Shown here: positions 1 through 64,000 of the stretch, piece after piece
Layout: each line of letters begins with the position of its first letter
Numbering within the stretch: position 1 is the stretch's first letter
IMG/VR virus record: IMGVR_UViG_3300025150_000002
Span: 139,522-203,521 of that record
Reading direction: 5' to 3' (one strand)
DNA length: 64,000 nucleotides
Source: a virus
Lineage: Duplodnaviria; Caudoviricetes
Program-made: the position numbers and the translations under genes
The notes under the pieces: model-generated
Told to the model about the DNA's origin: nothing
Databases searched by the model: none
The model's input: the letters and a program-made list of their open reading frames with translations, nothing else

Positions 1-2011
1 CCTCCTCTTCAGAGAGCTTTCCAGACCGGAACTTCTCATAGTCGAGTTTGTTGTGAATAGCGAAGAGCCGACGACGAACCTGCTTGGTCGGCATCTCCAT
101 TGAGACAACCAGCAGGCACTCACCAGGCCCGAGCTCCGGATCTCCCTTATTTGTGACTGCGGTCCAGATGTGGTCAACCCACTTCAGCAAAAGCCACGTG
201 TTATGGACGATCACATCGTTAGCGATGAAGCAGTGAGTTGGGATCACGGTCAGATCAAAGACTCGTCTCTCACCAACGCTCTCGACCATCACGATCTCAT
301 CCCACGTGATGTTGTCGTCGAGAACCCATCTGAGGTCTGAGTTGTAAACGTCGCAGAAGGCTTCAAACACCTTCCTCCGAATGCGGCCCGACTTGTAATC
401 CAGGACGTGGCTCTTCTGGAACGCGAAGTCGTAGCCGAGCTCCTCTCCAACCTCCTTGACCAACTCAGGCCGGTCCGACATCTCGGCCTTGATCTGGTCC
501 CAGAGCTCCTCGTTACGGATCCAGCCGACTCGGCTCCGGCCCTGAAACTTGATCTCCTGGAGCTTTGCTGCCTTCGGCCCGATGAGGTGCTGTCCAACCG
601 TCTGCTTGAATTTCTCGATGTGCTCCATGCGGATCACCACCTCGGAGTAGTCGCGCTCACCGTCCCTGGTGTTCCGGTGAATGGTTCGCACTCTCGAAGT
701 GACGCCGAACCTGAGGAGCAGGTGCTGAACCTGATCAGCCATCTTGCGAGAGCCGGTGGAGTAGCTGACAACCCCCTTCTTCTCAACCGATCCATCACAC
801 GACCACAAGCGCCCTAGAAAAAGGGCCAGCTGATGATTCGGAAGAGAGAACACAGCGTCAGGAATCGTCTTGTCGATTGATAGCTTTCCGTGAAGGTTGT
901 AAGACTTCAGCAGTTCAACGACACCGTTTCTTCCTCCGTGGAGTGTTACAACACGATGATTTCCAGGCTCATACTCATTGAGAGTGTGATCGGTTGTAGA
1001 GAGCGCCCCGTCCATATCCTCGACAATCTCTGGCACCGCACTTGTAAATGTAGGGGTCGATGGCTTGGTGCAACCACCCTCGGCGATCATGTAGGCCAGC
1101 ACCTTGATGGTTGCTGGTTCCATACACACAGGCGTTATCGGCTCAGGAAACACCGCCACAGCTGCAGTGTGATGTCCCTCCTGGAGCTCGTCGATCCTCT
1201 TCCAACCCGTAGGAGTCATCAACGGGTGTTCTGGCGTAGCGATAAGCGATCGACCGGACCTCCATGTGATCTTGAGACATTCCTTGATTCCCATATCGAG
1301 GTAGGCATCCGGTGACACACTGCGGAGAGGGGACGCCTTATCCCACGTGTGGAGCTGCCGAGTCCCCTCTCTGACAAACTCCTCAATGGGAAGTTGCACG
1401 CCTGTTCTAGCACAAATCACTGGAGTATCAGGACTTAGGCACTTGCCGGACTTTCGCTTAGCTAGGAGAACGGTGACCTCACCAGCCTGAAGGCCCAGGC
1501 TCGCTTTGTCACGAGACGGCCAGGGTGACGAGAACCCGAGCAGTCCACCATCGCGGCTCTTTGCGTCGAGGTAGTCGTCTTCGATTTCTGAGATAGCAGC
1601 CGCCGAGTTGGTGCTTATCACCGAACCAAGGCTCCAAGTGGTCTCCTTGACCAGGTCTCCTAGCGCGTCCCGGGCGGCGAACGGATCCTTGTAGACTTGC
1701 TCCGTGATCAGGTCCAGTCCGTCGGCCAGCTTATTCTGCAGCGTACGACGCATGATGTCTTGCGCGCATAGATCGACATCAAATTCAACGGCTGTCTCTT
1801 CGATGTCGATCGAGTAGTGCTGCCGAATCGTTGCCACGTTTGGCATCTTGCCCTTCGGCAAGAACACCTCCTCGAACGCGACGAAAATAGTGCGGTCATC
1901 GGCAGCAAGGATAAATTCTGCCTCGACCCCCATCGTTTTCGCCTTCTGAAAAGCGGGCACGCCGCCTTGCATAATGCTGTAGATGAGTGCCCGGTCTGGG
2001 TGGGTGTCCAC
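1..2011 (-). CDS. dnaB: DnaB-family replicative helicase with intein; 3' end runs off the window
   Basis: Manual translation from GTG at 2011 (overlaps upstream TAG): LGLQAGEVTVLLAKRKSGK|intein|TWLLL...VVSMEMPTKQVRRRL; absent from ORF track because no stop lies in the window. Confidence 0.9.
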   Translation of the reverse strand, partial: MDTHPDRALIYSIMQGGVPAFQKAKTMGVEAEFILAADDRTIFVAFEEVFLPKGKMPNVATIRQHYSIDIEETAVEFDVDLCAQDIMRRTLQNKLADGLDLITEQVYKDPFAARDALGDLVKETTWSLGSVISTNSAAAISEIEDDYLDAKSRDGGLLGFSSPWPSRDKASLGLQAGEVTVLLAKRKSGKCLSPDTPVICARTGVQLPIEEFVREGTRQLHTWDKASPLRSVSPDAYLDMGIKECLKITWRSGRSLIATPEHPLMTPTGWKRIDELQEGHHTAAVAVFPEPITPVCMEPATIKVLAYMIAEGGCTKPSTPTFTSAVPEIVEDMDGALSTTDHTLNEYEPGNHRVVTLHGGRNGVVELLKSYNLHGKLSIDKTIPDAVFSLPNHQLALFLGRLWSCDGSVEKKGVVSYSTGSRKMADQVQHLLLRFGVTSRVRTIHRNTRDGERDYSEVVIRMEHIEKFKQTVGQHLIGPKAAKLQEIKFQGRSRVGWIRNEELWDQIKAEMSDRPELVKEVGEELGYDFAFQKSHVLDYKSGRIRRKVFEAFCDVYNSDLRWVLDDNITWDEIVMVESVGERRVFDLTVIPTHCFIANDVIVHNTWLLLKWVDHIWTAVTNKGDPELGPGECLLVVSMEMPTKQVRRRLFAIHNKLDYEKFRSGKLSEEE
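200..1441 (-). mobile_element. LAGLIDADG intein (414 aa) in DnaB Walker A
   Basis: Starts CLSPDTPV after GK, ends CFIANDVIVHN before T; motifs VLAYMIAEGG and FLGRLWSCDGS. Confidence 0.93.
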
Positions 2012-2667
2012 TAGGACTCCTGTTCGGGATCGTTGCCCTTACGCCAGTTAAACCCTCTTACGCTGATCGAGTAGAAGCGAGAAGGGTCGACCAGAATAGA
2101 ACTGACAGATGGGTATTGTTTGATCAGCTCGGGAACCGGAAGGTTCGTTGTGATATAGGTGACGAGCCGGTCGTCGTAGCGACGTCTAATCAACTCTTCG
2201 ATGATCCGGATGTCCCCGGCCTTGTAACCGCCGGAGGCGAGCTCTGTACCGAGATCATCGATGGTCAGTAGCTGACTCCTTGTCAGCACTTCCCAGATCT
2301 CAATCCCATCACTGTTGGTCTCTGTCCACCGCTTCTCATAGGCGTGCTCAATGGAGGATGCTAGGCGGTGATAGCACTGGCCCCCGCGTGCCATGGCGGC
2401 CTTGAGCATTATCGATGCCACGCTGGTCTTTCCGTATCCGTGGTTACCCACGAACACGGCACCCTTGCCATTACGCTCATCTCGCGGAAGGTTGCTGATC
2501 ATGCTGATCAGCTTCACCTTGTGTGAGCAGGTATCCGGGACTCTTTGAACGCTCACCGGCCAGTAGGAGCGTCCGATCCCCGCGTTGCGGAGCATGGCCT
2601 TGGTGACCGAGAACGATGGTTCGGGAGAAAGCGGTCGGTGATAGAACTCAAGATCGCCATCAGGCAT
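2011..2667 (-). CDS. DnaC/IstB-like helicase loader ATPase
   Basis: Walker A GNHGYGKT, Walker B LLTIDDLGTE, RRYDDRLVTYITTNL; adjacent to DnaB. Confidence 0.85.
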   Translation of the reverse strand: MPDGDLEFYHRPLSPEPSFSVTKAMLRNAGIGRSYWPVSVQRVPDTCSHKVKLISMISNLPRDERNGKGAVFVGNHGYGKTSVASIMLKAAMARGGQCYHRLASSIEHAYEKRWTETNSDGIEIWEVLTRSQLLTIDDLGTELASGGYKAGDIRIIEELIRRRYDDRLVTYITTNLPVPELIKQYPSVSSILVDPSRFYSISVRGFNWRKGNDPEQES

Positions 2668-2675
2668 AACCGTAC

Positions 2676-4262
2676 CTACCCGTTGATCTGAGCACGGACG
2701 GCCGCAAACGGATCGTCATCATCATCACCGCTGGTGGTTTTACCCTCACCATCTACGACAGCCGAAGCCTTTCCGTGTCGCTTCGCGTAATTGTCCGCGT
2801 AGGCACTGTAGCGAACAGAAGGTGGTGAAATGATGCCCACGCCGATCAGCTGAGCCAGTCGATCGGCGTTGCAGTAAAACTGCTCGTAGTTTGGGTGTGG
2901 TCCGCCAGCCCACTTGAAGAACATCTTTGAGCGCTCGATGTTCTCGTAGTCGTCCACGAGTACCTGGATCATCTCGTAGAGCTGCTTCCGGTCGTAGCGC
3001 TTCAGGAGCTCGCTGCCCCACTTCATGTATTTCCCATCCGGGGCCTTAGCGAGACCAGCAGAAGGGAAACGGGTGAGAACCACCCTCCTGAAGTGGGTGA
3101 AGACCTGCCACGGGTTCTTCGGAACCTCGTCTACCGTCTCGGGGTCCGGGGTCGCCTCCTCGTAGATCTTCGAGGTGTCGGGTGAGATACCCTTGTCGCC
3201 GCCTGCGGAGCCTCCTACTGGGCTCCTACTGGTGACCACGTCCTTGATACCAGTTCGTGGTGTTCCCTTGCCCCTGACGCGCTCCAGACGCGCCCGGCGC
3301 TCCTCCTCTTGAGCCTTGGATGGCCTAGCCACATCGGTCTCCTTTTCTGACGCAGCGCGGCGTACAGACTCCGGTGCGGCGCGGCGTACAGACATCTGCT
3401 CTTGGTCACTTGTTGCGGTAGCGGTCGCGCCGCGCGTACGAGGGGGGACGCCCAAGGCACTCTTGTGCCTTGGTCCGTCCATCCCGTAAGGGATATCTAA
3501 GCTCTTCTCTAGAAGTTCATCTGTACCGGGGAGCAGTGGGTTGCCAGTACGGTGGCAACTGGTTGCCAGTACTACTGGCAACTGGTTGCCAGTACGGTGG
3601 CAACTGGTTGCCAGTACTACCCCCCCTAGTACTGGCAGTGGGTTGCCAGTACTAGGTGGTTCACCCCCCAAAATTACTGGCAACCCACTGCCAGTACTTG
3701 AGTCCGGCAGCCTCACGTTTGCAGCCAGTTGGGTGGCTCCATCATCCCGAGGGTCATCGCTTACGTGCGTCTCACCCTCATCGGCAGGTGTCTCCAGCGT
3801 GAACCCTCCGGTATACGTCTCGGGTCGTCCGGTCCGCCTCACGGCCTGTCGAGGTCGATAGGGACGACGCTGGAGGGTTTTCACGCCGCCCGAGGTCTCG
3901 ACGTAGGTCTTGGCGTCCAAGAGTCGGTTTGAGAGAAGCTCCTCTGGAGACATTATTGGAGGGGTCTCGTTGATGATGTAGACCGGGTAACGGTGGTCGT
4001 TGCCCACCGGCTGGATGGAGATCAACCCAGCGCGTTCGAGACTCCGTGTCGAGTTGAAGATGGTGCGCTCCGAGACCTTCATGATCCCTGCGAGGCACTG
4101 CTTGGTAAGCCTGCAGATCCTCGGCTCATTCGACTTGGTCTTCCGACAATAGGAGACCATGATCATGAATAGTCTTAGGTCGTTGCTGGTGATGTCTGGA
4201 GACCTAATGATGTCGTCAAAGACCTGCGAGAACAGGCGGGTCGGCTTCTTGTTGTCGCTCAC
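2676..4262 (-). CDS. Phage replication initiator (lambda O-like): N-terminal winged HTH, central repeat region
   Basis: N-terminal ITSNDLRLFMIM...LAGIMKVSERTIFNSTRSLERAGLI; internal DNA repeats; directly upstream of loader and helicase. Confidence 0.7.
   Translation of the reverse strand: MSDNKKPTRLFSQVFDDIIRSPDITSNDLRLFMIMVSYCRKTKSNEPRICRLTKQCLAGIMKVSERTIFNSTRSLERAGLISIQPVGNDHRYPVYIINETPPIMSPEELLSNRLLDAKTYVETSGGVKTLQRRPYRPRQAVRRTGRPETYTGGFTLETPADEGETHVSDDPRDDGATQLAANVRLPDSSTGSGLPVILGGEPPSTGNPLPVLGGVVLATSCHRTGNQLPVVLATSCHRTGNPLLPGTDELLEKSLDIPYGMDGPRHKSALGVPPRTRGATATATSDQEQMSVRRAAPESVRRAASEKETDVARPSKAQEEERRARLERVRGKGTPRTGIKDVVTSRSPVGGSAGGDKGISPDTSKIYEEATPDPETVDEVPKNPWQVFTHFRRVVLTRFPSAGLAKAPDGKYMKWGSELLKRYDRKQLYEMIQVLVDDYENIERSKMFFKWAGGPHPNYEQFYCNADRLAQLIGVGIISPPSVRYSAYADNYAKRHGKASAVVDGEGKTTSGDDDDDPFAAVRAQING
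3533..3697. repeat. Six iteron-like imperfect palindromes, TGGCA-N6-TGCCAGTAC; putative origin
   Basis: TGGCAACTGGTTGCCAGTAC x3, GCAGTGGGTTGCCAGTAC x2, one inverted copy at 3676-3697, all inside the initiator gene. Confidence 0.85.
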
Positions 4263-4582
4263 TTCGCACCCGCGCTGGCCAACTGTCTAAGGAGACTGTA
4301 CCCGTTGTCCAAGTGAAGCACTTCGATGTGCAACCAGGTTGAACCTTTGTCGACGCTGAGAAGCTCTAGCCCTACAAGCTTCTTCAGACCCTTGCGGACC
4401 GTAGAGACGCTGAAGTGGGTCTCCTTGGCGAGCTGGTCATAGCTGCCGTAGTCAGAGGGGTTGTGGTAATGAGTCCGATACTCGGCTGCGACGAAGAGGT
4501 AGATCAGCTTCTCTGAAGCTGTCAGGCCTGCATCACGAATGATGCGACCCGTTACCTCCGTCAGCGGTCTACGCCTTGGCAA
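4259..4582 (-). CDS. Winged-HTH DNA-binding protein (HTH_36-like)
   Basis: LTASEKLIYLFV...YDQLAKETHFSVSTVRKGLKKLVGLELL. Confidence 0.7.
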   Translation of the reverse strand: MPRRRPLTEVTGRIIRDAGLTASEKLIYLFVAAEYRTHYHNPSDYGSYDQLAKETHFSVSTVRKGLKKLVGLELLSVDKGSTWLHIEVLHLDNGYSLLRQLASAGAK

Positions 4583-4919
4583 CGAACTGCTCCGACGAGC
4601 TATTAAGCGTGATCAACCCGGTGTAGGGACCGCGCCTACTCTCGCGGGAGATAAACCCACGCTCCTCAAGTCGGACGAGCACTTCGGCCACTGTTCGCTT
4701 GGCGAGGCCGGTTCGATCGGCGATACCATCAAGACCATCGTCGATTTCTTTCGACTCGGTGCACAAGTCCATCAGGACAGCGAACACCCTAACCTCAGAC
4801 GAGGACAGAGTCCGATCGCTTACAAGTTGTCGAGGGACACGAAGATACCCATGTTCGCTGATAGACACACGAACCTCTAATCGATGAGTATTTTGTTGAA
4901 CCTGGGCGTTACAGCCCAA
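4569..4919 (-). CDS. Winged-HTH DNA-binding protein; true start probably downstream
   Basis: LSSSEVRVFAVLM...GIADRTGLAKRTVAEVLVRLEERGFI. Confidence 0.7.
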   Translation of the reverse strand: MGCNAQVQQNTHRLEVRVSISEHGYLRVPRQLVSDRTLSSSEVRVFAVLMDLCTESKEIDDGLDGIADRTGLAKRTVAEVLVRLEERGFISRESRRGPYTGLITLNSSSEQFVAKA

Positions 4920-5294
4920 GGGGCGAGTCTAGAAAGACTGGCAAGAATTGCAAGTCTTTCTCTTAAGACATCACAAACCAACAGCCGCAACTGAAGACAC
5001 AGCTTCGACTTTTATCGGGACCGCCAGGCTGGTCTTGCGGTGATGACGTGTGACCGCCAGTTAACCGTGCTTCTAGGGAGACGACGGGCGCCGATAATAC
5101 GACGGAGTTCGATAGCGTTGGTGAAGTGACCACCTCGAACCACGCAATCCAACAGATGGTCGAACTGGCACGACAGATAACCGCCGTCCAACGACGGGCC
5201 GTGCACCAGGTCAAGTGTGTGGAGCTCGAATGCCCCTGACTCGTAGTCGATGAACCCTCGCGATGAGAACGTGACTAACCCCTGAGTGATGAGA

Positions 5295-7205
5295 TTACGC
5301 CAGCGAGCGAGATCGCCATGAAACCCGACATCCACCATTATCCCAGGCTCCCCTGGCGGCTCGCCTGATGCCTGTCTCAGGACCCGACTCGAATCCCCAG
5401 GCACGTCCGCGCTGTTGTGCGTCGGGGGTGTATGGAAGATCTGAGGCGACGGCTGACGGCCAATAGGATCGGACGGACGGCATTGTGAACCAGGTGAATT
5501 CTCCGATGAGAGATCGGTTGGCCGGGGCGCGACCCTGTAGACATCTTGATTCTTGTTCAAGCATGGCCGCAGTAGCGGCTCGGATAAAGCTGTCGTCTCT
5601 GGAGAGGAGAGGGGTCCACTTCTCGACGAGGCTTGCGATGATGGAGTCGGGGTGAAGGTGGGCTGGAAAGATTGTGCTAAGTGCGGCACCTCCAGGCCGC
5701 CCTCGTTCCAATTCCGTCATCTGGCTCGTCGAACAGGCGCGGATCTCTGATGACGATACTGGCTGTGTCACAGGGCCAGCTGAGGCCTCGGACCGCGACT
5801 CTGACGCCACCGTTGTAGGCTCTGTGGATTCTGGCGAGCTCCCGCTCCCAGATTTCACGTGGGTAGATGCGACTGCTGTTGATGGGATGGATACAGGTGA
5901 ACGGGCGGCTGATACGAAAGGGTGGTCACCTCGCTCTCCAGGCGGATCGGAGTCCACAATCTGTTGGTGCTGAGCTGAGCTGTTGCCAGATTCGTTCTGC
6001 GTGCCAGGGCACGTGGGGGTAGGACGGTCCTCTGATACAAGCTCCTGGATCTGAAGATCGTTCAGGAACACGGTCATCGTAGGGTCCGGGCAGACCTCGC
6101 CATGAGCGACGAACCCGCTCACCGGAGCACCAGACGTGTTCTCGGACCACATGCAGCGCGTCCACTCGAAGACATTGCCGCAGTTGTCGTGGAGGCCCCA
6201 GTTGTTGGGGTCCTTCAGACCAACAGCCTTGTGCCCCTCTTCCCAGTCTCCACCGAACCAGGCGATCTTCTCTAGATCACTGTCGTTGTCTCCGTTCGGA
6301 TAGCGAGTGGTCGTGCCAGCCCGTGCCGCGTATTCCCACATAGCCTCTGACGGGAGCTGAAAGCCGCACCTTTCACCCTTCGAGTTCCAGAGCCAGGACT
6401 GATACGCCTTCTCTACCGGCTCAGAGAAGATCAGCGCACCGAACTCGCTGATGTCCACCTCACCATCGCTACGACGTGTGATGGGACCAAAAGGCGTGAG
6501 GTCGGCGATTCCGAATTCGACATCAAGCCACCGCACGTAGTCGGATCGCTTGTCGCCCTTTCCCACCCGGAAGAGGGCGTTGAAGCGCCTCGCGAAGTCG
6601 ATGCGATTGATCCAGTCCTCGACCTCGCGACACCGGTCCCAACTGACGGACTCGACAGGGTGGTCGCCCCAAAGCCGTTCATGATCGTCCGCTAGGTCCA
6701 GACGCACGGTGTCTGGAATTGATGGAACGCTTCGAGAGTCCTCTGATGTCGAGAACTCGGGGTGCAACTCCTCGACCATTGCCCTGGTAGGGAAGTGGGA
6801 TGGAAACTCACCCGTGACCCGATGCCACTCGCGGCCGGTCCACGGATATTTTGCCATCAAGAATGGCTCGTCGAAGACCCTCCGAACTGGAGCTGGAGGG
6901 TCCTCGTTTTCGTCTTCCTCATCGTCTTCGATGTCCTCGTCTTCGATGGATCGAGTAGGGCCCATCATGAACTCGCCGGCCGGGAGCAACACGAAGAGCA
7001 TCCCGGTTGTCTTGTGACGAAACTCGGCAAGTCCCTGAGCATTCAGCCCCGCCGCCGAGTAGAGGGTCGTCTCCTCTACTCGAAGGTGGTAGGGGATTTC
7101 GGCCCCAGACCGGCTAATTGCTGAGATCAGCTCTAGAAGATCATCGTGGGTTCTAGAGGAGTTGCTGTATCGGCGTTCTGCGTCGCGCAACCTGGCATCA
7201 GACAT
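5295..7205 (-). CDS. FGE-sulfatase (SUMF1/CLec fold) domain protein with a large C-terminal insertion
   Basis: PAGEFMMG, HPVESVSW, QLPSEAMWEYAARAGT, PNNWGLHDNCGNVFEW. Confidence 0.85.
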   Translation of the reverse strand: MSDARLRDAERRYSNSSRTHDDLLELISAISRSGAEIPYHLRVEETTLYSAAGLNAQGLAEFRHKTTGMLFVLLPAGEFMMGPTRSIEDEDIEDDEEDENEDPPAPVRRVFDEPFLMAKYPWTGREWHRVTGEFPSHFPTRAMVEELHPEFSTSEDSRSVPSIPDTVRLDLADDHERLWGDHPVESVSWDRCREVEDWINRIDFARRFNALFRVGKGDKRSDYVRWLDVEFGIADLTPFGPITRRSDGEVDISEFGALIFSEPVEKAYQSWLWNSKGERCGFQLPSEAMWEYAARAGTTTRYPNGDNDSDLEKIAWFGGDWEEGHKAVGLKDPNNWGLHDNCGNVFEWTRCMWSENTSGAPVSGFVAHGEVCPDPTMTVFLNDLQIQELVSEDRPTPTCPGTQNESGNSSAQHQQIVDSDPPGERGDHPFVSAARSPVSIPSTAVASTHVKSGSGSSPESTEPTTVASESRSEASAGPVTQPVSSSEIRACSTSQMTELERGRPGGAALSTIFPAHLHPDSIIASLVEKWTPLLSRDDSFIRAATAAMLEQESRCLQGRAPANRSLIGEFTWFTMPSVRSYWPSAVASDLPYTPDAQQRGRAWGFESGPETGIRRAARGAWDNGGCRVSWRSRSLA

Positions 7206-7229
7206 ATGCTGCTCCTAGACGTAGACCTT

Positions 7230-8903
7230 TTACCCGAAAAGGGAGAAGAAACCTCGCTTTGCTCCGGTGATGACGACTGTGAAGCTGGCGCTGTTGTTCA
7301 GGGTGCGTCCGTCGACCACCAGCCGCACCAGCCCCTTGACCTTGTTGCGGCCCAGATCACTGGTCGTCCAGGTCAGCCGGTGGCGAAGACCGTCCGGGGA
7401 TGTCGCGTAGCGCTGGGCCACACCCCTCAGGGCGCAAACCTTCCACGACCTACCACCATCGAGCGAGTAGTCGATTGAGACCGTAACGGGCCGCGAATCG
7501 CTGTTACGCAGCACAAAGGTGAGCTCCAGGTCGCCCTTTCCGGCGAACGACCCCTCCTTGAACCAGGCGTAGGTCAGGCCGGTGCTCGCGATGTCGTGGG
7601 TCTGACCGCCGACCGACCCGCTGAGCTTGAGGAGCTCGTCGCTGTTGAGCGGGCCGCGAAGGTAGCTGTAGGCCCACCGAATCTTGGTCACGGCATGATC
7701 GCCGGCTCGCTTGAGCACCAGGAAGTGACGCTGGGGGATCGCCGACAGCGTAGCCTGATCGACGTTCCGGTTCTCCAGCTCCTTCTTGAGGTCGCGGGCG
7801 CAGTCCCGAGGACGAAGGTTCCCGAGGAACCAGGTACCGACGTTGGTCAGCGCCTTGTAGTCCATGTCGTTCGGGTTCTGAGTCCCGATCAACATGCCGA
7901 TACCCTGAGCACGGCCCTGCGCCAGGAGGGTGCAGATCGGCTTCTTGGTCGGGGGATTCTTCGGGTAGGGCGGCAGGTAACCGCGCGCCTCATCGATTAC
8001 GACGAGCAGCTTCAGCTTGTTGCTCGCCGGCATGCGGAACATGTAGTCGACAATCGATGACAGCAGCATCGCTGCGAAGAACTGCCGCTCGTTCTCGTCC
8101 AGGTGGCGCAGGGTGAACACCGACACCTTGGGCTTGTCGGATCCTACATACCTGTCGACCGACAGGGGACCACCGTCTAGCCACTTGGCCGCCTGACGGC
8201 GGAAGCCGACAATGGACCGCGCGATCTGCATCCGGCGCTTCTTCGGGAAGAAGTCGTCCAGCTTAAGACCATCGATGGTCTGGAACTTCGCGGGCGGGTT
8301 GTTGAGCACGGCGGCCCAGGTCTCCAGTCCGGCGGGGGTTTGCGTCTGCCAGGCGTCGACCACGACATCGGTCAAGAGCACGTTTGCCGGGTCCGTCATG
8401 GGGTCGGCCGTGTGCCCGATCGCGCTAAGGATCGATGCGACAAGCGATGCGGCCCGATCACGCAGCGCCTGCTCGCTGTGATCCCCAACCGGACGGTCAA
8501 AGGAGGCCAACACGTTGACGGCCTGTCCGCCACCCTGGGTCTTACCCGGCGCGTAGATGGTGACCTCGGCTGAGTCTTTCCACCTCTTGACGTTAGGTGC
8601 CAGGTGACCAAGCTCATCACGGGCGCGCTCCGCCGCCTCTACTGGATCCTTGCCGTCCTCCATCCAGGGGGTGAACTCCTCGCTGGTCAGGTTGGGGAAT
8701 GCGAGCGCCAGGTTGGTGAGGTCGCCCTTAGGATCGATCACGATCGCAGAGGCACCGCTGAGGACAGCCTCCTCAATGATGGCGACCGTGGCTCCGGTCT
8801 TACCCGAGCCCGTCTTCCCCAGAACCACACCGTGGGTCGTAAGGTCAGCCGGGTCAATGGTCAGCTGCGATCCATCGTTCGTGTATCCGATCAGCATGGT
8901 CAT
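7230..8903 (-). CDS. HerA/FtsK-like (DUF87/DUF853-type) P-loop ATPase with C-terminal beta-rich domain
   Basis: THGVVLGKTGSGKT, IVIDPKGD, VVIDEA, GRAQGIGMLIGTQNP. Confidence 0.8.
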   Translation of the reverse strand: MTMLIGYTNDGSQLTIDPADLTTHGVVLGKTGSGKTGATVAIIEEAVLSGASAIVIDPKGDLTNLALAFPNLTSEEFTPWMEDGKDPVEAAERARDELGHLAPNVKRWKDSAEVTIYAPGKTQGGGQAVNVLASFDRPVGDHSEQALRDRAASLVASILSAIGHTADPMTDPANVLLTDVVVDAWQTQTPAGLETWAAVLNNPPAKFQTIDGLKLDDFFPKKRRMQIARSIVGFRRQAAKWLDGGPLSVDRYVGSDKPKVSVFTLRHLDENERQFFAAMLLSSIVDYMFRMPASNKLKLLVVIDEARGYLPPYPKNPPTKKPICTLLAQGRAQGIGMLIGTQNPNDMDYKALTNVGTWFLGNLRPRDCARDLKKELENRNVDQATLSAIPQRHFLVLKRAGDHAVTKIRWAYSYLRGPLNSDELLKLSGSVGGQTHDIASTGLTYAWFKEGSFAGKGDLELTFVLRNSDSRPVTVSIDYSLDGGRSWKVCALRGVAQRYATSPDGLRHRLTWTTSDLGRNKVKGLVRLVVDGRTLNNSASFTVVITGAKRGFFSLFG

Positions 8904-8991
8904 AGTCTGTTCTGCCTTTTAGGTGATCTCGGGTATCACCTGATAGGCGAACTGGTGCGGATGCATCGAGTTATCCGAAGGGGATCAAGCC

Positions 8992-9519
8992 GTGGCCATG
9001 AACATCAAGGAATTTTTCAAGGCGAGGGACGACTCTGATCGAAGAAGTCGGTTCAACCCTAACCGTAACCTTCGGCTGTCCTATGTTCGTACGGAGCCAA
9101 AGGGATGGCCGCTGACACGGCCTGCCACCAGTATCGAGTGGGCGCATGTGCTCAAGGTTATGATCATGCGCCGCGTCCCGAAGTCGGGACCGATACATCA
9201 GATCAAACTGATCCGGTACGTATCAGAGGACTTGTTGGCCGCCAGCGCGGCGGGCAAGATCTACGTAGACAATGACTTCGTCGAGATGCGAAGGGTCATG
9301 GGAGTCTTCGAGAACATGTGCGGACGAGATAGGACGCTGCGCACAGCCCCTTTCATGGAGGATCCGGATATGGCCTATGAAGCACCAGCTGTTTACAGAA
9401 CGGACGCGGCAGATCGCTGGCTGGAGAGGGTCCCGGTCGTCGTTATGGCGGTTGTGAACCAACTCCCAACTACGAGTGTACTCGACATGATGGTCCAGGC
9501 ATTGTTGGATGATGAGTAG
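8992..9519 (+). CDS. Hypothetical protein with LDxL tag
   Basis: Ends TSVLDMMVQALLDDE. Confidence 0.6.
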   Translation: MAMNIKEFFKARDDSDRRSRFNPNRNLRLSYVRTEPKGWPLTRPATSIEWAHVLKVMIMRRVPKSGPIHQIKLIRYVSEDLLAASAAGKIYVDNDFVEMRRVMGVFENMCGRDRTLRTAPFMEDPDMAYEAPAVYRTDAADRWLERVPVVVMAVVNQLPTTSVLDMMVQALLDDE

Positions 9520-9718
9520 GGAACCCATCCCCCGAGTGGACCACCGTTTTTGTGGTTTTGATGATCTTCCAGCTCCCTGAGCTGGGTAGCCCTAGCACGG
9601 CCGACGCGACGGCCTTTAGCGCGGCGTCCTCGCTGGTGAACGCCCCAGCATTGCAGAGCAGGACCCCACGTCGACTAAACAGGAGCAGGGTGTAGTTGAC
9701 ATCGTTGGGTTGATCCAC
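9470..9718 (-). CDS. Hypothetical protein
   Basis: Co-oriented behind 9731 ORF; 3' end overlaps opposite-strand gene. Confidence 0.4.
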   Translation of the reverse strand: MDQPNDVNYTLLLFSRRGVLLCNAGAFTSEDAALKAVASAVLGLPSSGSWKIIKTTKTVVHSGDGFPTHHPTMPGPSCRVHS

Positions 9719-9730
9719 ATCAGGTCCTTG

Positions 9731-10159
9731 TCATATCTCAGCCAGCTTGTCCAGGATGTTGATTTGTTTGGCCGTTGGGCGTGGTACGGAATCCGACACG
9801 AACATCGGCGTGTTGAAGTCTACTGTGATGCCACCCTCTGGGTGGCGCGCGTAGGCCTCGCAGTGACGGATGGCTTGTAGCACGTCCCAGGCAATCTTGC
9901 CCCTCTCCGAAGGGCAAGAGGATATTCCGTAGGAGTGACTTGGTCCGCCGGTTAGGTCTGGGAAGATGCTCACTTTCACCTCCTCCATGAGGGCCTCGAT
10001 CTTGCCTACGTCGATGTCTTGGCAGAAGAACTGCTCCCTGATGGTGTGAAATTGTCCGATGTGGATCCGGGCGAGCACGTCAAGCGCGGTTACGACCACT
10101 CGTGCCTGCTCAGGGGTGAGGGTCACTCGGATAAAGTAGTTCTCGTCCCGTTGGGTCAT
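9731..10159 (-). CDS. Hypothetical protein with LDxL tag
   Basis: Ends INILDKLAEI; ATG 10159 lies 7 nt after a GGTATAAA box. Confidence 0.7.
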   Translation of the reverse strand: MTQRDENYFIRVTLTPEQARVVVTALDVLARIHIGQFHTIREQFFCQDIDVGKIEALMEEVKVSIFPDLTGGPSHSYGISSCPSERGKIAWDVLQAIRHCEAYARHPEGGITVDFNTPMFVSDSVPRPTAKQINILDKLAEI

Positions 10160-10225
10160 GGACGATTTATACCGCGTACGGTTGTCGGAGGCGCCAGGTA
10201 GAAGAACAGTGAAGGGGTGCGGGAA

Positions 10226-10693
10226 ATGAGCCAACCGACTAGAGACCCTAAGGTGGTGGCGAAAGCGGCTGCTAAGGCTCTATCGCGCGAGTATGAGGCC
10301 TCGCTGACCGACGAGCAGAGGCAAGACCTCGCCAAATGGTGGATGCTTAGCATGGCTCGAAGAGAGCCAATCCGCACAACATCAACTGATACTTCGGAGT
10401 CGGGGTTGACCGAGAGCTACGAGCCCGCGAAGGCGTTCGCCGAGCTACCTTCTGCGGTGCAGAAGCAGGTCAAGAAGCTCCTGTCGCAGTACAGCACCGA
10501 TAAGATCTATGACATTTGCCTGGGCCTAGCGCCTCGTATTCGTAGTTTCGTCAAGCGTATCTGGAAGCGAGAGGACAAGAACGGCGAGGACTGGCCCACT
10601 ATTGCGAGTGAGATGGCTGAGACAGCTCACAAGATCCTGATGCATCGGATTGACATCGTCCTTTTCTTCGGTGTGTGTGGAGCGAGACGGTGA
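10226..10693 (+). CDS. Hypothetical protein
   Basis: Follows GGTAGAA box at 10197; first of a + strand run. Confidence 0.6.
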   Translation: MSQPTRDPKVVAKAAAKALSREYEASLTDEQRQDLAKWWMLSMARREPIRTTSTDTSESGLTESYEPAKAFAELPSAVQKQVKKLLSQYSTDKIYDICLGLAPRIRSFVKRIWKREDKNGEDWPTIASEMAETAHKILMHRIDIVLFFGVCGARR

Positions 10694-10976
10694 GGTGCCA
10701 TCCGAGGATCGGATGTGTCGGATGACTCAGGCCAGACGCGAGTGCGATGCGCTTCTGACCGTCTTCGCGCATTATTTCACCATCGGATCTAGCACGAAGC
10801 TTGCGGCTAACTGCACTACTTACGCGATGGCAGATAACAAGGCACAGCTCCTGGGCGGGCTGATCGATGTTGTCGACTCCGGGCGAATCGATCCACAGCG
10901 AAGAAGATCTCGGGTCAACGCCGCCATGAACCTAATCAAGACCAACGGCTGGAAAATGCCTGAGAGAGATAAGTGA
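10650..10976 (+). CDS. Hypothetical protein (start uncertain)
   Basis: Tightly packed in + strand run. Confidence 0.5.
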   Translation: MTSSFSSVCVERDGEVPSEDRMCRMTQARRECDALLTVFAHYFTIGSSTKLAANCTTYAMADNKAQLLGGLIDVVDSGRIDPQRRRSRVNAAMNLIKTNGWKMPERDK

Positions 10977-10980
10977 TCTA

Positions 10981-11445
10981 GTGGCTAAGCGGAAAAAGAA
11001 GAAGAGCGCCGTTGCCGGACTGATGGATCTCATGGATGATGAGGTCGTAGAGCCGGTTTCTGATCAAGCTTCTGAGCCGGCGCACGCCGCTCCGAAGAAG
11101 GAGGCCGCTGTAAGCGCTCCAGGAACCTGCGGAGTGTGCAGCCAGATCAGGACCATCGCCTACTACGATGCCGACGAGAACTTGGAGCTACCTGGTCACC
11201 CAGATCGAATCGATCGACCGATCTGCGTTGACTGCGCCGCCGACTACGAGCTTCGAGATAAATGCGCTTACGCTGTTTTTGCGGCTATGCGCGTCGCGCT
11301 AGAGAAGCAGGGGCTGGGGGCTTACGAGGTGGATCAAGCGATTCAAGTCGCCTGGAGGTCCTTCATGGTCGCCAGTGATAGCGCCGCCCTCATCAAAACC
11401 GCCAAGCAGCTCAAGGTCAATCACCCCTGGCTGAACAAGAAGTGA
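10981..11445 (+). CDS. Hypothetical protein with CxxC pairs
   Basis: CGVC and CVDC; basic N-terminus. Confidence 0.6.
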   Translation: MAKRKKKKSAVAGLMDLMDDEVVEPVSDQASEPAHAAPKKEAAVSAPGTCGVCSQIRTIAYYDADENLELPGHPDRIDRPICVDCAADYELRDKCAYAVFAAMRVALEKQGLGAYEVDQAIQVAWRSFMVASDSAALIKTAKQLKVNHPWLNKK

Positions 11446-11497
11446 TCCCTCCCTTAGTCTAAGGGGAGAAGGTAGTCTCCATTTAGGAGGCTACCAA

Positions 11498-12274
<777 letters not shown>

Positions 12275-12278
12275 TGAA

Positions 12279-12785
12279 AAGAGCGCCGGGAGTCGAACCC
12301 GGGAGACCACCCATGGTGTCCTGTCTAAGTCGGACATGGGTGTGTAGTCGACAACCCTGAAACCAGTTAGCCAGGCAGTCTCGCATACGAGGTGCTAACG
12401 AGCAGGCGGCCCATTTGCACGACCCAACTCTCCCTCGACGTCGCTTTCATTATGAGCCCAACCAGTAACAGGTATCACCACGCCGCCACCTTACGGCGTC
12501 TCCGCTCTTGTTGATGCCAGGAACTCTCATCCTGGGGAGGCTTGACGATTTTCTAAAATCGCCACTTACCCGGACTTACACCGGTCCACCGGCCCTAGCA
12601 CTAGTGTTGCTCAAGAAACCTTCTCCCTCGTCCCCATTATCGCCCCTGACGGGGTCTATTAGTTCGAGGCATCCAGTCCCTGCACCGGTCGCTAGGGGAT
12701 CGGCACGCGGCCGTCATTCCGCGCTTACACCAACAGAGGTAGCGTAGCTCGGAAACATCCACTTCCAGTGGATTACCGCCCCACC
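12279..12785 (-). ncRNA. Candidate large structured ncRNA with tRNA-like 3' domain; 5' boundary uncertain
   Basis: 7-bp stem AAGAGCG/CGCTCTT, stem GAGAC/GTCTC, T-arm CCGGG-TTCGACT-CCCGG, many further hairpins; no convincing CDS. Confidence 0.6.
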
Positions 12786-12786
12786 T

Positions 12787-13053
12787 CTACCTCCATTTTA
12801 CCCCGAACCGACGAGGGCGTCGTGTCGTACGAGGGTCGATCAACTCATCCAGGACTGTTCTCTCTTCGAGGATCAGACCAGCGGAAAAGCCGAGAGCTTG
12901 AGCGACCAAGGCGACATCGCGCAACCGCACGTCTTGATGTCCGCGTAAGACGTCCCTGACCGTTCGACAGCTAATACCAAGGATCCGAGCGAGTTCCCGG
13001 GGCTTCAGGCCTCGATCTTCGAGCTCGGCGCGGAGCAGGGCGGGTCCAGGCAT
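12787..13053 (-). CDS. XRE-family HTH regulator with LDxL tag
   Basis: RGLKPRELARILGISCRTVRDVLRG...VAQALG then TVLDELIDP. Confidence 0.75.
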   Translation of the reverse strand: MPGPALLRAELEDRGLKPRELARILGISCRTVRDVLRGHQDVRLRDVALVAQALGFSAGLILEERTVLDELIDPRTTRRPRRFGVKWR

Positions 13054-13421
13054 CGGTGTCCCTCCGCAGCCATCCTATCCAACACTCCGGGCATCAGTGC
13101 GAGCTTGGCCGCCTTTATGGAGAGATAGTGTCTAACCGGCACGCCGTCGATGAAGATCCCCCATACCTTCTTGCTCTTACGGTATCGGATCTCACCGTTG
13201 GTGACCTCAAGCGACTTGAAGGGGGTGACCACGCACACCACGTATCGCGTCCGAAAGCGTCTCTTGCTGCGTCGGCGCAGCACAAATGAGCCTACTGGGT
13301 GTGCATTCCGATCGATGTAACGATCGTTGCTGCGGAAGAAGTCTACCCAGTGAAGAGTCGGGTGCTGCTTGATGTCCTCGTGCCAGTCCGTGAGGTTGTT
13401 CATCGGCTCGTCCTGTCCCAA
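13005..13421 (-). CDS. Hypothetical protein with LDxL tag
   Basis: PGVLDRMAAE near C-terminus. Confidence 0.55.
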   Translation of the reverse strand: MGQDEPMNNLTDWHEDIKQHPTLHWVDFFRSNDRYIDRNAHPVGSFVLRRRSKRRFRTRYVVCVVTPFKSLEVTNGEIRYRKSKKVWGIFIDGVPVRHYLSIKAAKLALMPGVLDRMAAEGHRCLDPPCSAPSSKIEA

Positions 13422-13460
13422 GTCAACGCCCGGTATAATCTGATCAGCACCGGAGTTGCC

Positions 13461-13649
13461 ATGTCTTCTACCCTAGATCAGCGTATCCGAAGCGTCGAAG
13501 CTATCCTGGGCTTCGAACTTCGCAGCTACCAAGACCAGGCCCTTCGGGCTTTAGGTGCCGGGAAGAACGTCATCCTTCACGTTCCAACTGGTGGCGGGAA
13601 GGAAGGCTACTTTGTGCTAGACTCTCTTTCAGAGGAGGTCGGTGTATGA
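13461..13649 (+). CDS. 62-aa duplicate of RecQ N-terminus (intact Walker A) ending in LDxL tag
   Basis: LGFELRSYQDQALRALGAGKNVILHVPTGGGK...FVLDSLSEE aligns with the first 47 aa of the next gene. Confidence 0.7.
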   Translation: MSSTLDQRIRSVEAILGFELRSYQDQALRALGAGKNVILHVPTGGGKEGYFVLDSLSEEVGV

Positions 13650-16600
13650 GCCCGATAGAGGGTCGCATTGAGTCGGTGGAAAGGCTTCTGGGATTCCAGG
13701 TCAGGTCATACCAAAGGCAAGCCCTCACAGCCCTGGGTCAGGGCAAGAGTGTGATTCTTCACGCTCCTACAGGCTGCCACGCGCCTGGTCAGCTGATTCT
13801 GATGCACGATGGCTCGACCAAGAAGGTCGAGGACATCAAGAAGGGCGACCTTCTTATGGGGCCCGATAGCAAGCCCCGTCGCGTTACTAGGCTGATTCGC
13901 GGTCGCGGTCGAATGGTCAAGGTCCACCCGAAGAAGGGCGAGCCGTTTGTGGTCAACGAGGATCACATCTTGACGCTCGTCCGGACCGGCGTGGTCAGGA
14001 CTCCGTCTGATGGTTCCAGGAAGCGTCGAGACTTGGGAGGTGAGCTCATCGACGTCAAGGTCAAGGACTGGGAGACCTGGTCATTGACCCAAAAGCACAT
14101 CCACAAGCTCAAGCGTACAGGCGTCACTTTCCGTAGTCGAGCGCCACTCCCATTGGACCCATATACGCTCGGCATCATCATCGGAGATGGGTCTATCAAG
14201 GACGGTACTCCTGGGGTCACCACCGCTGATTCTGAGATCGAAGAGGTTCTTGTGGCCTGCGCTGAGCGTCGGGGCCTTTACATCAGAGAGGAGGTTAAAG
14301 CGGGAAATGCGGCTACGACCTATCGCTTGTCTTCTGGGCACCGGAAGCAAAGGGGCCGTGCCGGCGGAACGAACTCACTGACTAACGATCTTCGCCAACT
14401 CGGTCTCTGGGGCAAGGGTAGTTCGGACAAGTTCATTCCGGGGACCTACAAGGTTGCTTCCAGAAAGAGCAGACTCGATCTCCTCGCAGGGCTCATCGAC
14501 GCGGATGGCTATCTACATCACAACAACCACGTCCTAACTACTGCTAGCGAACAACTCGCAGCAGACGTTGCTTTTGTCGCCCGGAGTCTTGGGTTCGCAG
14601 CCTATATCTACACCACCTCGAAGAGGTGCCAGACTGGCTACGAGGGCGACTACTTCAGGGTCTCTATTACTGGCGACAACTCCATCATCCCTTGCAGGCT
14701 TGAGAGGAAGACAGCCTCTCCGAGAGGCCAGGAGAAAGACCCTACGAGGACGGGCTTCACGCTTGAGGATGTTGGAGAGGGAGAGTTCTACGGGTTCTCC
14801 CTTACCGGTGATGGTCGATTCCTGCTCGGTGATTTCACCATCACCCACAACAGTGGTAAAACCGTGGCCTTCCAAGGTGCGCCATACGTGTCTCCGCACC
14901 CGGGGATAACGGTAATCCTCTACCCTCTTCGCGCCCTGGTGAAAGACCAGTCGCGACGGTTCAGCGAGCTTGGGCTCCCCAGCGTGACGCTCTACGGTGA
15001 GACTCCGACCACCGAGCGGGCCGCAATCTACGACAAGATCCTCTCAGGCTCTACCAAGATTCTGCTCACGACGCCTGAGTCCTTCGACATGAACAGGAAG
15101 TTGCAGGACGTCCTCAGGCAGCGCGGCGTGTCTGTTTTGACCGTCGATGAGGCTCATGCCTATGAGGAGTGGGCTGATGGATTTCGGCCCACCTACCGTC
15201 GGGCCGGAGCCGTCGCGAGGAGTGTCGGCGTCAAGCAGTTCCTGCTGTGCTCCGCCACTCTTACCGGTAAGGGCTTCCGAACCGCCTGCGACACCATCGG
15301 AGTGTCCAACTGGACCATCGTTCAGATCCCTCCACTGCGCTCGAACTTGATCTACAGGGACCTGAGCCAGCCTGAGAGCGAGATCCTCTGTCGGGCCGTA
15401 AGGGGCGATGGGCTGGAGGCCCCCGGGATCGTATTCTTCACGACCGTCAAGCGTCTGGAGGAGACGGCGTCCTTCGTTGAGACAAAGACTCGCCGGAAGG
15501 TGCTTCGTTATCACGGCGGCATGGCCGGCAAGGCGCGTCGAGAGGCACAAGAAGAGTTCATGACCACCGATACCTGGATCTTTGCGACCAAGGCATTCGG
15601 TATGGGAATCGACAAGGACAACATCCGGAACATCATCCACTGTCAGTTGCCGAGCTCGGTTCTGAGCTACGCGCAGGAGTGCGTTCACGGCGACACGCCG
15701 GTGATGACGTTGAACGGAAACCGCCCAGCGCGAGACATCAAGGCGGGCGACCAACTGGCCGGCTACGACCCGGTTACTGGTGAGGTGGTTCCGGCAGTCG
15801 TTAAGGAACTCTACCAGGGCAAGACGGGTGACTGGCTCGCCGTTCGGACCTCGGCTGGTGATGAGATTGTGGTGACGAAGAATCATCCGTTCATAGTGAA
15901 CGGTGGTGAGGTCCGTGCGGACCAACTCAAGGTCGGTGAACGCTTGGCGACGCTCAGCAGTTCCGCTCAGGTTGACCGTCCAATGCTTACGGCCGACTGT
16001 CTGATTGCCGATCAGACGTTCGCTCAGGTCGAACCTGGTCTTATCGATGCTCTTCGAGACAAGCTGTCTCCGACCGAGCTCGGTCAGATGTTCGGACTCT
16101 CTCGCCACCACGATTACTCCAGCTATCGTCGTGGTAAGGCGATCAAGCTCTCTGGACTGCAGGCCGCCGGCGACGCTGCTGGTATGCCTCGGCAGCAGAT
16201 CTATAGTCGCGTTCTTGCGCTGAAGTCCCGGAGTGGGAAGCCTGTTCGACTGCCTCTCACGCTCGATGACGCCGAACTGGGGTGGTTCGCCGGTATCGTG
16301 GCGACTGACGGCTACATCTACCGGTCGGACAAGTCAGGGTTCGGTAGTTGGAAGATCAAGCTCACGAATACGAATCACGCGATCGTTGACAAGTTCGCCG
16401 GAATCGTGAAGCGGTTTGGACTTCACTGCCACTCTTACATCAGGACTCATCGATCTGACGCGTTGTCGAAGCGCCCGGCTCACTGCGCCGAAGTTTCGAG
16501 CCCTGTGCTCTGCGACCTACTCAACCATCTCGGTATCCACGATGGTCGCAAGAGCACGACCGTGTCTTGTTCTGAAACCGCGCTGAGTGCTGGAAAGCTG

Positions 16601-17914
16601 TTCAAGGCCGGCTTTGCGGCGGGTGTCATCGATGGCGACGGGAACCTGAGTCCTCCGAGGAGCAGCAAGCCACAGGGTAAGGTGCGGTTTCACACCGCGT
16701 CCTGGCGCTTTGCATCGTGCTTCGCCAAGCTCCTCCATAGTCTTGGTATCCACGTTCGGTTGTCGACCGAGGACTACTTAGACAACGCGCACATCATGAA
16801 GTGCTCAGTCGATTCCGGCTACAATGGCGAGATCGGGCGTTTTGAGTCGCTGCGGCGGTTCGCGGACTCCGTTGCCCCGCATCTGGTCAAGCGGATGTTT
16901 CCGGTCAAGCTGATGAGCACGGATGCACGCGAGAGCATTGGACCGATCATCGTTTCCAGGGTCATCGAGATCCGCGAGCTCAGCACGGATCTGCCGGAGT
17001 CGACGTTCAACTGGCGTGTGGAGCCGCACCATCTTCTCTGGACCGCGAACACGCTGACTCACAACTGCGGAAGAGCTGGTCGTGACGGTTACGAGTCCAA
17101 CTGCTTCTTGACACAGGAGGAGCACGGCCAGTCGGCCCACTTCCTCATTGATATGAGCGTGCCGTCTATCGGGCATGTTAGGAAGGTGTGGAACGTTCTG
17201 CAGGTCATCGCGCTCGACTGGCCCGGTTGGTTCGAGGTTGATTGGCCGGATGTGGCGGCCCGAACCGGTCTGAGCCTTCCGGCTGTTCAGGCCTGCGTCA
17301 GCTGGCTTTTCACCGGGAAAATGATCGAGAAGAAGCAGAAGCGGTTGGCGTGGAAGTTCACCATTCATGACGAGTCCGACGCCAAGGCGATCAAGTACAA
17401 GCGGAAGACCCCAGAGCTCCTCGATGCGCTTCGTGGAGAGGCGATGGTCGATCAGGGGCCCGCTGTGTTCGAGCTCAAGCCAGACGTCTTGTCCGAGGTA
17501 GTTGGACAGCACTTCTCCAACTGGCAGGCCAAGCTTAGGAAGATGAACGAACTTGACATCATCCGGATCGAGGAGCCCCCGAAGGGGAGATCCAGTTACC
17601 GGTTCCTGCACGGCTCGTTCCACTTCGCCCAGGGGCAGAAGCAGTTGGAGAAGGCCCGGTCCAGTGCCTTCGAGCGGCTGGCAGCCATGCGAGACCTTCA
17701 GTCGTGTGCGGCCCACAAGCGTCGAGACTTGATCGAGGACGCGATCTCTTTGAAGCTCCCTCCCATGGAGGGCCTGGAGATCCTAGACACCGATCACACC
17801 GAGCCGGACCACACCGCCGAGCAGAAGGTCACCAAGCGACCTGTCATCAAGGCGGCGAAGCTAGCAGATGATGATCCGTTTGCCGAGGACGACGAGTTCA
17901 TCGTCCCCTTCTAG
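13646..17914 (+). CDS. recQ: RecQ-family helicase with two inteins
   Basis: HAPTG|SGKT, VDEAHAYEEWADGFRPTY, SAT, YHGGM, ATKAFGMGIDK, YAQE|CGRAGRDG. Confidence 0.92.
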   Translation: MSPIEGRIESVERLLGFQVRSYQRQALTALGQGKSVILHAPTGCHAPGQLILMHDGSTKKVEDIKKGDLLMGPDSKPRRVTRLIRGRGRMVKVHPKKGEPFVVNEDHILTLVRTGVVRTPSDGSRKRRDLGGELIDVKVKDWETWSLTQKHIHKLKRTGVTFRSRAPLPLDPYTLGIIIGDGSIKDGTPGVTTADSEIEEVLVACAERRGLYIREEVKAGNAATTYRLSSGHRKQRGRAGGTNSLTNDLRQLGLWGKGSSDKFIPGTYKVASRKSRLDLLAGLIDADGYLHHNNHVLTTASEQLAADVAFVARSLGFAAYIYTTSKRCQTGYEGDYFRVSITGDNSIIPCRLERKTASPRGQEKDPTRTGFTLEDVGEGEFYGFSLTGDGRFLLGDFTITHNSGKTVAFQGAPYVSPHPGITVILYPLRALVKDQSRRFSELGLPSVTLYGETPTTERAAIYDKILSGSTKILLTTPESFDMNRKLQDVLRQRGVSVLTVDEAHAYEEWADGFRPTYRRAGAVARSVGVKQFLLCSATLTGKGFRTACDTIGVSNWTIVQIPPLRSNLIYRDLSQPESEILCRAVRGDGLEAPGIVFFTTVKRLEETASFVETKTRRKVLRYHGGMAGKARREAQEEFMTTDTWIFATKAFGMGIDKDNIRNIIHCQLPSSVLSYAQECVHGDTPVMTLNGNRPARDIKAGDQLAGYDPVTGEVVPAVVKELYQGKTGDWLAVRTSAGDEIVVTKNHPFIVNGGEVRADQLKVGERLATLSSSAQVDRPMLTADCLIADQTFAQVEPGLIDALRDKLSPTELGQMFGLSRHHDYSSYRRGKAIKLSGLQAAGDAAGMPRQQIYSRVLALKSRSGKPVRLPLTLDDAELGWFAGIVATDGYIYRSDKSGFGSWKIKLTNTNHAIVDKFAGIVKRFGLHCHSYIRTHRSDALSKRPAHCAEVSSPVLCDLLNHLGIHDGRKSTTVSCSETALSAGKLFKAGFAAGVIDGDGNLSPPRSSKPQGKVRFHTASWRFASCFAKLLHSLGIHVRLSTEDYLDNAHIMKCSVDSGYNGEIGRFESLRRFADSVAPHLVKRMFPVKLMSTDARESIGPIIVSRVIEIRELSTDLPESTFNWRVEPHHLLWTANTLTHNCGRAGRDGYESNCFLTQEEHGQSAHFLIDMSVPSIGHVRKVWNVLQVIALDWPGWFEVDWPDVAARTGLSLPAVQACVSWLFTGKMIEKKQKRLAWKFTIHDESDAKAIKYKRKTPELLDALRGEAMVDQGPAVFELKPDVLSEVVGQHFSNWQAKLRKMNELDIIRIEEPPKGRSSYRFLHGSFHFAQGQKQLEKARSSAFERLAAMRDLQSCAAHKRRDLIEDAISLKLPPMEGLEILDTDHTEPDHTAEQKVTKRPVIKAAKLADDDPFAEDDEFIVPF
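13775..14851 (+). mobile_element. LAGLIDADG intein 1 (359 aa) in RecQ motif I
   Basis: CHAPGQ...FTITHN|S; LGIIIGDGS and LLAGLIDADG. Confidence 0.95.
15680..17065 (+). mobile_element. LAGLIDADG intein 2 (462 aa) in RecQ motif VI
   Basis: CVHGDTPV...TLTHN|C; WFAGIVATDG and FAAGVIDGDG. Confidence 0.95.
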
Positions 17915-17920
17915 TACAGA

Positions 17921-17953
17921 GAGACAGCCACGACCTGTGGTCGTGGCTGTCTC
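17921..17953. terminator. Bidirectional terminator hairpin between convergent genes
   Basis: GAGACAGCCACGACC-TGT-GGTCGTGGCTGTCTC, perfect 15-bp stem. Confidence 0.8.
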
Positions 17954-17973
17954 TTCCACGTTAGCGGTGTTGG

Positions 17974-18564
17974 CTAGTTAGCCGACACGTCGGCCGAGTT
18001 GTCGGCCGACACGCTCGACGCGGTAGCCTCGGCGAAGTAGTGCAGGCCACGACGCTTTCCCTCGGTCCGGATCTCACCAGCCTCGCGGGCCGAGTTGAGG
18101 ATGCGACGGATCACAGCCTGGGGCAGGCTTACCGCCCCCTCGATGTCCGTCATGTTGCAGCCGGCGTTGCTGCGGACGAAAGAGAGCACCACGTCCGGCC
18201 TGACTGGCTTCCGCTTGGTCTCCTTGACCAAGGCGATCTTGGGGGAGTCCCCCTTCTTGGCCACCTTCTTGGCAACCTTCTTGGTCACCTTCTTGGCAAC
18301 CTTCTTGGCCACCTTGGCCTTCTTCTCGACCTTCTTCTTGGTCGACGGCTTGGTGCGAGGCGCGTTCTTGGTGGTAGTAACCGACCCGCCGCCTACGGCG
18401 ATGGCAGTGGCCCGTTGGGCCACGTAGGTTGCACCTGCCTTGAACACCTTGGGCATCTGCTTCGCCATCTCTGGCGTCGCCGTGAAGACAACGTATCCGT
18501 TCGAACTACTCACTGAGAATCTCCTCCTTTGAGGGACTTGATTACGGGTGCTGGAAATCAACAC
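17974..18564 (-). CDS. Histone H1-like Lys/Ala-repeat protein with C-terminal winged HTH
   Basis: KKVAKKVAKKVTKKVAKKVAKK; VLSFVRSNAG...IRTEGKRRGLHYF. Confidence 0.7.
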   Translation of the reverse strand: MLISSTRNQVPQRRRFSVSSSNGYVVFTATPEMAKQMPKVFKAGATYVAQRATAIAVGGGSVTTTKNAPRTKPSTKKKVEKKAKVAKKVAKKVTKKVAKKVAKKGDSPKIALVKETKRKPVRPDVVLSFVRSNAGCNMTDIEGAVSLPQAVIRRILNSAREAGEIRTEGKRRGLHYFAEATASSVSADNSADVSAN

Positions 18565-18742
18565 CCAAGATCGCCGACCATTCGGCGGTTATTGGAGACG
18601 GGAGCCCGTAGCCCTCGTCATGCCTGATGGTTTACGCATCCCACTCACTAGGACTCTACATCTACTAATCGATCGTCACCAGTAATACCGGGACTTTTTA
18701 CGACAAATCAGATGCGGTCCATCAGTTAATCTTGCAGAACAC

Positions 18743-19267
18743 CTACCTGGTTGACCTCTTCGAGGTTCTTGAGGGTCGCGACGACCTCTTGGTTGACCGC
18801 TTGGGCCGCACCTGCATCTGCTTCGTGCGGGCGTAGCTGATACGCTTCTTGTCCTCCCGAAGGGATCGAATCTCGTTGAGTTGACCCTCGATGAAGGTGG
18901 CCCACTTGTCACCACGGTCGCCCCGGTCTCTGGCGATCAGGAACTCGGTCCACAGGACGCGGGCCACATCCGAGAGCGGTTGGCCGCGCTCCACGGCGTA
19001 GGCCCTCAACTTATCGGCGATCACCTCGGGCACGGCTGCGCCGAGATGCGCCAGCGGTCTCGGGAAGAGGCGCCCCAAGGGGGCTGTCGCTATCTGCTTG
19101 TCACTGGCCTCGTGGATCTCAAGCCGCACAAGCACCGTTACGGTCCTACCACGGGCCTCCTCAGACCGCCTGGCGCGGTTAATCGCAGCTCCGTAGTGGT
19201 CGAGCTCGGATTGGGTAACCTCGATTGAGGTGGACTCCAGTGAGTAGTTGAGGTGCATCTCGTTCAT
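18743..19267 (-). CDS. Hypothetical protein, possible ribbon-helix-helix domain
   Basis: IADKLRAYAVERGQPLSDVARVLW; basic tail. Confidence 0.55.
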   Translation of the reverse strand: MNEMHLNYSLESTSIEVTQSELDHYGAAINRARRSEEARGRTVTVLVRLEIHEASDKQIATAPLGRLFPRPLAHLGAAVPEVIADKLRAYAVERGQPLSDVARVLWTEFLIARDRGDRGDKWATFIEGQLNEIRSLREDKKRISYARTKQMQVRPKRSTKRSSRPSRTSKRSTR

Positions 19268-19449
19268 CGTTCCTTTGTTGATTTCGGGCTAATCTGACGG
19301 TTTTATACCGCCGATGGTGTTGGGATCGCCTAATGACCGGGTGGATTATCTGGTTTTTCGGCTGGACTTTAGGCACCAACTCCTTTCAGCACAAGAACTT
19401 GAGAAATCTCCGGAAAGGCTTGTTATCCAATCCGAGATCGCTATAACAG

Positions 19450-19780
19450 GGGCACTCAGCAGTTGCTGGGGGTCGTTTCGCCTCTTACGAGTGGTGTGCG
19501 GTCGTGACTGGGACGGACTTCAGCTTCGGCTAAAGTAGACAACGGTTGAGGGTGACGCCCAGGAGTCCGAGGTAATGCTCACTCCGAGGAAACGAGCTCG
19601 CTGAGGGTAAGGCCCTCAGAGGCGACACCAAGGCGGGGATGCGGCGCAGGGACCGGGTAATGCCGACCAGGTGGTAAGCGACTAGCGCTACGAATTACAC
19701 TCTCAAAGTGTGGAGCGTAGAGCCGAAGGCAACTGATGGGATACGGAGAGAGGCGGATCAGGGAAACCTGATCCGCCTCG
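19450..19780 (+). ncRNA. Candidate structured ncRNA in divergent intergenic region
   Basis: UUCG hairpin (19518-19536), CTGAGGG/CCCTCAG stem, two GTAATG-loop hairpins, 13-bp GAAA-capped terminal stem (19750-19779), upstream TATAAC. Confidence 0.55.
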
Positions 19781-19858
19781 CTTCATTTTGCTCAAACGGT
19801 GGGAGTCTGGTAGCATCACTTAGCAGAGCGATGTGGTTGTAAGACCCGTAGGAGCAAA

Positions 19859-20443
19859 GTGATGTCTGGATTTGCAGTCAGCGGCGAAGAGTCCGACCAG
19901 GTATTGGTTCCGTCCAGCCACTCGACTATCAACCACACAGGAATCCCCGGCGTACCAGCTGCCGAGACCTTCACCAGCGGTGTTCACGCCTCTACTGACC
20001 ACACGGGCATAACCGGCGTCAACAACTTCGACTCGACACTACACGCATTGACGGACCATTCTGTTATTCCTGGTGCAAACGGTGGCCTGGCCGTGGGTAC
20101 GTCCACGACGGTGCCCGCCAACACCCTCACCGCCGACGGCCACATGCTGATGATCTCCTTGCGCGGTACGGGCACTTTAGGGATGTCCAACGTCACGCTC
20201 AACGGGCAGGTCATCGCGCAGTCCGTGGCCTCTCTAGGCGGGGACCCTTGGGGTGGCACCCTCCTCGTCACCCGCACCGGTGGCTCGTCAGGCTCGGCGA
20301 CAGGCGCAGTAAGCGACGCCAACAACGGGCGAAGCTGCGTGGGCGTTGGCGGCGTGGGGAGCCTGAACTGGGGCGGCGCGCAAGTCATCGCCGTCAACGG
20401 CGGTGCGACCATCAGCGCCGTCGCCCTGGTCGCGTTCCGCTAG
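19859..20443 (+). CDS. Gly/Ser/Thr-rich protein, possibly virion-associated
   Basis: Three imperfect repeats TINHTGIPGV / STDHTGITGV / LTDHSVIPGA. Confidence 0.55.
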   Translation: MMSGFAVSGEESDQVLVPSSHSTINHTGIPGVPAAETFTSGVHASTDHTGITGVNNFDSTLHALTDHSVIPGANGGLAVGTSTTVPANTLTADGHMLMISLRGTGTLGMSNVTLNGQVIAQSVASLGGDPWGGTLLVTRTGGSSGSATGAVSDANNGRSCVGVGGVGSLNWGGAQVIAVNGGATISAVALVAFR

Positions 20444-20474
20444 CGTCGTGGCGGATGTGTCTGTAGAAGACCGC

Positions 20475-20924
20475 CTAGTAGTCCTCGAACTCCGCGTGTC
20501 CTTCTTCGATGAGGGTATCGCCTAGGCTTTTCCAGCCACCTCCGGCCTTGTACAAAACCACACAGAGCCACCGGCCGTACTTGCCCTTGCTCCCGTTCTT
20601 GAAGGACCAGATTCGGAGTTTCTGACCGACGCCGAGGAGTTCCTCAGCGCGGGCCCTGGCTAGGGCTCCTAGCTCCCTTTCCGGACCGCGCGTCTCCCAC
20701 GCGTCCACACAGTCATCACTCTTGTCGTCTGGCGTCAGCACCGCGCCCTCGGCTAGAAGCCGACAGTAGGCTCGCACATCAATCTCGAAGCCGACGTCTA
20801 TGCGAAGTCGGAAACTGTCTCCGTCTATGACGCCCTTGAGTTTGCCCATGTCTGGCACCACCTCGGCCTCACGCCAAGGTGTCGCGAAAGGGGTTGTCTC
20901 TTCGTCTGTCCATAGCTTACCCAT
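20475..20924 (-). CDS. Thermonuclease (SNase-like)
   Basis: VIDGDSFRLRIDVGF, KGKYGRWL, LIEEGHA. Confidence 0.85.
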   Translation of the reverse strand: MGKLWTDEETTPFATPWREAEVVPDMGKLKGVIDGDSFRLRIDVGFEIDVRAYCRLLAEGAVLTPDDKSDDCVDAWETRGPERELGALARARAEELLGVGQKLRIWSFKNGSKGKYGRWLCVVLYKAGGGWKSLGDTLIEEGHAEFEDY

Positions 20925-20966
20925 GACTGGCCTCCAGCTAGGTGCAGGCTACATCAGTTTTAGGGC

Positions 20967-20974
20967 GGTAGAAC
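20967..20974 (+). promoter_or_regulatory. GGTAGAAC putative -10 box (representative of at least 13 copies)
   Basis: Other copies at 24242(-), 25131, 26978(-), 26993, 33223, 38772(-), 42661, 49530, 54398(-), 61603, 62657(-), 63400(-); usually 6-7 nt before ATG. Confidence 0.7.
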
Positions 20975-20980
20975 AGACAC

Positions 20981-21343
20981 ATGGACCTCAAGACGCGAAA
21001 GTCGGTTATTCGTAAGCTGAGGGGCATGCTGGTGCGCTGGCCTCCGGCTTCAGTTGATGAGGCCTATGACGTAGGTCGCCTCGCCGCCTGCCTACTCCCA
21101 GACTGGCTGGAGTCTGAGCACAGGACGTTTGATGAGTTCCTGTACGAGCATGGATGGAGGTCGAACGTCGCTGAGCGCGCAGCCTGGCTCGCGCACAACT
21201 ACTACGAGGTGCCGTCACGGGGTATCTGGCGCCAATTGGACTTCTACCAGATAACCCGTGCGGCTCAACTCACTCAGGTTGATTGTCGCGAGCGGTTGCT
21301 CGCGTGCGGTATCAACGTGCTTGATTTGATGGCGATGATCTAG
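20981..21343 (+). CDS. Hypothetical protein with LDxL tag
   Basis: Ends GINVLDLMAMI; GGTAGAAC 7 nt upstream. Confidence 0.7.
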   Translation: MDLKTRKSVIRKLRGMLVRWPPASVDEAYDVGRLAACLLPDWLESEHRTFDEFLYEHGWRSNVAERAAWLAHNYYEVPSRGIWRQLDFYQITRAAQLTQVDCRERLLACGINVLDLMAMI

Positions 21344-22425
21344 ACGGCGGCCGCGACACCGATGCAGACTGTCTGGAGGATCCGAGCGCATACGCGATAC
21401 GGATCACAGTTGGCTCCGGGCCGCCGATCTTCGATGTATCCGTAGCCATGCTGGGCTACTTGGGCTGGAATGCGAATTGAGCAGCCACGATCGCTGTCCC
21501 CGACCTTGAACGTGTTGATGTCGCACGTCTCGTGCTTGCCGGTCAGGCGCTGCTCCAGGCCGAAGCCGTAGTCCTTGATGTGCTCATCGTGAACCTCCGA
21601 CATCGCCTTGATCGCCGAGGCGATGGCTGACTTGCCAGTGCCGGGATCGCGCATCTCCTTCGTGGAGAAGTTAGTGTGCGCGCCCGCGCCGTTCCAATCG
21701 CCCTGCTCAGGCTTGCAGCTGAGCGTGGCTGAGATGCCGTAGTCCTCACCTAGACGGAACAGAAGCCAGCGCGCGAAGATCAGGTGGTCCGAGACAGTGA
21801 GAGGGTCAGCCGACTCATTCGTGAAGCCGGGGCGATGGCCTATCTGAAACTCCCACTGACCGAGCATTACCTCGGCGTTTATCCCGTAGATCATCAGGCC
21901 GGCTCTCATGCAGGCGCTGAGGTGGTCCTCGACCATCCTACGGCCTGCGACCTCGTCAGCTCCGACGCCGCAGTAGTAGGGGCCCTGGGCGCGGTGGGGG
22001 ATCCCCCTCTCCGGCCAGCCGAGAGGGCGGCCCGAGTCGATGTTGTAGAGCGTGTATTCCTGCTCGAAGCCGAACCAAGGCTCATGAACCTCGGCGACCA
22101 TCATGATGTCCCGCAAACGACTACGAGTATTGGTCTCGTGCGGCAAGTCCTCTGGAGTGGTGACCTCACACAGGACGAGGAAGTTGGCACCACCTCGGAT
22201 AGGGTCGTTCACCACTCGCACAGGTGTAAGGACCTGGTCCGAGTTGGATGTCGTTGCCTGATTTGTGGACGAACCATCGAATCCCCAGACCGGAAAGGAC
22301 TCGTGGTTGATTGGGCTGGTCTGAGCGTCAGGCAGGTTGACCACTCGGGTCTTTGAACGTAGGTTCTGGACAGGGATGTTCACGGAGCCACCGTCCATCC
22401 AGATGTATTCAGCTCGCACGTGCAT
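21340..22425 (-). CDS. glnII: Glutamine synthetase type II
   Basis: AEYIWMDG, WGFDGSST, EQEYTL, QGPYYCGVG, NAEVMLGQWEFQIG, DWNGAGAHTNFST, RLTGKHET, EDRRPGANCDPY. Confidence 0.95.
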   Translation of the reverse strand: MHVRAEYIWMDGGSVNIPVQNLRSKTRVVNLPDAQTSPINHESFPVWGFDGSSTNQATTSNSDQVLTPVRVVNDPIRGGANFLVLCEVTTPEDLPHETNTRSRLRDIMMVAEVHEPWFGFEQEYTLYNIDSGRPLGWPERGIPHRAQGPYYCGVGADEVAGRRMVEDHLSACMRAGLMIYGINAEVMLGQWEFQIGHRPGFTNESADPLTVSDHLIFARWLLFRLGEDYGISATLSCKPEQGDWNGAGAHTNFSTKEMRDPGTGKSAIASAIKAMSEVHDEHIKDYGFGLEQRLTGKHETCDINTFKVGDSDRGCSIRIPAQVAQHGYGYIEDRRPGANCDPYRVCARILQTVCIGVAAAV

Positions 22426-22466
22426 ATGATCTCTTCCTTTGATGATTAGAGGCAGGAAGAGGCCTT

Positions 22467-22685
22467 TTATAGCGTACCCGGCGCCTCGTCGTCGAGCTGG
22501 TTCATCGAATCATCATCGATTATCTCTGGGTGGTTCCAACCACCCCAGCAATGACCACAGTTGGCACAGAACATGCCGTTTGCGGACCCACCGCCGATCT
22601 TGTTCGAGTCACACCTCGGACAGTGGCCGACACAGTGCTCGTCGCCGCACTCCGGACACACCCAGGGGGTTTGGTTATGGCTCAC
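22467..22685 (-). CDS. Small zinc-finger protein
   Basis: CPEC, CPRC, CANC. Confidence 0.55.
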   Translation of the reverse strand: MSHNQTPWVCPECGDEHCVGHCPRCDSNKIGGGSANGMFCANCGHCWGGWNHPEIIDDDSMNQLDDEAPGTL

Positions 22686-22769
22686 GCCAGGCCCCGGACG
22701 ATCATAGACCTGACGTCCATCAGAATGCGGCCCAGGTGGTTCTCACCCTCTCCCTCGCAGACCCCCCAA

Positions 22770-23126
22770 CTAATCGGGTGCATGCCTGCCACTCCAGCCC
22801 TTGTGCGCACGACGTCTTCCATTTACTACTTCGCTCATCTTGAACGGACTCAGGTTGTGGTTGCGGCAATGTGCTCTCATGTTTGTTACCTGGCTTTCCT
22901 CTCCATCAGGGCCGATGAGCAAGTAAGTTTTGGCGGTCGCCCTCAAAGCGTTAGCGTAGGCGAGCGGGGGTAGCTTCCTGCCCTTATAGAGATCGGACAA
23001 CTTGCGATTCGTAGACTCGGGTCTGGGCTTTCCCTTATGAGCCTCAGATAGTTGACGCCTGTGAGAGTCAGACAGTTTTCTGCCGGTTAGGGCGGCAGAG
23101 ATCTTTTGCTTTGTCTCCTCAGACAT
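22770..23126 (-). CDS. NUMOD3-motif DNA-binding protein, no catalytic domain seen
   Basis: SEETKQKISAALTGRK, SDSHRRQLSEAHKGK repeats. Confidence 0.75.
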   Translation of the reverse strand: MSEETKQKISAALTGRKLSDSHRRQLSEAHKGKPRPESTNRKLSDLYKGRKLPPLAYANALRATAKTYLLIGPDGEESQVTNMRAHCRNHNLSPFKMSEVVNGRRRAHKGWSGRHAPD

Positions 23127-23649
23127 TCGTCCCCTTCCTTGGAGTTGGGTCGATCAATCGGCGGGCCTCAGCCAGTCCATCCTCGATGTCAGACGGGTCG
23201 CGGTCCACCTGAATGGTTGTGACGTGCACAGGTTTGAAGCCTTTCCAGCGGCTCATCTCATCATCACTTGGCTGGCGCCACTCGCCGGTCCAGATCATGT
23301 CGCTGTCGTAGTCGGGAGGATCTAGTGGGTGTCCGCACCGACTCCAGACAAACTTGAGGTTTCCCTCGAAGACCCATATGCCCTTTCCGGGAGGCGCGTC
23401 GAGGCCGTAGTCCTCGATGTTGCTGGAGTTTAACAGCTCCATCGTAGAGTCGAGGATGTTGTTCCCCTCCTCGGTCCAGCCGAGAAAGATGCCCTCTCCC
23501 TGAAGCGGCACGGCCACGAAGACCGTGATGACGCTCTCCCTGGCTCCTCCGGCACTGAGCCCAGGGATGTGGATCTGAGGGGTGTTGTTACTGTCCATCG
23601 AGACGTAGCCCCTCTGCCTTAGCTTGGACCTCGGCGTCAGTGACCTCAA
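23119..23649 (-). CDS. Hypothetical protein (start probably 23594)
   Basis: Coupled in minus-strand run. Confidence 0.55.
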   Translation of the reverse strand: MRSLTPRSKLRQRGYVSMDSNNTPQIHIPGLSAGGARESVITVFVAVPLQGEGIFLGWTEEGNNILDSTMELLNSSNIEDYGLDAPPGKGIWVFEGNLKFVWSRCGHPLDPPDYDSDMIWTGEWRQPSDDEMSRWKGFKPVHVTTIQVDRDPSDIEDGLAEARRLIDPTPRKGTNV

Positions 23650-24235
23650 TGTCGCCGTAGTGGCTGATCGCGGTGGCCAGGAGGAAGATCTTCATGTCTT
23701 TGCGCTCCTCCTCGCTCGGATCAGGCCGCTCTCGCGGCTGTTGATGGAGATCGTGGGGGACCGTAATCCCCTGCTCCGTTAACCAGGCGATGAGCTCGGA
23801 GTATCGAATGAGCTCGGCTGCGGTCTTCCTCTCTGCCTCCATGACCTTGAACGGGGCGCTCATTGCCTCGAAGTTGCGCTCCAATGCCGCGAGCTCCTGC
23901 TGCTCGCGGAGCTTATCCGCGCGTAAGCGCTCCGCCTTCTCGTCCTCATCAGGCTCGCGGTTTACGCCGAAGTTGCGGCCCGCAGGCTCCACATCATCGG
24001 GGTAGACCCGGTAGCCGACACGCGGACGCTCAAACGGGTCACACGGGTTGTAGAAGAGGTCAACCCGGTCGCCCCACTTGGGTCCGTTCTCGCCCAATAG
24101 AGGGGAGTTGGAGAAGCGACAGGTGCCGTCTCCGAGATCTACCACCCACCCGATGTAGCCATCCGCGAAAGTGGCCCTCACGAGCTTGGACTCGTCGTAC
24201 CAGTCGGGGGTCTTGGGGGTCTCGTTGTTCTTCAT
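23588..24235 (-). CDS. Hypothetical protein
   Basis: GGTAGAAC box 7 nt upstream. Confidence 0.65.
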   Translation of the reverse strand: MKNNETPKTPDWYDESKLVRATFADGYIGWVVDLGDGTCRFSNSPLLGENGPKWGDRVDLFYNPCDPFERPRVGYRVYPDDVEPAGRNFGVNREPDEDEKAERLRADKLREQQELAALERNFEAMSAPFKVMEAERKTAAELIRYSELIAWLTEQGITVPHDLHQQPRERPDPSEEERKDMKIFLLATAISHYGDIEVTDAEVQAKAEGLRLDGQ

Positions 24236-24283
24236 GGTGTTGTTCTACCCGACACGAGGTCCGGGTATGAGAGTAGTAAGAAC

Positions 24284-25135
24284 ATGCTGCGCTTCTTCGA
24301 CAAGCAGGGCCGACCTATCTCCTCCGAGCAATGGAGCGACTATCTCTGCGATCCTGATTACCAGATCATCAATCAGACCTGTGGTTGCGGGAAAATGGTC
24401 TCCACCGTCTGGCTCGGGCTGGATCACAGCCACGGCACTGGTAAGCCGGTAATCTTCGAGACGATGGTGTTTGGCTCCAACGGCCCTGGAGACGAGCTCG
24501 ACTGCGTGCGGTACTCATCCTTGGAGGAGGCGGTGGCCGGCCACGAGCGTCTAGCTAAGGAGCACGCGCTCGTTCTCGATCAGATCGTGTCAGCCATCGA
24601 GCGGGTCGACAACACCATCACCGTCTGGTCGATCCAGAGACTGTCCGCCTTCGAGAGGCTTCAGGAGTCCGGCGCGATCCATGGTGACTGGCGTCGCGTC
24701 GATAAATACTTCAAGAACCCCTATCGGTGGCTCTGTGATCAGATGGAGTCAAACGGAATTAGACTCCACGGTCGATGTCCTATGTGGGCCTGGGCTCACA
24801 AGCCGGATTTGAGGTCCGTTGGGCACGCTGCCCGAGGCGAGGCTGCCGTACGGCTTGAGTTGGAGGTCCCGGTTGTGGACTGCCTGGTCTCGAACTTCTC
24901 TGCCTGGCATTGCGTGTTGAACGACCATTTCATGGTGATCAACGATGCCGAGATGGCGAAGGAGTTTGACGGGAAGGTCAGCGGCTACACCCGCGCCGAA
25001 ATCAGCCAAAGCTGGCTGCGGATCTTCGATCTAGCGCTCTGCGCAGACAGCGGCTACGGCGACTTGTGCCAGGTCACCTTTCCGGGCATCGAGCTTAGCC
25101 AGGTTCGCAAGGTCACGAGGTTCAAGGGAAGGTAG
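24284..25135 (+). CDS. Fusion: small phage domain + LDxL tag + DUF3841-like domain
   Basis: VSTVWLGLDH...IFETMVFG; VLDQIVSAI; VWSIQ...PMWAW...PDLR...FSAWHCVLN. Confidence 0.7.
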   Translation: MLRFFDKQGRPISSEQWSDYLCDPDYQIINQTCGCGKMVSTVWLGLDHSHGTGKPVIFETMVFGSNGPGDELDCVRYSSLEEAVAGHERLAKEHALVLDQIVSAIERVDNTITVWSIQRLSAFERLQESGAIHGDWRRVDKYFKNPYRWLCDQMESNGIRLHGRCPMWAWAHKPDLRSVGHAARGEAAVRLELEVPVVDCLVSNFSAWHCVLNDHFMVINDAEMAKEFDGKVSGYTRAEISQSWLRIFDLALCADSGYGDLCQVTFPGIELSQVRKVTRFKGR

Positions 25136-25144
25136 AACGGAGAT

Positions 25145-25411
25145 ATGACCGATAAGCCCAACCCGTTCGTAATCAAGGTTCAACCGGGCACGACCGAGGT
25201 TGACCTTGGTCCCATTCTGCGGCCCATTATTTTCTGGGTGCAGAGGAAATCCGGTAACCAAGCAGATCCTGACAGGGTCGACAACCTTATGGCCGATCTG
25301 GTAGATGAGCTTGATTACCAGCGACGGCTCCAAATGACGAGCACGACGCTCCTGTTGTCGCCGCCGCTCGATTGTCCAGGCGTTGAGGAGCTCTGGTCCA
25401 TAAACAACTGA
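25145..25411 (+). CDS. Hypothetical protein
   Basis: GGTAGAAC 7 nt upstream; overlaps an antisense ORF. Confidence 0.5.
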   Translation: MTDKPNPFVIKVQPGTTEVDLGPILRPIIFWVQRKSGNQADPDRVDNLMADLVDELDYQRRLQMTSTTLLLSPPLDCPGVEELWSINN

Positions 25412-25476
25412 GACGAGTAGGAGAAAGACCCCCATCGTCCACAGTAGGAGGTCACCTACATCAATAAGTGCCAGGG

Positions 25477-26163
25477 TCACTCGTTGGCCTCTACTCGAAG
25501 CGGTGCGATTGTTCGCACCTCGCCAAACCCGGTGAGGTTGACATCCACACGATCACCGGGGTTCCAGGCGGCCCACTCGTTGAAGTCGAGTGTTGTCCAA
25601 GTGCGGCCCTTGCCGTCCTGACACTCGACGAGCACGGTATAAGGCCTTCTGATTTCACCTACTTGGCACTGATGCTGAGTTCGCGCGTCCGTGGTTGGGC
25701 GCTCCAGGACGAAGTCGGTTGGTGGGTGTGGCGAGCGGTCAGTGCCGGTGACCGAGAACGTGCGGTGAGGAACCCACTCGTCGTGATCGTATGCGTGGTA
25801 GGTATCTACGTGTACATGGATAGAGGTATTACCCTTGCTATCGGTTGAGGTTGTAGTGCGGGCCTCCGTCCATGACCGAAAGTTGTAGACGCCACCGCAG
25901 AATGACTCGTCAGGGCATGATGATGGGTGGCGGTAACTGACACGCTCGTAGTGTCGCTTGTCCCATTTCTGCACGTCGATGTGCCATGCCCATCGACATA
26001 CCACCACCTTACCCGTCTGGTGCTCGACGCCGAAGAGCCCCCACCCCAACCAGGCGAACAACGACACGGCGAACGCCATCACGGCGAGCGCAACAATTCG
26101 CTGTGGGTGCGACAACTCACTCCACCTGGGCACTGACCGTCTGCGGTATCCATAGCTGCCCAT
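25477..26163 (-). CDS. Membrane-anchored hypothetical protein
   Basis: N-terminal TM segment IVALAVMAFAVSLFAWLGWGLF. Confidence 0.65.
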   Translation of the reverse strand: MGSYGYRRRSVPRWSELSHPQRIVALAVMAFAVSLFAWLGWGLFGVEHQTGKVVVCRWAWHIDVQKWDKRHYERVSYRHPSSCPDESFCGGVYNFRSWTEARTTTSTDSKGNTSIHVHVDTYHAYDHDEWVPHRTFSVTGTDRSPHPPTDFVLERPTTDARTQHQCQVGEIRRPYTVLVECQDGKGRTWTTLDFNEWAAWNPGDRVDVNLTGFGEVRTIAPLRVEANE

Positions 26164-26279
26164 CTATACCTCCTCTCGCTCCTTGACTGCCTACGTCATA
26201 CCGGACCCGACGTCCTGCTCTCCATTCAAATCGATAAAAGAAAGTGGAATCGGACCTATTCCAAGCATTGGAGGTGAAC

Positions 26280-26636
26280 ATGGCGGTTCCGAACCTGAGT
26301 AAAATCCAGCGTCTAGAGGCCGAGCTCGCGGCGGAGCGTAAGAAGCTCGACGAGTGGGATAAGAGGCCCGACGATGCGCAGAAGCTCGCAGAGCTACTCC
26401 ACGAGCGATTCTGTAGATACAACCACACCGACGGGTGCAGCTGGGGCTACGAGTGCGGATCCAGCCATCCGGCACGTCACGATCCGTGGGAGTTCGGATT
26501 TGCGCACAAGGAGTGGCTCGGCAAGGCTCGCCTTTTTTTGGACACGGCTGGCAAGATCCAGAAGACAGTTAAGGGAAAGAGTGGTTATCAGCTCGCTGAG
26601 GCGCTGCTGATGGAGTGGCCGTCGTTCCTTCGCTAG
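26280..26636 (+). CDS. Hypothetical phage protein
   Basis: SD GGAGG; LHERFCRYNHTDGCSWGYE. Confidence 0.65.
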   Translation: MAVPNLSKIQRLEAELAAERKKLDEWDKRPDDAQKLAELLHERFCRYNHTDGCSWGYECGSSHPARHDPWEFGFAHKEWLGKARLFLDTAGKIQKTVKGKSGYQLAEALLMEWPSFLR

Positions 26637-26971
26637 ATGTCAGCGAGGTCATCGAGGATCATCGCCTCTCGTAGACGAGGCAAGACAACGGTTGTGACAA
26701 GTTGCCTGTCGATGAAGCCGTCACTCAGCTCGTAGGCCTGCGTGTAGGCTCTGAGACGTCCATACCCATGGGGGCCGGTAAGGACGTCTATGATGATGCC
26801 CGGCCGCCACATTATCTTGAGTCCAGCTACACGAAGGCCTGTCGAGTTAACACGGGGCAGGGCGGTCAGGATAGGGCCGAGCAGGCGCATTGCACGGGCG
26901 TCGAGCTCCTCGACGAGCTGCCTCTGAAGCTCGTAGTCCTCTGGGGTTCCATCCTGATCGTCATCCCACAT
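26633..26971 (-). CDS. Hypothetical protein with LDxL tag
   Basis: Ends REAMILDDLADI; GGTAGAAC 7 nt upstream. Confidence 0.7.
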   Translation of the reverse strand: MWDDDQDGTPEDYELQRQLVEELDARAMRLLGPILTALPRVNSTGLRVAGLKIMWRPGIIIDVLTGPHGYGRLRAYTQAYELSDGFIDRQLVTTVVLPRLREAMILDDLADI

Positions 26972-27005
26972 GACAGCGTTCTACCTGGATCGGGTAGAAC
27001 GCTGT

Positions 27006-27557
27006 ATGCCTACGATGACGATCATGCGCGGTGGACCGGGTTCCGGAAAGAGCTACTACGTGGCCCAGCGGTGCTTCACGACCGGTGTCATCCCGACCGT
27101 CTGTTCGGCCGATGAGTTCTTCATCAACGATAACGGCGTCTACGACTTCGACCCGAAGTGGTTGGGCCGCGCCCACGGCGCTTGTTTGAAGAAGTGCGTC
27201 GAGTCGATGATGGCTCGACTCGATGTGATCGTCGACAACACCAACTCCAAGGCGGAGGAGTTGATCCCTTACCTCGCGCTCTGCCAGGCCTTCAGCTACA
27301 GCTGCGTCGTGGTTCGGGTGCTCTGCAACCCTGAGCTCGCGTGGCAGCGTCAAACGCACGCGGTTCCCCGAGACAAGTTCGACGACATCCACACGACCGT
27401 CCGTCAGCAGCAGGTACCCAAGATGTATCGCGGCGCTCATTGGTTGATGATCAGGGACGTTGGTGAGGTTGAGCTTCCTTGCAACTGTGGGGTCTCGATG
27501 GGACTGCGGTCCGACCACGAGGGTGAGTGCCAGGCCGCCTACCGAAGGGACCGGTGA
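27006..27557 (+). CDS. AAA_33/polynucleotide-kinase-like P-loop protein
   Basis: MRGGPGSGKS, CSADEFF, AHGAC, IVDNTN. Confidence 0.8.
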   Translation: MPTMTIMRGGPGSGKSYYVAQRCFTTGVIPTVCSADEFFINDNGVYDFDPKWLGRAHGACLKKCVESMMARLDVIVDNTNSKAEELIPYLALCQAFSYSCVVVRVLCNPELAWQRQTHAVPRDKFDDIHTTVRQQQVPKMYRGAHWLMIRDVGEVELPCNCGVSMGLRSDHEGECQAAYRRDR

Positions 27558-28018
27558 ACAGCCGTAAGGAGAGCACGAATCGGGTGCGGATCGACGACTG
27601 CATCGCCCGTCGGCTCTACAGGATCCGATCGCGCAGCCTCGGCCCCCTCGCCGTCTACAACGGCAATGAGGGTTTTATTGGGCTGAGGTGCAAGTTTACG
27701 AGCGTTTTCCTGTCTACCGAGTTTCACTGGGACCAGGGACCCCCGTTCGGTACGGTGTTTGGAGTCGAGGATACCGGCATTGATCTGCCGGAAAACATCG
27801 GGCTGTGCGAGTCGCCTGGTGACATCGATGAGGCCACCGGACGGTGGGTCGAATTCGACCCACCATCGATGGATGGTGGCCGTGGTTGGTATTTCACGGA
27901 TACCGGTGAGGCGTCAGCAGATATCCGACCCGTCGTCAAGCACAACGACGCCCTGTTCGGCTGGCTCTGGGATCATGGCGCTAACGAGAAGCACTGGAAC
28001 AGGCCAGAGAGAGTCTGA
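27527..28018 (+). CDS. Hypothetical protein
   Basis: In + strand run. Confidence 0.55.
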   Translation: MPGRLPKGPVNSRKESTNRVRIDDCIARRLYRIRSRSLGPLAVYNGNEGFIGLRCKFTSVFLSTEFHWDQGPPFGTVFGVEDTGIDLPENIGLCESPGDIDEATGRWVEFDPPSMDGGRGWYFTDTGEASADIRPVVKHNDALFGWLWDHGANEKHWNRPERV

Positions 28019-28031
28019 TAGACTCTCTCTG

Positions 28032-28496
28032 ATGGACACATCAGACCCCTTGTCATGCCCTCAGTGTGGGTCCCACCGGACTCTAGGTAAGCTACGGACC
28101 AAACACGCCGAGGTGAAAAAGCGGATAGCCGACCAAGCGAAGCCGCGCTATAGGTCGCCGCCGACCCCGCCTACCGTTGTTTACCCCTACGACATGCACA
28201 CGCACACCCTTTCTAGTCATTCGCACTCGGTCACCGATATCAAGATCGACCCAGCCCAGGTTGTGTTGGGGTATGAGGACGGTAAGGACCTGTGTATCTC
28301 CACGCCTGGCATAGATGATCAGGTAGGCACTGTGCTGATCAATGGAGCGCTGCTCGACGTGTGCGTCGATTGCGGCTCCTTCTACGCGCCCAATGCACGG
28401 GGGCTTGGTGAGCGGCTGCAGACCGAGATCTACGAGCTAGACCCTCTTGGTGCCCTTGCCGAGATTCCTAGTTCTGATGTGACCAATTCCGGGTAA
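28032..28496 (+). CDS. Zn-ribbon protein with LDxL-like tag
   Basis: CPQC, CVDC; ends LDPLGALAEIPSSDVTNSG. Confidence 0.6.
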   Translation: MDTSDPLSCPQCGSHRTLGKLRTKHAEVKKRIADQAKPRYRSPPTPPTVVYPYDMHTHTLSSHSHSVTDIKIDPAQVVLGYEDGKDLCISTPGIDDQVGTVLINGALLDVCVDCGSFYAPNARGLGERLQTEIYELDPLGALAEIPSSDVTNSG

Positions 28497-28505
28497 GAGA
28501 GATGT

Positions 28506-28784
28506 ATGAGGGAGGAGAAGCCGACCTATACATACGGCGAAGAGGTTGTGCTAACGCGCGCCAAGGTCTTCTACCGAGTAGATGATCGGTCCAGGCGGAC
28601 TCTCCCAAAGGGAAGCGTGGTCCAGGTCGACAGGCCTGAGGCCCTCTGCGACGATCACGGGCACTTCGGGCGGTTCTGGTATCACCTAAAGTACGAATTC
28701 TGGTGGTCGGCCATCGCCGAAGAGGGTGACATCACCAAGCCCGGTGTGTTGGATCGACTATCCATCATCAGAGGACCTGAATGA
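28506..28784 (+). CDS. Hypothetical protein with LDxL tag
   Basis: Ends PGVLDRLSIIRGPE. Confidence 0.65.
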   Translation: MREEKPTYTYGEEVVLTRAKVFYRVDDRSRRTLPKGSVVQVDRPEALCDDHGHFGRFWYHLKYEFWWSAIAEEGDITKPGVLDRLSIIRGPE

Positions 28785-29132
28785 GCGATGTCCAACTCTT
28801 CCGATCATCCGTGGAGATCCTCGTCTGGAACGGGTCTGGTCAGCTCCTGACGGTGACCAACCGCCGATGGGGAGGCTTCAGTTGTCCCGGCGGCAAGGTC
28901 GAGCCAGGCGAGAAGTTGATTGACGCGGCCCGACGTGAACTCTTAGAAGAGACCGGCTGCCGAGCCCTGGTTCTGCATGGCCTTCAAGGCCACGGTATCG
29001 ACTCCGCCCAGTCAACAAGAGGAGGGCACCGTGGTTGGCTGGCATACTCCTAGTGAGTTGGTCGAGCGATCGATCTACCCAGACTGGTACAAGTTTCTGT
29101 TTGGCTTGATGCCAGAGGTGTCGCTCAAGTGA
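28781..29132 (+). pseudogene. Nudix hydrolase, frameshifted near 28960
   Basis: Nudix box GGKVEPGEKLIDAARRELLEETG; plausible C-terminus EPWFCMAF...VGWHTPSEL...YPDWY lies in another frame. Confidence 0.7.
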
Positions 29133-29440
29133 AGGTCACCGTCGCTGAAGATTTCAATATCTTCGAGCTCTTCGTCCACGACAATGAGGCGATCCAAGCT
29201 GTCTGCCCCTACGCCCTGGCAGAGGCCATCAACGAGCATCTCGTAGACTGGCAGGTGATGGCACCTGAGAGCTTGGACCGCTTTACCTTGTTCTCAACCG
29301 ACGATGAGGACGAGCGCTACATAGAGCGCTACTATAGCGTGCAGCAGGTGAAGGACGCGCTTCCAGCGGAAGCTGTGGAGCAGCTTGAGGCGATCAACGA
29401 CATGGAGCTCAACCTCAGCGCCGGGTCGAGCCCAACGTAG
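29129..29440 (+). CDS. Hypothetical acidic protein
   Basis: GTGA coupling with the upstream Nudix stop. Confidence 0.55.
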   Translation: MKVTVAEDFNIFELFVHDNEAIQAVCPYALAEAINEHLVDWQVMAPESLDRFTLFSTDDEDERYIERYYSVQQVKDALPAEAVEQLEAINDMELNLSAGSSPT

Positions 29441-29442
29441 CC

Positions 29443-29962
29443 TCAGACGATGTCTACCCCGTGCAGGAGAGCCGACTTGAGATCGTGGTAGACCGGAATG
29501 GGGTCTACGGCGTCCGGTAGACCCAGATGTCGGGCGAATGTATTGACGCCACTGGCGATCGACTCCAGGTAGCGGTTCTTCGGAGCGTTCTCGGGGAATC
29601 CGAGGACCATGCGCTCAGGATAGATGGCTGCCATGAAGCCGAACTCGACGTTGGTCGTGAAGGCTGGCATAGTCTCAAGGTTTCGAGGGACCCAGAAAAG
29701 CACGCGCTCGGCGCGTCCTAGCGCGGCCCACTCCCACTCGACCTGACGCTTGTAGTCTCCACATCAGCCCCAGTCCTCTGTCTGAGGCACGAAGGCGTGG
29801 CCGTCGTAGCCGGCGCTACGGAGGATCTCCAGGGCCTCCTCTCTCCAGCCGTTCACATCACCTGATCTGGGTGTCGGTCCAGCCAAGAAAATGCTGTTTG
29901 GCGTGACGTGCCGGGGGGTGGGAGACGGGCGGCAAGGTTTGGGGCGCGAAGACGATCCTCAC
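29443..29962 (-). pseudogene. Nucleoside 2-deoxyribosyltransferase-like gene with frameshift and internal TGA
   Basis: SIFLAGPTPR...WREEA...DWG*CGDYKRQVEWE...FWVPR...TTNVEFG; TGA at 29764-29766; shift at C-run near 29915. Confidence 0.75.
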
Positions 29963-30171
29963 GGGTTGCTCCTGTAATGAACTCGCTCGTTGTGTTCGAG
30001 CCCTTCCCAGGCTTGAGCGCGACTGATGAGATAGAGCACGAGCTCGACTGGCACTTCGACAGAGGTTCTACCCTCCGACGCTTCGTTCTGGATCTTGACC
30101 TTGTAGGCCTCCAACATGTTGACCGTGATACTGAAGCACGCCTTCTCCGCCGAACTATCGGCGTCCAACAC
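29959..30171 (-). CDS. Hypothetical protein
   Basis: Coupled in minus run. Confidence 0.45.
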   Translation of the reverse strand: MLDADSSAEKACFSITVNMLEAYKVKIQNEASEGRTSVEVPVELVLYLISRAQAWEGLEHNERVHYRSNP

Positions 30172-30409
30172 TGGACCGCTCCTCTTCCATACACTGGGCC
30201 TCGTAGGCGCACGTATCTAGAATCGCCAAGAACGTGTCTGATGCTGTGATTCTGTCCCTCAGCTCTTCGGGCGTCGTCGCGCCTGAACTGGCGTAGAAGA
30301 ACTTTGGCAGGTGCTTCACCAGCCCGTCCAGCATTCGGCTTCTTATCTGGGCGAACCGCAGCTGGTCTGCATCACTTTTAGGGTCGGGCATATCACTTCT
30401 CATCCTCAA
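30155..30409 (-). CDS. Hypothetical protein
   Basis: Coupled in minus run. Confidence 0.5.
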   Translation of the reverse strand: MRMRSDMPDPKSDADQLRFAQIRSRMLDGLVKHLPKFFYASSGATTPEELRDRITASDTFLAILDTCAYEAQCMEEERSSVGRR

Positions 30410-30650
30410 CTATGGGCTGGACATCCCTAATGTCTCGCAGGGCGTAAGTTCTGATGGCATCCTTGTCCAGGTCCTTACCACGAACTAGCCACTGCGGCTC
30501 TGTGTGCCACTCGTTCGAACCCCAATAAACCCCGAGCATTACGGCTCGACGGCGACCAAACTCGCCCTTGTAGTTCACGTAGGAGAACGAGACCTTTCTC
30601 ACCCCAGTGATGGAGATGAGGGCGTTCTCCGGAAGATCTAGACGCGGCAT
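30393..30650 (-). CDS. Stand-alone WYL-like domain protein
   Basis: FSYVNYKGEFGRR...NEWHTEPQWLV...DKDAIRTYAL. Confidence 0.65.
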   Translation of the reverse strand: MPRLDLPENALISITGVRKVSFSYVNYKGEFGRRRAVMLGVYWGSNEWHTEPQWLVRGKDLDKDAIRTYALRDIRDVQPIVEDEK

Positions 30651-30680
30651 GGATAGCTCCGATTGAGGTAGAAGAGTGGT

Positions 30681-30989
30681 ATGACGACCGAGACGATTAC
30701 CGAGATCGAGACTAACACCCGTCTCATTCCACCTTGGAATGTGGTTCTACTCAACGACGACGACCATTCCTACGACTATGTCATCGTCATGCTTTACGCC
30801 GTATTCGGCTTTCAGCCGGAGAAGGGTGTGATGCACGCTAAGGAGGTGGACTCGGTCGGTAGAACCATCCTGATCACCACCAGTCGAGAGCATGCTGAGC
30901 TCAAACAGGAACAATGCCATAATTTCGGACCAGACCCCCTTGTTCCACGCTGCAAGGGTCCGATGACTGTGATCATTGAGCCGGCGTGA
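30681..30989 (+). CDS. clpS: ClpS N-end-rule adaptor
   Basis: PPWNVVLLNDDDHSYDYV, EVDSVGR, EHAELK, IIEPA. Confidence 0.9.
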   Translation: MTTETITEIETNTRLIPPWNVVLLNDDDHSYDYVIVMLYAVFGFQPEKGVMHAKEVDSVGRTILITTSREHAELKQEQCHNFGPDPLVPRCKGPMTVIIEPA

Positions 30990-30996
30990 GGGTCCC

Positions 30997-31635
30997 ATGA
31001 GGTCTACCCCTGTAGCTACTGGCGACCGGTTTGGTCGGCTGGTTATTGAGTGTGAGCTCCCAAGAAACAAGCACGGTCGGCGAATGTTCAAGTGCCGTTG
31101 CGACTGCGGAGGGTATCGAACAACCCGCCAGGACAGCCTGGTGACAGGAAGGACCACGTCATGTGGTTGTAAGCATCGCGAGCGAGCAAAGACTCTTGCC
31201 AAGACTTACTTAACGGCGCACGGTCACCACGGGTCGCCAGAATACGTCTCCTGGCGGGCGATGAAAACCCGCTGCTTAAATCCGAACCACGAGTGGTTTG
31301 ATCGTTATAGCAAGCTAGGGATCTGCGAAGAGTGGATCGAAGACTTCGAGAAGTTTCTCTCCGATGTTGGTCATCGTCCATCATCGGAGCACACGCTTGA
31401 GCGCATCGACAACAACAAGGGTTACTTCCCCGGAAATGTGAAGTGGGCTACTCGCAAGGAGCAGGCCAGGAACACACGTTCGAGTCGAATTGTGACGGTC
31501 GAAGGCGTGTCCCGAACTGTCACCGAGTGGTCCGAGATTACGGGAGTCCCTGCGACGGCGATCTTCAAGAGACTTGATGCTGGACGCGATCCAAAGGAGG
31601 CTGTCTGGAAACCTAGCCGGAGGAAGCGCAAGTGA
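30997..31635 (+). CDS. Free-standing HNH homing endonuclease
   Basis: RFGRL...CRCDCG...SCGC...MKTRC...TLERIDNNKGYFPGNVKWAT. Confidence 0.85.
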   Translation: MRSTPVATGDRFGRLVIECELPRNKHGRRMFKCRCDCGGYRTTRQDSLVTGRTTSCGCKHRERAKTLAKTYLTAHGHHGSPEYVSWRAMKTRCLNPNHEWFDRYSKLGICEEWIEDFEKFLSDVGHRPSSEHTLERIDNNKGYFPGNVKWATRKEQARNTRSSRIVTVEGVSRTVTEWSEITGVPATAIFKRLDAGRDPKEAVWKPSRRKRK

Positions 31636-31769
31636 GCGAGAATTCCTCCGAATATCGTGAGACTCTGGCCGCCGAGGTTATGAGAACGCGCCGGGTCCAC
31701 GCGTTCGGGCCTGATCCTCTTGTACCTCGGTGTCGTGGATCGATGACCTGCATAATCGAGCCGGTATGA
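31632..31769 (+). pseudogene. 45-aa ORF ending in a duplicate of the ClpS C-terminus
   Basis: VHAFGPDPLVPRCRGSMTCIIEPV versus ClpS CHNFGPDPLVPRCKGPMTVIIEPA. Confidence 0.8.
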
Positions 31770-31951
31770 CCCTAGAGCAGCGCGTAATAATTGAGGAGCT
31801 TCAGGGGAAGCTCGATGCGTTGCGCCGACTGTGCCGTGATACTGTCGCCAGCTCAAGCCTGGTTGACACCCCTACTGGGCCACGAGTGCTCATCAACTAC
31901 GAGCACTTCAAAGCCCTATCAGAGAGCGGTGAGGATGAGCGACCCGGTTAA
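31766..31951 (+). CDS. Hypothetical protein
   Basis: ATGA coupling to preceding ORF. Confidence 0.5.
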   Translation: MTLEQRVIIEELQGKLDALRRLCRDTVASSSLVDTPTGPRVLINYEHFKALSESGEDERPG

Positions 31952-32228
31952 CCTGGCCAGGCTGTCCAAGCCACAGCGTGCTGCGATGCAGGGTCTCAGC
32001 CCCTACAGGATCGTGGAGACCATGGTAAGGGGCGAGAGACGCCTCGCGCTACTGCTTCCGCCTGACATGTGGAAGACGCGCAACGCCCTTCATGCGCGCG
32101 GGCTGGTTACCGGAAGATCTCACCAACACGATGGCTCTGACCTAGAGCGCGTGCTGCTCACACCACTTGGTGAGCAGGTTTATCAACGACTGACATCAGG
32201 TGTAAAGGGAGTGACCGATGGGGTTTAG
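31935..32228 (+). CDS. Hypothetical protein
   Basis: In + strand run. Confidence 0.5.
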   Translation: MSDPVNLARLSKPQRAAMQGLSPYRIVETMVRGERRLALLLPPDMWKTRNALHARGLVTGRSHQHDGSDLERVLLTPLGEQVYQRLTSGVKGVTDGV

Positions 32229-32601
32229 TCACAGCGTCTACGTTGGTCCCTACCTTTACTGCAGCGTCCGGACCAAGCCGGTGACTAAGCGGGTCAAGGG
32301 TCGAGTTCAGTCCGAGATCAGCTCGTTTACGCTCAATGAGCTAACCAACGAGCGGCTTTCTGAGTACAACGGCAGCGACGCTGATGACGGTGTGCACCTA
32401 TTCATCCCCAACCAGGACTGGCCTCGTAGTTTCGATGTCGACCAGCAGGTAGGAGAGGTCTTGCGAGTCTCACCGTCTACGCGAGATGATGAGCTGCGTT
32501 GGTTCGAGACCAACTTCCAGGACGCTATTGCCAAGGCCGTGGAGCTTTACGGACCTGACATGGTGGTAGTGCGGTGGGGGGTGCTAGGCCAGTACTCGTG
32601 A
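32218..32601 (+). CDS. Hypothetical protein
   Basis: In + strand run. Confidence 0.6.
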   Translation: MGFSHSVYVGPYLYCSVRTKPVTKRVKGRVQSEISSFTLNELTNERLSEYNGSDADDGVHLFIPNQDWPRSFDVDQQVGEVLRVSPSTRDDELRWFETNFQDAIAKAVELYGPDMVVVRWGVLGQYS

Positions 32602-32921
32602 AAAGGACCCGCGTCGTCAACTGTAGAACGGAAGAATTCGACGTATACATCGGAAGGGCCGGCCACGGCTATGACGGCGAGTTCGGTAATCCTTTCAGGC
32701 GTCATCGTGATGATCCGCCCGGCTCGACTCTAGACAAGTTCGAGGCCTACTTTCTCAAGCGCATCGACGAGGACCCTGAGTTCAAAGAGCGAGTAATCGC
32801 TATGAAGGGTAAGCGGTTAGGTTGCTTTTGTCCCCCTAGAAAGACTTGTCACGGTTATACCTATGTTAGGTGGCTGGACGGTGAGCCTGAGCCAAAGGCG
32901 GAACAGCTGGAGTTCTTCTAA
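32598..32921 (+). CDS. DUF4326-family protein
   Basis: VYIGR...FGNPF...LGCFCPP...CHG. Confidence 0.8.
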   Translation: MKRTRVVNCRTEEFDVYIGRAGHGYDGEFGNPFRRHRDDPPGSTLDKFEAYFLKRIDEDPEFKERVIAMKGKRLGCFCPPRKTCHGYTYVRWLDGEPEPKAEQLEFF

Positions 32922-33220
32922 TGAGCGGACCTACTGATCTCTCGACTGCCGAGCTGAAGCGCATCTTGGAGTGGGGCATCGAGGACTACGCTTGCACTAA
33001 GGCGCGAGTCGAGGCCCTGATCAAAGAGGTTCTTCGCGAGCGCGAGCGCGCTGACGGCGCTGAGCAGAAGTTCTACAAAATGATGTCCGATCTGGAGATC
33101 CGGCGTGCACAACAGGGTGGCACGCAGAACAACCCCCGGTATTCGGACGGTATTCGTTACGCCTCCGACACACCGCGACCGCTTGGTCCTGACGGGTTTC
33201 CTCAACGAGGGATCATCTAG
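32921..33220 (+). CDS. Hypothetical protein
   Basis: TAATG coupling. Confidence 0.55.
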   Translation: MSGPTDLSTAELKRILEWGIEDYACTKARVEALIKEVLRERERADGAEQKFYKMMSDLEIRRAQQGGTQNNPRYSDGIRYASDTPRPLGPDGFPQRGII

Positions 33221-33236
33221 CCGGTAGAACAGGGGT

Positions 33237-33575
33237 ATGCGAGACATCCCCTACGACAAGATCGCGCTGATCGAGCTCAAGCCCTGCCCGTTCTGCGGCC
33301 ACACACAACGAGGCGTAGAGCCGGATACTCAGGTCCGGCTTGTGTTTTCCGTCATGGCCGCCTACGTTCAATGCGGGTGTTGCAGGGCTACAGGATTTCA
33401 CGTGGGCGTGCCAGGCCACATCGACGAGCTCAACGAGTTCATGGATATGGTCTCTGAGGTAGACGTCTTCGGCCTTCCGCCGAACCCTCGAAATTTCAAG
33501 GACGGTGATCTCGATCTCTGGATGGCACAACTCGCCGCCAAGTTCTGGAACAACCGGAAGCCTCCTCGTGCTTGA
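33237..33575 (+). CDS. Lar-like (restriction alleviation) zinc-finger protein
   Basis: ELKPCPFCG...VQCGCC...WNNR. Confidence 0.65.
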   Translation: MRDIPYDKIALIELKPCPFCGHTQRGVEPDTQVRLVFSVMAAYVQCGCCRATGFHVGVPGHIDELNEFMDMVSEVDVFGLPPNPRNFKDGDLDLWMAQLAAKFWNNRKPPRA

Positions 33576-34101
33576 GACCCTTAAGCGGTCCTGGACCTGG
33601 TTGGTCAGGCTGTTCCGGCCACGACAGCTGACGGAGTCAGAGGTCGTTACGGCCTACATCGCTGCTGGCGCCTGTTACGGTGATGCCTGCACCTATCCCG
33701 GCGGTATGGCCCCTTCTATTGGCAAGTTTTCTGCCAGGGAGGCATGGGGGGTGATGGAGAAGGAGTATGCTGCACTCGGCTACCGAACCATCCCCATCAA
33801 GGATCTGATTGACCTAGGAGGCTACGGTCAGCCGGTGACCAAGCTGGTCCGGATCAGTCGAGACATAGGCGAAGAGGCTTTGCTCTGGGAGCCGAGCATC
33901 GAAGGGCCGGTCCCGATGGGGCCCGACGTCCTCGACCAACTCGCGAGCATCGGCGACCCAAGGACGTGCCCGGAGTGCCGAACCGAACTCTTGGAGGCCG
34001 ATCGAGTCCACTGCACGTGGTGCCTGAGCTCTATCCTCAGAGGATCTTTCGATAACCACTTGGCCGCCAACATTGCTGAGACCTACCTACAGACCGAATG
34101 A
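33505..34101 (+). CDS. Hypothetical protein, internal LDxL tag followed by Zn ribbon (start uncertain)
   Basis: PDVLDQLASIG then CPEC...CTWC. Confidence 0.55.
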   Translation: MISISGWHNSPPSSGTTGSLLVLETLKRSWTWLVRLFRPRQLTESEVVTAYIAAGACYGDACTYPGGMAPSIGKFSAREAWGVMEKEYAALGYRTIPIKDLIDLGGYGQPVTKLVRISRDIGEEALLWEPSIEGPVPMGPDVLDQLASIGDPRTCPECRTELLEADRVHCTWCLSSILRGSFDNHLAANIAETYLQTE

Positions 34102-34628
34102 CAAGGGAAAGCGACGGACGAGAAAGGTACTGGCGGCAGGTCAGACAAATCGCCGATGAGCACGATGTCTCCATTCCGGAGGCGCGGGCCATGTGGTCTC
34201 GCCTCTTCAAGCCAGGTGGGATCAAGAAGATGGTGCTGGCCCTCTCAGTTAGCTCATCACCAGCGATGTCGACAGTCTGCCCGTTCTGCCGAACTGAGCT
34301 ACCAGTCTTACATCAACACGAGGGTGCGTGTGGCCGCTGTGGATCGAGTGACCACCCCGAGCCGGGCGATGTTGACTGTTCACCCGAGCCGGTGTGGAGC
34401 TGCTCGAACTGTAGGACCACCATGCACCAGGAGTGCTACGACGAGCTCGGTCGCTGCTCAACACTAGGATGTCGATCGTCTAGGATTGTGGCCCGTCTGC
34501 GGCCCGCGCCTGGTTATGAGCGAGACTACGCGGGCCTGCCCAGCCGTGGTGTCCTACTGTCCTTGGCGATGGTTGGTGTCGCGGGGCTTCTTCTCATCGT
34601 CCTCGCTGTTATTAGGCTGTTCTGGTAG
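34098..34628 (+). CDS. Prokaryotic RING-like protein with C-terminal TM helix
   Basis: CPFC...CSNCRTTMHQECYDELGRCSTLGC. Confidence 0.65.
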   Translation: MTRESDGRERYWRQVRQIADEHDVSIPEARAMWSRLFKPGGIKKMVLALSVSSSPAMSTVCPFCRTELPVLHQHEGACGRCGSSDHPEPGDVDCSPEPVWSCSNCRTTMHQECYDELGRCSTLGCRSSRIVARLRPAPGYERDYAGLPSRGVLLSLAMVGVAGLLLIVLAVIRLFW

Positions 34629-35622
34629 TTGCCAGGTCGACCGCTTCGGGCGTCTTGATGACCCGGAAGAACTCAGGTCGCACGACCGTGATCTTGTGAC
34701 GCGTTCGGATCGCGCGCCGCAGCGACATGCCGTTGGGGTCAACGAAGTTCGGCGTCACAGTCACCATCGTATAGGGGCTGTAGACGATGCCTGTATCAAG
34801 CATGCCGCCCTGGTACCAGGTCATCAGGTGGCTCTTCGGAAAGAGCGGGTCCAGGTAGACGGTCTTACTTGTAGGCCCCTCGCCTAGAGTCCCCACCTTC
34901 TGGACTTGACCGTTGCTGATCGGAACGCTGATGCCAAGTTTGACCAGCGTTTCCTCATTTCCGATGACCCTGTTGGCAGGCATTCGCTGGGTACGCTGGT
35001 GGACACGGTTCGACGTACGAGATAGCTCTTCTAGCAGATCACAGTCTTCTGATACCAGATCTGTGTTGCTCGGGAGCAGGGCTATGTTGAGCATCGTGCC
35101 CAGGATTTCGCGCGTGATCTCAGTCAGGAACTCCTCGACCGCTAGGTCGAGCACACTGATGTCGCCTATGAGAGATTTGACTCTTCTGGTTTCGGCACAG
35201 ATGTCCTGGTCGGCGATTTTCAACCTGATCTCAGGAACCGTGACCTGGGTCGGCTTACCGGTCGTCTGGTTGGTGACGGTTATCTCAACCGTCCCACCAG
35301 TCTTCGGCTGATACCACAAAATGATACCGATCGGCCCGAGCATTGGCTGCGTGCTGCAGAGGTCAGGCAGGGGGTGCGCCTGCAGCTGAGCTTTGAGGGC
35401 GTCCCCGATTTTCTCGTGCCAGGTGTCGGGAAAGACTAGACCTCTCGTCTCCTCAGCCAACTGCTTGAAGTGCTTGTCCTGGTTCTCCAGGACGGCGGCG
35501 ATGAGATTCGAGCGATCGTTGTCGTTTTCAAGACCCCACTTTGCGCGCAAGCGCTCCAGGGTCGCTAGAGTTGCGGTGGGCGGGTTGGTTGCCATGTTAC
35601 CTCCAGTGATGGATGGTACCAC
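34612..35622 (-). CDS. Divergent T4 gp23-like major capsid paralogue (start probably 35595)
   Basis: AAVLENQ, STQPMLGPIG, AETRRVK, EITREIL, VYLDP, DTGIVYSPY, RTRH. Confidence 0.75.
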   Translation of the reverse strand: MVPSITGGNMATNPPTATLATLERLRAKWGLENDNDRSNLIAAVLENQDKHFKQLAEETRGLVFPDTWHEKIGDALKAQLQAHPLPDLCSTQPMLGPIGIILWYQPKTGGTVEITVTNQTTGKPTQVTVPEIRLKIADQDICAETRRVKSLIGDISVLDLAVEEFLTEITREILGTMLNIALLPSNTDLVSEDCDLLEELSRTSNRVHQRTQRMPANRVIGNEETLVKLGISVPISNGQVQKVGTLGEGPTSKTVYLDPLFPKSHLMTWYQGGMLDTGIVYSPYTMVTVTPNFVDPNGMSLRRAIRTRHKITVVRPEFFRVIKTPEAVDLATTRTA

Positions 35623-35640
35623 AGCCTCATCAGATTGGCA

Positions 35641-35904
35641 TCAGTTACCGTGGGTCGCCACAACGATTTGATCCAACACGTCTAGCGCTACCAGCTCGTG
35701 TAGGTAGGCGCGGATGGACTGACGCGCCTGCCACGGCCAGGGTGTGCGGTCCCCCGGCCAGGGAACAAGATAGTAGGGCGGCAACAAGGAGCCGTCGATG
35801 TAGTCGACCACCCAGATCCCACTGTCAAACCGCGACCGAGCTCGCAGTGTTAGCCGAACCTTGTCGCCTATAAGCGGGTAGGTCTTACCCTTTCCCCAGC
35901 TCAC
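35641..35904 (-). CDS. Hypothetical protein with LDxL tag
   Basis: Ends DVLDQIVVATHGN. Confidence 0.6.
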   Translation of the reverse strand: MSWGKGKTYPLIGDKVRLTLRARSRFDSGIWVVDYIDGSLLPPYYLVPWPGDRTPWPWQARQSIRAYLHELVALDVLDQIVVATHGN

Positions 35905-36170
35905 AGCTCGCCTACGATCCTATCCAGGATGTTGATGGTATCGATCTTCTCGACCCACCTGGGTGAATACCAAATGCGCGGTCCGCGTGATGTCGTAAGC
36001 GGTCCACCAGTTAGGTCCCAATGAATCTGGACCTCTCCGTCGTCACGGTCGTTCTCAGGGAGACACTCGATGACGGTGCCCTGCCACATCCAGTCGTATC
36101 CACCGTCCCTCACGAAGACGACTCGGTCACCGAGGCCAAGGAAGTGCCCTCCAGGAGTTGCCCAGGCCAT
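35901..36170 (-). CDS. SH3/KOW-like small protein with LDxL tag
   Basis: GDRVVF...GTV; ends INILDRIVGEL. Confidence 0.65.
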   Translation of the reverse strand: MAWATPGGHFLGLGDRVVFVRDGGYDWMWQGTVIECLPENDRDDGEVQIHWDLTGGPLTTSRGPRIWYSPRWVEKIDTINILDRIVGEL

Positions 36171-36598
36171 TAGTCCTCAGTCGTCTCAGCTGTCTCAACG
36201 GCCATTCGGATCAGTACGTTGTTGAAGTCCTCGAAGTCGGCGAGCAGTCGATCGATCAGTTGTCTATCCGTCAGCTTAGGTTGGGCGCCCTCCAACGCCA
36301 TCGGGATTATGTCGTGCCAGATAGTTTTTGAGTAGGAGGTGTTCCCACCTTGGTATTTTTTGGCGAGGAACCTCTGGAACTCTCTGTTGATGAGAGATCC
36401 GGCGTGGCTCCGCGCCTCATTGGCCACACCGGTGATGATGTCGGCATCCTCGTAGCCCATCGCTACTCCGTCGATGTAGATCGCCGTGAGCTTGTAGCAC
36501 TCCTCGCCGACAAACATCGCCGGACGAGCGCATATTGCTCGGAACCGGGTAATGAACAGATCCTTGAACCTTGATCTACTCATCGAACGCCGACCCAC
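36170..36598 (-). CDS. Hypothetical protein
   Basis: Coupled in minus run. Confidence 0.55.
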   Translation of the reverse strand: MGRRSMSRSRFKDLFITRFRAICARPAMFVGEECYKLTAIYIDGVAMGYEDADIITGVANEARSHAGSLINREFQRFLAKKYQGGNTSYSKTIWHDIIPMALEGAQPKLTDRQLIDRLLADFEDFNNVLIRMAVETAETTED

Positions 36599-36902
36599 CG
36601 TCCTCGCCTACGATCTCGTGGGTCGAGTAGGCCGCAGCTGTCATGTCAGGGTGGACCACCCACCACACGTCGCCGCCGTGGCCACCAACATAGCCGGCGA
36701 GCCGGCCAATGGTTCCAGGGCGCCGGGCGTCGATGTATTTCTCGGCGACGATGAATCCGCCGGTTCCCATGAGAGGGTCGGTCGTCTTGATCATCTTTCC
36801 GCCGTTCACGCGCACTTGCTCACGGAGCAGCAGAAGGCCGTCGTCCTCGGATCCGGACAGCTGAAAGACGCGCTCCAACTCGCGAAGCCTGACGTCACTC
36901 AT
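36576..36902 (-). CDS. Hypothetical protein with MSDxRLRELER N-terminal module
   Basis: MSDVRLRELERVFQLSGSEDDGLLLLREQVR. Confidence 0.6.
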   Translation of the reverse strand: MSDVRLRELERVFQLSGSEDDGLLLLREQVRVNGGKMIKTTDPLMGTGGFIVAEKYIDARRPGTIGRLAGYVGGHGGDVWWVVHPDMTAAAYSTHEIVGEDGGSAFDE

Positions 36903-37233
36903 CAGAGTCCTCGGTTGCTGCGGCCAGGAGATCAAGCACGGTAGTGTTCGGCGGGCTGTGAAGGCCCTCTAGCTCGGGCGGGCAGAACACGGTGTTACCG
37001 TTTTTCGGAGAAAACCATACGGCGACGTGGCAAGTAAGTCGTGGGCACTCCTGTGCGAGGTCAAGCTCTCCAGACGACACGCGTGCTGTTCCGGTTGGGA
37101 CCAACTCGATCCCGTGGATCGGACAACAGTCACGGCTTAGGCGTTGGATGCGGTCCGCCTTTGACTGACGGGACCGACTCACTAGAGAGCCACCTGGCGT
37201 GGCTTGAGAAAGATGTGCCCGCAGTGCTTGCAC
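36895..37233 (-). CDS. Cys-rich hypothetical protein with LDxL tag
   Basis: Ends TTVLDLLAAATEDSDE. Confidence 0.55.
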   Translation of the reverse strand: MQALRAHLSQATPGGSLVSRSRQSKADRIQRLSRDCCPIHGIELVPTGTARVSSGELDLAQECPRLTCHVAVWFSPKNGNTVFCPPELEGLHSPPNTTVLDLLAAATEDSDE

Positions 37234-37340
37234 TGTAGCCCGTCCTTCGGGATGACACGGTGCATGATGGACTGCTCGGTGTAGCCGGTGTCCTTATGAC
37301 AGGACCGGCAAACGATTGGCTTAGGCGGAGGGACGGTCAT
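37182..37340 (-). CDS. Small Zn-ribbon protein
   Basis: CRSC...CKHC; ATGA coupling. Confidence 0.55.
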   Translation of the reverse strand: MTVPPPKPIVCRSCHKDTGYTEQSIMHRVIPKDGLQCKHCGHIFLKPRQVAL

Positions 37341-37810
37341 TGCGCGGACTCCTGTGCTGGTGTGTCGTGCTCCAGTCGGATCAGAAACGGCGGACGGTAA
37401 TTCGGAAACACCGCGCGAACCCAGTGGTCCCAGTGCGTGTTTTTCCAGTCGATCGGATCGACTATCCACGGCTCGAACTGGTAGTTGATGACGCCAACTT
37501 GTAGACAGGACGGGTCGGATAGCTTCATCGTCATGCTCGTCGGACGGGTCCAGTAAGCGAACACCAGAGCGTCTGCGTAAAGGGTGCCCTGGTTCGGCCG
37601 CGTGGACATGTCGAGTCCGACGATGACCTCCTTCGCGTCGCTAAGCTTGTTCCAGTAGTGGTTGATCAGCTGAGGAACGTCGACGGCTAGAGCATGCATC
37701 TCCAGCGTATCGTCCTGCTTGAGGACCAACATCTGGTGAGGGTAAACCCCCTCCTCGTCGATCGATCGCTCGATTAGCTCGAAGAACATCTGCGGAAGCG
37801 TCTTAGTCAC
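37337..37810 (-). CDS. Hypothetical protein
   Basis: Coupled in minus run. Confidence 0.6.
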   Translation of the reverse strand: MTKTLPQMFFELIERSIDEEGVYPHQMLVLKQDDTLEMHALAVDVPQLINHYWNKLSDAKEVIVGLDMSTRPNQGTLYADALVFAYWTRPTSMTMKLSDPSCLQVGVINYQFEPWIVDPIDWKNTHWDHWVRAVFPNYRPPFLIRLEHDTPAQESAQ

Positions 37811-38055
37811 TTGCCCACCTGCTCAGCATCGTTGATCGCCTTCACGATCCGGTCCAAGACCGGCACGGTCTCGTCGACGAGCTCCCATCCGTGGATCGAG
37901 CACATCAACCGGCACACCTCGCGGTCCATGTCAAACGGTCCCTCGATCTCGTAGTCGATGCCGGGAAATCTCTTCTCCATGAAGGTCCGAAGGTGACCAT
38001 CGATCTGCTCGACCGTCATAAACCTCTTCGTTGTCATGTAACCGTGGTTGGCCAT
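37807..38055 (-). CDS. Hypothetical protein with LDxL tag
   Basis: Ends PVLDRIVKAINDAEQVGK. Confidence 0.65.
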   Translation of the reverse strand: MANHGYMTTKRFMTVEQIDGHLRTFMEKRFPGIDYEIEGPFDMDREVCRLMCSIHGWELVDETVPVLDRIVKAINDAEQVGK

Positions 38056-38753
38056 TACGGTAACTCTGATGCCGCCGCCTCGTCGGCGAGGCGCTCAGCC
38101 TCCTCGTCGGCGAGACGCTCAGCCTCTCGCTCGTCCAGCAGCTCCTGAAGCTCGGCGTACGACCAGCCACGCAGGTCCATCATCATCCGCCGCCACAGTG
38201 GGTTATCCGGGTCGTTGATCCCATCAACCACGGCCAGCTGGCCGTTTGTTGCCGAGCCGTGGCCGCCACCAGCTCCACGGCAGTCCTCGTTCATCCACTG
38301 GAACTCGAACTCGCAGTCCGAGAAAAGAGAGGCCATCTTCTCGAAGACCGGAAAGGGAGGCGACCACGCCGTCTGGAACGCCACCGACGCGACGGTGGAG
38401 TCCGTGCCTACGCGCGCCAGCTGGTCCAGGACCCCGAGGTCACTGTCGACCTCGACCTCATATGCGTCCCACTTGGTGCCCCAGTTGTCGGGGTTCCATG
38501 TGTTCCAGCAGAACGGGTTCGGATCGCCGCCCCCGAGTCGGTGGTTGTAGTGGCTGTGAGAGCAGGTGTCGTTGTTGTAGTCAGGGTGGTCGGGAGGAGG
38601 CACGAACCCTCGAAACGAGAAGGCTCGGCGCTGGTAATCCGACACCTTGCCCGTCGCCGGGTCTATCGGCTCGTAGACACCTAGTGCCAGAAACTCTGCC
38701 ACCCGTGTTCTCGGACCGCTGATCGTGATCTTGTTTGATACGTGGTTCGGCAT
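38055..38753 (-). CDS. DUF1281/YubB-like protein with internal LDxL tag
   Basis: MPNHVSN, NWGTKWDA, FQTAWSPP; GVLDQLARV between them. Confidence 0.75.
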   Translation of the reverse strand: MPNHVSNKITISGPRTRVAEFLALGVYEPIDPATGKVSDYQRRAFSFRGFVPPPDHPDYNNDTCSHSHYNHRLGGGDPNPFCWNTWNPDNWGTKWDAYEVEVDSDLGVLDQLARVGTDSTVASVAFQTAWSPPFPVFEKMASLFSDCEFEFQWMNEDCRGAGGGHGSATNGQLAVVDGINDPDNPLWRRMMMDLRGWSYAELQELLDEREAERLADEEAERLADEAAASELP

Positions 38754-39012
38754 GCTTTCCTCCTGGTTGGTGTTCTACCCGGAAGGAGGTGCGCCCCAGA
38801 TGCATCGAGGTATAACCAACCCATCGCCTGCCGATGACGAGAGGGGGACGCCCCTCGGGAGCCAGAAGGGGTAACGCCTGGAGGCGGGGTAGGGGATCAG
38901 GGGACGTTGCACGGTCCCGCAGCGGCAGCTCACACGGCGGACCTGAGTCAGGACGCGCAGCTGTCTACGAAGTCAGCCCTGGGCTAGCCGGGGCTGACTT
39001 CGTTTATGGACG

Positions 39013-39300
39013 CTATGGCTTGATCCGAGCGAGAGACTCCAGCACTAGGTGCGCGCGAAGCGCTCTCAGTACCTTTGCGCACTCTCGCTTTTTTACGACC
39101 TTCTTCTGGCCCGGAGAGGTCGAGAAGACGAGCTGGTTTGAACCACGAGGGTCGTGCACGATAGAAGGCCGACCGTTGATCGATGTCATTATCAACCAAT
39201 CCCCTATCCAAGCCTCTTCGTGTTCCGCCATTCGACAGGATATTACGGCGAGCGCTACGAGCTCGGCCTCCAGTTCCTTCGTCCACGGCTGGTAGGGCAT
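39013..39300 (-). CDS. Hypothetical protein with LDxL tag
   Basis: Ends LRAHLVLESLARIKP. Confidence 0.6.
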   Translation of the reverse strand: MPYQPWTKELEAELVALAVISCRMAEHEEAWIGDWLIMTSINGRPSIVHDPRGSNQLVFSTSPGQKKVVKKRECAKVLRALRAHLVLESLARIKP

Positions 39301-39447
39301 ACCGTCGTTGTACCTACTCGGGGCTCACGGGGAGATTATGGCGGCTGCTCACGAGTTCGAGCTCTCGTAATAATTCAGCCGTAAGTTGCTCCAGCAGAAG
39401 GCGGATACCCATTATGCAACTTGCAGGCCTGCCTTCCGGTCTCATTT

Positions 39448-39927
39448 CTACGGGCCCTCCGGAGTATCCGTCGCCTCCGCCGCCTTCGAGGCTGCCGCTC
39501 GTTCGTCCATCATGTTCACCAGACGGATGATCTTGGCAATTCGCTCATCGGTTGTGAACGAATCACAGATCTTGTCGAGGACCTTCGTCCCCGCGTGCTC
39601 GATGATGGCCCGGACTTTCGGCTGCAACTGACTGATGTAGAACTCAAGGTGCTCCGGGTGAACCCTGATGTCCACGCGCTGATTGTTCAGTTGGGCGTAT
39701 TCGGGGACCCGGGGGATCACCTCTTCGAGGAGCCTGACCCGGCGGCCCGCCTCCTTGTCGCCCCACTTCGCGGCGAATTGGGTGAGGATCCTGGCCTTGA
39801 TCTCAGCCTCCGTTACGTCGTCGTCCATGGTCTCCCTATCCTCGTGGTTCAAGACCAACCTCCTATAACGCTCTGAGATAGGGTTCGCGGACGCAGTACA
39901 CAAGATTTTTCTTGTGTACTGCGGCAA
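39448..39927 (-). CDS. Hypothetical protein (start uncertain)
   Basis: Contains KVLDKICDSF. Confidence 0.5.
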   Translation of the reverse strand: MPQYTRKILCTASANPISERYRRLVLNHEDRETMDDDVTEAEIKARILTQFAAKWGDKEAGRRVRLLEEVIPRVPEYAQLNNQRVDIRVHPEHLEFYISQLQPKVRAIIEHAGTKVLDKICDSFTTDERIAKIIRLVNMMDERAAASKAAEATDTPEGP

Positions 39928-40060
39928 ACACGATCCCGTGAGCGGCTCTGTTGCTACAGATTAGCGAAGTCGTGGGTAGAAACCCAATGCCGAACCTAAG
40001 AATCAGTGGATTGCATCACGGGTATAAGAACGGCAGACCCAAAGCCACGGAGTAAATCAG

Positions 40061-40609
40061 ATGGCCTCGACAACTTCCATTCCCGCTGAAACCACCACTC
40101 GCTGTGATGCCAGGAAGATAAAGGTCGGCGACGTATTCTCGCGACACTCCTTCGGCAAGGTGACGGCAATCGACCGGCACAACGGTCTGCTGACGATCGA
40201 GAACAGCAACGGCAACAGCTGGAACATCGGACCAGAGATCGTCGAGCTGGAGTTCAGCTTCGCCGAGCAGTTCGAGACGGAGGAGACCGTCAGCCGCACC
40301 CGGCTAATCGAGCTCATGACCGAGCTTCCTCGCACGGCGATGACCATCAACTTCAACAAGAAGCCGGACCCCAAGGCAATCGCCAAGGCCCTGGAGGGCG
40401 GCAAGGGCAGCGAGAGCGCTAAGGCCTGGACCGCCAAGGTCGACAAGCTCATCGCCGGCGATGAGCGGACTATGGTCGGTTACCACACGCTCAGTTTCGA
40501 TGAGCACCGCCGTCTCCGCTTCCAGGAGAGCGGCAGCGGGCAGCGGCTGGTAGATCCGAGAACACTCAACTGGATGATCAGTTGCAGGACGAAGTTTGTG
40601 GTCAAGTAG
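40061..40609 (+). CDS. Hypothetical protein
   Basis: Strong codon bias; GGTATAA at 40021. Confidence 0.7.
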   Translation: MASTTSIPAETTTRCDARKIKVGDVFSRHSFGKVTAIDRHNGLLTIENSNGNSWNIGPEIVELEFSFAEQFETEETVSRTRLIELMTELPRTAMTINFNKKPDPKAIAKALEGGKGSESAKAWTAKVDKLIAGDERTMVGYHTLSFDEHRRLRFQESGSGQRLVDPRTLNWMISCRTKFVVK

Positions 40610-41261
40610 CTCGGCGCCGGTTTTTTCTGGGGGGCTCTGTCAAGGCCCTGCAGAGTGACCAGTTTTCGAGCCGATAGTCGAGGGCGTTAGGCGCGATGCC
40701 TAAACGGCGGGCCCACTCCGCCTTCACAAGAGTTTCCCCGGTGATGGGATGAGTCAGTTCTACATTGTCGCGACGGTTTTGGGCCTGCTGTTGGGCTGTT
40801 GCCCAGCGCAGGTTTCCGGGCTCATAGCCCAGTGCGTTGTCGATGCGGTCCAGGCTCATCCCATCGGGCCGTTCCCCGAGATTGGTTTCAACCCAGTTAA
40901 AGAACTTCGTGAAGTCGTCGGCCCACTCGCCGTGAAATGTGATGCCGCGACCGCCGTAGTAATTCCACTCACGTCTCTGGGGATTAGTGCAGGCGTTCTT
41001 TCTGCTCTGCCAGAGCGAGTAGAGGTAGTGGCGTTGGCCGGCGACAGCGAAACCGTGTTTCACGTGTCCGCTTACCACCTCTGCGCGGTAACACCCACAG
41101 GATATGGATTTTCCGTGACGTAGGTTACTGAGGTACACAATCCTCTCAACGCTGCAGTCGCAGCGAGCTTCAACGCGCCGCTGGCCGGGGCCGTCAACGT
41201 CTCGTATTACGGTCCAGTGACCGAACTTTGTTCCAGGGGTTATAGACAATCGTCTAGCCAT
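40602..41261 (-). CDS. Free-standing HNH homing endonuclease (same family as 30997)
   Basis: KFGHW...CDC...SCGC...YGGRGI...SLDRIDNALGYEPGNLRWAT. Confidence 0.85.
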   Translation of the reverse strand: MARRLSITPGTKFGHWTVIRDVDGPGQRRVEARCDCSVERIVYLSNLRHGKSISCGCYRAEVVSGHVKHGFAVAGQRHYLYSLWQSRKNACTNPQRREWNYYGGRGITFHGEWADDFTKFFNWVETNLGERPDGMSLDRIDNALGYEPGNLRWATAQQQAQNRRDNVELTHPITGETLVKAEWARRLGIAPNALDYRLENWSLCRALTEPPRKNRRRAT

Positions 41262-41312
41262 TTGGCTCAGGGTATCTCGAACCAATTACATCGTCAAATC
41301 AGGGAGGGCGAC

Positions 41313-41840
41313 ATGACTACAGGACTTCGGTGCCCCAACTGCGACACCACCATCAACCGACGAGTCGTCAGCGATTGGCTCGTCAACAAGAAGGACGCTC
41401 ACCTCAACTGCAGCAACATGTTCTGCAATACACGCTGGTCGCGCGCTGTCCTCGAACAGCATGCCGACAAGTTCCTCGGTGAGGTCAAGGCTCCAGAGCC
41501 CAAGAAGGCTGAGGATCCGACGCCAGTCGTCCACATCGAGGAGACGACGGTTCCGGCCCGCACAGCCCCCGCTTGTACAACCAGCCGGGGTTGGTTGGAG
41601 CGGATTAGGAAGGCTGCGCTGCACCACACGACGGTTCACGGGGTGGTCTCCATCGACGATCTCCGCGTGTGGGCTGATGCACACGAGGATCACCCGCCGA
41701 GCCCGAGCACCTGGGGGTCCGTCTTCTACGGGGAGCAGTGGATGAAGGTGGGCGAGAAGCGCTCCTCCTACTCCAAGAGCCGCGCCCGGAAGGTCAGCGT
41801 CTGGGCGCCTACGGCAGCAGCACCACTGGTGTATGCTTGA
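41313..41840 (+). CDS. Zn-ribbon hypothetical protein
   Basis: CPNC...CSNMFC; SD GGGAGGG. Confidence 0.6.
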   Translation: MTTGLRCPNCDTTINRRVVSDWLVNKKDAHLNCSNMFCNTRWSRAVLEQHADKFLGEVKAPEPKKAEDPTPVVHIEETTVPARTAPACTTSRGWLERIRKAALHHTTVHGVVSIDDLRVWADAHEDHPPSPSTWGSVFYGEQWMKVGEKRSSYSKSRARKVSVWAPTAAAPLVYA

Positions 41841-42538
41841 TACAGGAGCCGCAGACTGACGGGGAACTCCAGGTCCCCCATCATGTGTGGGTGCTTCCAC
41901 ACTTCCAGAGTTGGCTGCAGGCGCAGAAGGGGGCCGGGAACCGACTTGATGGCTTCAAGTCGGTCTTCCTGTTCCCAGACAGCGGTAAGCCTTTTTTCTG
42001 GGCGGCCCACGTCAACGTCTTCATCGCCTCAGAGAACCGGAACAAGGTCAACGAGGTGGTGATTTCGCGGCCCGACATCATGCACATTGTCCTGCTCCAC
42101 CGTCCGCTTAGGTCGACGGACAAGATCAGGGCCGTGATGGTCCGCGAGTTTCGATCTCCAGCGTCTACGTCAAACGGGTTTATCCTGGAGACGCCTGGTG
42201 GGTCGTCGCTCAAGGGAGATGACCCCTTCGGTACCGCCGTCGCGGAGCTCGAAGAGGAGACCGGTCTGCGGATCAGCCCTGACAGGATCGTTCCTGTCGG
42301 AACACGTCAGCTGATGGGCACGATGTCGGCCCACAACGCCCACGTATACGCGGTCCAGCTCAATGACGAGGACATGGCGGCGGTCATGGACCAACTCGGC
42401 AAGCCTCACAGCAACGAGGCCGACTCAGAAAGAACGTACGTCGAGGTCCACGACGTGTCAGGTCTCTTGCGTGACCCTCTAACCGATTGGTCCACGCTGG
42501 GTATGATCGGCGCCGCCATTGAGGCTCTAGGGCTGTAA
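41738..42538 (+). CDS. Nudix hydrolase (start probably near 41837)
   Basis: ETPGGSS...TAVAELEEETGL. Confidence 0.75.
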   Translation: MDEGGREALLLLQEPRPEGQRLGAYGSSTTGVCLIQEPQTDGELQVPHHVWVLPHFQSWLQAQKGAGNRLDGFKSVFLFPDSGKPFFWAAHVNVFIASENRNKVNEVVISRPDIMHIVLLHRPLRSTDKIRAVMVREFRSPASTSNGFILETPGGSSLKGDDPFGTAVAELEEETGLRISPDRIVPVGTRQLMGTMSAHNAHVYAVQLNDEDMAAVMDQLGKPHSNEADSERTYVEVHDVSGLLRDPLTDWSTLGMIGAAIEALGL

Positions 42539-42579
42539 TTCACTCCTGTAGCCCCGAAGTGGGCTTCTGACGTCCGTGG

Positions 42580-42612
42580 GAAGAGGCCGGGGCTAATAGC
42601 CCCGGCCTCTTC
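42580..42612 (+). terminator. Intrinsic terminator
   Basis: GAAGAGGCCGGGGCT-AAT-AGCCCCGGCCTCTTC followed by TTT. Confidence 0.75.
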
Positions 42613-42674
42613 TTTCGTGTACAGCTCGATGCATCGGCCGTCGTCTCCGTGTGCGCCAGAGGTAGAACGACACC

Positions 42675-42866
42675 ATGAGCACCAACACCCAGAGTTCCAA
42701 CGTCCCGTGCGACGGCCCCGAGTGCGTCCTTTGCCAGCTGACCGGGCCTCCCGATATGGTCCAGGTCTGGGTCAAGGACCTAGACGACGGCGAGTGGAAG
42801 TCGCTCACCATGAAGCGGGCGCGGGCGCTAGAGCTCGGCCTTATCAAGGATGCCACTGATGCTTGA
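42675..42866 (+). CDS. Hypothetical protein
   Basis: GGTAGAAC 7 nt upstream. Confidence 0.6.
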   Translation: MSTNTQSSNVPCDGPECVLCQLTGPPDMVQVWVKDLDDGEWKSLTMKRARALELGLIKDATDA

Positions 42867-43107
42867 GCCGAGAATCAGGGTGTTCTGGAGCGCAAAGGAT
42901 TACGACCTGAAGGCTGCATGGGACGCTGGGTGCGCTTCTCAAGACGGCGGCTACCTACTGTTCTTGCTTTTCAACAAGACGTTCCTGGAGGCGCTGGACG
43001 AGCGTGGCTACGACATCAAGACGCTCAGGTTCCAGATCAGAAAGAAGCCACCAAACGCGCTCGACCGAATCGTCAACGCAATCAACGAGGCAGAGGAGAA
43101 GGTGTAA
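42850..43107 (+). CDS. Hypothetical protein with LDxL tag
   Basis: Ends PNALDRIVNAINEAEEKV. Confidence 0.65.
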   Translation: MPLMLEPRIRVFWSAKDYDLKAAWDAGCASQDGGYLLFLLFNKTFLEALDERGYDIKTLRFQIRKKPPNALDRIVNAINEAEEKV

Positions 43108-43670
43108 TGGGCTACGAGACTGAGATTTACCTGGTAGACAAGGGCCATGACGACTGCCTCGTCCAGTGGCAGCCTGCCTCAGAGCACTGGTACACCGCGA
43201 CCAGGAACCCGCTCGACCGGTTGGTCGAGGCCACCGGCGAGGTCAATAAGGACCCGCTTCAAGGGGTTCCGGCCGACGCCCTGTTCTCGGATGGCGGAGT
43301 GATCATCGCTTCGCTGAGGATGGGTACGATCGGGAGTGGTGGCCACGACGATGGAGAGCTCGACGACTTCTTCGCCAAGAACCGCGAGAGGCAGAAGATG
43401 GAGAAGAAGTTCCTCCTCCTTAAGTGGATGCCGAGCGACTGCCTCAACACCAGCGAGTGGCCCGATGTCACCGACCCCTACGGCGACCCCTACGTCCTGC
43501 ACGACGCCCAAGGCACCCTGGATGCCCTCAATCGAACCATCGAGCGCAAGCTGAAGGAGAACGATGGAGTGCTGTATACGATCGATCGGCGCTATTCCAT
43601 GTTGAAGGCCATCCTCGTTCCTTTCATCGCTGGATGGCCGAACCCAGCGGTGGTGACACGTGGCTACTGA
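43107..43670 (+). CDS. Hypothetical protein with internal LDxL tag
   Basis: MGYETEIYLV; NPLDRLVEAT; TAATG coupling. Confidence 0.65.
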   Translation: MGYETEIYLVDKGHDDCLVQWQPASEHWYTATRNPLDRLVEATGEVNKDPLQGVPADALFSDGGVIIASLRMGTIGSGGHDDGELDDFFAKNRERQKMEKKFLLLKWMPSDCLNTSEWPDVTDPYGDPYVLHDAQGTLDALNRTIERKLKENDGVLYTIDRRYSMLKAILVPFIAGWPNPAVVTRGY

Positions 43671-43968
43671 GCGAGAGGACAACAAGCTGCTTCAGGCGGT
43701 CCGCGAGAGTCATTGTGACCGAAAGGACCGCAAGCACGCCTGCGCCGGTGTCATCACCATCTCGCCGCAGGGCTACAAGCTAGACTGCAACTTGTGCGGA
43801 GGTCTCGACTACAAGACCGAGCCCTGGAGTAATCAGGAGAGCGACGGGCTGGAGATCGTCAAGGCAGTGCTGCGGACCATCGGTCTCGACTGGTCAGCCC
43901 TGTCCGCAGATATCCAACTAGAGCTCATCAAGACGGTGAGCAAGATGCTCATCAAGAGGGGAGAGTGA
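43660..43968 (+). CDS. Hypothetical protein
   Basis: In + strand run. Confidence 0.55.
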   Translation: MATEREDNKLLQAVRESHCDRKDRKHACAGVITISPQGYKLDCNLCGGLDYKTEPWSNQESDGLEIVKAVLRTIGLDWSALSADIQLELIKTVSKMLIKRGE

Positions 43969-43969
43969 T

Positions 43970-44275
43970 ATGACGGACGAGCGCAACTACCACCGGGAGC
44001 GCGAGGAGCTGGTTCCTCTCACCGACTCCATCCTCGACGTCTGGACCACACATTTCGGCGCTCTGAAGAGGGCTGCCATCGAGATCCGATTCAGCAGGTT
44101 CTGGCTGGAGCGTATGGATTCAGACCGACGGGCCGCAGAGGCTGCTCTCGCGGAGTCGCTCCGACGCGAGGCGGAGCTGTCGGCAGTCCTTAGAGACATC
44201 CGAACCACCCTCTGGTCGTCCAACGATCGCGAGACCATGGTCGAGATCGATGAGAAGATCAAAGACATCTTGTAG
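43970..44275 (+). CDS. Hypothetical coiled-coil protein
   Basis: In + strand run. Confidence 0.55.
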   Translation: MTDERNYHREREELVPLTDSILDVWTTHFGALKRAAIEIRFSRFWLERMDSDRRAAEAALAESLRREAELSAVLRDIRTTLWSSNDRETMVEIDEKIKDIL

Positions 44276-44283
44276 GGATCCTT

Positions 44284-44808
44284 ATGCCTAAGCACGTCGA
44301 GCGCGAGCGGTTTCCTGTTCCTGGAGCGTTCGGACTAGAGCGGTCCAAGGAGCGATCCGAAGAGAACTGGCTACGCCGCACCCAGTCTAACTGGGACTAC
44401 CTCAACCGTGCCGGTTCCTACCAGGATCACCTCTACATCTACGTTGAGGAGGAGTACGGTTACCGTAGCCACGTGTGGACCTATCCTGGAACCGCGCAGG
44501 AGCTAGTCGAGGACTGGTGCGCTGGGCTCACTCCCTGGCAAGGTAGGTTCAAGGGAGATTTCAAACAGGTTGATTTCGTCACGTCAGGTGACCATCGAGG
44601 ACGTGATTACCCAAGAGCTATGAACCTTGTCCTGGTTCAGACCGGTGAGGTCTTCCCGGGCATCTACGAACTAGATGATTTTGATGGGGAGTGTCACATC
44701 CACGAGGATGATGACGCTTATCTGAAGGTGGGTTTCTACAGAGTGCGTGGACGCGACAACCCTGAGGTCGAGTTCCGGGTGCTAGACGCTCTGGCTTCGA
44801 TTAGATGA
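44284..44808 (+). CDS. Hypothetical protein with LDxL tag
   Basis: Ends FRVLDALASIR. Confidence 0.65.
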   Translation: MPKHVERERFPVPGAFGLERSKERSEENWLRRTQSNWDYLNRAGSYQDHLYIYVEEEYGYRSHVWTYPGTAQELVEDWCAGLTPWQGRFKGDFKQVDFVTSGDHRGRDYPRAMNLVLVQTGEVFPGIYELDDFDGECHIHEDDDAYLKVGFYRVRGRDNPEVEFRVLDALASIR

Positions 44809-45361
44809 AGCCCATGCTGCCCGAGTCAACACCCGCCTCGGTGTTCTTGATGCCGGCGTCGGGGGTTGAGACCAGGGGCATGCGGTCGAGTTCGTCGAAA
44901 TCGTCACCCGCAGCGCTGCCGTAGCGTTGGAGAATCAACTCCTTGGTCTCGTCGTCGATCAAGCTCTCAAGAGCTGGGAAGACCTTGACCTCTTCGTCCT
45001 CAAGGTGGCGCTCTAGCCCCTCCAGGATAACGAACACCAGCTGACGAGCTGGTTCTTCGATGTTCGTAATCCTTGCTGAAAACAGGAGTTGCGACAGCCG
45101 AGTAAGGCGGGCCATCGTCTCGTCGTGTTCTCGGAACAGCTCGGGGAGCTTCTTGTTGTCAGCCTTCAGAAACTTCATCCCGATCAGATAGAGCACCGAC
45201 TCTTCCTTCAGGGTGTGCGGCCGCGCCACATCGATCATGGCCTGAGCGGTGTGCCGCATGCCAGGCAGATCGAAACGCTCAGTGAAAGCGCGAAGCTCCC
45301 CGGCCAGCGTCCGCAGCTTGGCGTGGTCCTTCAGCAAAGGCTCAATGATGCTCTTAGCCAT
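44801..45361 (-). CDS. Hemerythrin-like (HHE) protein
   Basis: LLKDH, HTLKEE, EHD, HLEDEE..VFP. Confidence 0.8.
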   Translation of the reverse strand: MAKSIIEPLLKDHAKLRTLAGELRAFTERFDLPGMRHTAQAMIDVARPHTLKEESVLYLIGMKFLKADNKKLPELFREHDETMARLTRLSQLLFSARITNIEEPARQLVFVILEGLERHLEDEEVKVFPALESLIDDETKELILQRYGSAAGDDFDELDRMPLVSTPDAGIKNTEAGVDSGSMGFI

Positions 45362-45420
45362 GCGGGTCTCCCACTAGGATCTGACACCACAGGATAGCAT
45401 CACAAGGACTTGCGATCGAC

Positions 45421-45600
45421 CTAAAGCTCGGCAACTAGCCTATCGAGAACGTTGGCCTCCTCATTCACGTAGATCTGGTTGTTGGCCACGATGATGAAGC
45501 CAACGTCATCGTCGTTCTCCCCCTCCCAAGTCACCTTGCCCTTGAGTACGTAACCCCAAGGGGTTAGGAAGTTGGTGATGAGGTACTGCAGCCACTTGAC
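45421..45600 (-). pseudogene. Start-less 59-codon remnant of a conserved phage protein ending in LDxL tag
   Basis: VKWLQYLITNFLTPWGYVLKGKVTWEGE...NVLDRLVAEL; in frame right after the HNH stop. Confidence 0.65.
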
Positions 45601-46089
45601 CTACGTCCAGTTATCACCCTTGGCGATGTGTCGGATCATCGTCGGGCTCACACCGAACCGCCGTGCCAGAGCCCTCTTCGCGGTCCCCAGTTCCAGCTCA
45701 TATCGAATGGCTGCTACATCGGATGATGTGAGCTTTCGGTTCCTAGCGTTATTCCCTCTGGGAACGCTCCGACGCTTGCAGTTCTCTGAGCGAGTTTCCC
45801 ACATAAGGTTTTCGATGCTGTTGTTCGTCGGGTCGTCATCTAGATGACTGGCCTCCAATCCGTCCGGGCACGGACCAACGAATGTCTCTAGCACGGCTCG
45901 ATGGAGAAGTTTCATCACACGGCCGGACGCGCTCGACAGTGTGAGCTGGGTGTAGCCTCTCTTGGCCAGATAGCGTCCTTTCAAGACCCTTACACGGGGT
46001 TTTCCTCGCGGCCCGATCAGACTGCGCACTCGGCCCTCTGGGTGGACCTCGTATCGTCCTTCAAATCCAGGAAGCGGCGTCCATGTCAT
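45601..46089 (-). CDS. NUMOD4-HNH homing endonuclease with C-terminal HTH
   Basis: PGFEGRYEV...GRVRS, LHRAVLETFVG, SHLDDDPTNNSIENLMW. Confidence 0.88.
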   Translation of the reverse strand: MTWTPLPGFEGRYEVHPEGRVRSLIGPRGKPRVRVLKGRYLAKRGYTQLTLSSASGRVMKLLHRAVLETFVGPCPDGLEASHLDDDPTNNSIENLMWETRSENCKRRSVPRGNNARNRKLTSSDVAAIRYELELGTAKRALARRFGVSPTMIRHIAKGDNWT

Positions 46090-46121
46090 GGGCTAAGTGT
46101 AACACCGAACTTCTCGTCTAG

Positions 46122-46871
46122 CTAGTTATCGAAGGCGATGACGACTCGGACCCGATCCGGCGGGCCGAGCTTCACCATGTCTGAGATGGTTTCGATGAAA
46201 TCGGACACGAGGTCCCGATAGGTTCGTGGCAGCTCGATCCCACAGAAGATGCCGAGCTTCTCCTGCTGCTTGGATATTCGGTTCTTCCGCCACCTGACGA
46301 ACTTCTTGGTCTCCTCGGTGAGGAGCAGCAGGGTCATCTCCTCTTCGGTCACTTGTCGGTGGAACCCTTCTGGAAGACCCTTGTGCCACATCGATCGGCC
46401 GCCGGTGTATTCGGCGTGATCCAGACCCGGAGGGACCTTGCCGGTCTCCTTCCACTCCAAGTAGTCGTCCGCGAAGAGTGCCATCGTCTCGTGGCAGGCG
46501 ACGGCGTCCCAGTCTGTGTCCATGAGCTCTTGGACGTTAAACCAGGTGTGACCGTGGTAGTCGGAGTAACCGCCCATCTCCTCGTGTGTGGGGATGTCCT
46601 TGAGAGTCGCCTTCGAGACGTCGTGCGGGACCCCTCTCCTGGCGAAGTGGAGAGGCTTGATGTGGAAGTTCCGGATGTCCGCCAGCACGGCGAACAGGAC
46701 GTAGTTTCTGTTGCTGAGCGCGTTCATGTAAGACGGCCGCCGCGCGTCCATCTCGTCGTAGTTCCAGCCGTTCTTCTCTCGAAGCCGCCAGTAACGGGTC
46801 TTGGAGTCTCGCAGACCCCACCGACCGTTCTTGCCCTTCACCTCGATGCACGGGTGCGCGTCTGTTCCGAT
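46122..46871 (-). CDS. Conserved phage hypothetical protein; native start appears displaced (ATC at 46871)
   Basis: (I)GTDAHPCIEV...RNYVLFAVLADIRN...RGVP...RVVIAFDN. Confidence 0.65.
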   Translation of the reverse strand: MGTDAHPCIEVKGKNGRWGLRDSKTRYWRLREKNGWNYDEMDARRPSYMNALSNRNYVLFAVLADIRNFHIKPLHFARRGVPHDVSKATLKDIPTHEEMGGYSDYHGHTWFNVQELMDTDWDAVACHETMALFADDYLEWKETGKVPPGLDHAEYTGGRSMWHKGLPEGFHRQVTEEEMTLLLLTEETKKFVRWRKNRISKQQEKLGIFCGIELPRTYRDLVSDFIETISDMVKLGPPDRVRVVIAFDN

Positions 46872-46878
46872 GATGTCC

Positions 46879-47676
46879 CTACCTTTTGAGAAGCTCCAGG
46901 AACCGGTCGTGCTTGCGTTTGAGAAAGGGCCCCTCTGAGTACATCCAGAGACACAGCCTCTCTATCTGCCGATTCCCCTCCACGCAGAGGGAGTGAATGC
47001 TCTTCATCTTTCTGATATTGCCTCTTACTTCTACCGCCCTGGCCATCCGAGCCTGAACGCTTCTCAAGAATTCCTCACGACCCGCCATACACCATCGCCA
47101 TCGCTTGTAGTTAGGCGAGTTTCTCGGTACGACATGGTAGATCGAGCCGTCCCCATCGAAGTAACCACGGATAAAGTGAGCATCGAGTGTCTGAGGAATC
47201 TGGTTTGGATAGACCAGCTTGTGGGTTTTACTCTGCACCATGCCTTGCGCGGCGAGTGCTCGACTAAGCGCCACGCTTTTGATGCGACAAGCGTAGATCC
47301 TCTTGTGGCCTGGACGATCGCGGTTTAAGAGCTTCAACGTCTTCTTAGGGCAAAGTTCGTTACGGAACAGCACAACCAGTTCGTGATCCGTGAGGTCTAA
47401 TGAGACACATGAGCCCTCAATGTTGCAGCCATCAGCCATCAGCAACCCAAACAAGTAGGCCTTTGCCGGCGTGTTGATCGTATCGAAGTAGTCTTCGATG
47501 ATCTCGTGTTTGCGCTTGTGCGACCACGGGGTCCTGGGTTTGAACCCATCTAACTTGAGCAACCTATTCCGAACAGTGCCGAGATCGACGCCATAGAGCG
47601 CGCCGATAGTTTTGTAGGTCAGGCCGGCGTTGTAATGGTCGAGGAGAACAGTCGAGTCAAGGTGTTGATGTGACAT
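46879..47676 (-). CDS. Free-standing double-motif LAGLIDADG endonuclease
   Basis: AYLFGLLMADGC and HFIRGYFDGDGS. Confidence 0.9.
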   Translation of the reverse strand: MSHQHLDSTVLLDHYNAGLTYKTIGALYGVDLGTVRNRLLKLDGFKPRTPWSHKRKHEIIEDYFDTINTPAKAYLFGLLMADGCNIEGSCVSLDLTDHELVVLFRNELCPKKTLKLLNRDRPGHKRIYACRIKSVALSRALAAQGMVQSKTHKLVYPNQIPQTLDAHFIRGYFDGDGSIYHVVPRNSPNYKRWRWCMAGREEFLRSVQARMARAVEVRGNIRKMKSIHSLCVEGNRQIERLCLWMYSEGPFLKRKHDRFLELLKR

Positions 47677-47779
47677 TTCTCAACACTAGGATGAGCTGAT
47701 CAACCTGTCAAGGCGTCGGTTCCCAATTGCCACCTCCTTCTCTCTTTCCTTCTACCCGTGAGAGCGGAGATGCATCGAG

Positions 47780-48019
47780 TTAGTAGAGACCAGCTCCAGG
47801 ACCCCCGGATGATGGTGGACGTGGTAGGCCGCGTTTCGCTCGCAGCTTCGCGTCGATTACAGCAAGCTCATCGACGCGGGCCGTCCTCGCGAACGGCCGG
47901 AGGTCCCAATTCCACTGGCCGTTCAACTGAACGTTGAACGGTCCGACCCACAGATCACGTCGACCGCAGTAGGTGAACCCGCGCTCGATTAGGGCCTGCC
48001 GGTAGTCTTCAGGCGACAT
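47780..48019 (-). CDS. Hypothetical protein, paralogue of 49031
   Basis: RGFT...LWVGPF...LRAKRGLPRP. Confidence 0.6.
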   Translation of the reverse strand: MSPEDYRQALIERGFTYCGRRDLWVGPFNVQLNGQWNWDLRPFARTARVDELAVIDAKLRAKRGLPRPPSSGGPGAGLY

Positions 48020-48290
48020 CGTTCGAGCGCTTCCAGTAGTACCAGATGTGGCCTAGCCACAGTGAATTAGCGACGAACATCAGGAGCGCACCTGCGAAGC
48101 TCATCCACTGGTCGAGGCTTGGATAAAAAAAGAGGTTCCAGCAGCTCCAGGTGGTGAAAAACAGCGTGGGGTACCAGACGACACCCTTGAGCTCCTTATC
48201 TCGACGGATGGCCCGCACGTTGGCGAGCAACAGAAGTGCACCAACTAGCTCAAGTGATCCGTTGATCGCGTCCGGCCAGGACAGGGTCAC
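48009..48290 (-). CDS. Small membrane protein (PQ-loop/SemiSWEET-like)
   Basis: Three hydrophobic helices. Confidence 0.55.
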   Translation of the reverse strand: MTLSWPDAINGSLELVGALLLLANVRAIRRDKELKGVVWYPTLFFTTWSCWNLFFYPSLDQWMSFAGALLMFVANSLWLGHIWYYWKRSNDVA

Positions 48291-48700
48291 GACGCGTCAC
48301 GCTGGTGCAGGAAATGGTCTTCGGTGTTGGTCAGTGGGTTGTAGCGCAGATCCATCTGACGCCACCGGTTGTCGTTCTCCAGGATGGCCTTCTTCGGGAG
48401 GCTGATCCCCTGCTGCTCCATCCACTCCAAGAAGGCGAGTTCTTCAGATTGATCAGGATCGTCCGGCAAACCCTCGATCTTGGTTCCGTCTCTGACGGGA
48501 AAGCAGCACGGACCGTCGTCCATCGCAAGTGGGTTAAATCGCAGGTCCAGCTTGCCGCCTTTTTTGAGCTTGCCGGCTTTGAACTCGGCCCTCTTCTGCC
48601 TAAGCCACTTGTCTGTTGGACTTAGGACCTCTCTTCGTGGCCGGGGAGTTACCTTGTTCACCAGATGGGCATAGACCACCCTAAGTATTTGTAGTATCAT
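48287..48700 (-). CDS. Hypothetical protein
   Basis: Coupled in minus run. Confidence 0.5.
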   Translation of the reverse strand: MILQILRVVYAHLVNKVTPRPRREVLSPTDKWLRQKRAEFKAGKLKKGGKLDLRFNPLAMDDGPCCFPVRDGTKIEGLPDDPDQSEELAFLEWMEQQGISLPKKAILENDNRWRQMDLRYNPLTNTEDHFLHQRDAS

Positions 48701-48750
48701 GAGTTACCTTTGTGTACACTGTTCTTTGCACCAAATATGTTACCGAGGTC

Positions 48751-49065
48751 CTAGGTTGCCCCATTTGGTTCAGACTGACGCGCGAACCGAACGGTCATGG
48801 TTCGCGGCCCAACCTTCACGGTCAACTCCACATCAGCCAGGTCTACGTCGCCGTACCTGGCAGCCGTCTCCTGGGACGCTGAGCCTACGGAGAGGGCGAA
48901 TCGTCCGACCGGGTCTGCGAATAGCTCCCAGCCTGGCTTCGCTGGACGCTCAGGTGCCGGGTCCCCTTCGACTACGACGTTGAAGCCATTGATGACGCGG
49001 TGATAGTCATCCCAGGTGGGCATATGACTCCTAATGAACAGGTGGTGGCGAGTTTGGCGGATCAT
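48751..49065 (-). CDS. Hypothetical protein (start uncertain)
   Basis: In minus run. Confidence 0.45.
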   Translation of the reverse strand: MIRQTRHHLFIRSHMPTWDDYHRVINGFNVVVEGDPAPERPAKPGWELFADPVGRFALSVGSASQETAARYGDVDLADVELTVKVGPRTMTVRFARQSEPNGAT

Positions 49066-49381
49066 AGGACGGCCTGTGGAGAGGACGTGGTAGCCCGCGC
49101 TTGGCGCGTAGCTGTTCGTCCACCTGCGCGAGCAGCGTCTTCCTCAGTCCAGACACACCTGGACCGATTCCTCCACCGGTGATACCTGAGTTTCCTATCC
49201 CCTGCGCGTTGTTCGTGCCCGAGGCAGTGATGAAGTTGGCCTGGCTGGATATGCCGGTCACGGTCAGCCCGAACGGTCCGACCCATAACTGTCGACTCTG
49301 GTTCCAGGTGAAGCCGCGATGGGCGAGCGCGGCTTCGAACTGTTGCTGAGTCATGGGCGGTTTGTCGAACGGACTTGACAT
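49031..49381 (-). CDS. Hypothetical protein, paralogue of 47780
   Basis: RGFT...LWVGPF...LRAKRGLPRP. Confidence 0.6.
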   Translation of the reverse strand: MSSPFDKPPMTQQQFEAALAHRGFTWNQSRQLWVGPFGLTVTGISSQANFITASGTNNAQGIGNSGITGGGIGPGVSGLRKTLLAQVDEQLRAKRGLPRPLHRPSYDPPNSPPPVH

Positions 49382-49537
49382 GGTGGTTAGTTTAGCTTAA
49401 CCAGCCAGGAATCGTCTAAGGAACAGAACGGTGTGTACATTTTTCGTCAGGACCCCGTAGCTATTGATGCTCCACCATCGATCAGGAAAGAGGCCGTACC
49501 ACCAGGCCCAAACTCGATGCATTAGCGCGGGTAGAAC

Positions 49538-50170
49538 GTGAAGGTCGAGACCGACCACGAGGAACACGAGGAACACGAGGAACACGAGGAACACGAGGAA
49601 TCCATGAGTGTGAATGAGGACGCCAAGTCACTGTTGTCCAATCTCCGTAACCGGCGAGGTCGCTGGGTCGTGACCGGCAGCAACCCGATGTTCGGCCCGG
49701 CGATGTTCGAGGCCAGCGCGTTCGACGAGATGGTGGAGCTGTACATCGCGGCCCGCGAGTCAGCGGACACGACCGCACTGCGGAACGAGCTCGACGCCCT
49801 AAAGGAGAAGCACAAGAAGCTCTCCGAGGAGTCACACGACCTTCGCATAAAGGCGAAGAGCGCTGACAATATGAGGGACGCCTACAACCTCCAACGAGAG
49901 AGGTGGATGGCGTTGTCCACGCACCTCCTCCGCGAGGGCGACATCCTTTGCCTGGAGAAGTACAAGCGAAAGGAGCGGCGTAAGGTCATCAGCTACGATT
50001 TCAAGACGAAGTCGTATACGTTCGTGATCTGGGACGAGCGCCGCAAGACCTGGTGCACAACGGTTCACTCCAACACCATCGGTCTCATGCTCGACAACGC
50101 CGGAATTATCGTCCAGGTGACGCGACCCGGCGACATGGAGCAGGGTGAGAAGAGCGAGAAGCGAAAGTGA
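49538..50170 (+). CDS. Hypothetical coiled-coil protein; may start at 49538 (HEE repeat) or 49604
   Basis: GGTAGAAC at 49530. Confidence 0.6.
   Translation: MKVETDHEEHEEHEEHEEHEESMSVNEDAKSLLSNLRNRRGRWVVTGSNPMFGPAMFEASAFDEMVELYIAARESADTTALRNELDALKEKHKKLSEESHDLRIKAKSADNMRDAYNLQRERWMALSTHLLREGDILCLEKYKRKERRKVISYDFKTKSYTFVIWDERRKTWCTTVHSNTIGLMLDNAGIIVQVTRPGDMEQGEKSEKRK
49556..49600 (+). repeat. (CACGAGGAA)5 tandem repeat
   Basis: Five perfect 9-bp units; (HEE)5 if translated. Confidence 0.9.
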
Positions 50171-50586
50171 TCCAGAAGACTGTCTACAGAATCCGTATCA
50201 CTCGCGTGGTCCCCAACGAGTTCTTTTCTGATGAGCCGGTCGGTAGCTACAGCTACTTCAGCCCGTTCCCCGGTACAGGCCGCCGGTATACGTTCTTGCG
50301 GCGAGCCAACATCTGCGATGTGTGCGGTGACCACATCACGGCTATCAACTTCGCCACCATCGCCGAGGCTAACACGAGGCTCAAGACGGCCTGTGTGAAG
50401 GACATCCTTGAGTACTACGGCGATGAGGGAGTTTATCCAGGCAAACACGGTCCGCCCTATCGACTTGACATCGTTGAGGTCAAGCTAGATCGACGCGAGC
50501 GTTACGGGTGGTGCAAGACCAGCGAGCGAGTGGTTCGCCAGATTGTCCCTGAGCCCACGATCCTCGATCAGCTGTCGGTGATCTGA
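50167..50586 (+). CDS. Hypothetical protein with LDxL tag
   Basis: Ends PTILDQLSVI. Confidence 0.65.
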   Translation: MIQKTVYRIRITRVVPNEFFSDEPVGSYSYFSPFPGTGRRYTFLRRANICDVCGDHITAINFATIAEANTRLKTACVKDILEYYGDEGVYPGKHGPPYRLDIVEVKLDRRERYGWCKTSERVVRQIVPEPTILDQLSVI

Positions 50587-50834
50587 TGAGCAAGTTCAAG
50601 CCCGGTGATGTAGTAAGAGTCGCGGACTACTACGACCTACGACTCGTCGGACACGTGTTCACAGTTCTCGACTTTTCAACCCTGTACCACTGCTGGGACC
50701 ACCCAGTCATCTCTAACCCTTACTATGAGGAGGATGGTCAGTCCAACCCAGCTAGGTGGCCTTGTCTTTACATCAGATTCAGTCCCGATCAGTTGGAGCA
50801 CTGGACCGTACTTGATAGGTTGGCGAAGGTTTAA
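50586..50834 (+). CDS. SH3/KOW-like small protein with LDxL tag
   Basis: FKPGDVVRV; ends WTVLDRLAKV. Confidence 0.65.
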   Translation: MSKFKPGDVVRVADYYDLRLVGHVFTVLDFSTLYHCWDHPVISNPYYEEDGQSNPARWPCLYIRFSPDQLEHWTVLDRLAKV

Positions 50835-50888
50835 ACAGGCACCAGAAATTGGCCTACCTGCCATGATCCATATCAAGGGGTAATCCCA

Positions 50889-51407
50889 GTGACCGCCAGC
50901 CAACCAACCCCGTGGATGGAGAACGACGAGCTCGCAAGAACGTTGACCGAGGCCGGATGGAAGTGGCAACTATACGTAGCTCGCTTCTTCGAGGCGCACG
51001 GATTTGAGGTTGATGTTCCCGAGTACTCGTGGAGAAACTCCCGCGAAGAGATCAAGGACTACCTGCATACCTGGGATCTGAAGATCTGCGACCAGCGGAT
51101 CGAGGTCAAGTCCAGAGACTTGGCATTCGACACGTACTGGCGGACCTTTCCTTGGGAGCGTGCCCTTGTCGATACGGTCCATAATTACGAGGCCCACGAG
51201 GTCAAGCCCATGGCCTACATTTACGTGAGCCAGCATACCGGGGCGATGCTCACGACCCCTGGTAGTGTTGAGGCCCGCGACGCCTGGTGGGAGAAGAAGG
51301 ATGCCTTCGACCATGTGCGGAAGATCAACGACACCTTCTACACTGTGGGCCGCGAACACCTGGACCCCATCACCAAGCTGCTCGCGCGCCTCAAGGAACT
51401 GCAATGA
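50889..51407 (+). CDS. Putative PD-(D/E)xK nuclease
   Basis: WDLKI...IEVKSR. Confidence 0.55.
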   Translation: MTASQPTPWMENDELARTLTEAGWKWQLYVARFFEAHGFEVDVPEYSWRNSREEIKDYLHTWDLKICDQRIEVKSRDLAFDTYWRTFPWERALVDTVHNYEAHEVKPMAYIYVSQHTGAMLTTPGSVEARDAWWEKKDAFDHVRKINDTFYTVGREHLDPITKLLARLKELQ

Positions 51408-51817
51408 CGGATAAGCAAGGGCCAGACACCCGGATAGAGGCACGAACGGCCGTATTGATAGCCGTAACGATGGCTAACGAGCGTCGAGCTCGGGGCGATT
51501 CCGCAAGGGGACTCGACATCATTCTCGGAGTGGTCGACAACCTGATTGGTTCCACCGATGCACTTTTCTCTATGCTCGGTCACGAGGTTCCTGAGCGTGA
51601 CGAGAAGGCCTTCCTCGGCGTGAGTGACGCGCTCGAAGAGATCGATCCGACGGAGCTAGAGGCCTCGCACGTCCTCGCCCTACTCTCATCAACGTCTAAT
51701 CTACAGAGTCGGATTCCAAGCTACGCTGACTTCTACGGGCGCGCGCTGGCTCACTTCCGTGAGACGCGGCCCGACGAGCTCCAAGGTCTCTTAGGCGGCT
51801 TCGAGCCGGACGCGTAA
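51404..51817 (+). CDS. Hypothetical protein
   Basis: ATGA coupling. Confidence 0.55.
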   Translation: MTDKQGPDTRIEARTAVLIAVTMANERRARGDSARGLDIILGVVDNLIGSTDALFSMLGHEVPERDEKAFLGVSDALEEIDPTELEASHVLALLSSTSNLQSRIPSYADFYGRALAHFRETRPDELQGLLGGFEPDA

Positions 51818-52018
51818 CCACGCCTCAACTACATTGTCGTTGAGGTGGCACTGCGGCTATACCCGATTCGTACATGCGTCGGACGAAGCACGCATAGATA
51901 CCAAAGGTGGCCACCTTCCCTCGGGTATAACCGCGATGGAGTAAGACACTCCCTTCGGGAAGATCCTGACGATCTTCCGCTACGGAAACGGGGCTTCGAC
52001 AGTCCCTAGGAGTCTTCG

Positions 52019-53419
52019 ATGGGTCGCCATCTTCAGCGGTTCTATATCATCACCGGCGGGACCATGGTCCACGTCGCTCCTCACTTCTCCCTCTGCGCCC
52101 CCGCCTACGGAGCTGTCGGACGCCTGATCGCGTCACACCTCAAGGCGCAGCTTCTCAAGGAGGACGCGCCACCGCAGGTTCACCTGATCCGGACCCAGCT
52201 TGCCAGAGGTGAGAGCTCATTGACGTACGATGAGCGGGACGCCTTCGAGGCTGCAGGTATCAGCCGACTGGAGACCAACGACGACCTGGCGCAGCTCGTC
52301 ACCTCCCTGGTCGCGGACGATGAGACTCGGTGCATTGTTATGGCCGCCGCAGTCTGTGACTGGGAGCCGACCGACATCACCTACATGGCCAACGCCTCCG
52401 GCAACTCGATCTGCGACTTCGGTAAGGACCAGCCGCGACTCCGCACCTCTCCGCCCTATCCCGGGGCCAGCAAGGGGCTGTGCATGGGCCTCAGTCCAGC
52501 CCAGAAGATCATCAAGAGAATCCGCGAGCAACGAAAGGACATTTTCCTGGTCGGGTTCAAGGCGACCGCCGGTGAGTCCCCGCAGGAGACCTACAAGGCC
52601 GGGCTCACGCTGCTCAAGCAGAGCAGCTGCAATCTCGTCTTCGCCAATGATGTTCAGAATCACCACAACATGGTCGTCACGCCGGAGGAGTTCCCCTATC
52701 ACGACAAGAGTCGTAGGGCCTCGGTTCAGACTCTGGCTACGATGATCGCGGCCCGTACGAAACTCGACTTCGCCAGCACGATCATGGTTGACGATGCAAT
52801 GGCGAGCCCTCTTCTGCTGCACGAGAAGGGGGCCATTCCGCAGAACTTCGTTCCTGTGCTCAAGCACCTCATCGAGCGCGGCGCCTTCAAACCCTTCCTG
52901 GGGAAGACATCCGGCCACTTCGGCTGCAAGATTCTCGATTCTGACTACATCTATCGTCGGATCTCATCGGTCCGCAAGGTCGACCACAACAAGGTTTTCG
53001 AGGAGGGCATGGCGCGCATCTTCGAGGCGAGAGACGAGCGTCGAGGCGACCAGTCGATACGAGCTGGTGGCCGCAAACCATCCGTAGGTGAGCACACTCA
53101 GGCGTTGATCTATGCCAAGCTCGGAGACGCCGTCCACTCCATCGTGCATTTCCACTGCCCGATGCGAGAGCAGACGAATCTGGGACGCGACACGATCATC
53201 AACATCGCATCCCAAAAGGAGTTCGAGTGTGGGTCCGTCCAGTGTGGCGAGAACACCGCTCTCAACATGAGGATGATTGCTCACGGTGTTTGGGCGGTCC
53301 ACCTGGACGGACATGGTCCGAACATTGCCTTTCACAAGAACGTGTCGGCAGTCCACATCCTGGGACTCATCAACCAGTATTGGGACCTGTCCGATAAGAC
53401 CGGTGGGAAGATCATTTGA
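52019..53419 (+). CDS. CoaB/DFP-like domain fused to class II aldolase-like domain
   Basis: ITGGT, MAAAVCDW, KIIKRIRE..KDIFLVGFK, CNLVFAND; then SVGEH, IVHFHC, GHG. Confidence 0.65.
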   Translation: MGRHLQRFYIITGGTMVHVAPHFSLCAPAYGAVGRLIASHLKAQLLKEDAPPQVHLIRTQLARGESSLTYDERDAFEAAGISRLETNDDLAQLVTSLVADDETRCIVMAAAVCDWEPTDITYMANASGNSICDFGKDQPRLRTSPPYPGASKGLCMGLSPAQKIIKRIREQRKDIFLVGFKATAGESPQETYKAGLTLLKQSSCNLVFANDVQNHHNMVVTPEEFPYHDKSRRASVQTLATMIAARTKLDFASTIMVDDAMASPLLLHEKGAIPQNFVPVLKHLIERGAFKPFLGKTSGHFGCKILDSDYIYRRISSVRKVDHNKVFEEGMARIFEARDERRGDQSIRAGGRKPSVGEHTQALIYAKLGDAVHSIVHFHCPMREQTNLGRDTIINIASQKEFECGSVQCGENTALNMRMIAHGVWAVHLDGHGPNIAFHKNVSAVHILGLINQYWDLSDKTGGKII

Positions 53420-53724
53420 GCGCTAACTCGAACCCTCTTCGGTGGAATCCACCGATTCACTATTTTAAGGGCGAGCGTGTTCAGTATCGGTCTGTCTACG
53501 CTAATTTCGACACCAACCGGCCGCATGAACAACGCGGGACCGTTGACGAGGACGCCCCCACCAGCACCTTGACAGGCGTCTTGGTGCGGTGGGATAACGG
53601 TGAGCTCCAGGCGGTCTATGGCCACAGCCTGATCAAGCTGAACGTGCTCGATTTGTTGGCCGAGATCAACGCCTCAACGACCCCAGAGCGTCCAGAGGAA
53701 AGGCCGTCATCAGAGCGCTCATGA
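53416..53724 (+). CDS. SH3/KOW-like protein with LDxL tag
   Basis: FKGERV...VRWDNG; LNVLDLLAEI. Confidence 0.6.
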   Translation: MSANSNPLRWNPPIHYFKGERVQYRSVYANFDTNRPHEQRGTVDEDAPTSTLTGVLVRWDNGELQAVYGHSLIKLNVLDLLAEINASTTPERPEERPSSERS

Positions 53725-53863
53725 CTTTTCTCGCGTCGTCCTCGTTGAAATTCAGGACGATCTGACCGTCGTTGCAGATGAACTGCACCGGATAGAAAGT
53801 CTGGGTTTTGGTGATGAGTAGGTAGATGTCCGTGGTCAGGTCTACGCGAACCGGCTCGCTCAT
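53666..53863 (-). CDS. Hypothetical protein with LDxL tag
   Basis: Ends AFPLDALGSLRR. Confidence 0.6.
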   Translation of the reverse strand: MSEPVRVDLTTDIYLLITKTQTFYPVQFICNDGQIVLNFNEDDARKVMSALMTAFPLDALGSLRR

Positions 53864-54042
53864 TGAGCGCCTAACCGCCCTGAGTTGTGACCATACCGCA
53901 TGGTGGAGCGGAGTTCGGCCTGTCCCCGTCTACGTTGGCACATGTAGACGACACGACTGTTCCGGCTGCACGGCTCGCCGGTCTTCGCACCACACCACTG
54001 ATTCGGACAATCGATGTCGATCGCCCTTAGCTTTTCTGACAT
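53860..54042 (-). CDS. Small zinc-finger protein
   Basis: CPNQWCGAKTGEPC; ATGA coupling. Confidence 0.5.
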   Translation of the reverse strand: MSEKLRAIDIDCPNQWCGAKTGEPCSRNSRVVYMCQRRRGQAELRSTMRYGHNSGRLGAQ

Positions 54043-54063
54043 GGTCCATCCTGTTGGGCCCTA

Positions 54064-54148
54064 CGGAAGCAGAGGGATTCGAACCCCCGGAGGTGTGACC
54101 CTCTCCTGATTTCAAATCAGGTGCATTAGACCGCTCTGCCATGCTTCC
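54064..54148 (-). tRNA. tRNA-Ser(TGA), CCA not encoded
   Basis: GGAAGCA/TGCTTCC acceptor, anticodon arm CCTGA-TTTGAAA-TCAGG, long variable arm, GGTTCGAATCC T-loop. Confidence 0.93.
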
Positions 54149-54166
54149 TTCGTTAGTCCTGTTGTC

Positions 54167-54391
54167 TCAGATCCCGCTCAGAGCATCAAGCGGGTAGAGG
54201 TTGATGAGCGCGCGCAGGAGCGCCCGAGCCTCGTCCGATGAGAGCGGAACGGCGACTATCTTGCCGTCCACCATTGCGACATCGGTAGTGGTCACAGGCG
54301 TGACAGGAGCTCCGTGAGGGGGCTCGTTGAGAGGGTCGATGACCAGGCTGATCTCGTCGTCTCCAAGGTCTACCCAATGCTTATCGATCAT
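54167..54391 (-). CDS. Hypothetical protein with LDxL tag
   Basis: Ends NLYPLDALSGI; GGTAGAAC 7 nt upstream. Confidence 0.65.
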   Translation of the reverse strand: MIDKHWVDLGDDEISLVIDPLNEPPHGAPVTPVTTTDVAMVDGKIVAVPLSSDEARALLRALINLYPLDALSGI

Positions 54392-54475
54392 GTCCTTGTT
54401 CTACCCGGAAGAAATTCTCGTGTACTTGCGACCAGAGCCCCGTGGTCGTGACGGTGGGCCGGGTAGAAGAACAAC

Positions 54476-54619
54476 ATGAGCAAGATCGTTGACGCGCTGG
54501 CCGAGGAGGTAATCAGTATCGTCGTCATAGCCGGTGATGATGAGGACATCACGTATCGACGGAGAGGTGCGACAACGCTCGACTGGAGAGCCGAGACTCC
54601 CGCCAGAGGTCGGAAGTGA
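54476..54619 (+). CDS. 47-aa ORF not in track
   Basis: GGTAGAAG 7 nt upstream; GTGA-coupled to next gene; begins MSKIVDALAEE. Confidence 0.5.
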   Translation: MSKIVDALAEEVISIVVIAGDDEDITYRRRGATTLDWRAETPARGRK

Positions 54620-55716
54620 CGCACGATAAACTCACCATCCCAGAGAAGATCAAGGTCGGGTTCCAGAACCGAGAGGGGACTTACACCGGCAAGCTTGCCT
54701 TCGTTGTCTACTACGATGTCAAGGGCAAGCTCCGCATGGAGAGGAGCTGGGAGGGCTGGCGCGATAAGAAGATCGAGCCGATGGAGTTCGACAACGAGCC
54801 GATGACCGGCTTCGTGCTCAACAAGAAGGTCGGCGATTACAGCTCCCGTTGGGGAGGTCGCCGCGCTTGGATTCGTATCTACGATCCACGAGGATTCGAG
54901 TTCGAGATCAGCGTCGAGAACCTACTGTTTATCCTGGAGCACACGTCCGCCATCCAAGGAAAAGGGTTGGAGGGTGAGTTCGCCTACGCCTGGGGCGGCG
55001 GCAGCAACAGCAAGGTGATGCTGATTCCTACCTGTTCTGAGGACTACAAGGAGTCGGCCAGCTACACGAAGTTGCAGACCAAGAAGGTCGGCAAGAAGGA
55101 CATGCAGGAGGGGTGCGTTTACCGGACCAAGGACAACGTCGACGTCATGTATCTGGGCCGGCACGACTACTACGAGTTGAGCGGTTCTTCCTATTACTAC
55201 AACAACCGTCTGGTGACGCGGAGCAAGCAGCACATCTTCGTCAGCGTGGACGGTAAGAGCGACTACTGGGTCCAGAAGGGGTTCACTGGTCTCGCAGAGA
55301 AGCTCAGCGATGAGCCGTCGCCTCTCTACGCCGACGAGTTCGAGAATTACATGAAGTCGATCTACGGCAGCAAGGTTGTCGAGATCGTAGGCAATACGGC
55401 TAAGCCGGAGCTCAAAGATCGGTGGAGCGTTAGAGACACCTTCTACGTCAAGCGACCCGACGGCTTCCATCGAATCGAGTTCAACTATCGTTATGCAAAT
55501 TGCTGGAATTCTGCTGGTCGGATTACGCCCGATACGGAGACCTGGCAGATGCAAGAGTGCGCCGACGCTATAAAGGTGACGCCCGAGGGTGACCTTGTCT
55601 GGCCAATGGAGGGCAAATTCGGCCCTTACAAAAACGTCACCCATGAGGAGGTCGCCGAGATGGACTTCTTCGTCATCAGTGTCAAGAACGAGCAGGGCGC
55701 GGTCCGCGCCATCTAA
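54616..55716 (+). CDS. Conserved large-phage hypothetical protein
   Basis: KIKVGFQ...TYTGKLAFV...SWEGWRD...GFVLNKKVG...RIYDPRGFEFEISVENL, recalled from large phages. Confidence 0.75.
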   Translation: MTHDKLTIPEKIKVGFQNREGTYTGKLAFVVYYDVKGKLRMERSWEGWRDKKIEPMEFDNEPMTGFVLNKKVGDYSSRWGGRRAWIRIYDPRGFEFEISVENLLFILEHTSAIQGKGLEGEFAYAWGGGSNSKVMLIPTCSEDYKESASYTKLQTKKVGKKDMQEGCVYRTKDNVDVMYLGRHDYYELSGSSYYYNNRLVTRSKQHIFVSVDGKSDYWVQKGFTGLAEKLSDEPSPLYADEFENYMKSIYGSKVVEIVGNTAKPELKDRWSVRDTFYVKRPDGFHRIEFNYRYANCWNSAGRITPDTETWQMQECADAIKVTPEGDLVWPMEGKFGPYKNVTHEEVAEMDFFVISVKNEQGAVRAI

Positions 55717-55725
55717 GGAAGAGCG

Positions 55726-56175
55726 ATGAGCGACAAGGTTTCCAAGAACGACGAGAAGATCAAGCTGTTGATGGCGAAGGTAGAGGAGCAGAAGGGCTCT
55801 CTCGGCACCAAGCCACGAGCCAGGTGGAACACCAACGCGGTGTTCAAGTATCCCAACGGGGACTTCGTCAACCTGAACACCGTGGGCGCGGGCGACTTCG
55901 ACAAGCTCGTCGCCGCGTTGTCGTTCTTGCTGACGACAGAGGGGCTTCGCAAGACCGCAGCGGAGCGTCTGGGCGTGGAGCCTCCTCCCTTCACACACGG
56001 GGGTTTCACCGTCGCCGAGTGGGAGGAGGACTTCAAGCTGCGGATCAACGTCGTCGGTTACGATGGGCGCAAAAAGAAGCTTGACGCTACCACCCAGAAG
56101 CTCAAGAGCCTCATCAGCGAGGGAGCTCGTACCGAGATGGAGCTCGACGAGATCGAGGCTCTGTTGGACTCGTAG
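55726..56175 (+). CDS. Hypothetical coiled-coil protein
   Basis: Strong codon bias; SD AAGGAAG. Confidence 0.7.
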   Translation: MSDKVSKNDEKIKLLMAKVEEQKGSLGTKPRARWNTNAVFKYPNGDFVNLNTVGAGDFDKLVAALSFLLTTEGLRKTAAERLGVEPPPFTHGGFTVAEWEEDFKLRINVVGYDGRKKKLDATTQKLKSLISEGARTEMELDEIEALLDS

Positions 56176-56350
56176 GTCACGATGGTGCGGTGGATAGCTA
56201 GCCTGTTCGCTCCTCGGGTCGGGGTAATACCAGGACCGATCGGTCGGTTCTGGTGCCGCCTGGCCGGCCACCCACCTGGTCCGCTCTATCGTGGGTTCCA
56301 AGGTCGGGGAGCTGACCTTCGCTGCAGGGCGTGTGGAGTTGAGGTGCCGA

Positions 56351-56626
56351 ATGATCCCAGCTGAGGATTGGAAGGCGGTGAACCTACCAGGATTTCGTAC
56401 CGGCAAGGAACCTCGCCGGTTTCAGTGGCGGTTCAAGGACTTCAGGCGGGCGATGCAAGGCAAACGTCTAAAGCACGGTCGTAATGTCACCCATGACGAC
56501 AAGCTCGTCATGGGTGACATGGAGATGATGCACGGAGGTCGTTACTGGCCGACCACGGACGGAGGCCTGATCGCGCTGCCCTACGACTCGAAGAAGTTCG
56601 ACTTCAAGGAGTGGGTGGAGGAGTGA
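56351..56626 (+). CDS. Hypothetical protein
   Basis: In + strand run. Confidence 0.5.
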   Translation: MIPAEDWKAVNLPGFRTGKEPRRFQWRFKDFRRAMQGKRLKHGRNVTHDDKLVMGDMEMMHGGRYWPTTDGGLIALPYDSKKFDFKEWVEE

Positions 56627-56631
56627 ATTCA

Positions 56632-57123
56632 ATGAGTCAGCGAATGACCGATGTCGAGAAGCTTGAGGCCCAGCTCACCGAAGCTAAGGCCAAGCAGCTG
56701 TTCTGCACCTACTACTCCCCCGGGACCTTTTTCCTGGAGCAGTCGTCGTTCGAGGTTGAGACCCGAGACCTCGCCGCGTGTGCGGCCCGAGCTAAGGCCG
56801 ATGTGGTCGAGCGGTATGGGGCCAGGCCTTTCGCCTTCCGTTTCACGGACGGCAACGGCAAGGTGCTCTCTGGTCTTTACTACTTGACCGGCACCGTTCT
56901 CCGGCGCGATGACGTTCCGGATGACGGGGAACACCAGACAATGCGGTCCAACATGACCGACCCAGAGCGCTGTGTGGCTGTCGAGAACACCAACTCATTC
57001 AAGCATGTCTCGCACTTCAGCGAGGACGATGTAGTCGTCGACTGGGACGGCAACATCACTAGAAGGGGCGATGAGCCCGACCTGGTCGCCTACCGAGCTC
57101 GGTTCAAGGCGGAGCAGGACTAA
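56632..57123 (+). CDS. Hypothetical protein
   Basis: In + strand run. Confidence 0.6.
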   Translation: MSQRMTDVEKLEAQLTEAKAKQLFCTYYSPGTFFLEQSSFEVETRDLAACAARAKADVVERYGARPFAFRFTDGNGKVLSGLYYLTGTVLRRDDVPDDGEHQTMRSNMTDPERCVAVENTNSFKHVSHFSEDDVVVDWDGNITRRGDEPDLVAYRARFKAEQD

Positions 57124-57142
57124 CCACAGAAGAGGTAATCAC

Positions 57143-57523
57143 ATGATGGGAATCGGTCACGGACGGACCTACAAGGTCAAGATCTCGACTCTGCTGGATC
57201 ACCTGCGGAAGAACCGCAGCGAACACGTCGAGATCGTGGAAGAGGCGCAGGCGGAGTTTCGCCGGCTGGCCATCGAGAGGCTCGACTCGATGCTCAAGGA
57301 CGCTATGAGCGGCAAGGGGATCCAGACCAACCTCGGTCTCAAGGTTCCGACGGTTCACACCGACGCGTTCGACAATGCGATCGGTCTTCTGGAGATGACG
57401 AAGGACGCCGGCGAGGATCTCATCGAGATCGACTCGGGCGAGTACGAGAGGTTCGTTCGGAATAACTGGGATTGGACCGCCCAGTTCCGCGCCTCCAACG
57501 GCGGCTACTCCAGCAAGGTCTAG
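57143..57523 (+). CDS. Hypothetical protein
   Basis: SD GAGG; strong codon bias. Confidence 0.65.
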   Translation: MMGIGHGRTYKVKISTLLDHLRKNRSEHVEIVEEAQAEFRRLAIERLDSMLKDAMSGKGIQTNLGLKVPTVHTDAFDNAIGLLEMTKDAGEDLIEIDSGEYERFVRNNWDWTAQFRASNGGYSSKV

Positions 57524-57526
57524 GGT

Positions 57527-57829
57527 ATGGCCAGCGAGACGCACGAGATTCTGCGTCGGGTCGGGTACGACGGGCACTACTACCTGATCGTACCCGACCA
57601 CGCTGCCGGCCGTCGAAGGCGGTTCGCGGTCTACAAGATCCCGTCCAGCCCAGCTCGACGAACGCTCATCATCGGCAGGGACCTCACACTCGCTCAAGCG
57701 CGTCGTACCGCCGGACAGACAACCGAGTCGCGCACCGTGCCCAAAAAAGCCGAAGATCCTGCTGCCGTCTTCGAGTCGAAGACGTGCAGGCACGGAAAGC
57801 TGTGGATGGACTACTGCGACTATTGCTGA
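57527..57829 (+). CDS. Hypothetical protein
   Basis: Ends CRHGKLWMDYCDYC. Confidence 0.55.
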   Translation: MASETHEILRRVGYDGHYYLIVPDHAAGRRRRFAVYKIPSSPARRTLIIGRDLTLAQARRTAGQTTESRTVPKKAEDPAAVFESKTCRHGKLWMDYCDYC

Positions 57830-57915
57830 GCCTCAGGCTCGGACCGGGTCCGGAGGACGTCTAGTTGCAGTGTCATCTCAACGGCATCGTAGTTGAGACA
57901 GACTGAGAGACGTTA

Positions 57916-58305
57916 ATGAAGTCAAAAGAGCGCACCGATGTGGTTGAGCCTGTGGTTGAGCCCGCGCACCGAAGGCATCCCTGGAATGACGTCGTATTCT
58001 GCCTCTGCCTAGTCGGGGTCGGCTGGGCGTTGCGGGCGTGGTGGAGCTCGCCTGAGGGTCCTCCTCCGACCATCAGCTACTTCAACCGTAGTGGCGTCGA
58101 TGGAATGGTGCTTACCTACGAGGGAAACACTTACTACAACACCAACCCAGCAGGTCGGTGGGTCGACGAGAAAGGAGAAGAGGTTCTTTTGGGGAGACAC
58201 TACCCTTTCGTAGTCGACCAAGGCGAGCTGTTCGAGGTCCTGAATCAACTGGAGACGAAGGCCCGAGGTTGTCGCCTGGTTGATGCGGCCGACTCAAAGA
58301 AGTAA
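57916..58305 (+). CDS. Membrane-anchored hypothetical protein
   Basis: One TM segment near N-terminus. Confidence 0.55.
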   Translation: MKSKERTDVVEPVVEPAHRRHPWNDVVFCLCLVGVGWALRAWWSSPEGPPPTISYFNRSGVDGMVLTYEGNTYYNTNPAGRWVDEKGEEVLLGRHYPFVVDQGELFEVLNQLETKARGCRLVDAADSKK

Positions 58306-58318
58306 AGGTAGGAATCTG

Positions 58319-58546
58319 GTGTCTGAGGTTGGAAGGCGCTACAAGATCGTTCAACAAGTGTCCGTCGCGTACCTCAACGAGGGCGACCAGTGCGAGGTTA
58401 TCGTCTCTCCGGGAGCTGGAGAGTTCTGGTTCGATGGCTCGAACATCCTCTACGAGGACGCGAAGTCAGGACGGGTCGTCACCACCACCTGGACCAATAA
58501 CTTCATCGACTCCATGGTCGAGGCGGGCAGACTGGCTTCGGTATAA
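58319..58546 (+). CDS. Hypothetical protein
   Basis: In + strand run. Confidence 0.5.
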   Translation: MSEVGRRYKIVQQVSVAYLNEGDQCEVIVSPGAGEFWFDGSNILYEDAKSGRVVTTTWTNNFIDSMVEAGRLASV

Positions 58547-58583
58547 GGTGAGAGTGCCTGAGAGCTGTCCTGACGGAGACGAG

Positions 58584-59018
58584 ATGACCCAACGCCCGCC
58601 ACAAGGACCGACCGACTTCCGATTGTGCGAGCGGAGTGACATCAACGCTCTCATCTATCGATGCATAGACTACGTCGCCACGGCGTTAAACCCGTGGCCC
58701 GTATACGGTCACCCGGAGGAGGAGGACTGCTACACCAATTCCACAACCCTCTTCGGTGTCTGGCGTGTGGTGGCCGTCTGGACCGCCTCAGGTTGCCTGT
58801 TCGCGCTGACCGTAAACCAAGTGTCATCTCATGAGGTCGTCCTCAGCTACTACAACGCCGAGTTCGATGAGCCGGACGACTACATCGATGCACCTGATGA
58901 TCTACTCCCAGTAAACGTAGATCATATCGAGGTGTCCTCTGGATCAGAGGAGCTGATCGCATTGTTCTCGGCCGACCTGGGTACAGCGTTCGTGCTAGAC
59001 GCGCTGGCGGATATCTAG
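58584..59018 (+). CDS. Hypothetical protein with LDxL tag
   Basis: Ends AFVLDALADI. Confidence 0.65.
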   Translation: MTQRPPQGPTDFRLCERSDINALIYRCIDYVATALNPWPVYGHPEEEDCYTNSTTLFGVWRVVAVWTASGCLFALTVNQVSSHEVVLSYYNAEFDEPDDYIDAPDDLLPVNVDHIEVSSGSEELIALFSADLGTAFVLDALADI

Positions 59019-59287
59019 TGGACATCACCCTTCAACCTGGGGACCGAGTCGAGTGCTGGGTCTCTGGTCCAAGCTCATGCGGGCGCTACCTCATTAGCAA
59101 CGTGAAGCTCGCCAAGGGCACTTTTCATGGCTGGGAGGCTCAGGGTGTTGATCGTGGTCCGCACATCTACTACCCGAACGGAGCGTCATGGGCGAGGGTT
59201 CAGGTTGATGGCTCCAGCGATGTATACCGTGTTCGCCCTGAGAAGGTCTTCCGTCTGGGCGTCCTGGACCGACTGGCGGAGATCTAA
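59018..59287 (+). CDS. SH3/KOW-like protein with LDxL tag
   Basis: LQPGDRVE; ends LGVLDRLAEI. Confidence 0.65.
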   Translation: MDITLQPGDRVECWVSGPSSCGRYLISNVKLAKGTFHGWEAQGVDRGPHIYYPNGASWARVQVDGSSDVYRVRPEKVFRLGVLDRLAEI

Positions 59288-59658
59288 TGCACCCATCTGA
59301 CGACCCCAACAACGAGGACCTGGTCATTGAGATCCAAATGGTTGCGACCAGGATCCTTGCCGCGCTCAAGTTGCTCAACCCGAAGGACTACAAGGTCGTC
59401 TGGGAGAATCGGGAAACTCTCAGAACCCCGGTAGTCGGTTACACGGAGTGTTACGCCGAGACCGGCCGGTTAGGGCTTCGATGCTCAGATACCGGCTGGG
59501 TCACTGCGGTAGACCTTCTCCTACCGAGCCGCACTCTTTTTCATGCGTGGATCGGTAACGGTCCGCTGGAGTACGATTGGGATACTGACGTGGCCCGCAA
59601 ACTAATCATGCCAGAGTTGCGGCGTGTTCTGATCCTTGAGGACATGGCGAGGATCTGA
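59287..59658 (+). CDS. Hypothetical protein with LDxL tag
   Basis: Ends RRVLILEDMARI. Confidence 0.65.
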   Translation: MHPSDDPNNEDLVIEIQMVATRILAALKLLNPKDYKVVWENRETLRTPVVGYTECYAETGRLGLRCSDTGWVTAVDLLLPSRTLFHAWIGNGPLEYDWDTDVARKLIMPELRRVLILEDMARI

Positions 59659-59915
59659 TGCCCGACAAGTCATGGTGGACGGAGGGTGGAAATATCCTCT
59701 CGCTTTGCGAGCGGAGCGCCATCAACTTGACCTTCGATTCCGACGGTCGCGTGGCTGTCTGGACCAGCGGTGGAGACAGAGTCATCCTCGATCAGACCAG
59801 GATCGAGCAACTCACGAGGGTCATGCTCGATCGGCTTGGCCAGCCGGGCCGGGCCGCAATCATGAACGAGCTCATCAGCGAGATGCTGTTGGACGCATCG
59901 AGCCGCAAATTTTGA
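59658..59915 (+). CDS. Hypothetical protein
   Basis: TGATG coupling; contains VMLDRLGQ. Confidence 0.55.
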   Translation: MPDKSWWTEGGNILSLCERSAINLTFDSDGRVAVWTSGGDRVILDQTRIEQLTRVMLDRLGQPGRAAIMNELISEMLLDASSRKF

Positions 59916-59972
59916 AAACGAAGTGCGAGATTAGGCTGGATTCAACCTTCTAGATCATAAAGGAGGAGAACG

Positions 59973-60482
59973 ATGCCGAACGCACCTGTAGTGACCTGTC
60001 CGCACTGTCCGCACTGTCGAGCCATGGTGGCCGCCCACCCTACGCCTGTCTCTGAGAAGGCTCGTAAAACCCCCAAGATAGGTGAGTGCTCCTTCTGTAA
60101 CGTAGCCGCGACTTGCTCCGCTTGGGGCGTCGCGTCCTACGGACCTGGGGGAGGACTTGACGCCCACTGGGCGATCTTCCCGGCATGCGACCGATGCGCC
60201 GACTCTGATTGGGGCGCCCGGCCGGCCCACACCAGACCATCAACCTCGGCAACACGTCGGGTCGTAGGCGCACCGGCTCTACCCGAGCTTATCGAGTGCT
60301 CCTTCGTGATGTCTTGGGCTGGAATGTGCCACGTCAAGCACCCCAAGTCCGAGGGCAAGTTCTGCGCTCGCCACCGTGGACTGAAGTGTCGGTGTGGAAG
60401 AGCGGCTTCCACGGACTGCGACTCAGTAATCGGACCGATGGTCTGCGGGATGCCGCTCTGCGGCAGGTGCCGCTGTCACTAG
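59973..60482 (+). CDS. Cys-rich multi-zinc-finger protein
   Basis: About 18 Cys in CxxC pairs; SD AAGGAGGAG. Confidence 0.65.
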   Translation: MPNAPVVTCPHCPHCRAMVAAHPTPVSEKARKTPKIGECSFCNVAATCSAWGVASYGPGGGLDAHWAIFPACDRCADSDWGARPAHTRPSTSATRRVVGAPALPELIECSFVMSWAGMCHVKHPKSEGKFCARHRGLKCRCGRAASTDCDSVIGPMVCGMPLCGRCRCH

Positions 60483-60709
60483 ATTCGGGCCAGGTCGTCT
60501 AGCACGAACTCGCGGCCCAACAGCCTCATCAACTCCAATACCTCGTCCTTCATCATCCCAACCTGGCCAGCGAGCCTTCCTTCGCTGAAGCGACGCTCGC
60601 TTAGGACCACACGCTGCTTGTCGTCGCTGATGGCGAGCTCCAGCCGTATGAACTCGTCACCGCCATCTCTGGACAGAGACCGTCCGAATCGGGTCACTAC
60701 GTATTTCAT
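60479..60709 (-). CDS. Hypothetical protein with LDxL tag
   Basis: Ends REFVLDDLARI. Confidence 0.65.
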   Translation of the reverse strand: MKYVVTRFGRSLSRDGGDEFIRLELAISDDKQRVVLSERRFSEGRLAGQVGMMKDEVLELMRLLGREFVLDDLARI

Positions 60710-61299
60710 TGGACTCTCAGGAGGTGGGAGTGGTGGTCGCGGTGGGTCCTGATCTTGACCTGTGGAACGCCGGCCACCAGGATCCCGTGCTTGGTCAGCC
60801 AGGCGATTGTCTCGTCGAATGTCTCATCACGGCCCATCCTGGTTAACGCGACCTCGTCCCACTCGTGGTCATCCATGTTCTTGCGCCACTCTCCGCCGAT
60901 GTGGTGGACCCAGAGAATTCCCATGAGCGATGCGCGCGACTCCTCTCGGAAATCGTAGTCACCGGCCATGATCGAATCGCAGTTTCCGCCGTCAGGCTCC
61001 GAGCCCAGGCCAAAGCCCTTCAGAAGCCGACGCTTAGGGGAAGCGACCTGATAGTGGCCGAGCTCGTGGAGGATGTTCTGGACTGAGTCACCTCGAAGCG
61101 TCTGACTCTTGCCGTCCCATTGGTATTTCTGATTATCGAACGACCACTTGAACCCCTCCCACTTCAGTCCGAACGACTTCACGAGCTGGTCCATTTTGCG
61201 GACCAGGTCGCAGTTAGGGTCGGCCTTCAACACGTTTTCCCGAAGGCTACTGACGTGGTTCGAAAAAAGTGCGGCCCGAATCTCCTCCGCAGGTGTCAT
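60706..61299 (-). CDS. HExxH-motif protein (putative metalloenzyme)
   Basis: ILHELGHYQVA..KRR..KGFGLG.EPDGG. Confidence 0.6.
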   Translation of the reverse strand: MTPAEEIRAALFSNHVSSLRENVLKADPNCDLVRKMDQLVKSFGLKWEGFKWSFDNQKYQWDGKSQTLRGDSVQNILHELGHYQVASPKRRLLKGFGLGSEPDGGNCDSIMAGDYDFREESRASLMGILWVHHIGGEWRKNMDDHEWDEVALTRMGRDETFDETIAWLTKHGILVAGVPQVKIRTHRDHHSHLLRVQ

Positions 61300-61514
61300 G
61301 TAATGCGCCCCAGCATGTCCAAGGGGAACCGCTCATTGATCAGCTTTGCCAGATCCATCAGCGCCTCGTTCGCCACGACGATACGGAGGTCTCCCTCCCT
61401 CCCATCTCGGATTCTGATGATCGAGGAATACACGGGGCCGAACTGGATGGCTAGCTCCGCCCGGTAGTTCTTGTCGGTGTCTGATTTCTGGAAGACGATC
61501 AGCTCGTGACTCAT
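61296..61514 (-). CDS. Hypothetical protein with LDxL tag
   Basis: Ends RFPLDMLGRIT. Confidence 0.65.
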   Translation of the reverse strand: MSHELIVFQKSDTDKNYRAELAIQFGPVYSSIIRIRDGREGDLRIVVANEALMDLAKLINERFPLDMLGRIT

Positions 61515-61621
61515 ACCATTCTCTTACCCGGAGATCGCTCGAAAATGTTGCGGCCAACCACTCGATGCATTAGGACGGCCTGCACCTATCGGGTCAAACG
61601 CCGGTAGAACAGGAAGAGGAC

Positions 61622-62089
61622 ATGACACCTCAGATGAATTTGAAGCAACGCGTGTGGGGGCCGAGCGTTGACCACGATCCTCGCTGTGACCAGCGCATCT
61701 CCGGAGGCCATCTAAGCGTACGTTACACCTGCCTCAAGCGTTTCTACTGCGAGGGATGCGACGCCATGCACATGGACCGCAAGTGCCCTCGGACCGTGCT
61801 GGACCAGATCGTGGAGGCGGTCGAGTTCGAGAGGAAGACCCCCAAGCAGCTGATCGGCGAGATCCTCGACGCGGCTGAGGCTCGGGGAGGTTATCTCTCC
61901 GGACGTCCGATCGAGTTCCACATCAAGAGCCGGATCGAGGAGTTGGTGGCCCGGCACGGTAACCTCGGCATGACCCGAGTGAGGCTCTTCAACATGATTC
62001 GTAAGGAGATGCACCGCCGGTGGAATCGGGAGTACCGGCGGCTGTGGGAGGAGCGCCGTAAGGAGCGCGAGCAGGAGCGCGAGGAGTAG
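61622..62089 (+). CDS. Hypothetical protein with internal LDxL tag
   Basis: Cys/His N-terminal part, RTVLDQIVEAV, basic helical tail. Confidence 0.6.
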   Translation: MTPQMNLKQRVWGPSVDHDPRCDQRISGGHLSVRYTCLKRFYCEGCDAMHMDRKCPRTVLDQIVEAVEFERKTPKQLIGEILDAAEARGGYLSGRPIEFHIKSRIEELVARHGNLGMTRVRLFNMIRKEMHRRWNREYRRLWEERRKEREQEREE

Positions 62090-62092
62090 GGC

Positions 62093-62590
62093 GTGAGTGA
62101 TATGGGACACTTGCTGGAGCAGTTGCGGTCCGAATCACGGGACGAGGCCGTAGATGCGGCAGAGAGCCTCGGCCGACAACACAGCGCAGAGGCCGTCCCA
62201 GTCCTCCTTGAGGTTCTCCAAGAGACTGACGACAGGGTAATTCGAAATGCTGTGGCAATGGCATTGAGGGAGATTGGCGATAGTAGGGCCGCTGCGCCGC
62301 TTGCAAAGCTGATCGATCACGATCACACGTTGGGCTCAAGGGGCACGCTACTCTATGCTCTTGAGAGTTTTGACTGCACCCCCTTCGCTCCGATGCTGAT
62401 CCGCCTAGTCACCACAGGAGGTTTTGAAGTAAGAGCGCAGGCATTGCGCATTCTGATCGACCTCCTCGCCCCGGAGAAGAAAGTTTACCGCGTCGTCTTG
62501 AACTGCGAGGCTGAGCTTGATGAGGCTAGGAATCGGCTCCATCACCTGGAGTTGCTGTTCGACGCAATTGGCGCTTGCCAGGGCCCTTAA
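62093..62590 (+). CDS. HEAT-repeat (PBS-lyase-like) protein
   Basis: AAESLG...AVPVLLEVL...IRNAVAMALREIG. Confidence 0.8.
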   Translation: MSDMGHLLEQLRSESRDEAVDAAESLGRQHSAEAVPVLLEVLQETDDRVIRNAVAMALREIGDSRAAAPLAKLIDHDHTLGSRGTLLYALESFDCTPFAPMLIRLVTTGGFEVRAQALRILIDLLAPEKKVYRVVLNCEAELDEARNRLHHLELLFDAIGACQGP

Positions 62591-62702
62591 TTCGGCGGAC
62601 CCGGTTCACCAGTTGGAGAAGCACAGTGTCTTCGTCGGTCCAGTCCATACCTACCTGTTCTACCACCTAAGTCCATGCCGTTTCAAGAATTTGCGGCCCG
62701 TA

Positions 62703-62951
62703 CTAGGCTTGTCCTAGTGCGTCTAGTGGGGAGTCTTTGATGAGCCACCCCATGATGTCGCGGCGCGTCTCGGGTGCAGCGTGGGCGAGGAGAACACGAA
62801 GCAATGCGGCCCGCCTCGTATCGTCCATACCAACGCACCCTACACTGGTCCCATCCTTGGTCATGTAGAAGTCGGCGGCCCCATTCTCATAGAGCTCGAT
62901 GATTAGCTTAACCGACTCGTTCGAGTGGCTGGTGAAGGCGACGATTTGCAT
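62703..62951 (-). CDS. Hypothetical protein with LDxL tag
   Basis: SD AGGAG; ends DSPLDALGQA. Confidence 0.6.
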   Translation of the reverse strand: MQIVAFTSHSNESVKLIIELYENGAADFYMTKDGTSVGCVGMDDTRRAALLRVLLAHAAPETRRDIMGWLIKDSPLDALGQA

Positions 62952-62989
62952 TTGATCTCCTGGGTGTTTCAAAGGATTTGCGGCCCCTA

Positions 62990-63394
62990 CTAGGAGCCCA
63001 ACTCAGCCAGCATGTCCAAGACCATGAGCTCGTCCAAGAGCGGCTTTATGAGCTTGAGAACGACGTCCACGTGGGTGAGAGCGTAGTTGATGGCGTTGGC
63101 GCTATCGGCTGCGAGTAGTGTCCCTTCAACGGAAGGGTCGACGGAAGGATCGATGATACGTACGGTGCCGTCAGGGTCGAGGCAAACACGGTAGCCGCCG
63201 AGCCTGCAACTGCAGTTGCTGCAGCCGTAATTGCCGTTTAGGCCGTCCTGCCCGTCAGCGATCTGAACTGCCCTCTCACCGACGTGCTTGAGCCACCCCT
63301 GGTAGTCGTGGACGTTGGATCGGAGGTAGATTCGGAGGTGCCTGACAAGGGCCTCCAGCTGCTCGTTGGGCGGTGGGTTTAGTTGACTGTGCAT
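62990..63394 (-). CDS. Hypothetical protein with LDxL tag
   Basis: Ends ELMVLDMLAELGS; GGTAGAAC 6 nt upstream. Confidence 0.6.
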   Translation of the reverse strand: MHSQLNPPPNEQLEALVRHLRIYLRSNVHDYQGWLKHVGERAVQIADGQDGLNGNYGCSNCSCRLGGYRVCLDPDGTVRIIDPSVDPSVEGTLLAADSANAINYALTHVDVVLKLIKPLLDELMVLDMLAELGS

Positions 63395-63469
63395 GCGGGG
63401 TTCTACCCACCGTTTCAAAATTTTGCGGCCCAGATAGCTCTCCTACTAGGGGAGCTACTGCGAGCACAG

Positions 63470-63717
63470 ACACGAACACGAATGCGATCACGAACGCGAT
63501 CACGAACACGATCACGAACACGAGCGCGTGTCCAACGCATGGCACCGCACGGTGAGCAGGTTGAGCAGGTTGAGCAGGTTGAGCAGGTTGAGCAGGTTGA
63601 GCAGGTAGCGCGTCGGGACGACGCGGGGTGTCAAGGCGCTACCCCAGGAGCCAGGGATACCTGGGCAACACCGGGCAACACCGGGCAACACCGGGCAACA
63701 CCGGGCAACACCGGGCA
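63470..63717. repeat. Cluster of three short tandem-repeat arrays
   Basis: Degenerate CACGAAC(A/G)CGAT 12-mers (~63470-63522), (GAGCAGGTT)5 plus partial (63554-63606), (CCGGGCAACA)4 plus variants (63661-63717). Confidence 0.9.
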
Positions 63718-64000
63718 GGGCGTGTCCGAACAATCAGACACGACGTTCGACATTGACGAGGTCACCTGGGTAAGTCCTTGTTTACCAAGCGTCCAGATCA
63801 GACAAACACGCTGTCAGGGCGGAGTGCGCTTGAAAGTGAGATCAAGCACCTTGGATGTATTCCTTTAGGGGGTATTGTATGTTCGGACACGGGAGCATCG
63901 ATAACATAGGGTAACCCCAACAGTAGCAATGGGTTACCAGCAGGCGACGTAACCCCGTGTCGTTTGTACGTTTAGGTTTGTATGGGGTTTATAGGCGATT

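What the first reader, a model, noticed from the sequence alone, without database searches (positions are those of the whole stretch)
24284..62089. The same tag sits internally at domain junctions and inside a loop of a conserved fold
Seen: in 24284-25135, VLDQIVSAI lies between a small phage domain and a DUF3841-like domain. In 38055-38753, GVLDQLARV sits between the conserved NWGTKWDA and FQTAWSPP blocks of a DUF1281-like protein. Further internal copies: 33505 (VLDQLASI, before a Zn ribbon), 43107 (PLDRLVEA), 61622 (VLDQIVEA), 39448 (VLDKICDS), 59658 (MLDRLGQ). Inference: the tag does not need a free C-terminal carboxylate, which argues against a classical C-degron and for a docking helix. 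Some genes look like fusions of a tagged ORF with its neighbour.
Basis: partly seen in the sequence, partly recalled or inferred. Interest (0 to 1): 0.72.

Follow-up and report, generated by a model that had tools for sequence, protein, structure and literature searches.

The report
Portable address helix also works internally
In this uncultured 203-kb groundwater phage, a short peptide that ends about 27 small proteins also sits, under selection, inside five larger proteins, so it is probably read as a helix and not by its free end.

Summary
All seven strings are at the stated places. Five exceed chance (16-20 bits on a profile of terminal copies; 6 internal hits of 14 bits or more in window genes against 0.09 in shuffles). 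VLDKICDS (39448) and MLDRLGQ (59658) do not.

- **DUF1281_C protein (38055-38753):** the tag is a 10-17-residue insertion in a beta-hairpin. 19 of 20 close homologues keep it; distant ones lack it.
- **43107-43670:** the same holds. The insertion is in 3 homologues and is a gap in 6.
- **24284-25135:** a true fusion. Three related contigs carry the N-domain as a separate gene ending in tag plus acidic tail, overlapping a stand-alone DUF3841 gene.
- **33505 and 61622:** the tag lies between a body and a zinc module. Fusion is not shown for these.

The [VIP]LD core is kept better than its flanks. The tail after the tag runs from 0 to about 26 residues. Loci whose homologue lacks the insertion lack terminal tags.

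Best reading: a portable docking helix that needs no free carboxylate. Its reader is unidentified, and cleavage after the tag is not excluded.

This scan has noted similar shared C-terminal tags in other huge phages. I found no paper describing this tag.

The parts
24284..25135 (+). Fusion gene (283 aa): small N-domain (1-96), tag VLDQIVSA (residues 97-104, nt 24572-24595), 8-residue linker, DUF3841 domain (113-249).
   Evidence: - Pfam PF12952, 58.4 bits.
- Four other fused homologues keep V-L-D (A2).
- Split loci L007, L169 and L170.
- Fused forms cluster on the tree.
- AlphaFold model pLDDT 91.7; the tag is in the C-terminal half of helix 80-109, where pLDDT dips to 68-75.
38055..38753 (-). 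DUF1281_C (Api92-like) protein, 232 aa. Tag VLDQLARV (residues 108-115, nt 38409-38432) is inserted in the first beta-hairpin of the PF18406 domain.
   Evidence: - Pfam PF18406, 38.8 bits; the match restarts at profile position 14 after the insert.
- 19 of 20 close homologues keep the insert at 7.8-19.4 bits.
- Distant homologues have a gap there. Spacing from WGTKW to FxTAW is 18-25 residues in them, against 35 here.
- AlphaFold model pLDDT 88.8, helix 108-113 between strands 98-103 and 119-129.
- Best PDB match is 2ijr, Api92.
43107..43670 (+). 187-aa protein of unknown family. Tag PLDRLVEA (residues 35-42, nt 43209-43232) is an insertion after a conserved N-terminal block.
   Evidence: - The true start is the ATG overlapping the stop of 42850-43107. 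The first 63 codons of ORF 42918 are an Arg-rich alternative frame.
- The insert is present in the window, P0151 and P0152, and is a gap in P0153-P0158 (A5).
- The L001 orthologue keeps PLDEIVRA.
33505..34101 (+). 198-aa protein: body of about 140 aa, tag VLDQLASI (nt 33928-33951), then GDPR and a C-terminal zinc ribbon (CPEC...CTWC).
   Evidence: - 20.2 bits.
- The orthologue in L003 keeps VLDRLATI followed by GEPRTCPEC, at 63% identity overall. The upstream part of the ORF is conserved, so it is coding.
- No split form was found.
61622..62089 (+). 155-aa protein: Cys/His-rich N-module, tag VLDQIVEA (residues 59-66, nt 61796-61819), helical basic C-module.
   Evidence: - C-P-R and V-L-D (C-P-R-x-V-L-D) are invariant in 11 homologues of 43-57% identity.
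- 7 of 11 score 12.8 bits or more. Four have drifted at positions 5-8, scoring 3.8-9.0 at the tag site (P0145 3.8, P0148 8.2, P0149 9.0; P0147's own best 8-mer, 10.5 bits, lies elsewhere) (A4).
39448..39927 (-). VLDKICDS (nt 39559-39582): rejected as a tag; an ordinary helix.
   Evidence: 4.6 bits. Orthologues read VIDKITDS, VIDKICDS and VMDKILDA, so the otherwise near-invariant Leu is not kept.
59658..59915 (+). MLDRLGQP (nt 59823-59846): unsupported, at chance level.
   Evidence: 8.3 bits. At that threshold real and reversed sequences give equal counts. No orthologues were at hand.
42850..43107 (+). Example of an extended terminal tag: ends ALDRIVNA plus 8 more residues. Its L001 orthologue ends ILDQLADI-stop.
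   Evidence: the same protein family has a tail of 8 residues in one phage and 0 in the other.
37807..38055 (-). Extended terminal tag: VLDRIVKA plus 9 residues. Orthologues have tails of 4-5 residues.
13005..13421 (-). Near-terminal copy VLDRMAAE, followed by an 18-residue Cys-containing tail.
   Evidence: 15.8 bits. L005 has a similar copy with a 23-residue tail.

Best explanation
The element [V/I/P]-L-D-x-[L/I/M]-[A/V/S]-x-[I/A/V/L] is a portable, lineage-specific, helix-forming short linear motif. It acts as an address or docking helix, read through one face of the helix (positions 1, 2, 5, 8 plus the conserved Asp) by a common partner that is still unidentified. It is not read through the free C-terminal carboxylate.

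Most copies are at C-termini, probably because that is where a short helix can be added without disturbing a fold. The motif stays under selection in three other settings:
1. followed by acidic tails of up to about 26 residues;
2. trapped between two domains, when a tagged ORF fuses with the gene that overlaps its stop;
3. inserted into surface hairpins or variable segments of conserved folds.

Shown here: the sequence facts, the insertions, one fusion, the conservation pattern and the predicted helicity.

Inferred: that the internal copies bind the same reader, and that binding is independent of the carboxylate.
For: - **Excess over chance.** Internal copies far exceed composition-matched expectation and exceed unrelated phage loci.
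- **Two independent loop insertions limited to this phage clade.** One is in DUF1281_C. The other is in the 43107 family.
- **One documented fusion.** Three split loci carry the tag near the end of the upstream gene.
- **Selection on the motif itself.**
  - The first three tag columns have pairwise identity 0.68-1.0.
  - In the three larger alignments all eight tag columns average 0.58-0.68, against 0.37-0.47 for the ±10-residue flanks. In the 3-row A5 the flanks are higher (0.54 against 0.63).
  - The conserved and variable positions match those of terminal tags.
- **Tail length is a continuum.** Of 92 copies, the tail is 0 residues in 26, 1-2 in 17, 3-10 in 19, 11-30 in 8 and over 30 in 22. 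Orthologues differ in tail length.
- **Co-occurrence.** Loci whose homologue bears the insertion (window, L001, L003, L173, L187) all have terminal tags nearby. Loci whose homologue lacks it (L172, L186, and about 1.8 Mb of distant DUF1281 loci) have almost none.
- **Protein-level conservation.** Codons of the tag vary synonymously.
- **Predicted helix.** Both AlphaFold models make the tag a helix with locally lower confidence.
Against: - No reader is known and no binding has been measured.
- Copies are strongly biased to the extreme end (43 of 92 within 2 residues). Truly terminal copies prefer Ile at position 8, while extended and internal ones prefer Ala with Ile-Val at positions 5-6. The terminus may therefore matter for some copies.
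- In the 61622 family four of eleven homologues have lost positions 5-8 of the motif.
- A GC-matched six-frame control leaves only about a 3.4-fold excess.
Confidence: 0.6

Rival explanations
1. The tag is a processing mark. A protease cuts after the tag, trimming the acidic tails and splitting fused proteins. The working form is then always C-terminal and may still be read through its carboxylate, as a degron or an end-recognition signal.
For: - Tail lengths peak sharply at 0-2 residues. The tails are short, variable and rich in Asp and Glu (33%).
- The fused 24284 protein would yield the same two products as the split loci.
- Position 8 differs between terminal and extended copies.
- The phage carries a ClpS homologue, so it does engage host proteolysis.
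Against: - No PDZ or S41 C-terminal processing peptidase was found in the genome.
- Cutting inside the DUF1281_C hairpin would nick a folded domain, yet the insert is kept in 19 of 20 homologues.
- There is no conserved residue after position 8 that could define a cleavage site.
Confidence: 0.13
2. Internal copies are inert relics. Only terminal copies work. Internal ones are left over from fusions, or are kept because they became structural parts of their new proteins.
For: - One clear fusion.
- Drift of positions 5-8 in four of eleven 61622 homologues.
- In 24284 the tag continues the last helix of the N-domain.
Against: - The two loop insertions are not fusion products and are confined to tag-using phages.
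- The conservation pattern within internal copies matches that of the tag and exceeds that of the flanks.
- Fused forms keep V-L-D at only about 50-57% identity to the window protein (alignment mean 58%).
Confidence: 0.15
3. Chance resemblance of ordinary amphipathic helices in a high-GC proteome rich in Leu, Asp, Arg and Ala.
For: - True for 39448 and probably for 59658.
- High-GC control loci give 4.2 internal hits per 100 kb in six frames.
- DHH proteins of relatives carry a VLDAM helix that may be ordinary.
Against: - 6 observed against 0.09 expected in called genes.
- Reversed sequences give 0 at 14 bits.
- The insertions are absent from distant homologues.
Confidence: 0.05

Closest known systems
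Clamp-binding peptides: bacterial beta-clamp motif QL[SD]LF, the PIP box, and the hydrophobic-acidic C-terminal epitopes of T4 gp43, gp33 and gp55 that bind gp45 (PMC2988020)
   Same: - A short peptide shared by many otherwise unrelated clients of one hub.
- Joined to the body by variable linkers and interchangeable between proteins.
- In cellular clamps the motif is found at N-termini, internally and at C-termini (my own knowledge).
- The T4 epitopes are hydrophobic and acidic, like this tag and its tails.
   Different: - The tag has no Gln or aromatic pair (logo).
- None of the large replication proteins of this phage ends in the tag.
- No gp45-type clamp domain was detected.
- The clients are about 27 small orphan proteins, not replication or transcription factors.
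Encapsulation peptides of bacterial microcompartments (PMC4594438) and cargo-loading peptides of encapsulins
   Same: - A short amphipathic helix set off by a poorly conserved linker.
- It can sit at either end of the cargo. In CcmN it is usually followed by a hydrophilic tail of 5-15 residues.
- It is added to orthologues only in genomes that have the compartment, which parallels the lineage-specific insertions here.
   Different: - No BMC shell gene and no encapsulin gene in the phage.
- The tag core is 8 residues, not 15-20.
- A second gp23-like capsid paralogue lies among the tagged genes, but nothing links it to the tag.
C-terminal degrons and adaptor tails of AAA+ proteases (ssrA tag, SspB XB tail)
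   Same: A short C-terminal peptide that acts as a label read by one machine. The terminal tag copies end in a hydrophobic residue.
   Different: As I recall it, recognition of ssrA by ClpX depends on the terminal residues and their free carboxylate. Here more than half of the copies have residues after the motif, and five are deep inside proteins and conserved.
Shared C-terminal helix tags noted by this scan in other huge phages (e1-5408355, e1-5380303, e1-5411303, e1-5411482 and others)
   Same: A fifth to a seventh of the small orphan proteins of a large phage end in one clade-specific short helix with an unknown reader.
   Different: The consensus sequence differs. Those notes describe end-anchored tags. 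Here the same motif is also documented in loops and at a fusion junction.

Membership tests
Carboxylate-dependent C-terminal degron (ssrA type) | The motif must be the last residues of the protein, with a free alpha-carboxylate. | tested here: not met
   Only 26 of 92 copies end exactly at the stop; 22 have more than 30 residues after them. The internal copies are conserved.
Carboxylate-dependent C-terminal degron (ssrA type) | Tagged proteins are degraded by a cognate AAA+ protease. | not testable with these tools
   This needs stability assays. Only a ClpS homologue, which reads N-termini, was found.
T4-type clamp-binding C-terminal epitope | Present on the DNA polymerase and late-transcription factors; a gp45-type clamp is encoded. 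| tested here: not met
   No large replication protein ends in the tag. There is no PF09116 match in the genome, but the record is 89% complete, so the clamp part is inconclusive.
Beta-clamp motif / PIP box | Consensus with a leading Gln and a terminal aromatic or Leu-Phe pair. | tested here: not met
   Position logos of 92 copies show no Gln or aromatic preference. The consensus is taken from my own knowledge.
BMC encapsulation peptide | Amphipathic helix of 15-20 residues set off by a linker. | tested here: inconclusive
   The tag is predicted helical and hydrophobic at positions 1, 2, 5 and 8. The conserved core is only 8 residues.
BMC encapsulation peptide | A BMC shell protein (PF00936) is encoded alongside. 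| tested here: not met
   No match in the genome.
Encapsulin cargo-loading peptide | An encapsulin shell gene (PF04454) is present and binds the peptide. | tested here: not met
   No PF04454 match. Only a gp23-like paralogue is present. Binding is untested.
PF18406 DUF1281_C (Api92-like), for the 38055 protein | Pfam score over the gathering cut-off, and the fold of Api92. | tested here: met
   38.8 bits against a cut-off of 22.8. Best PDB match is 2ijr with probability 0.99, but TM-score is only 0.43.
PF12952 DUF3841, for the 24284 protein | Pfam score over the gathering cut-off. | tested here: met
   58.4 bits against a cut-off of 27, over residues 113-249.

The most novel reading that the evidence does not exclude
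This clade of T4-like huge phages runs its own protein-sorting system. One position-independent address helix recruits some thirty accessory proteins, including enzymes that gained the helix by loop insertion or gene fusion. The destination is a single phage-built structure, such as the capsid interior or a shell made by the extra gp23-like paralogue that lies among the tagged genes. This would be a viral counterpart of encapsulin or microcompartment cargo loading.
Probability: 0.15. Interest if true: 0.85.

Novelty: new variant of a known kind. Interest (0 to 1): 0.62.

Why it matters
Shared end tags on orphan proteins keep turning up in huge phages, and their readers are unknown.

This case gives three mechanistic constraints:
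- The label is read as a helix.
- It tolerates any position in the chain.
- Evolution moves it around by simple steps: a frameshift in an overlapping stop-start, or a hairpin insertion.

That narrows the kind of reader to look for. A groove that binds a helix fits. A carboxylate clamp or an end-threading protease does not.

It also supplies natural matched pairs for experiments: tag-bearing against tag-free homologues of DUF1281_C and of the 43107 family, and fused against split DUF3841. These make the function of a large block of phage dark matter directly testable.

Tried and rejected
- **DNA-level repeat or regulatory element.** Rejected: the codons of the tag vary synonymously.
- **Close relatives in public collections.** None found in the phage collection, IMG/VR or the metagenome scan. 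Those loci served only as controls. Relatives came from exact-protein look-ups.
- **The genome search on relatives' records.** Not possible.
- **Candidate readers in the phage genome.** All absent:
  - BRCT
  - gp45 clamp C-domain
  - PDZ
  - S41 peptidase
  - encapsulin
  - BMC shell
- **Co-fold.** The gp23-like paralogue with the 24284 N-domain plus tag gave no verdict (score 0.00). It is evidence neither way.
- **Family searches on tagged proteins.** Pfam and PHROGs on about 35 tagged or neighbouring proteins gave almost no names.
- **T4 prohead-protease site (Leu/Ile-x-Glu).** Considered from memory and dropped, because most tags lack Glu at position 7.
- **Split forms of 33505 and 61622.** Not found in the loci at hand.


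Full report
**Setting.** The window is the last 64 kb of a 203,521-bp uncultured phage record. GC is about 58%.
- The phage is T4-like. It has a true gp23 major capsid gene elsewhere and a second, shorter gp23-like paralogue inside the window.
- It also carries intein-bearing DnaB-like and RecQ-like helicases.
- The window is mostly small orphan genes. My own codon-bias gene calls give 95 genes in the window and 218 in the genome.

**The tag.** Twenty-seven to twenty-nine called genes end in [V/I/P]-L-D-x-[L/I/M]-[A/V/S]-x-[I/A/V/L], mostly right at the stop.
- The codons vary synonymously: five Leu codons, both Asp codons and three Arg codons. The conservation is therefore in the peptide, not the DNA.
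- I built an 8-column profile from 27 terminal or near-terminal copies. Leave-one-out scores are 9.3-21.5 bits.
- Terminal hits (13 bits or more, within 10 residues of a stop, six-frame ORFs of 50 aa or more), per 100 kb:

| Sequence set | Terminal hits per 100 kb |
|---|---|
| Window | 39 |
| Four related loci | 19 |
| 1.13 Mb of unrelated IMG/VR phage loci | 0.27 |
| 655 kb of metagenome loci | 0 |
| 215 kb of high-GC control loci | 0 |

**The seven internal copies.**
- Five score 16.2-20.2 bits. VLDKICDS scores 4.6 and MLDRLGQP 8.3.
- In the 96 window proteins, internal hits of 14 bits or more number 6 against 0.09 in shuffles. In the whole genome the count is 8 against 0.4, and none in reversed sequences.
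- At 8 bits, real and reversed sequences give the same count, so the two weak copies cannot be told from chance.
- The more conservative six-frame comparison with high-GC control loci leaves a 3.4-fold excess. The case for each copy therefore rests on its homologues.

**38055-38753, DUF1281_C.** A search of 5.8 billion proteins gave 602 relatives.
- Twenty close ones (40-54% identity) share an extra 10-17 residues between NWGTKWDAY and FQTAWSPP. These residues read T-[I/V]-L-[D/E]-[R/Q]-[L/M]-A-R and the like. Nineteen of the twenty score 7.8-19.4 bits on the tag profile.
- Distant relatives have a short turn there. The WGTKW to FxTAW spacing is 18-25 residues in them, against 35 here.
- In a tag-free relative the Pfam model PF18406 starts at the KW of WGTKW and runs through the turn. 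In the window protein the match restarts at profile position 14, after the insert. The insert therefore lies inside the domain, in its first beta-hairpin.
- The AlphaFold model (pLDDT 88.8) puts a short helix at 108-113 between strands 98-103 and 119-129, with locally lower confidence. The best PDB match is Api92, 2ijr.

**24284-25135, DUF3841.** Homologues come in two forms.
- Five are fused (221-285 aa) and all have V-L-D at the junction. Eleven are stand-alone DUF3841 proteins (167-175 aa) that begin just after the linker.
- In three related contigs (L007, L169, L170) the gene upstream of the stand-alone DUF3841 is the N-domain homologue. It ends in the tag plus a 21-26-residue acidic Gly/Ser-rich tail and overlaps the DUF3841 start by about 50 nt in another frame.
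- A one-base shift in that overlap would give the fused form. This step is inferred.
- On a tree of the DUF3841 part, four fused forms make one group (support 91/88) and the fifth is unresolved. The fused label needs 1-2 changes.
- The model (pLDDT 91.7, pTM 0.63) shows the tag as the far half of helix 80-109, leading straight into the first DUF3841 strand. pLDDT dips to 68-75 there.

**43107-43670.**
- The first 63 codons of ORF 42918 overlap the tagged gene 42850-43107 in another frame and look non-coding. The real start is the ATG that overlaps that gene's stop.
- An exhaustive HMMER search found eight homologues (a ninth, fragmentary hit was set aside).
- The tag segment is present in the window protein, P0151 and P0152, and is a gap in P0153-P0158, which are 37-47% identical otherwise.
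- This is a second lineage-specific insertion.

**33505-34101 and 61622-62089.**
- In 33505 the tag is of the purely terminal type (VLDQLASI). It is followed by GDPR and a zinc ribbon, and the L003 orthologue keeps this arrangement.
- In 61622, C-P-R and V-L-D (C-P-R-x-V-L-D) are invariant in eleven homologues, just after the last Cys of a Cys/His module. Positions 5-8 have drifted in four of them.
- No split forms were found, so fusion is only a guess for these two.

**39448.** Orthologues read VID and VMD where true tags keep Leu. I count this as an ordinary helix.

**Selection and position.**
- In the three larger alignments the tag columns are better kept than the ten residues on either side. 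In the 3-row A5 the flanks are higher:

| Alignment | Tag columns (mean pairwise identity) | Flanks ±10 |
|---|---|---|
| A3 | 0.58 | 0.37 |
| A2 | 0.62 | 0.39 |
| A4 | 0.68 | 0.47 |
| A5 | 0.54 | 0.63 |

- The pattern of kept and free positions copies that of terminal tags.
- Across the genome and seven related loci, the tail after the motif is 0 residues in 26 copies, 1-2 in 17, 3-10 in 19, 11-30 in 8 and over 30 in 22. Tails are one third Asp or Glu.
- Orthologues differ in tail length. The 42850 protein has 8 residues after the tag and its L001 orthologue has none.
- Truly terminal copies favour Leu-Ala-x-Ile. Extended and internal ones favour Ile-Val-x-Ala.

**Co-occurrence.**
- Loci whose homologue carries an insertion (window, L001, L003, L173, L187) all hold terminal tags.
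- Loci whose homologue lacks it (L172, L186) hold none, even though their GC is 57-67%.
- A 94-kb relative (L171) has 22 terminal tags in 20 kb.

**Mechanism.** The simplest reading is a docking helix read by its side chains, which works at the end, near the end, between domains or in a loop.
BRCT, gp45-type clamp, PDZ, S41 peptidase, encapsulin and BMC shell families are all absent from the record.
- A ClpS homologue is present, but ClpS reads N-termini.
- Cleavage after the tag remains a live rival, because the end bias is strong.

**Comparison with what is known.** The nearest things in print are clamp-binding peptides and compartment-targeting peptides.
- The clamp-binding group includes the interchangeable hydrophobic-acidic C-termini of T4 gp43, gp33 and gp55 (PMC2988020).
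- Microcompartment encapsulation peptides are helices on variable linkers, sometimes followed by a short hydrophilic tail. They are added only in genomes that have the compartment (PMC4594438).
- The tag fails the defining features of each family (see the membership table), so it works like them without being one of them.
- One literature search for such a tag in jumbo phages found nothing.
- This scan has noted other clade-specific end tags in huge phages. The internal copies are what is new here.

Noticed in passing
window 2676-4262 (-), 13646-17914 (+), and the DnaB-like gene whose C-terminus lies just upstream of the window: Three replication proteins end in acidic tails with a DDDPF-type motif. 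This recalls the SSB C-terminal tail and would be a second shared tail motif in this phage.
   Followed up: no
window 7230-8903 (-): A HerA/FtsK-like ATPase ends in GFFSLFG-stop. This hydrophobic tail, from memory, resembles T4-type clamp-binding ends.
   Followed up: no
window 30681-30989 (+): Phage-encoded ClpS homologue (PF02617, 54 bits). A relative (L003 10039-10347) has one too.
   Followed up: partly
window 34612-35622 (-): A second, short gp23-like capsid paralogue lies among the tagged genes. The same arrangement is seen in L001 and L003, with a weaker (24% identical, Pfam 'weak') gp23-like gene in L171. The true major capsid gene is at genome 7431-8864.
   Followed up: partly
window 42918-43106 (+): The first 63 codons of the 250-aa ORF overlap gene 42850-43107 in another frame and look non-coding. 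The real start is the ATG at 43107, in a TGATG overlap.
   Followed up: yes
L171 (Logan SRR27751815_83656, 94 kb; NCBI copy labelled a Nitrospiraceae MAG): A phage-like contig with 22 terminal tags in 20 kb, many on proteins of about 105 aa that look like paralogues. It is probably a phage binned into a bacterial genome.
   Followed up: partly
L001 12307 and L187 4658: A further conserved internal copy (ILDRLVQA / ILDRLAVA) in proteins of 218-272 aa in relatives. No counterpart was examined in the window.
   Followed up: no
L001 6393 (-): A copy near the N-terminus (about residue 7 of a 104-aa protein), so the motif may occur at all three positions.
   Followed up: no
window 53666-54391, 60479-61514, 62703-63418 (-): Six small proteins, four ending in the PLDALG-type variant and two in a VLD-type variant (VLDDLARI, VLDMLAELGS), look like paralogues. 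Some of the tagged proteins are therefore related by descent, not independently tagged.
   Followed up: no
window 13646-17914 (+) and 1-2011 (-): The RecQ-like helicase carries two inteins and the DnaB-like helicase one, with LAGLIDADG homing endonuclease domains.
   Followed up: no
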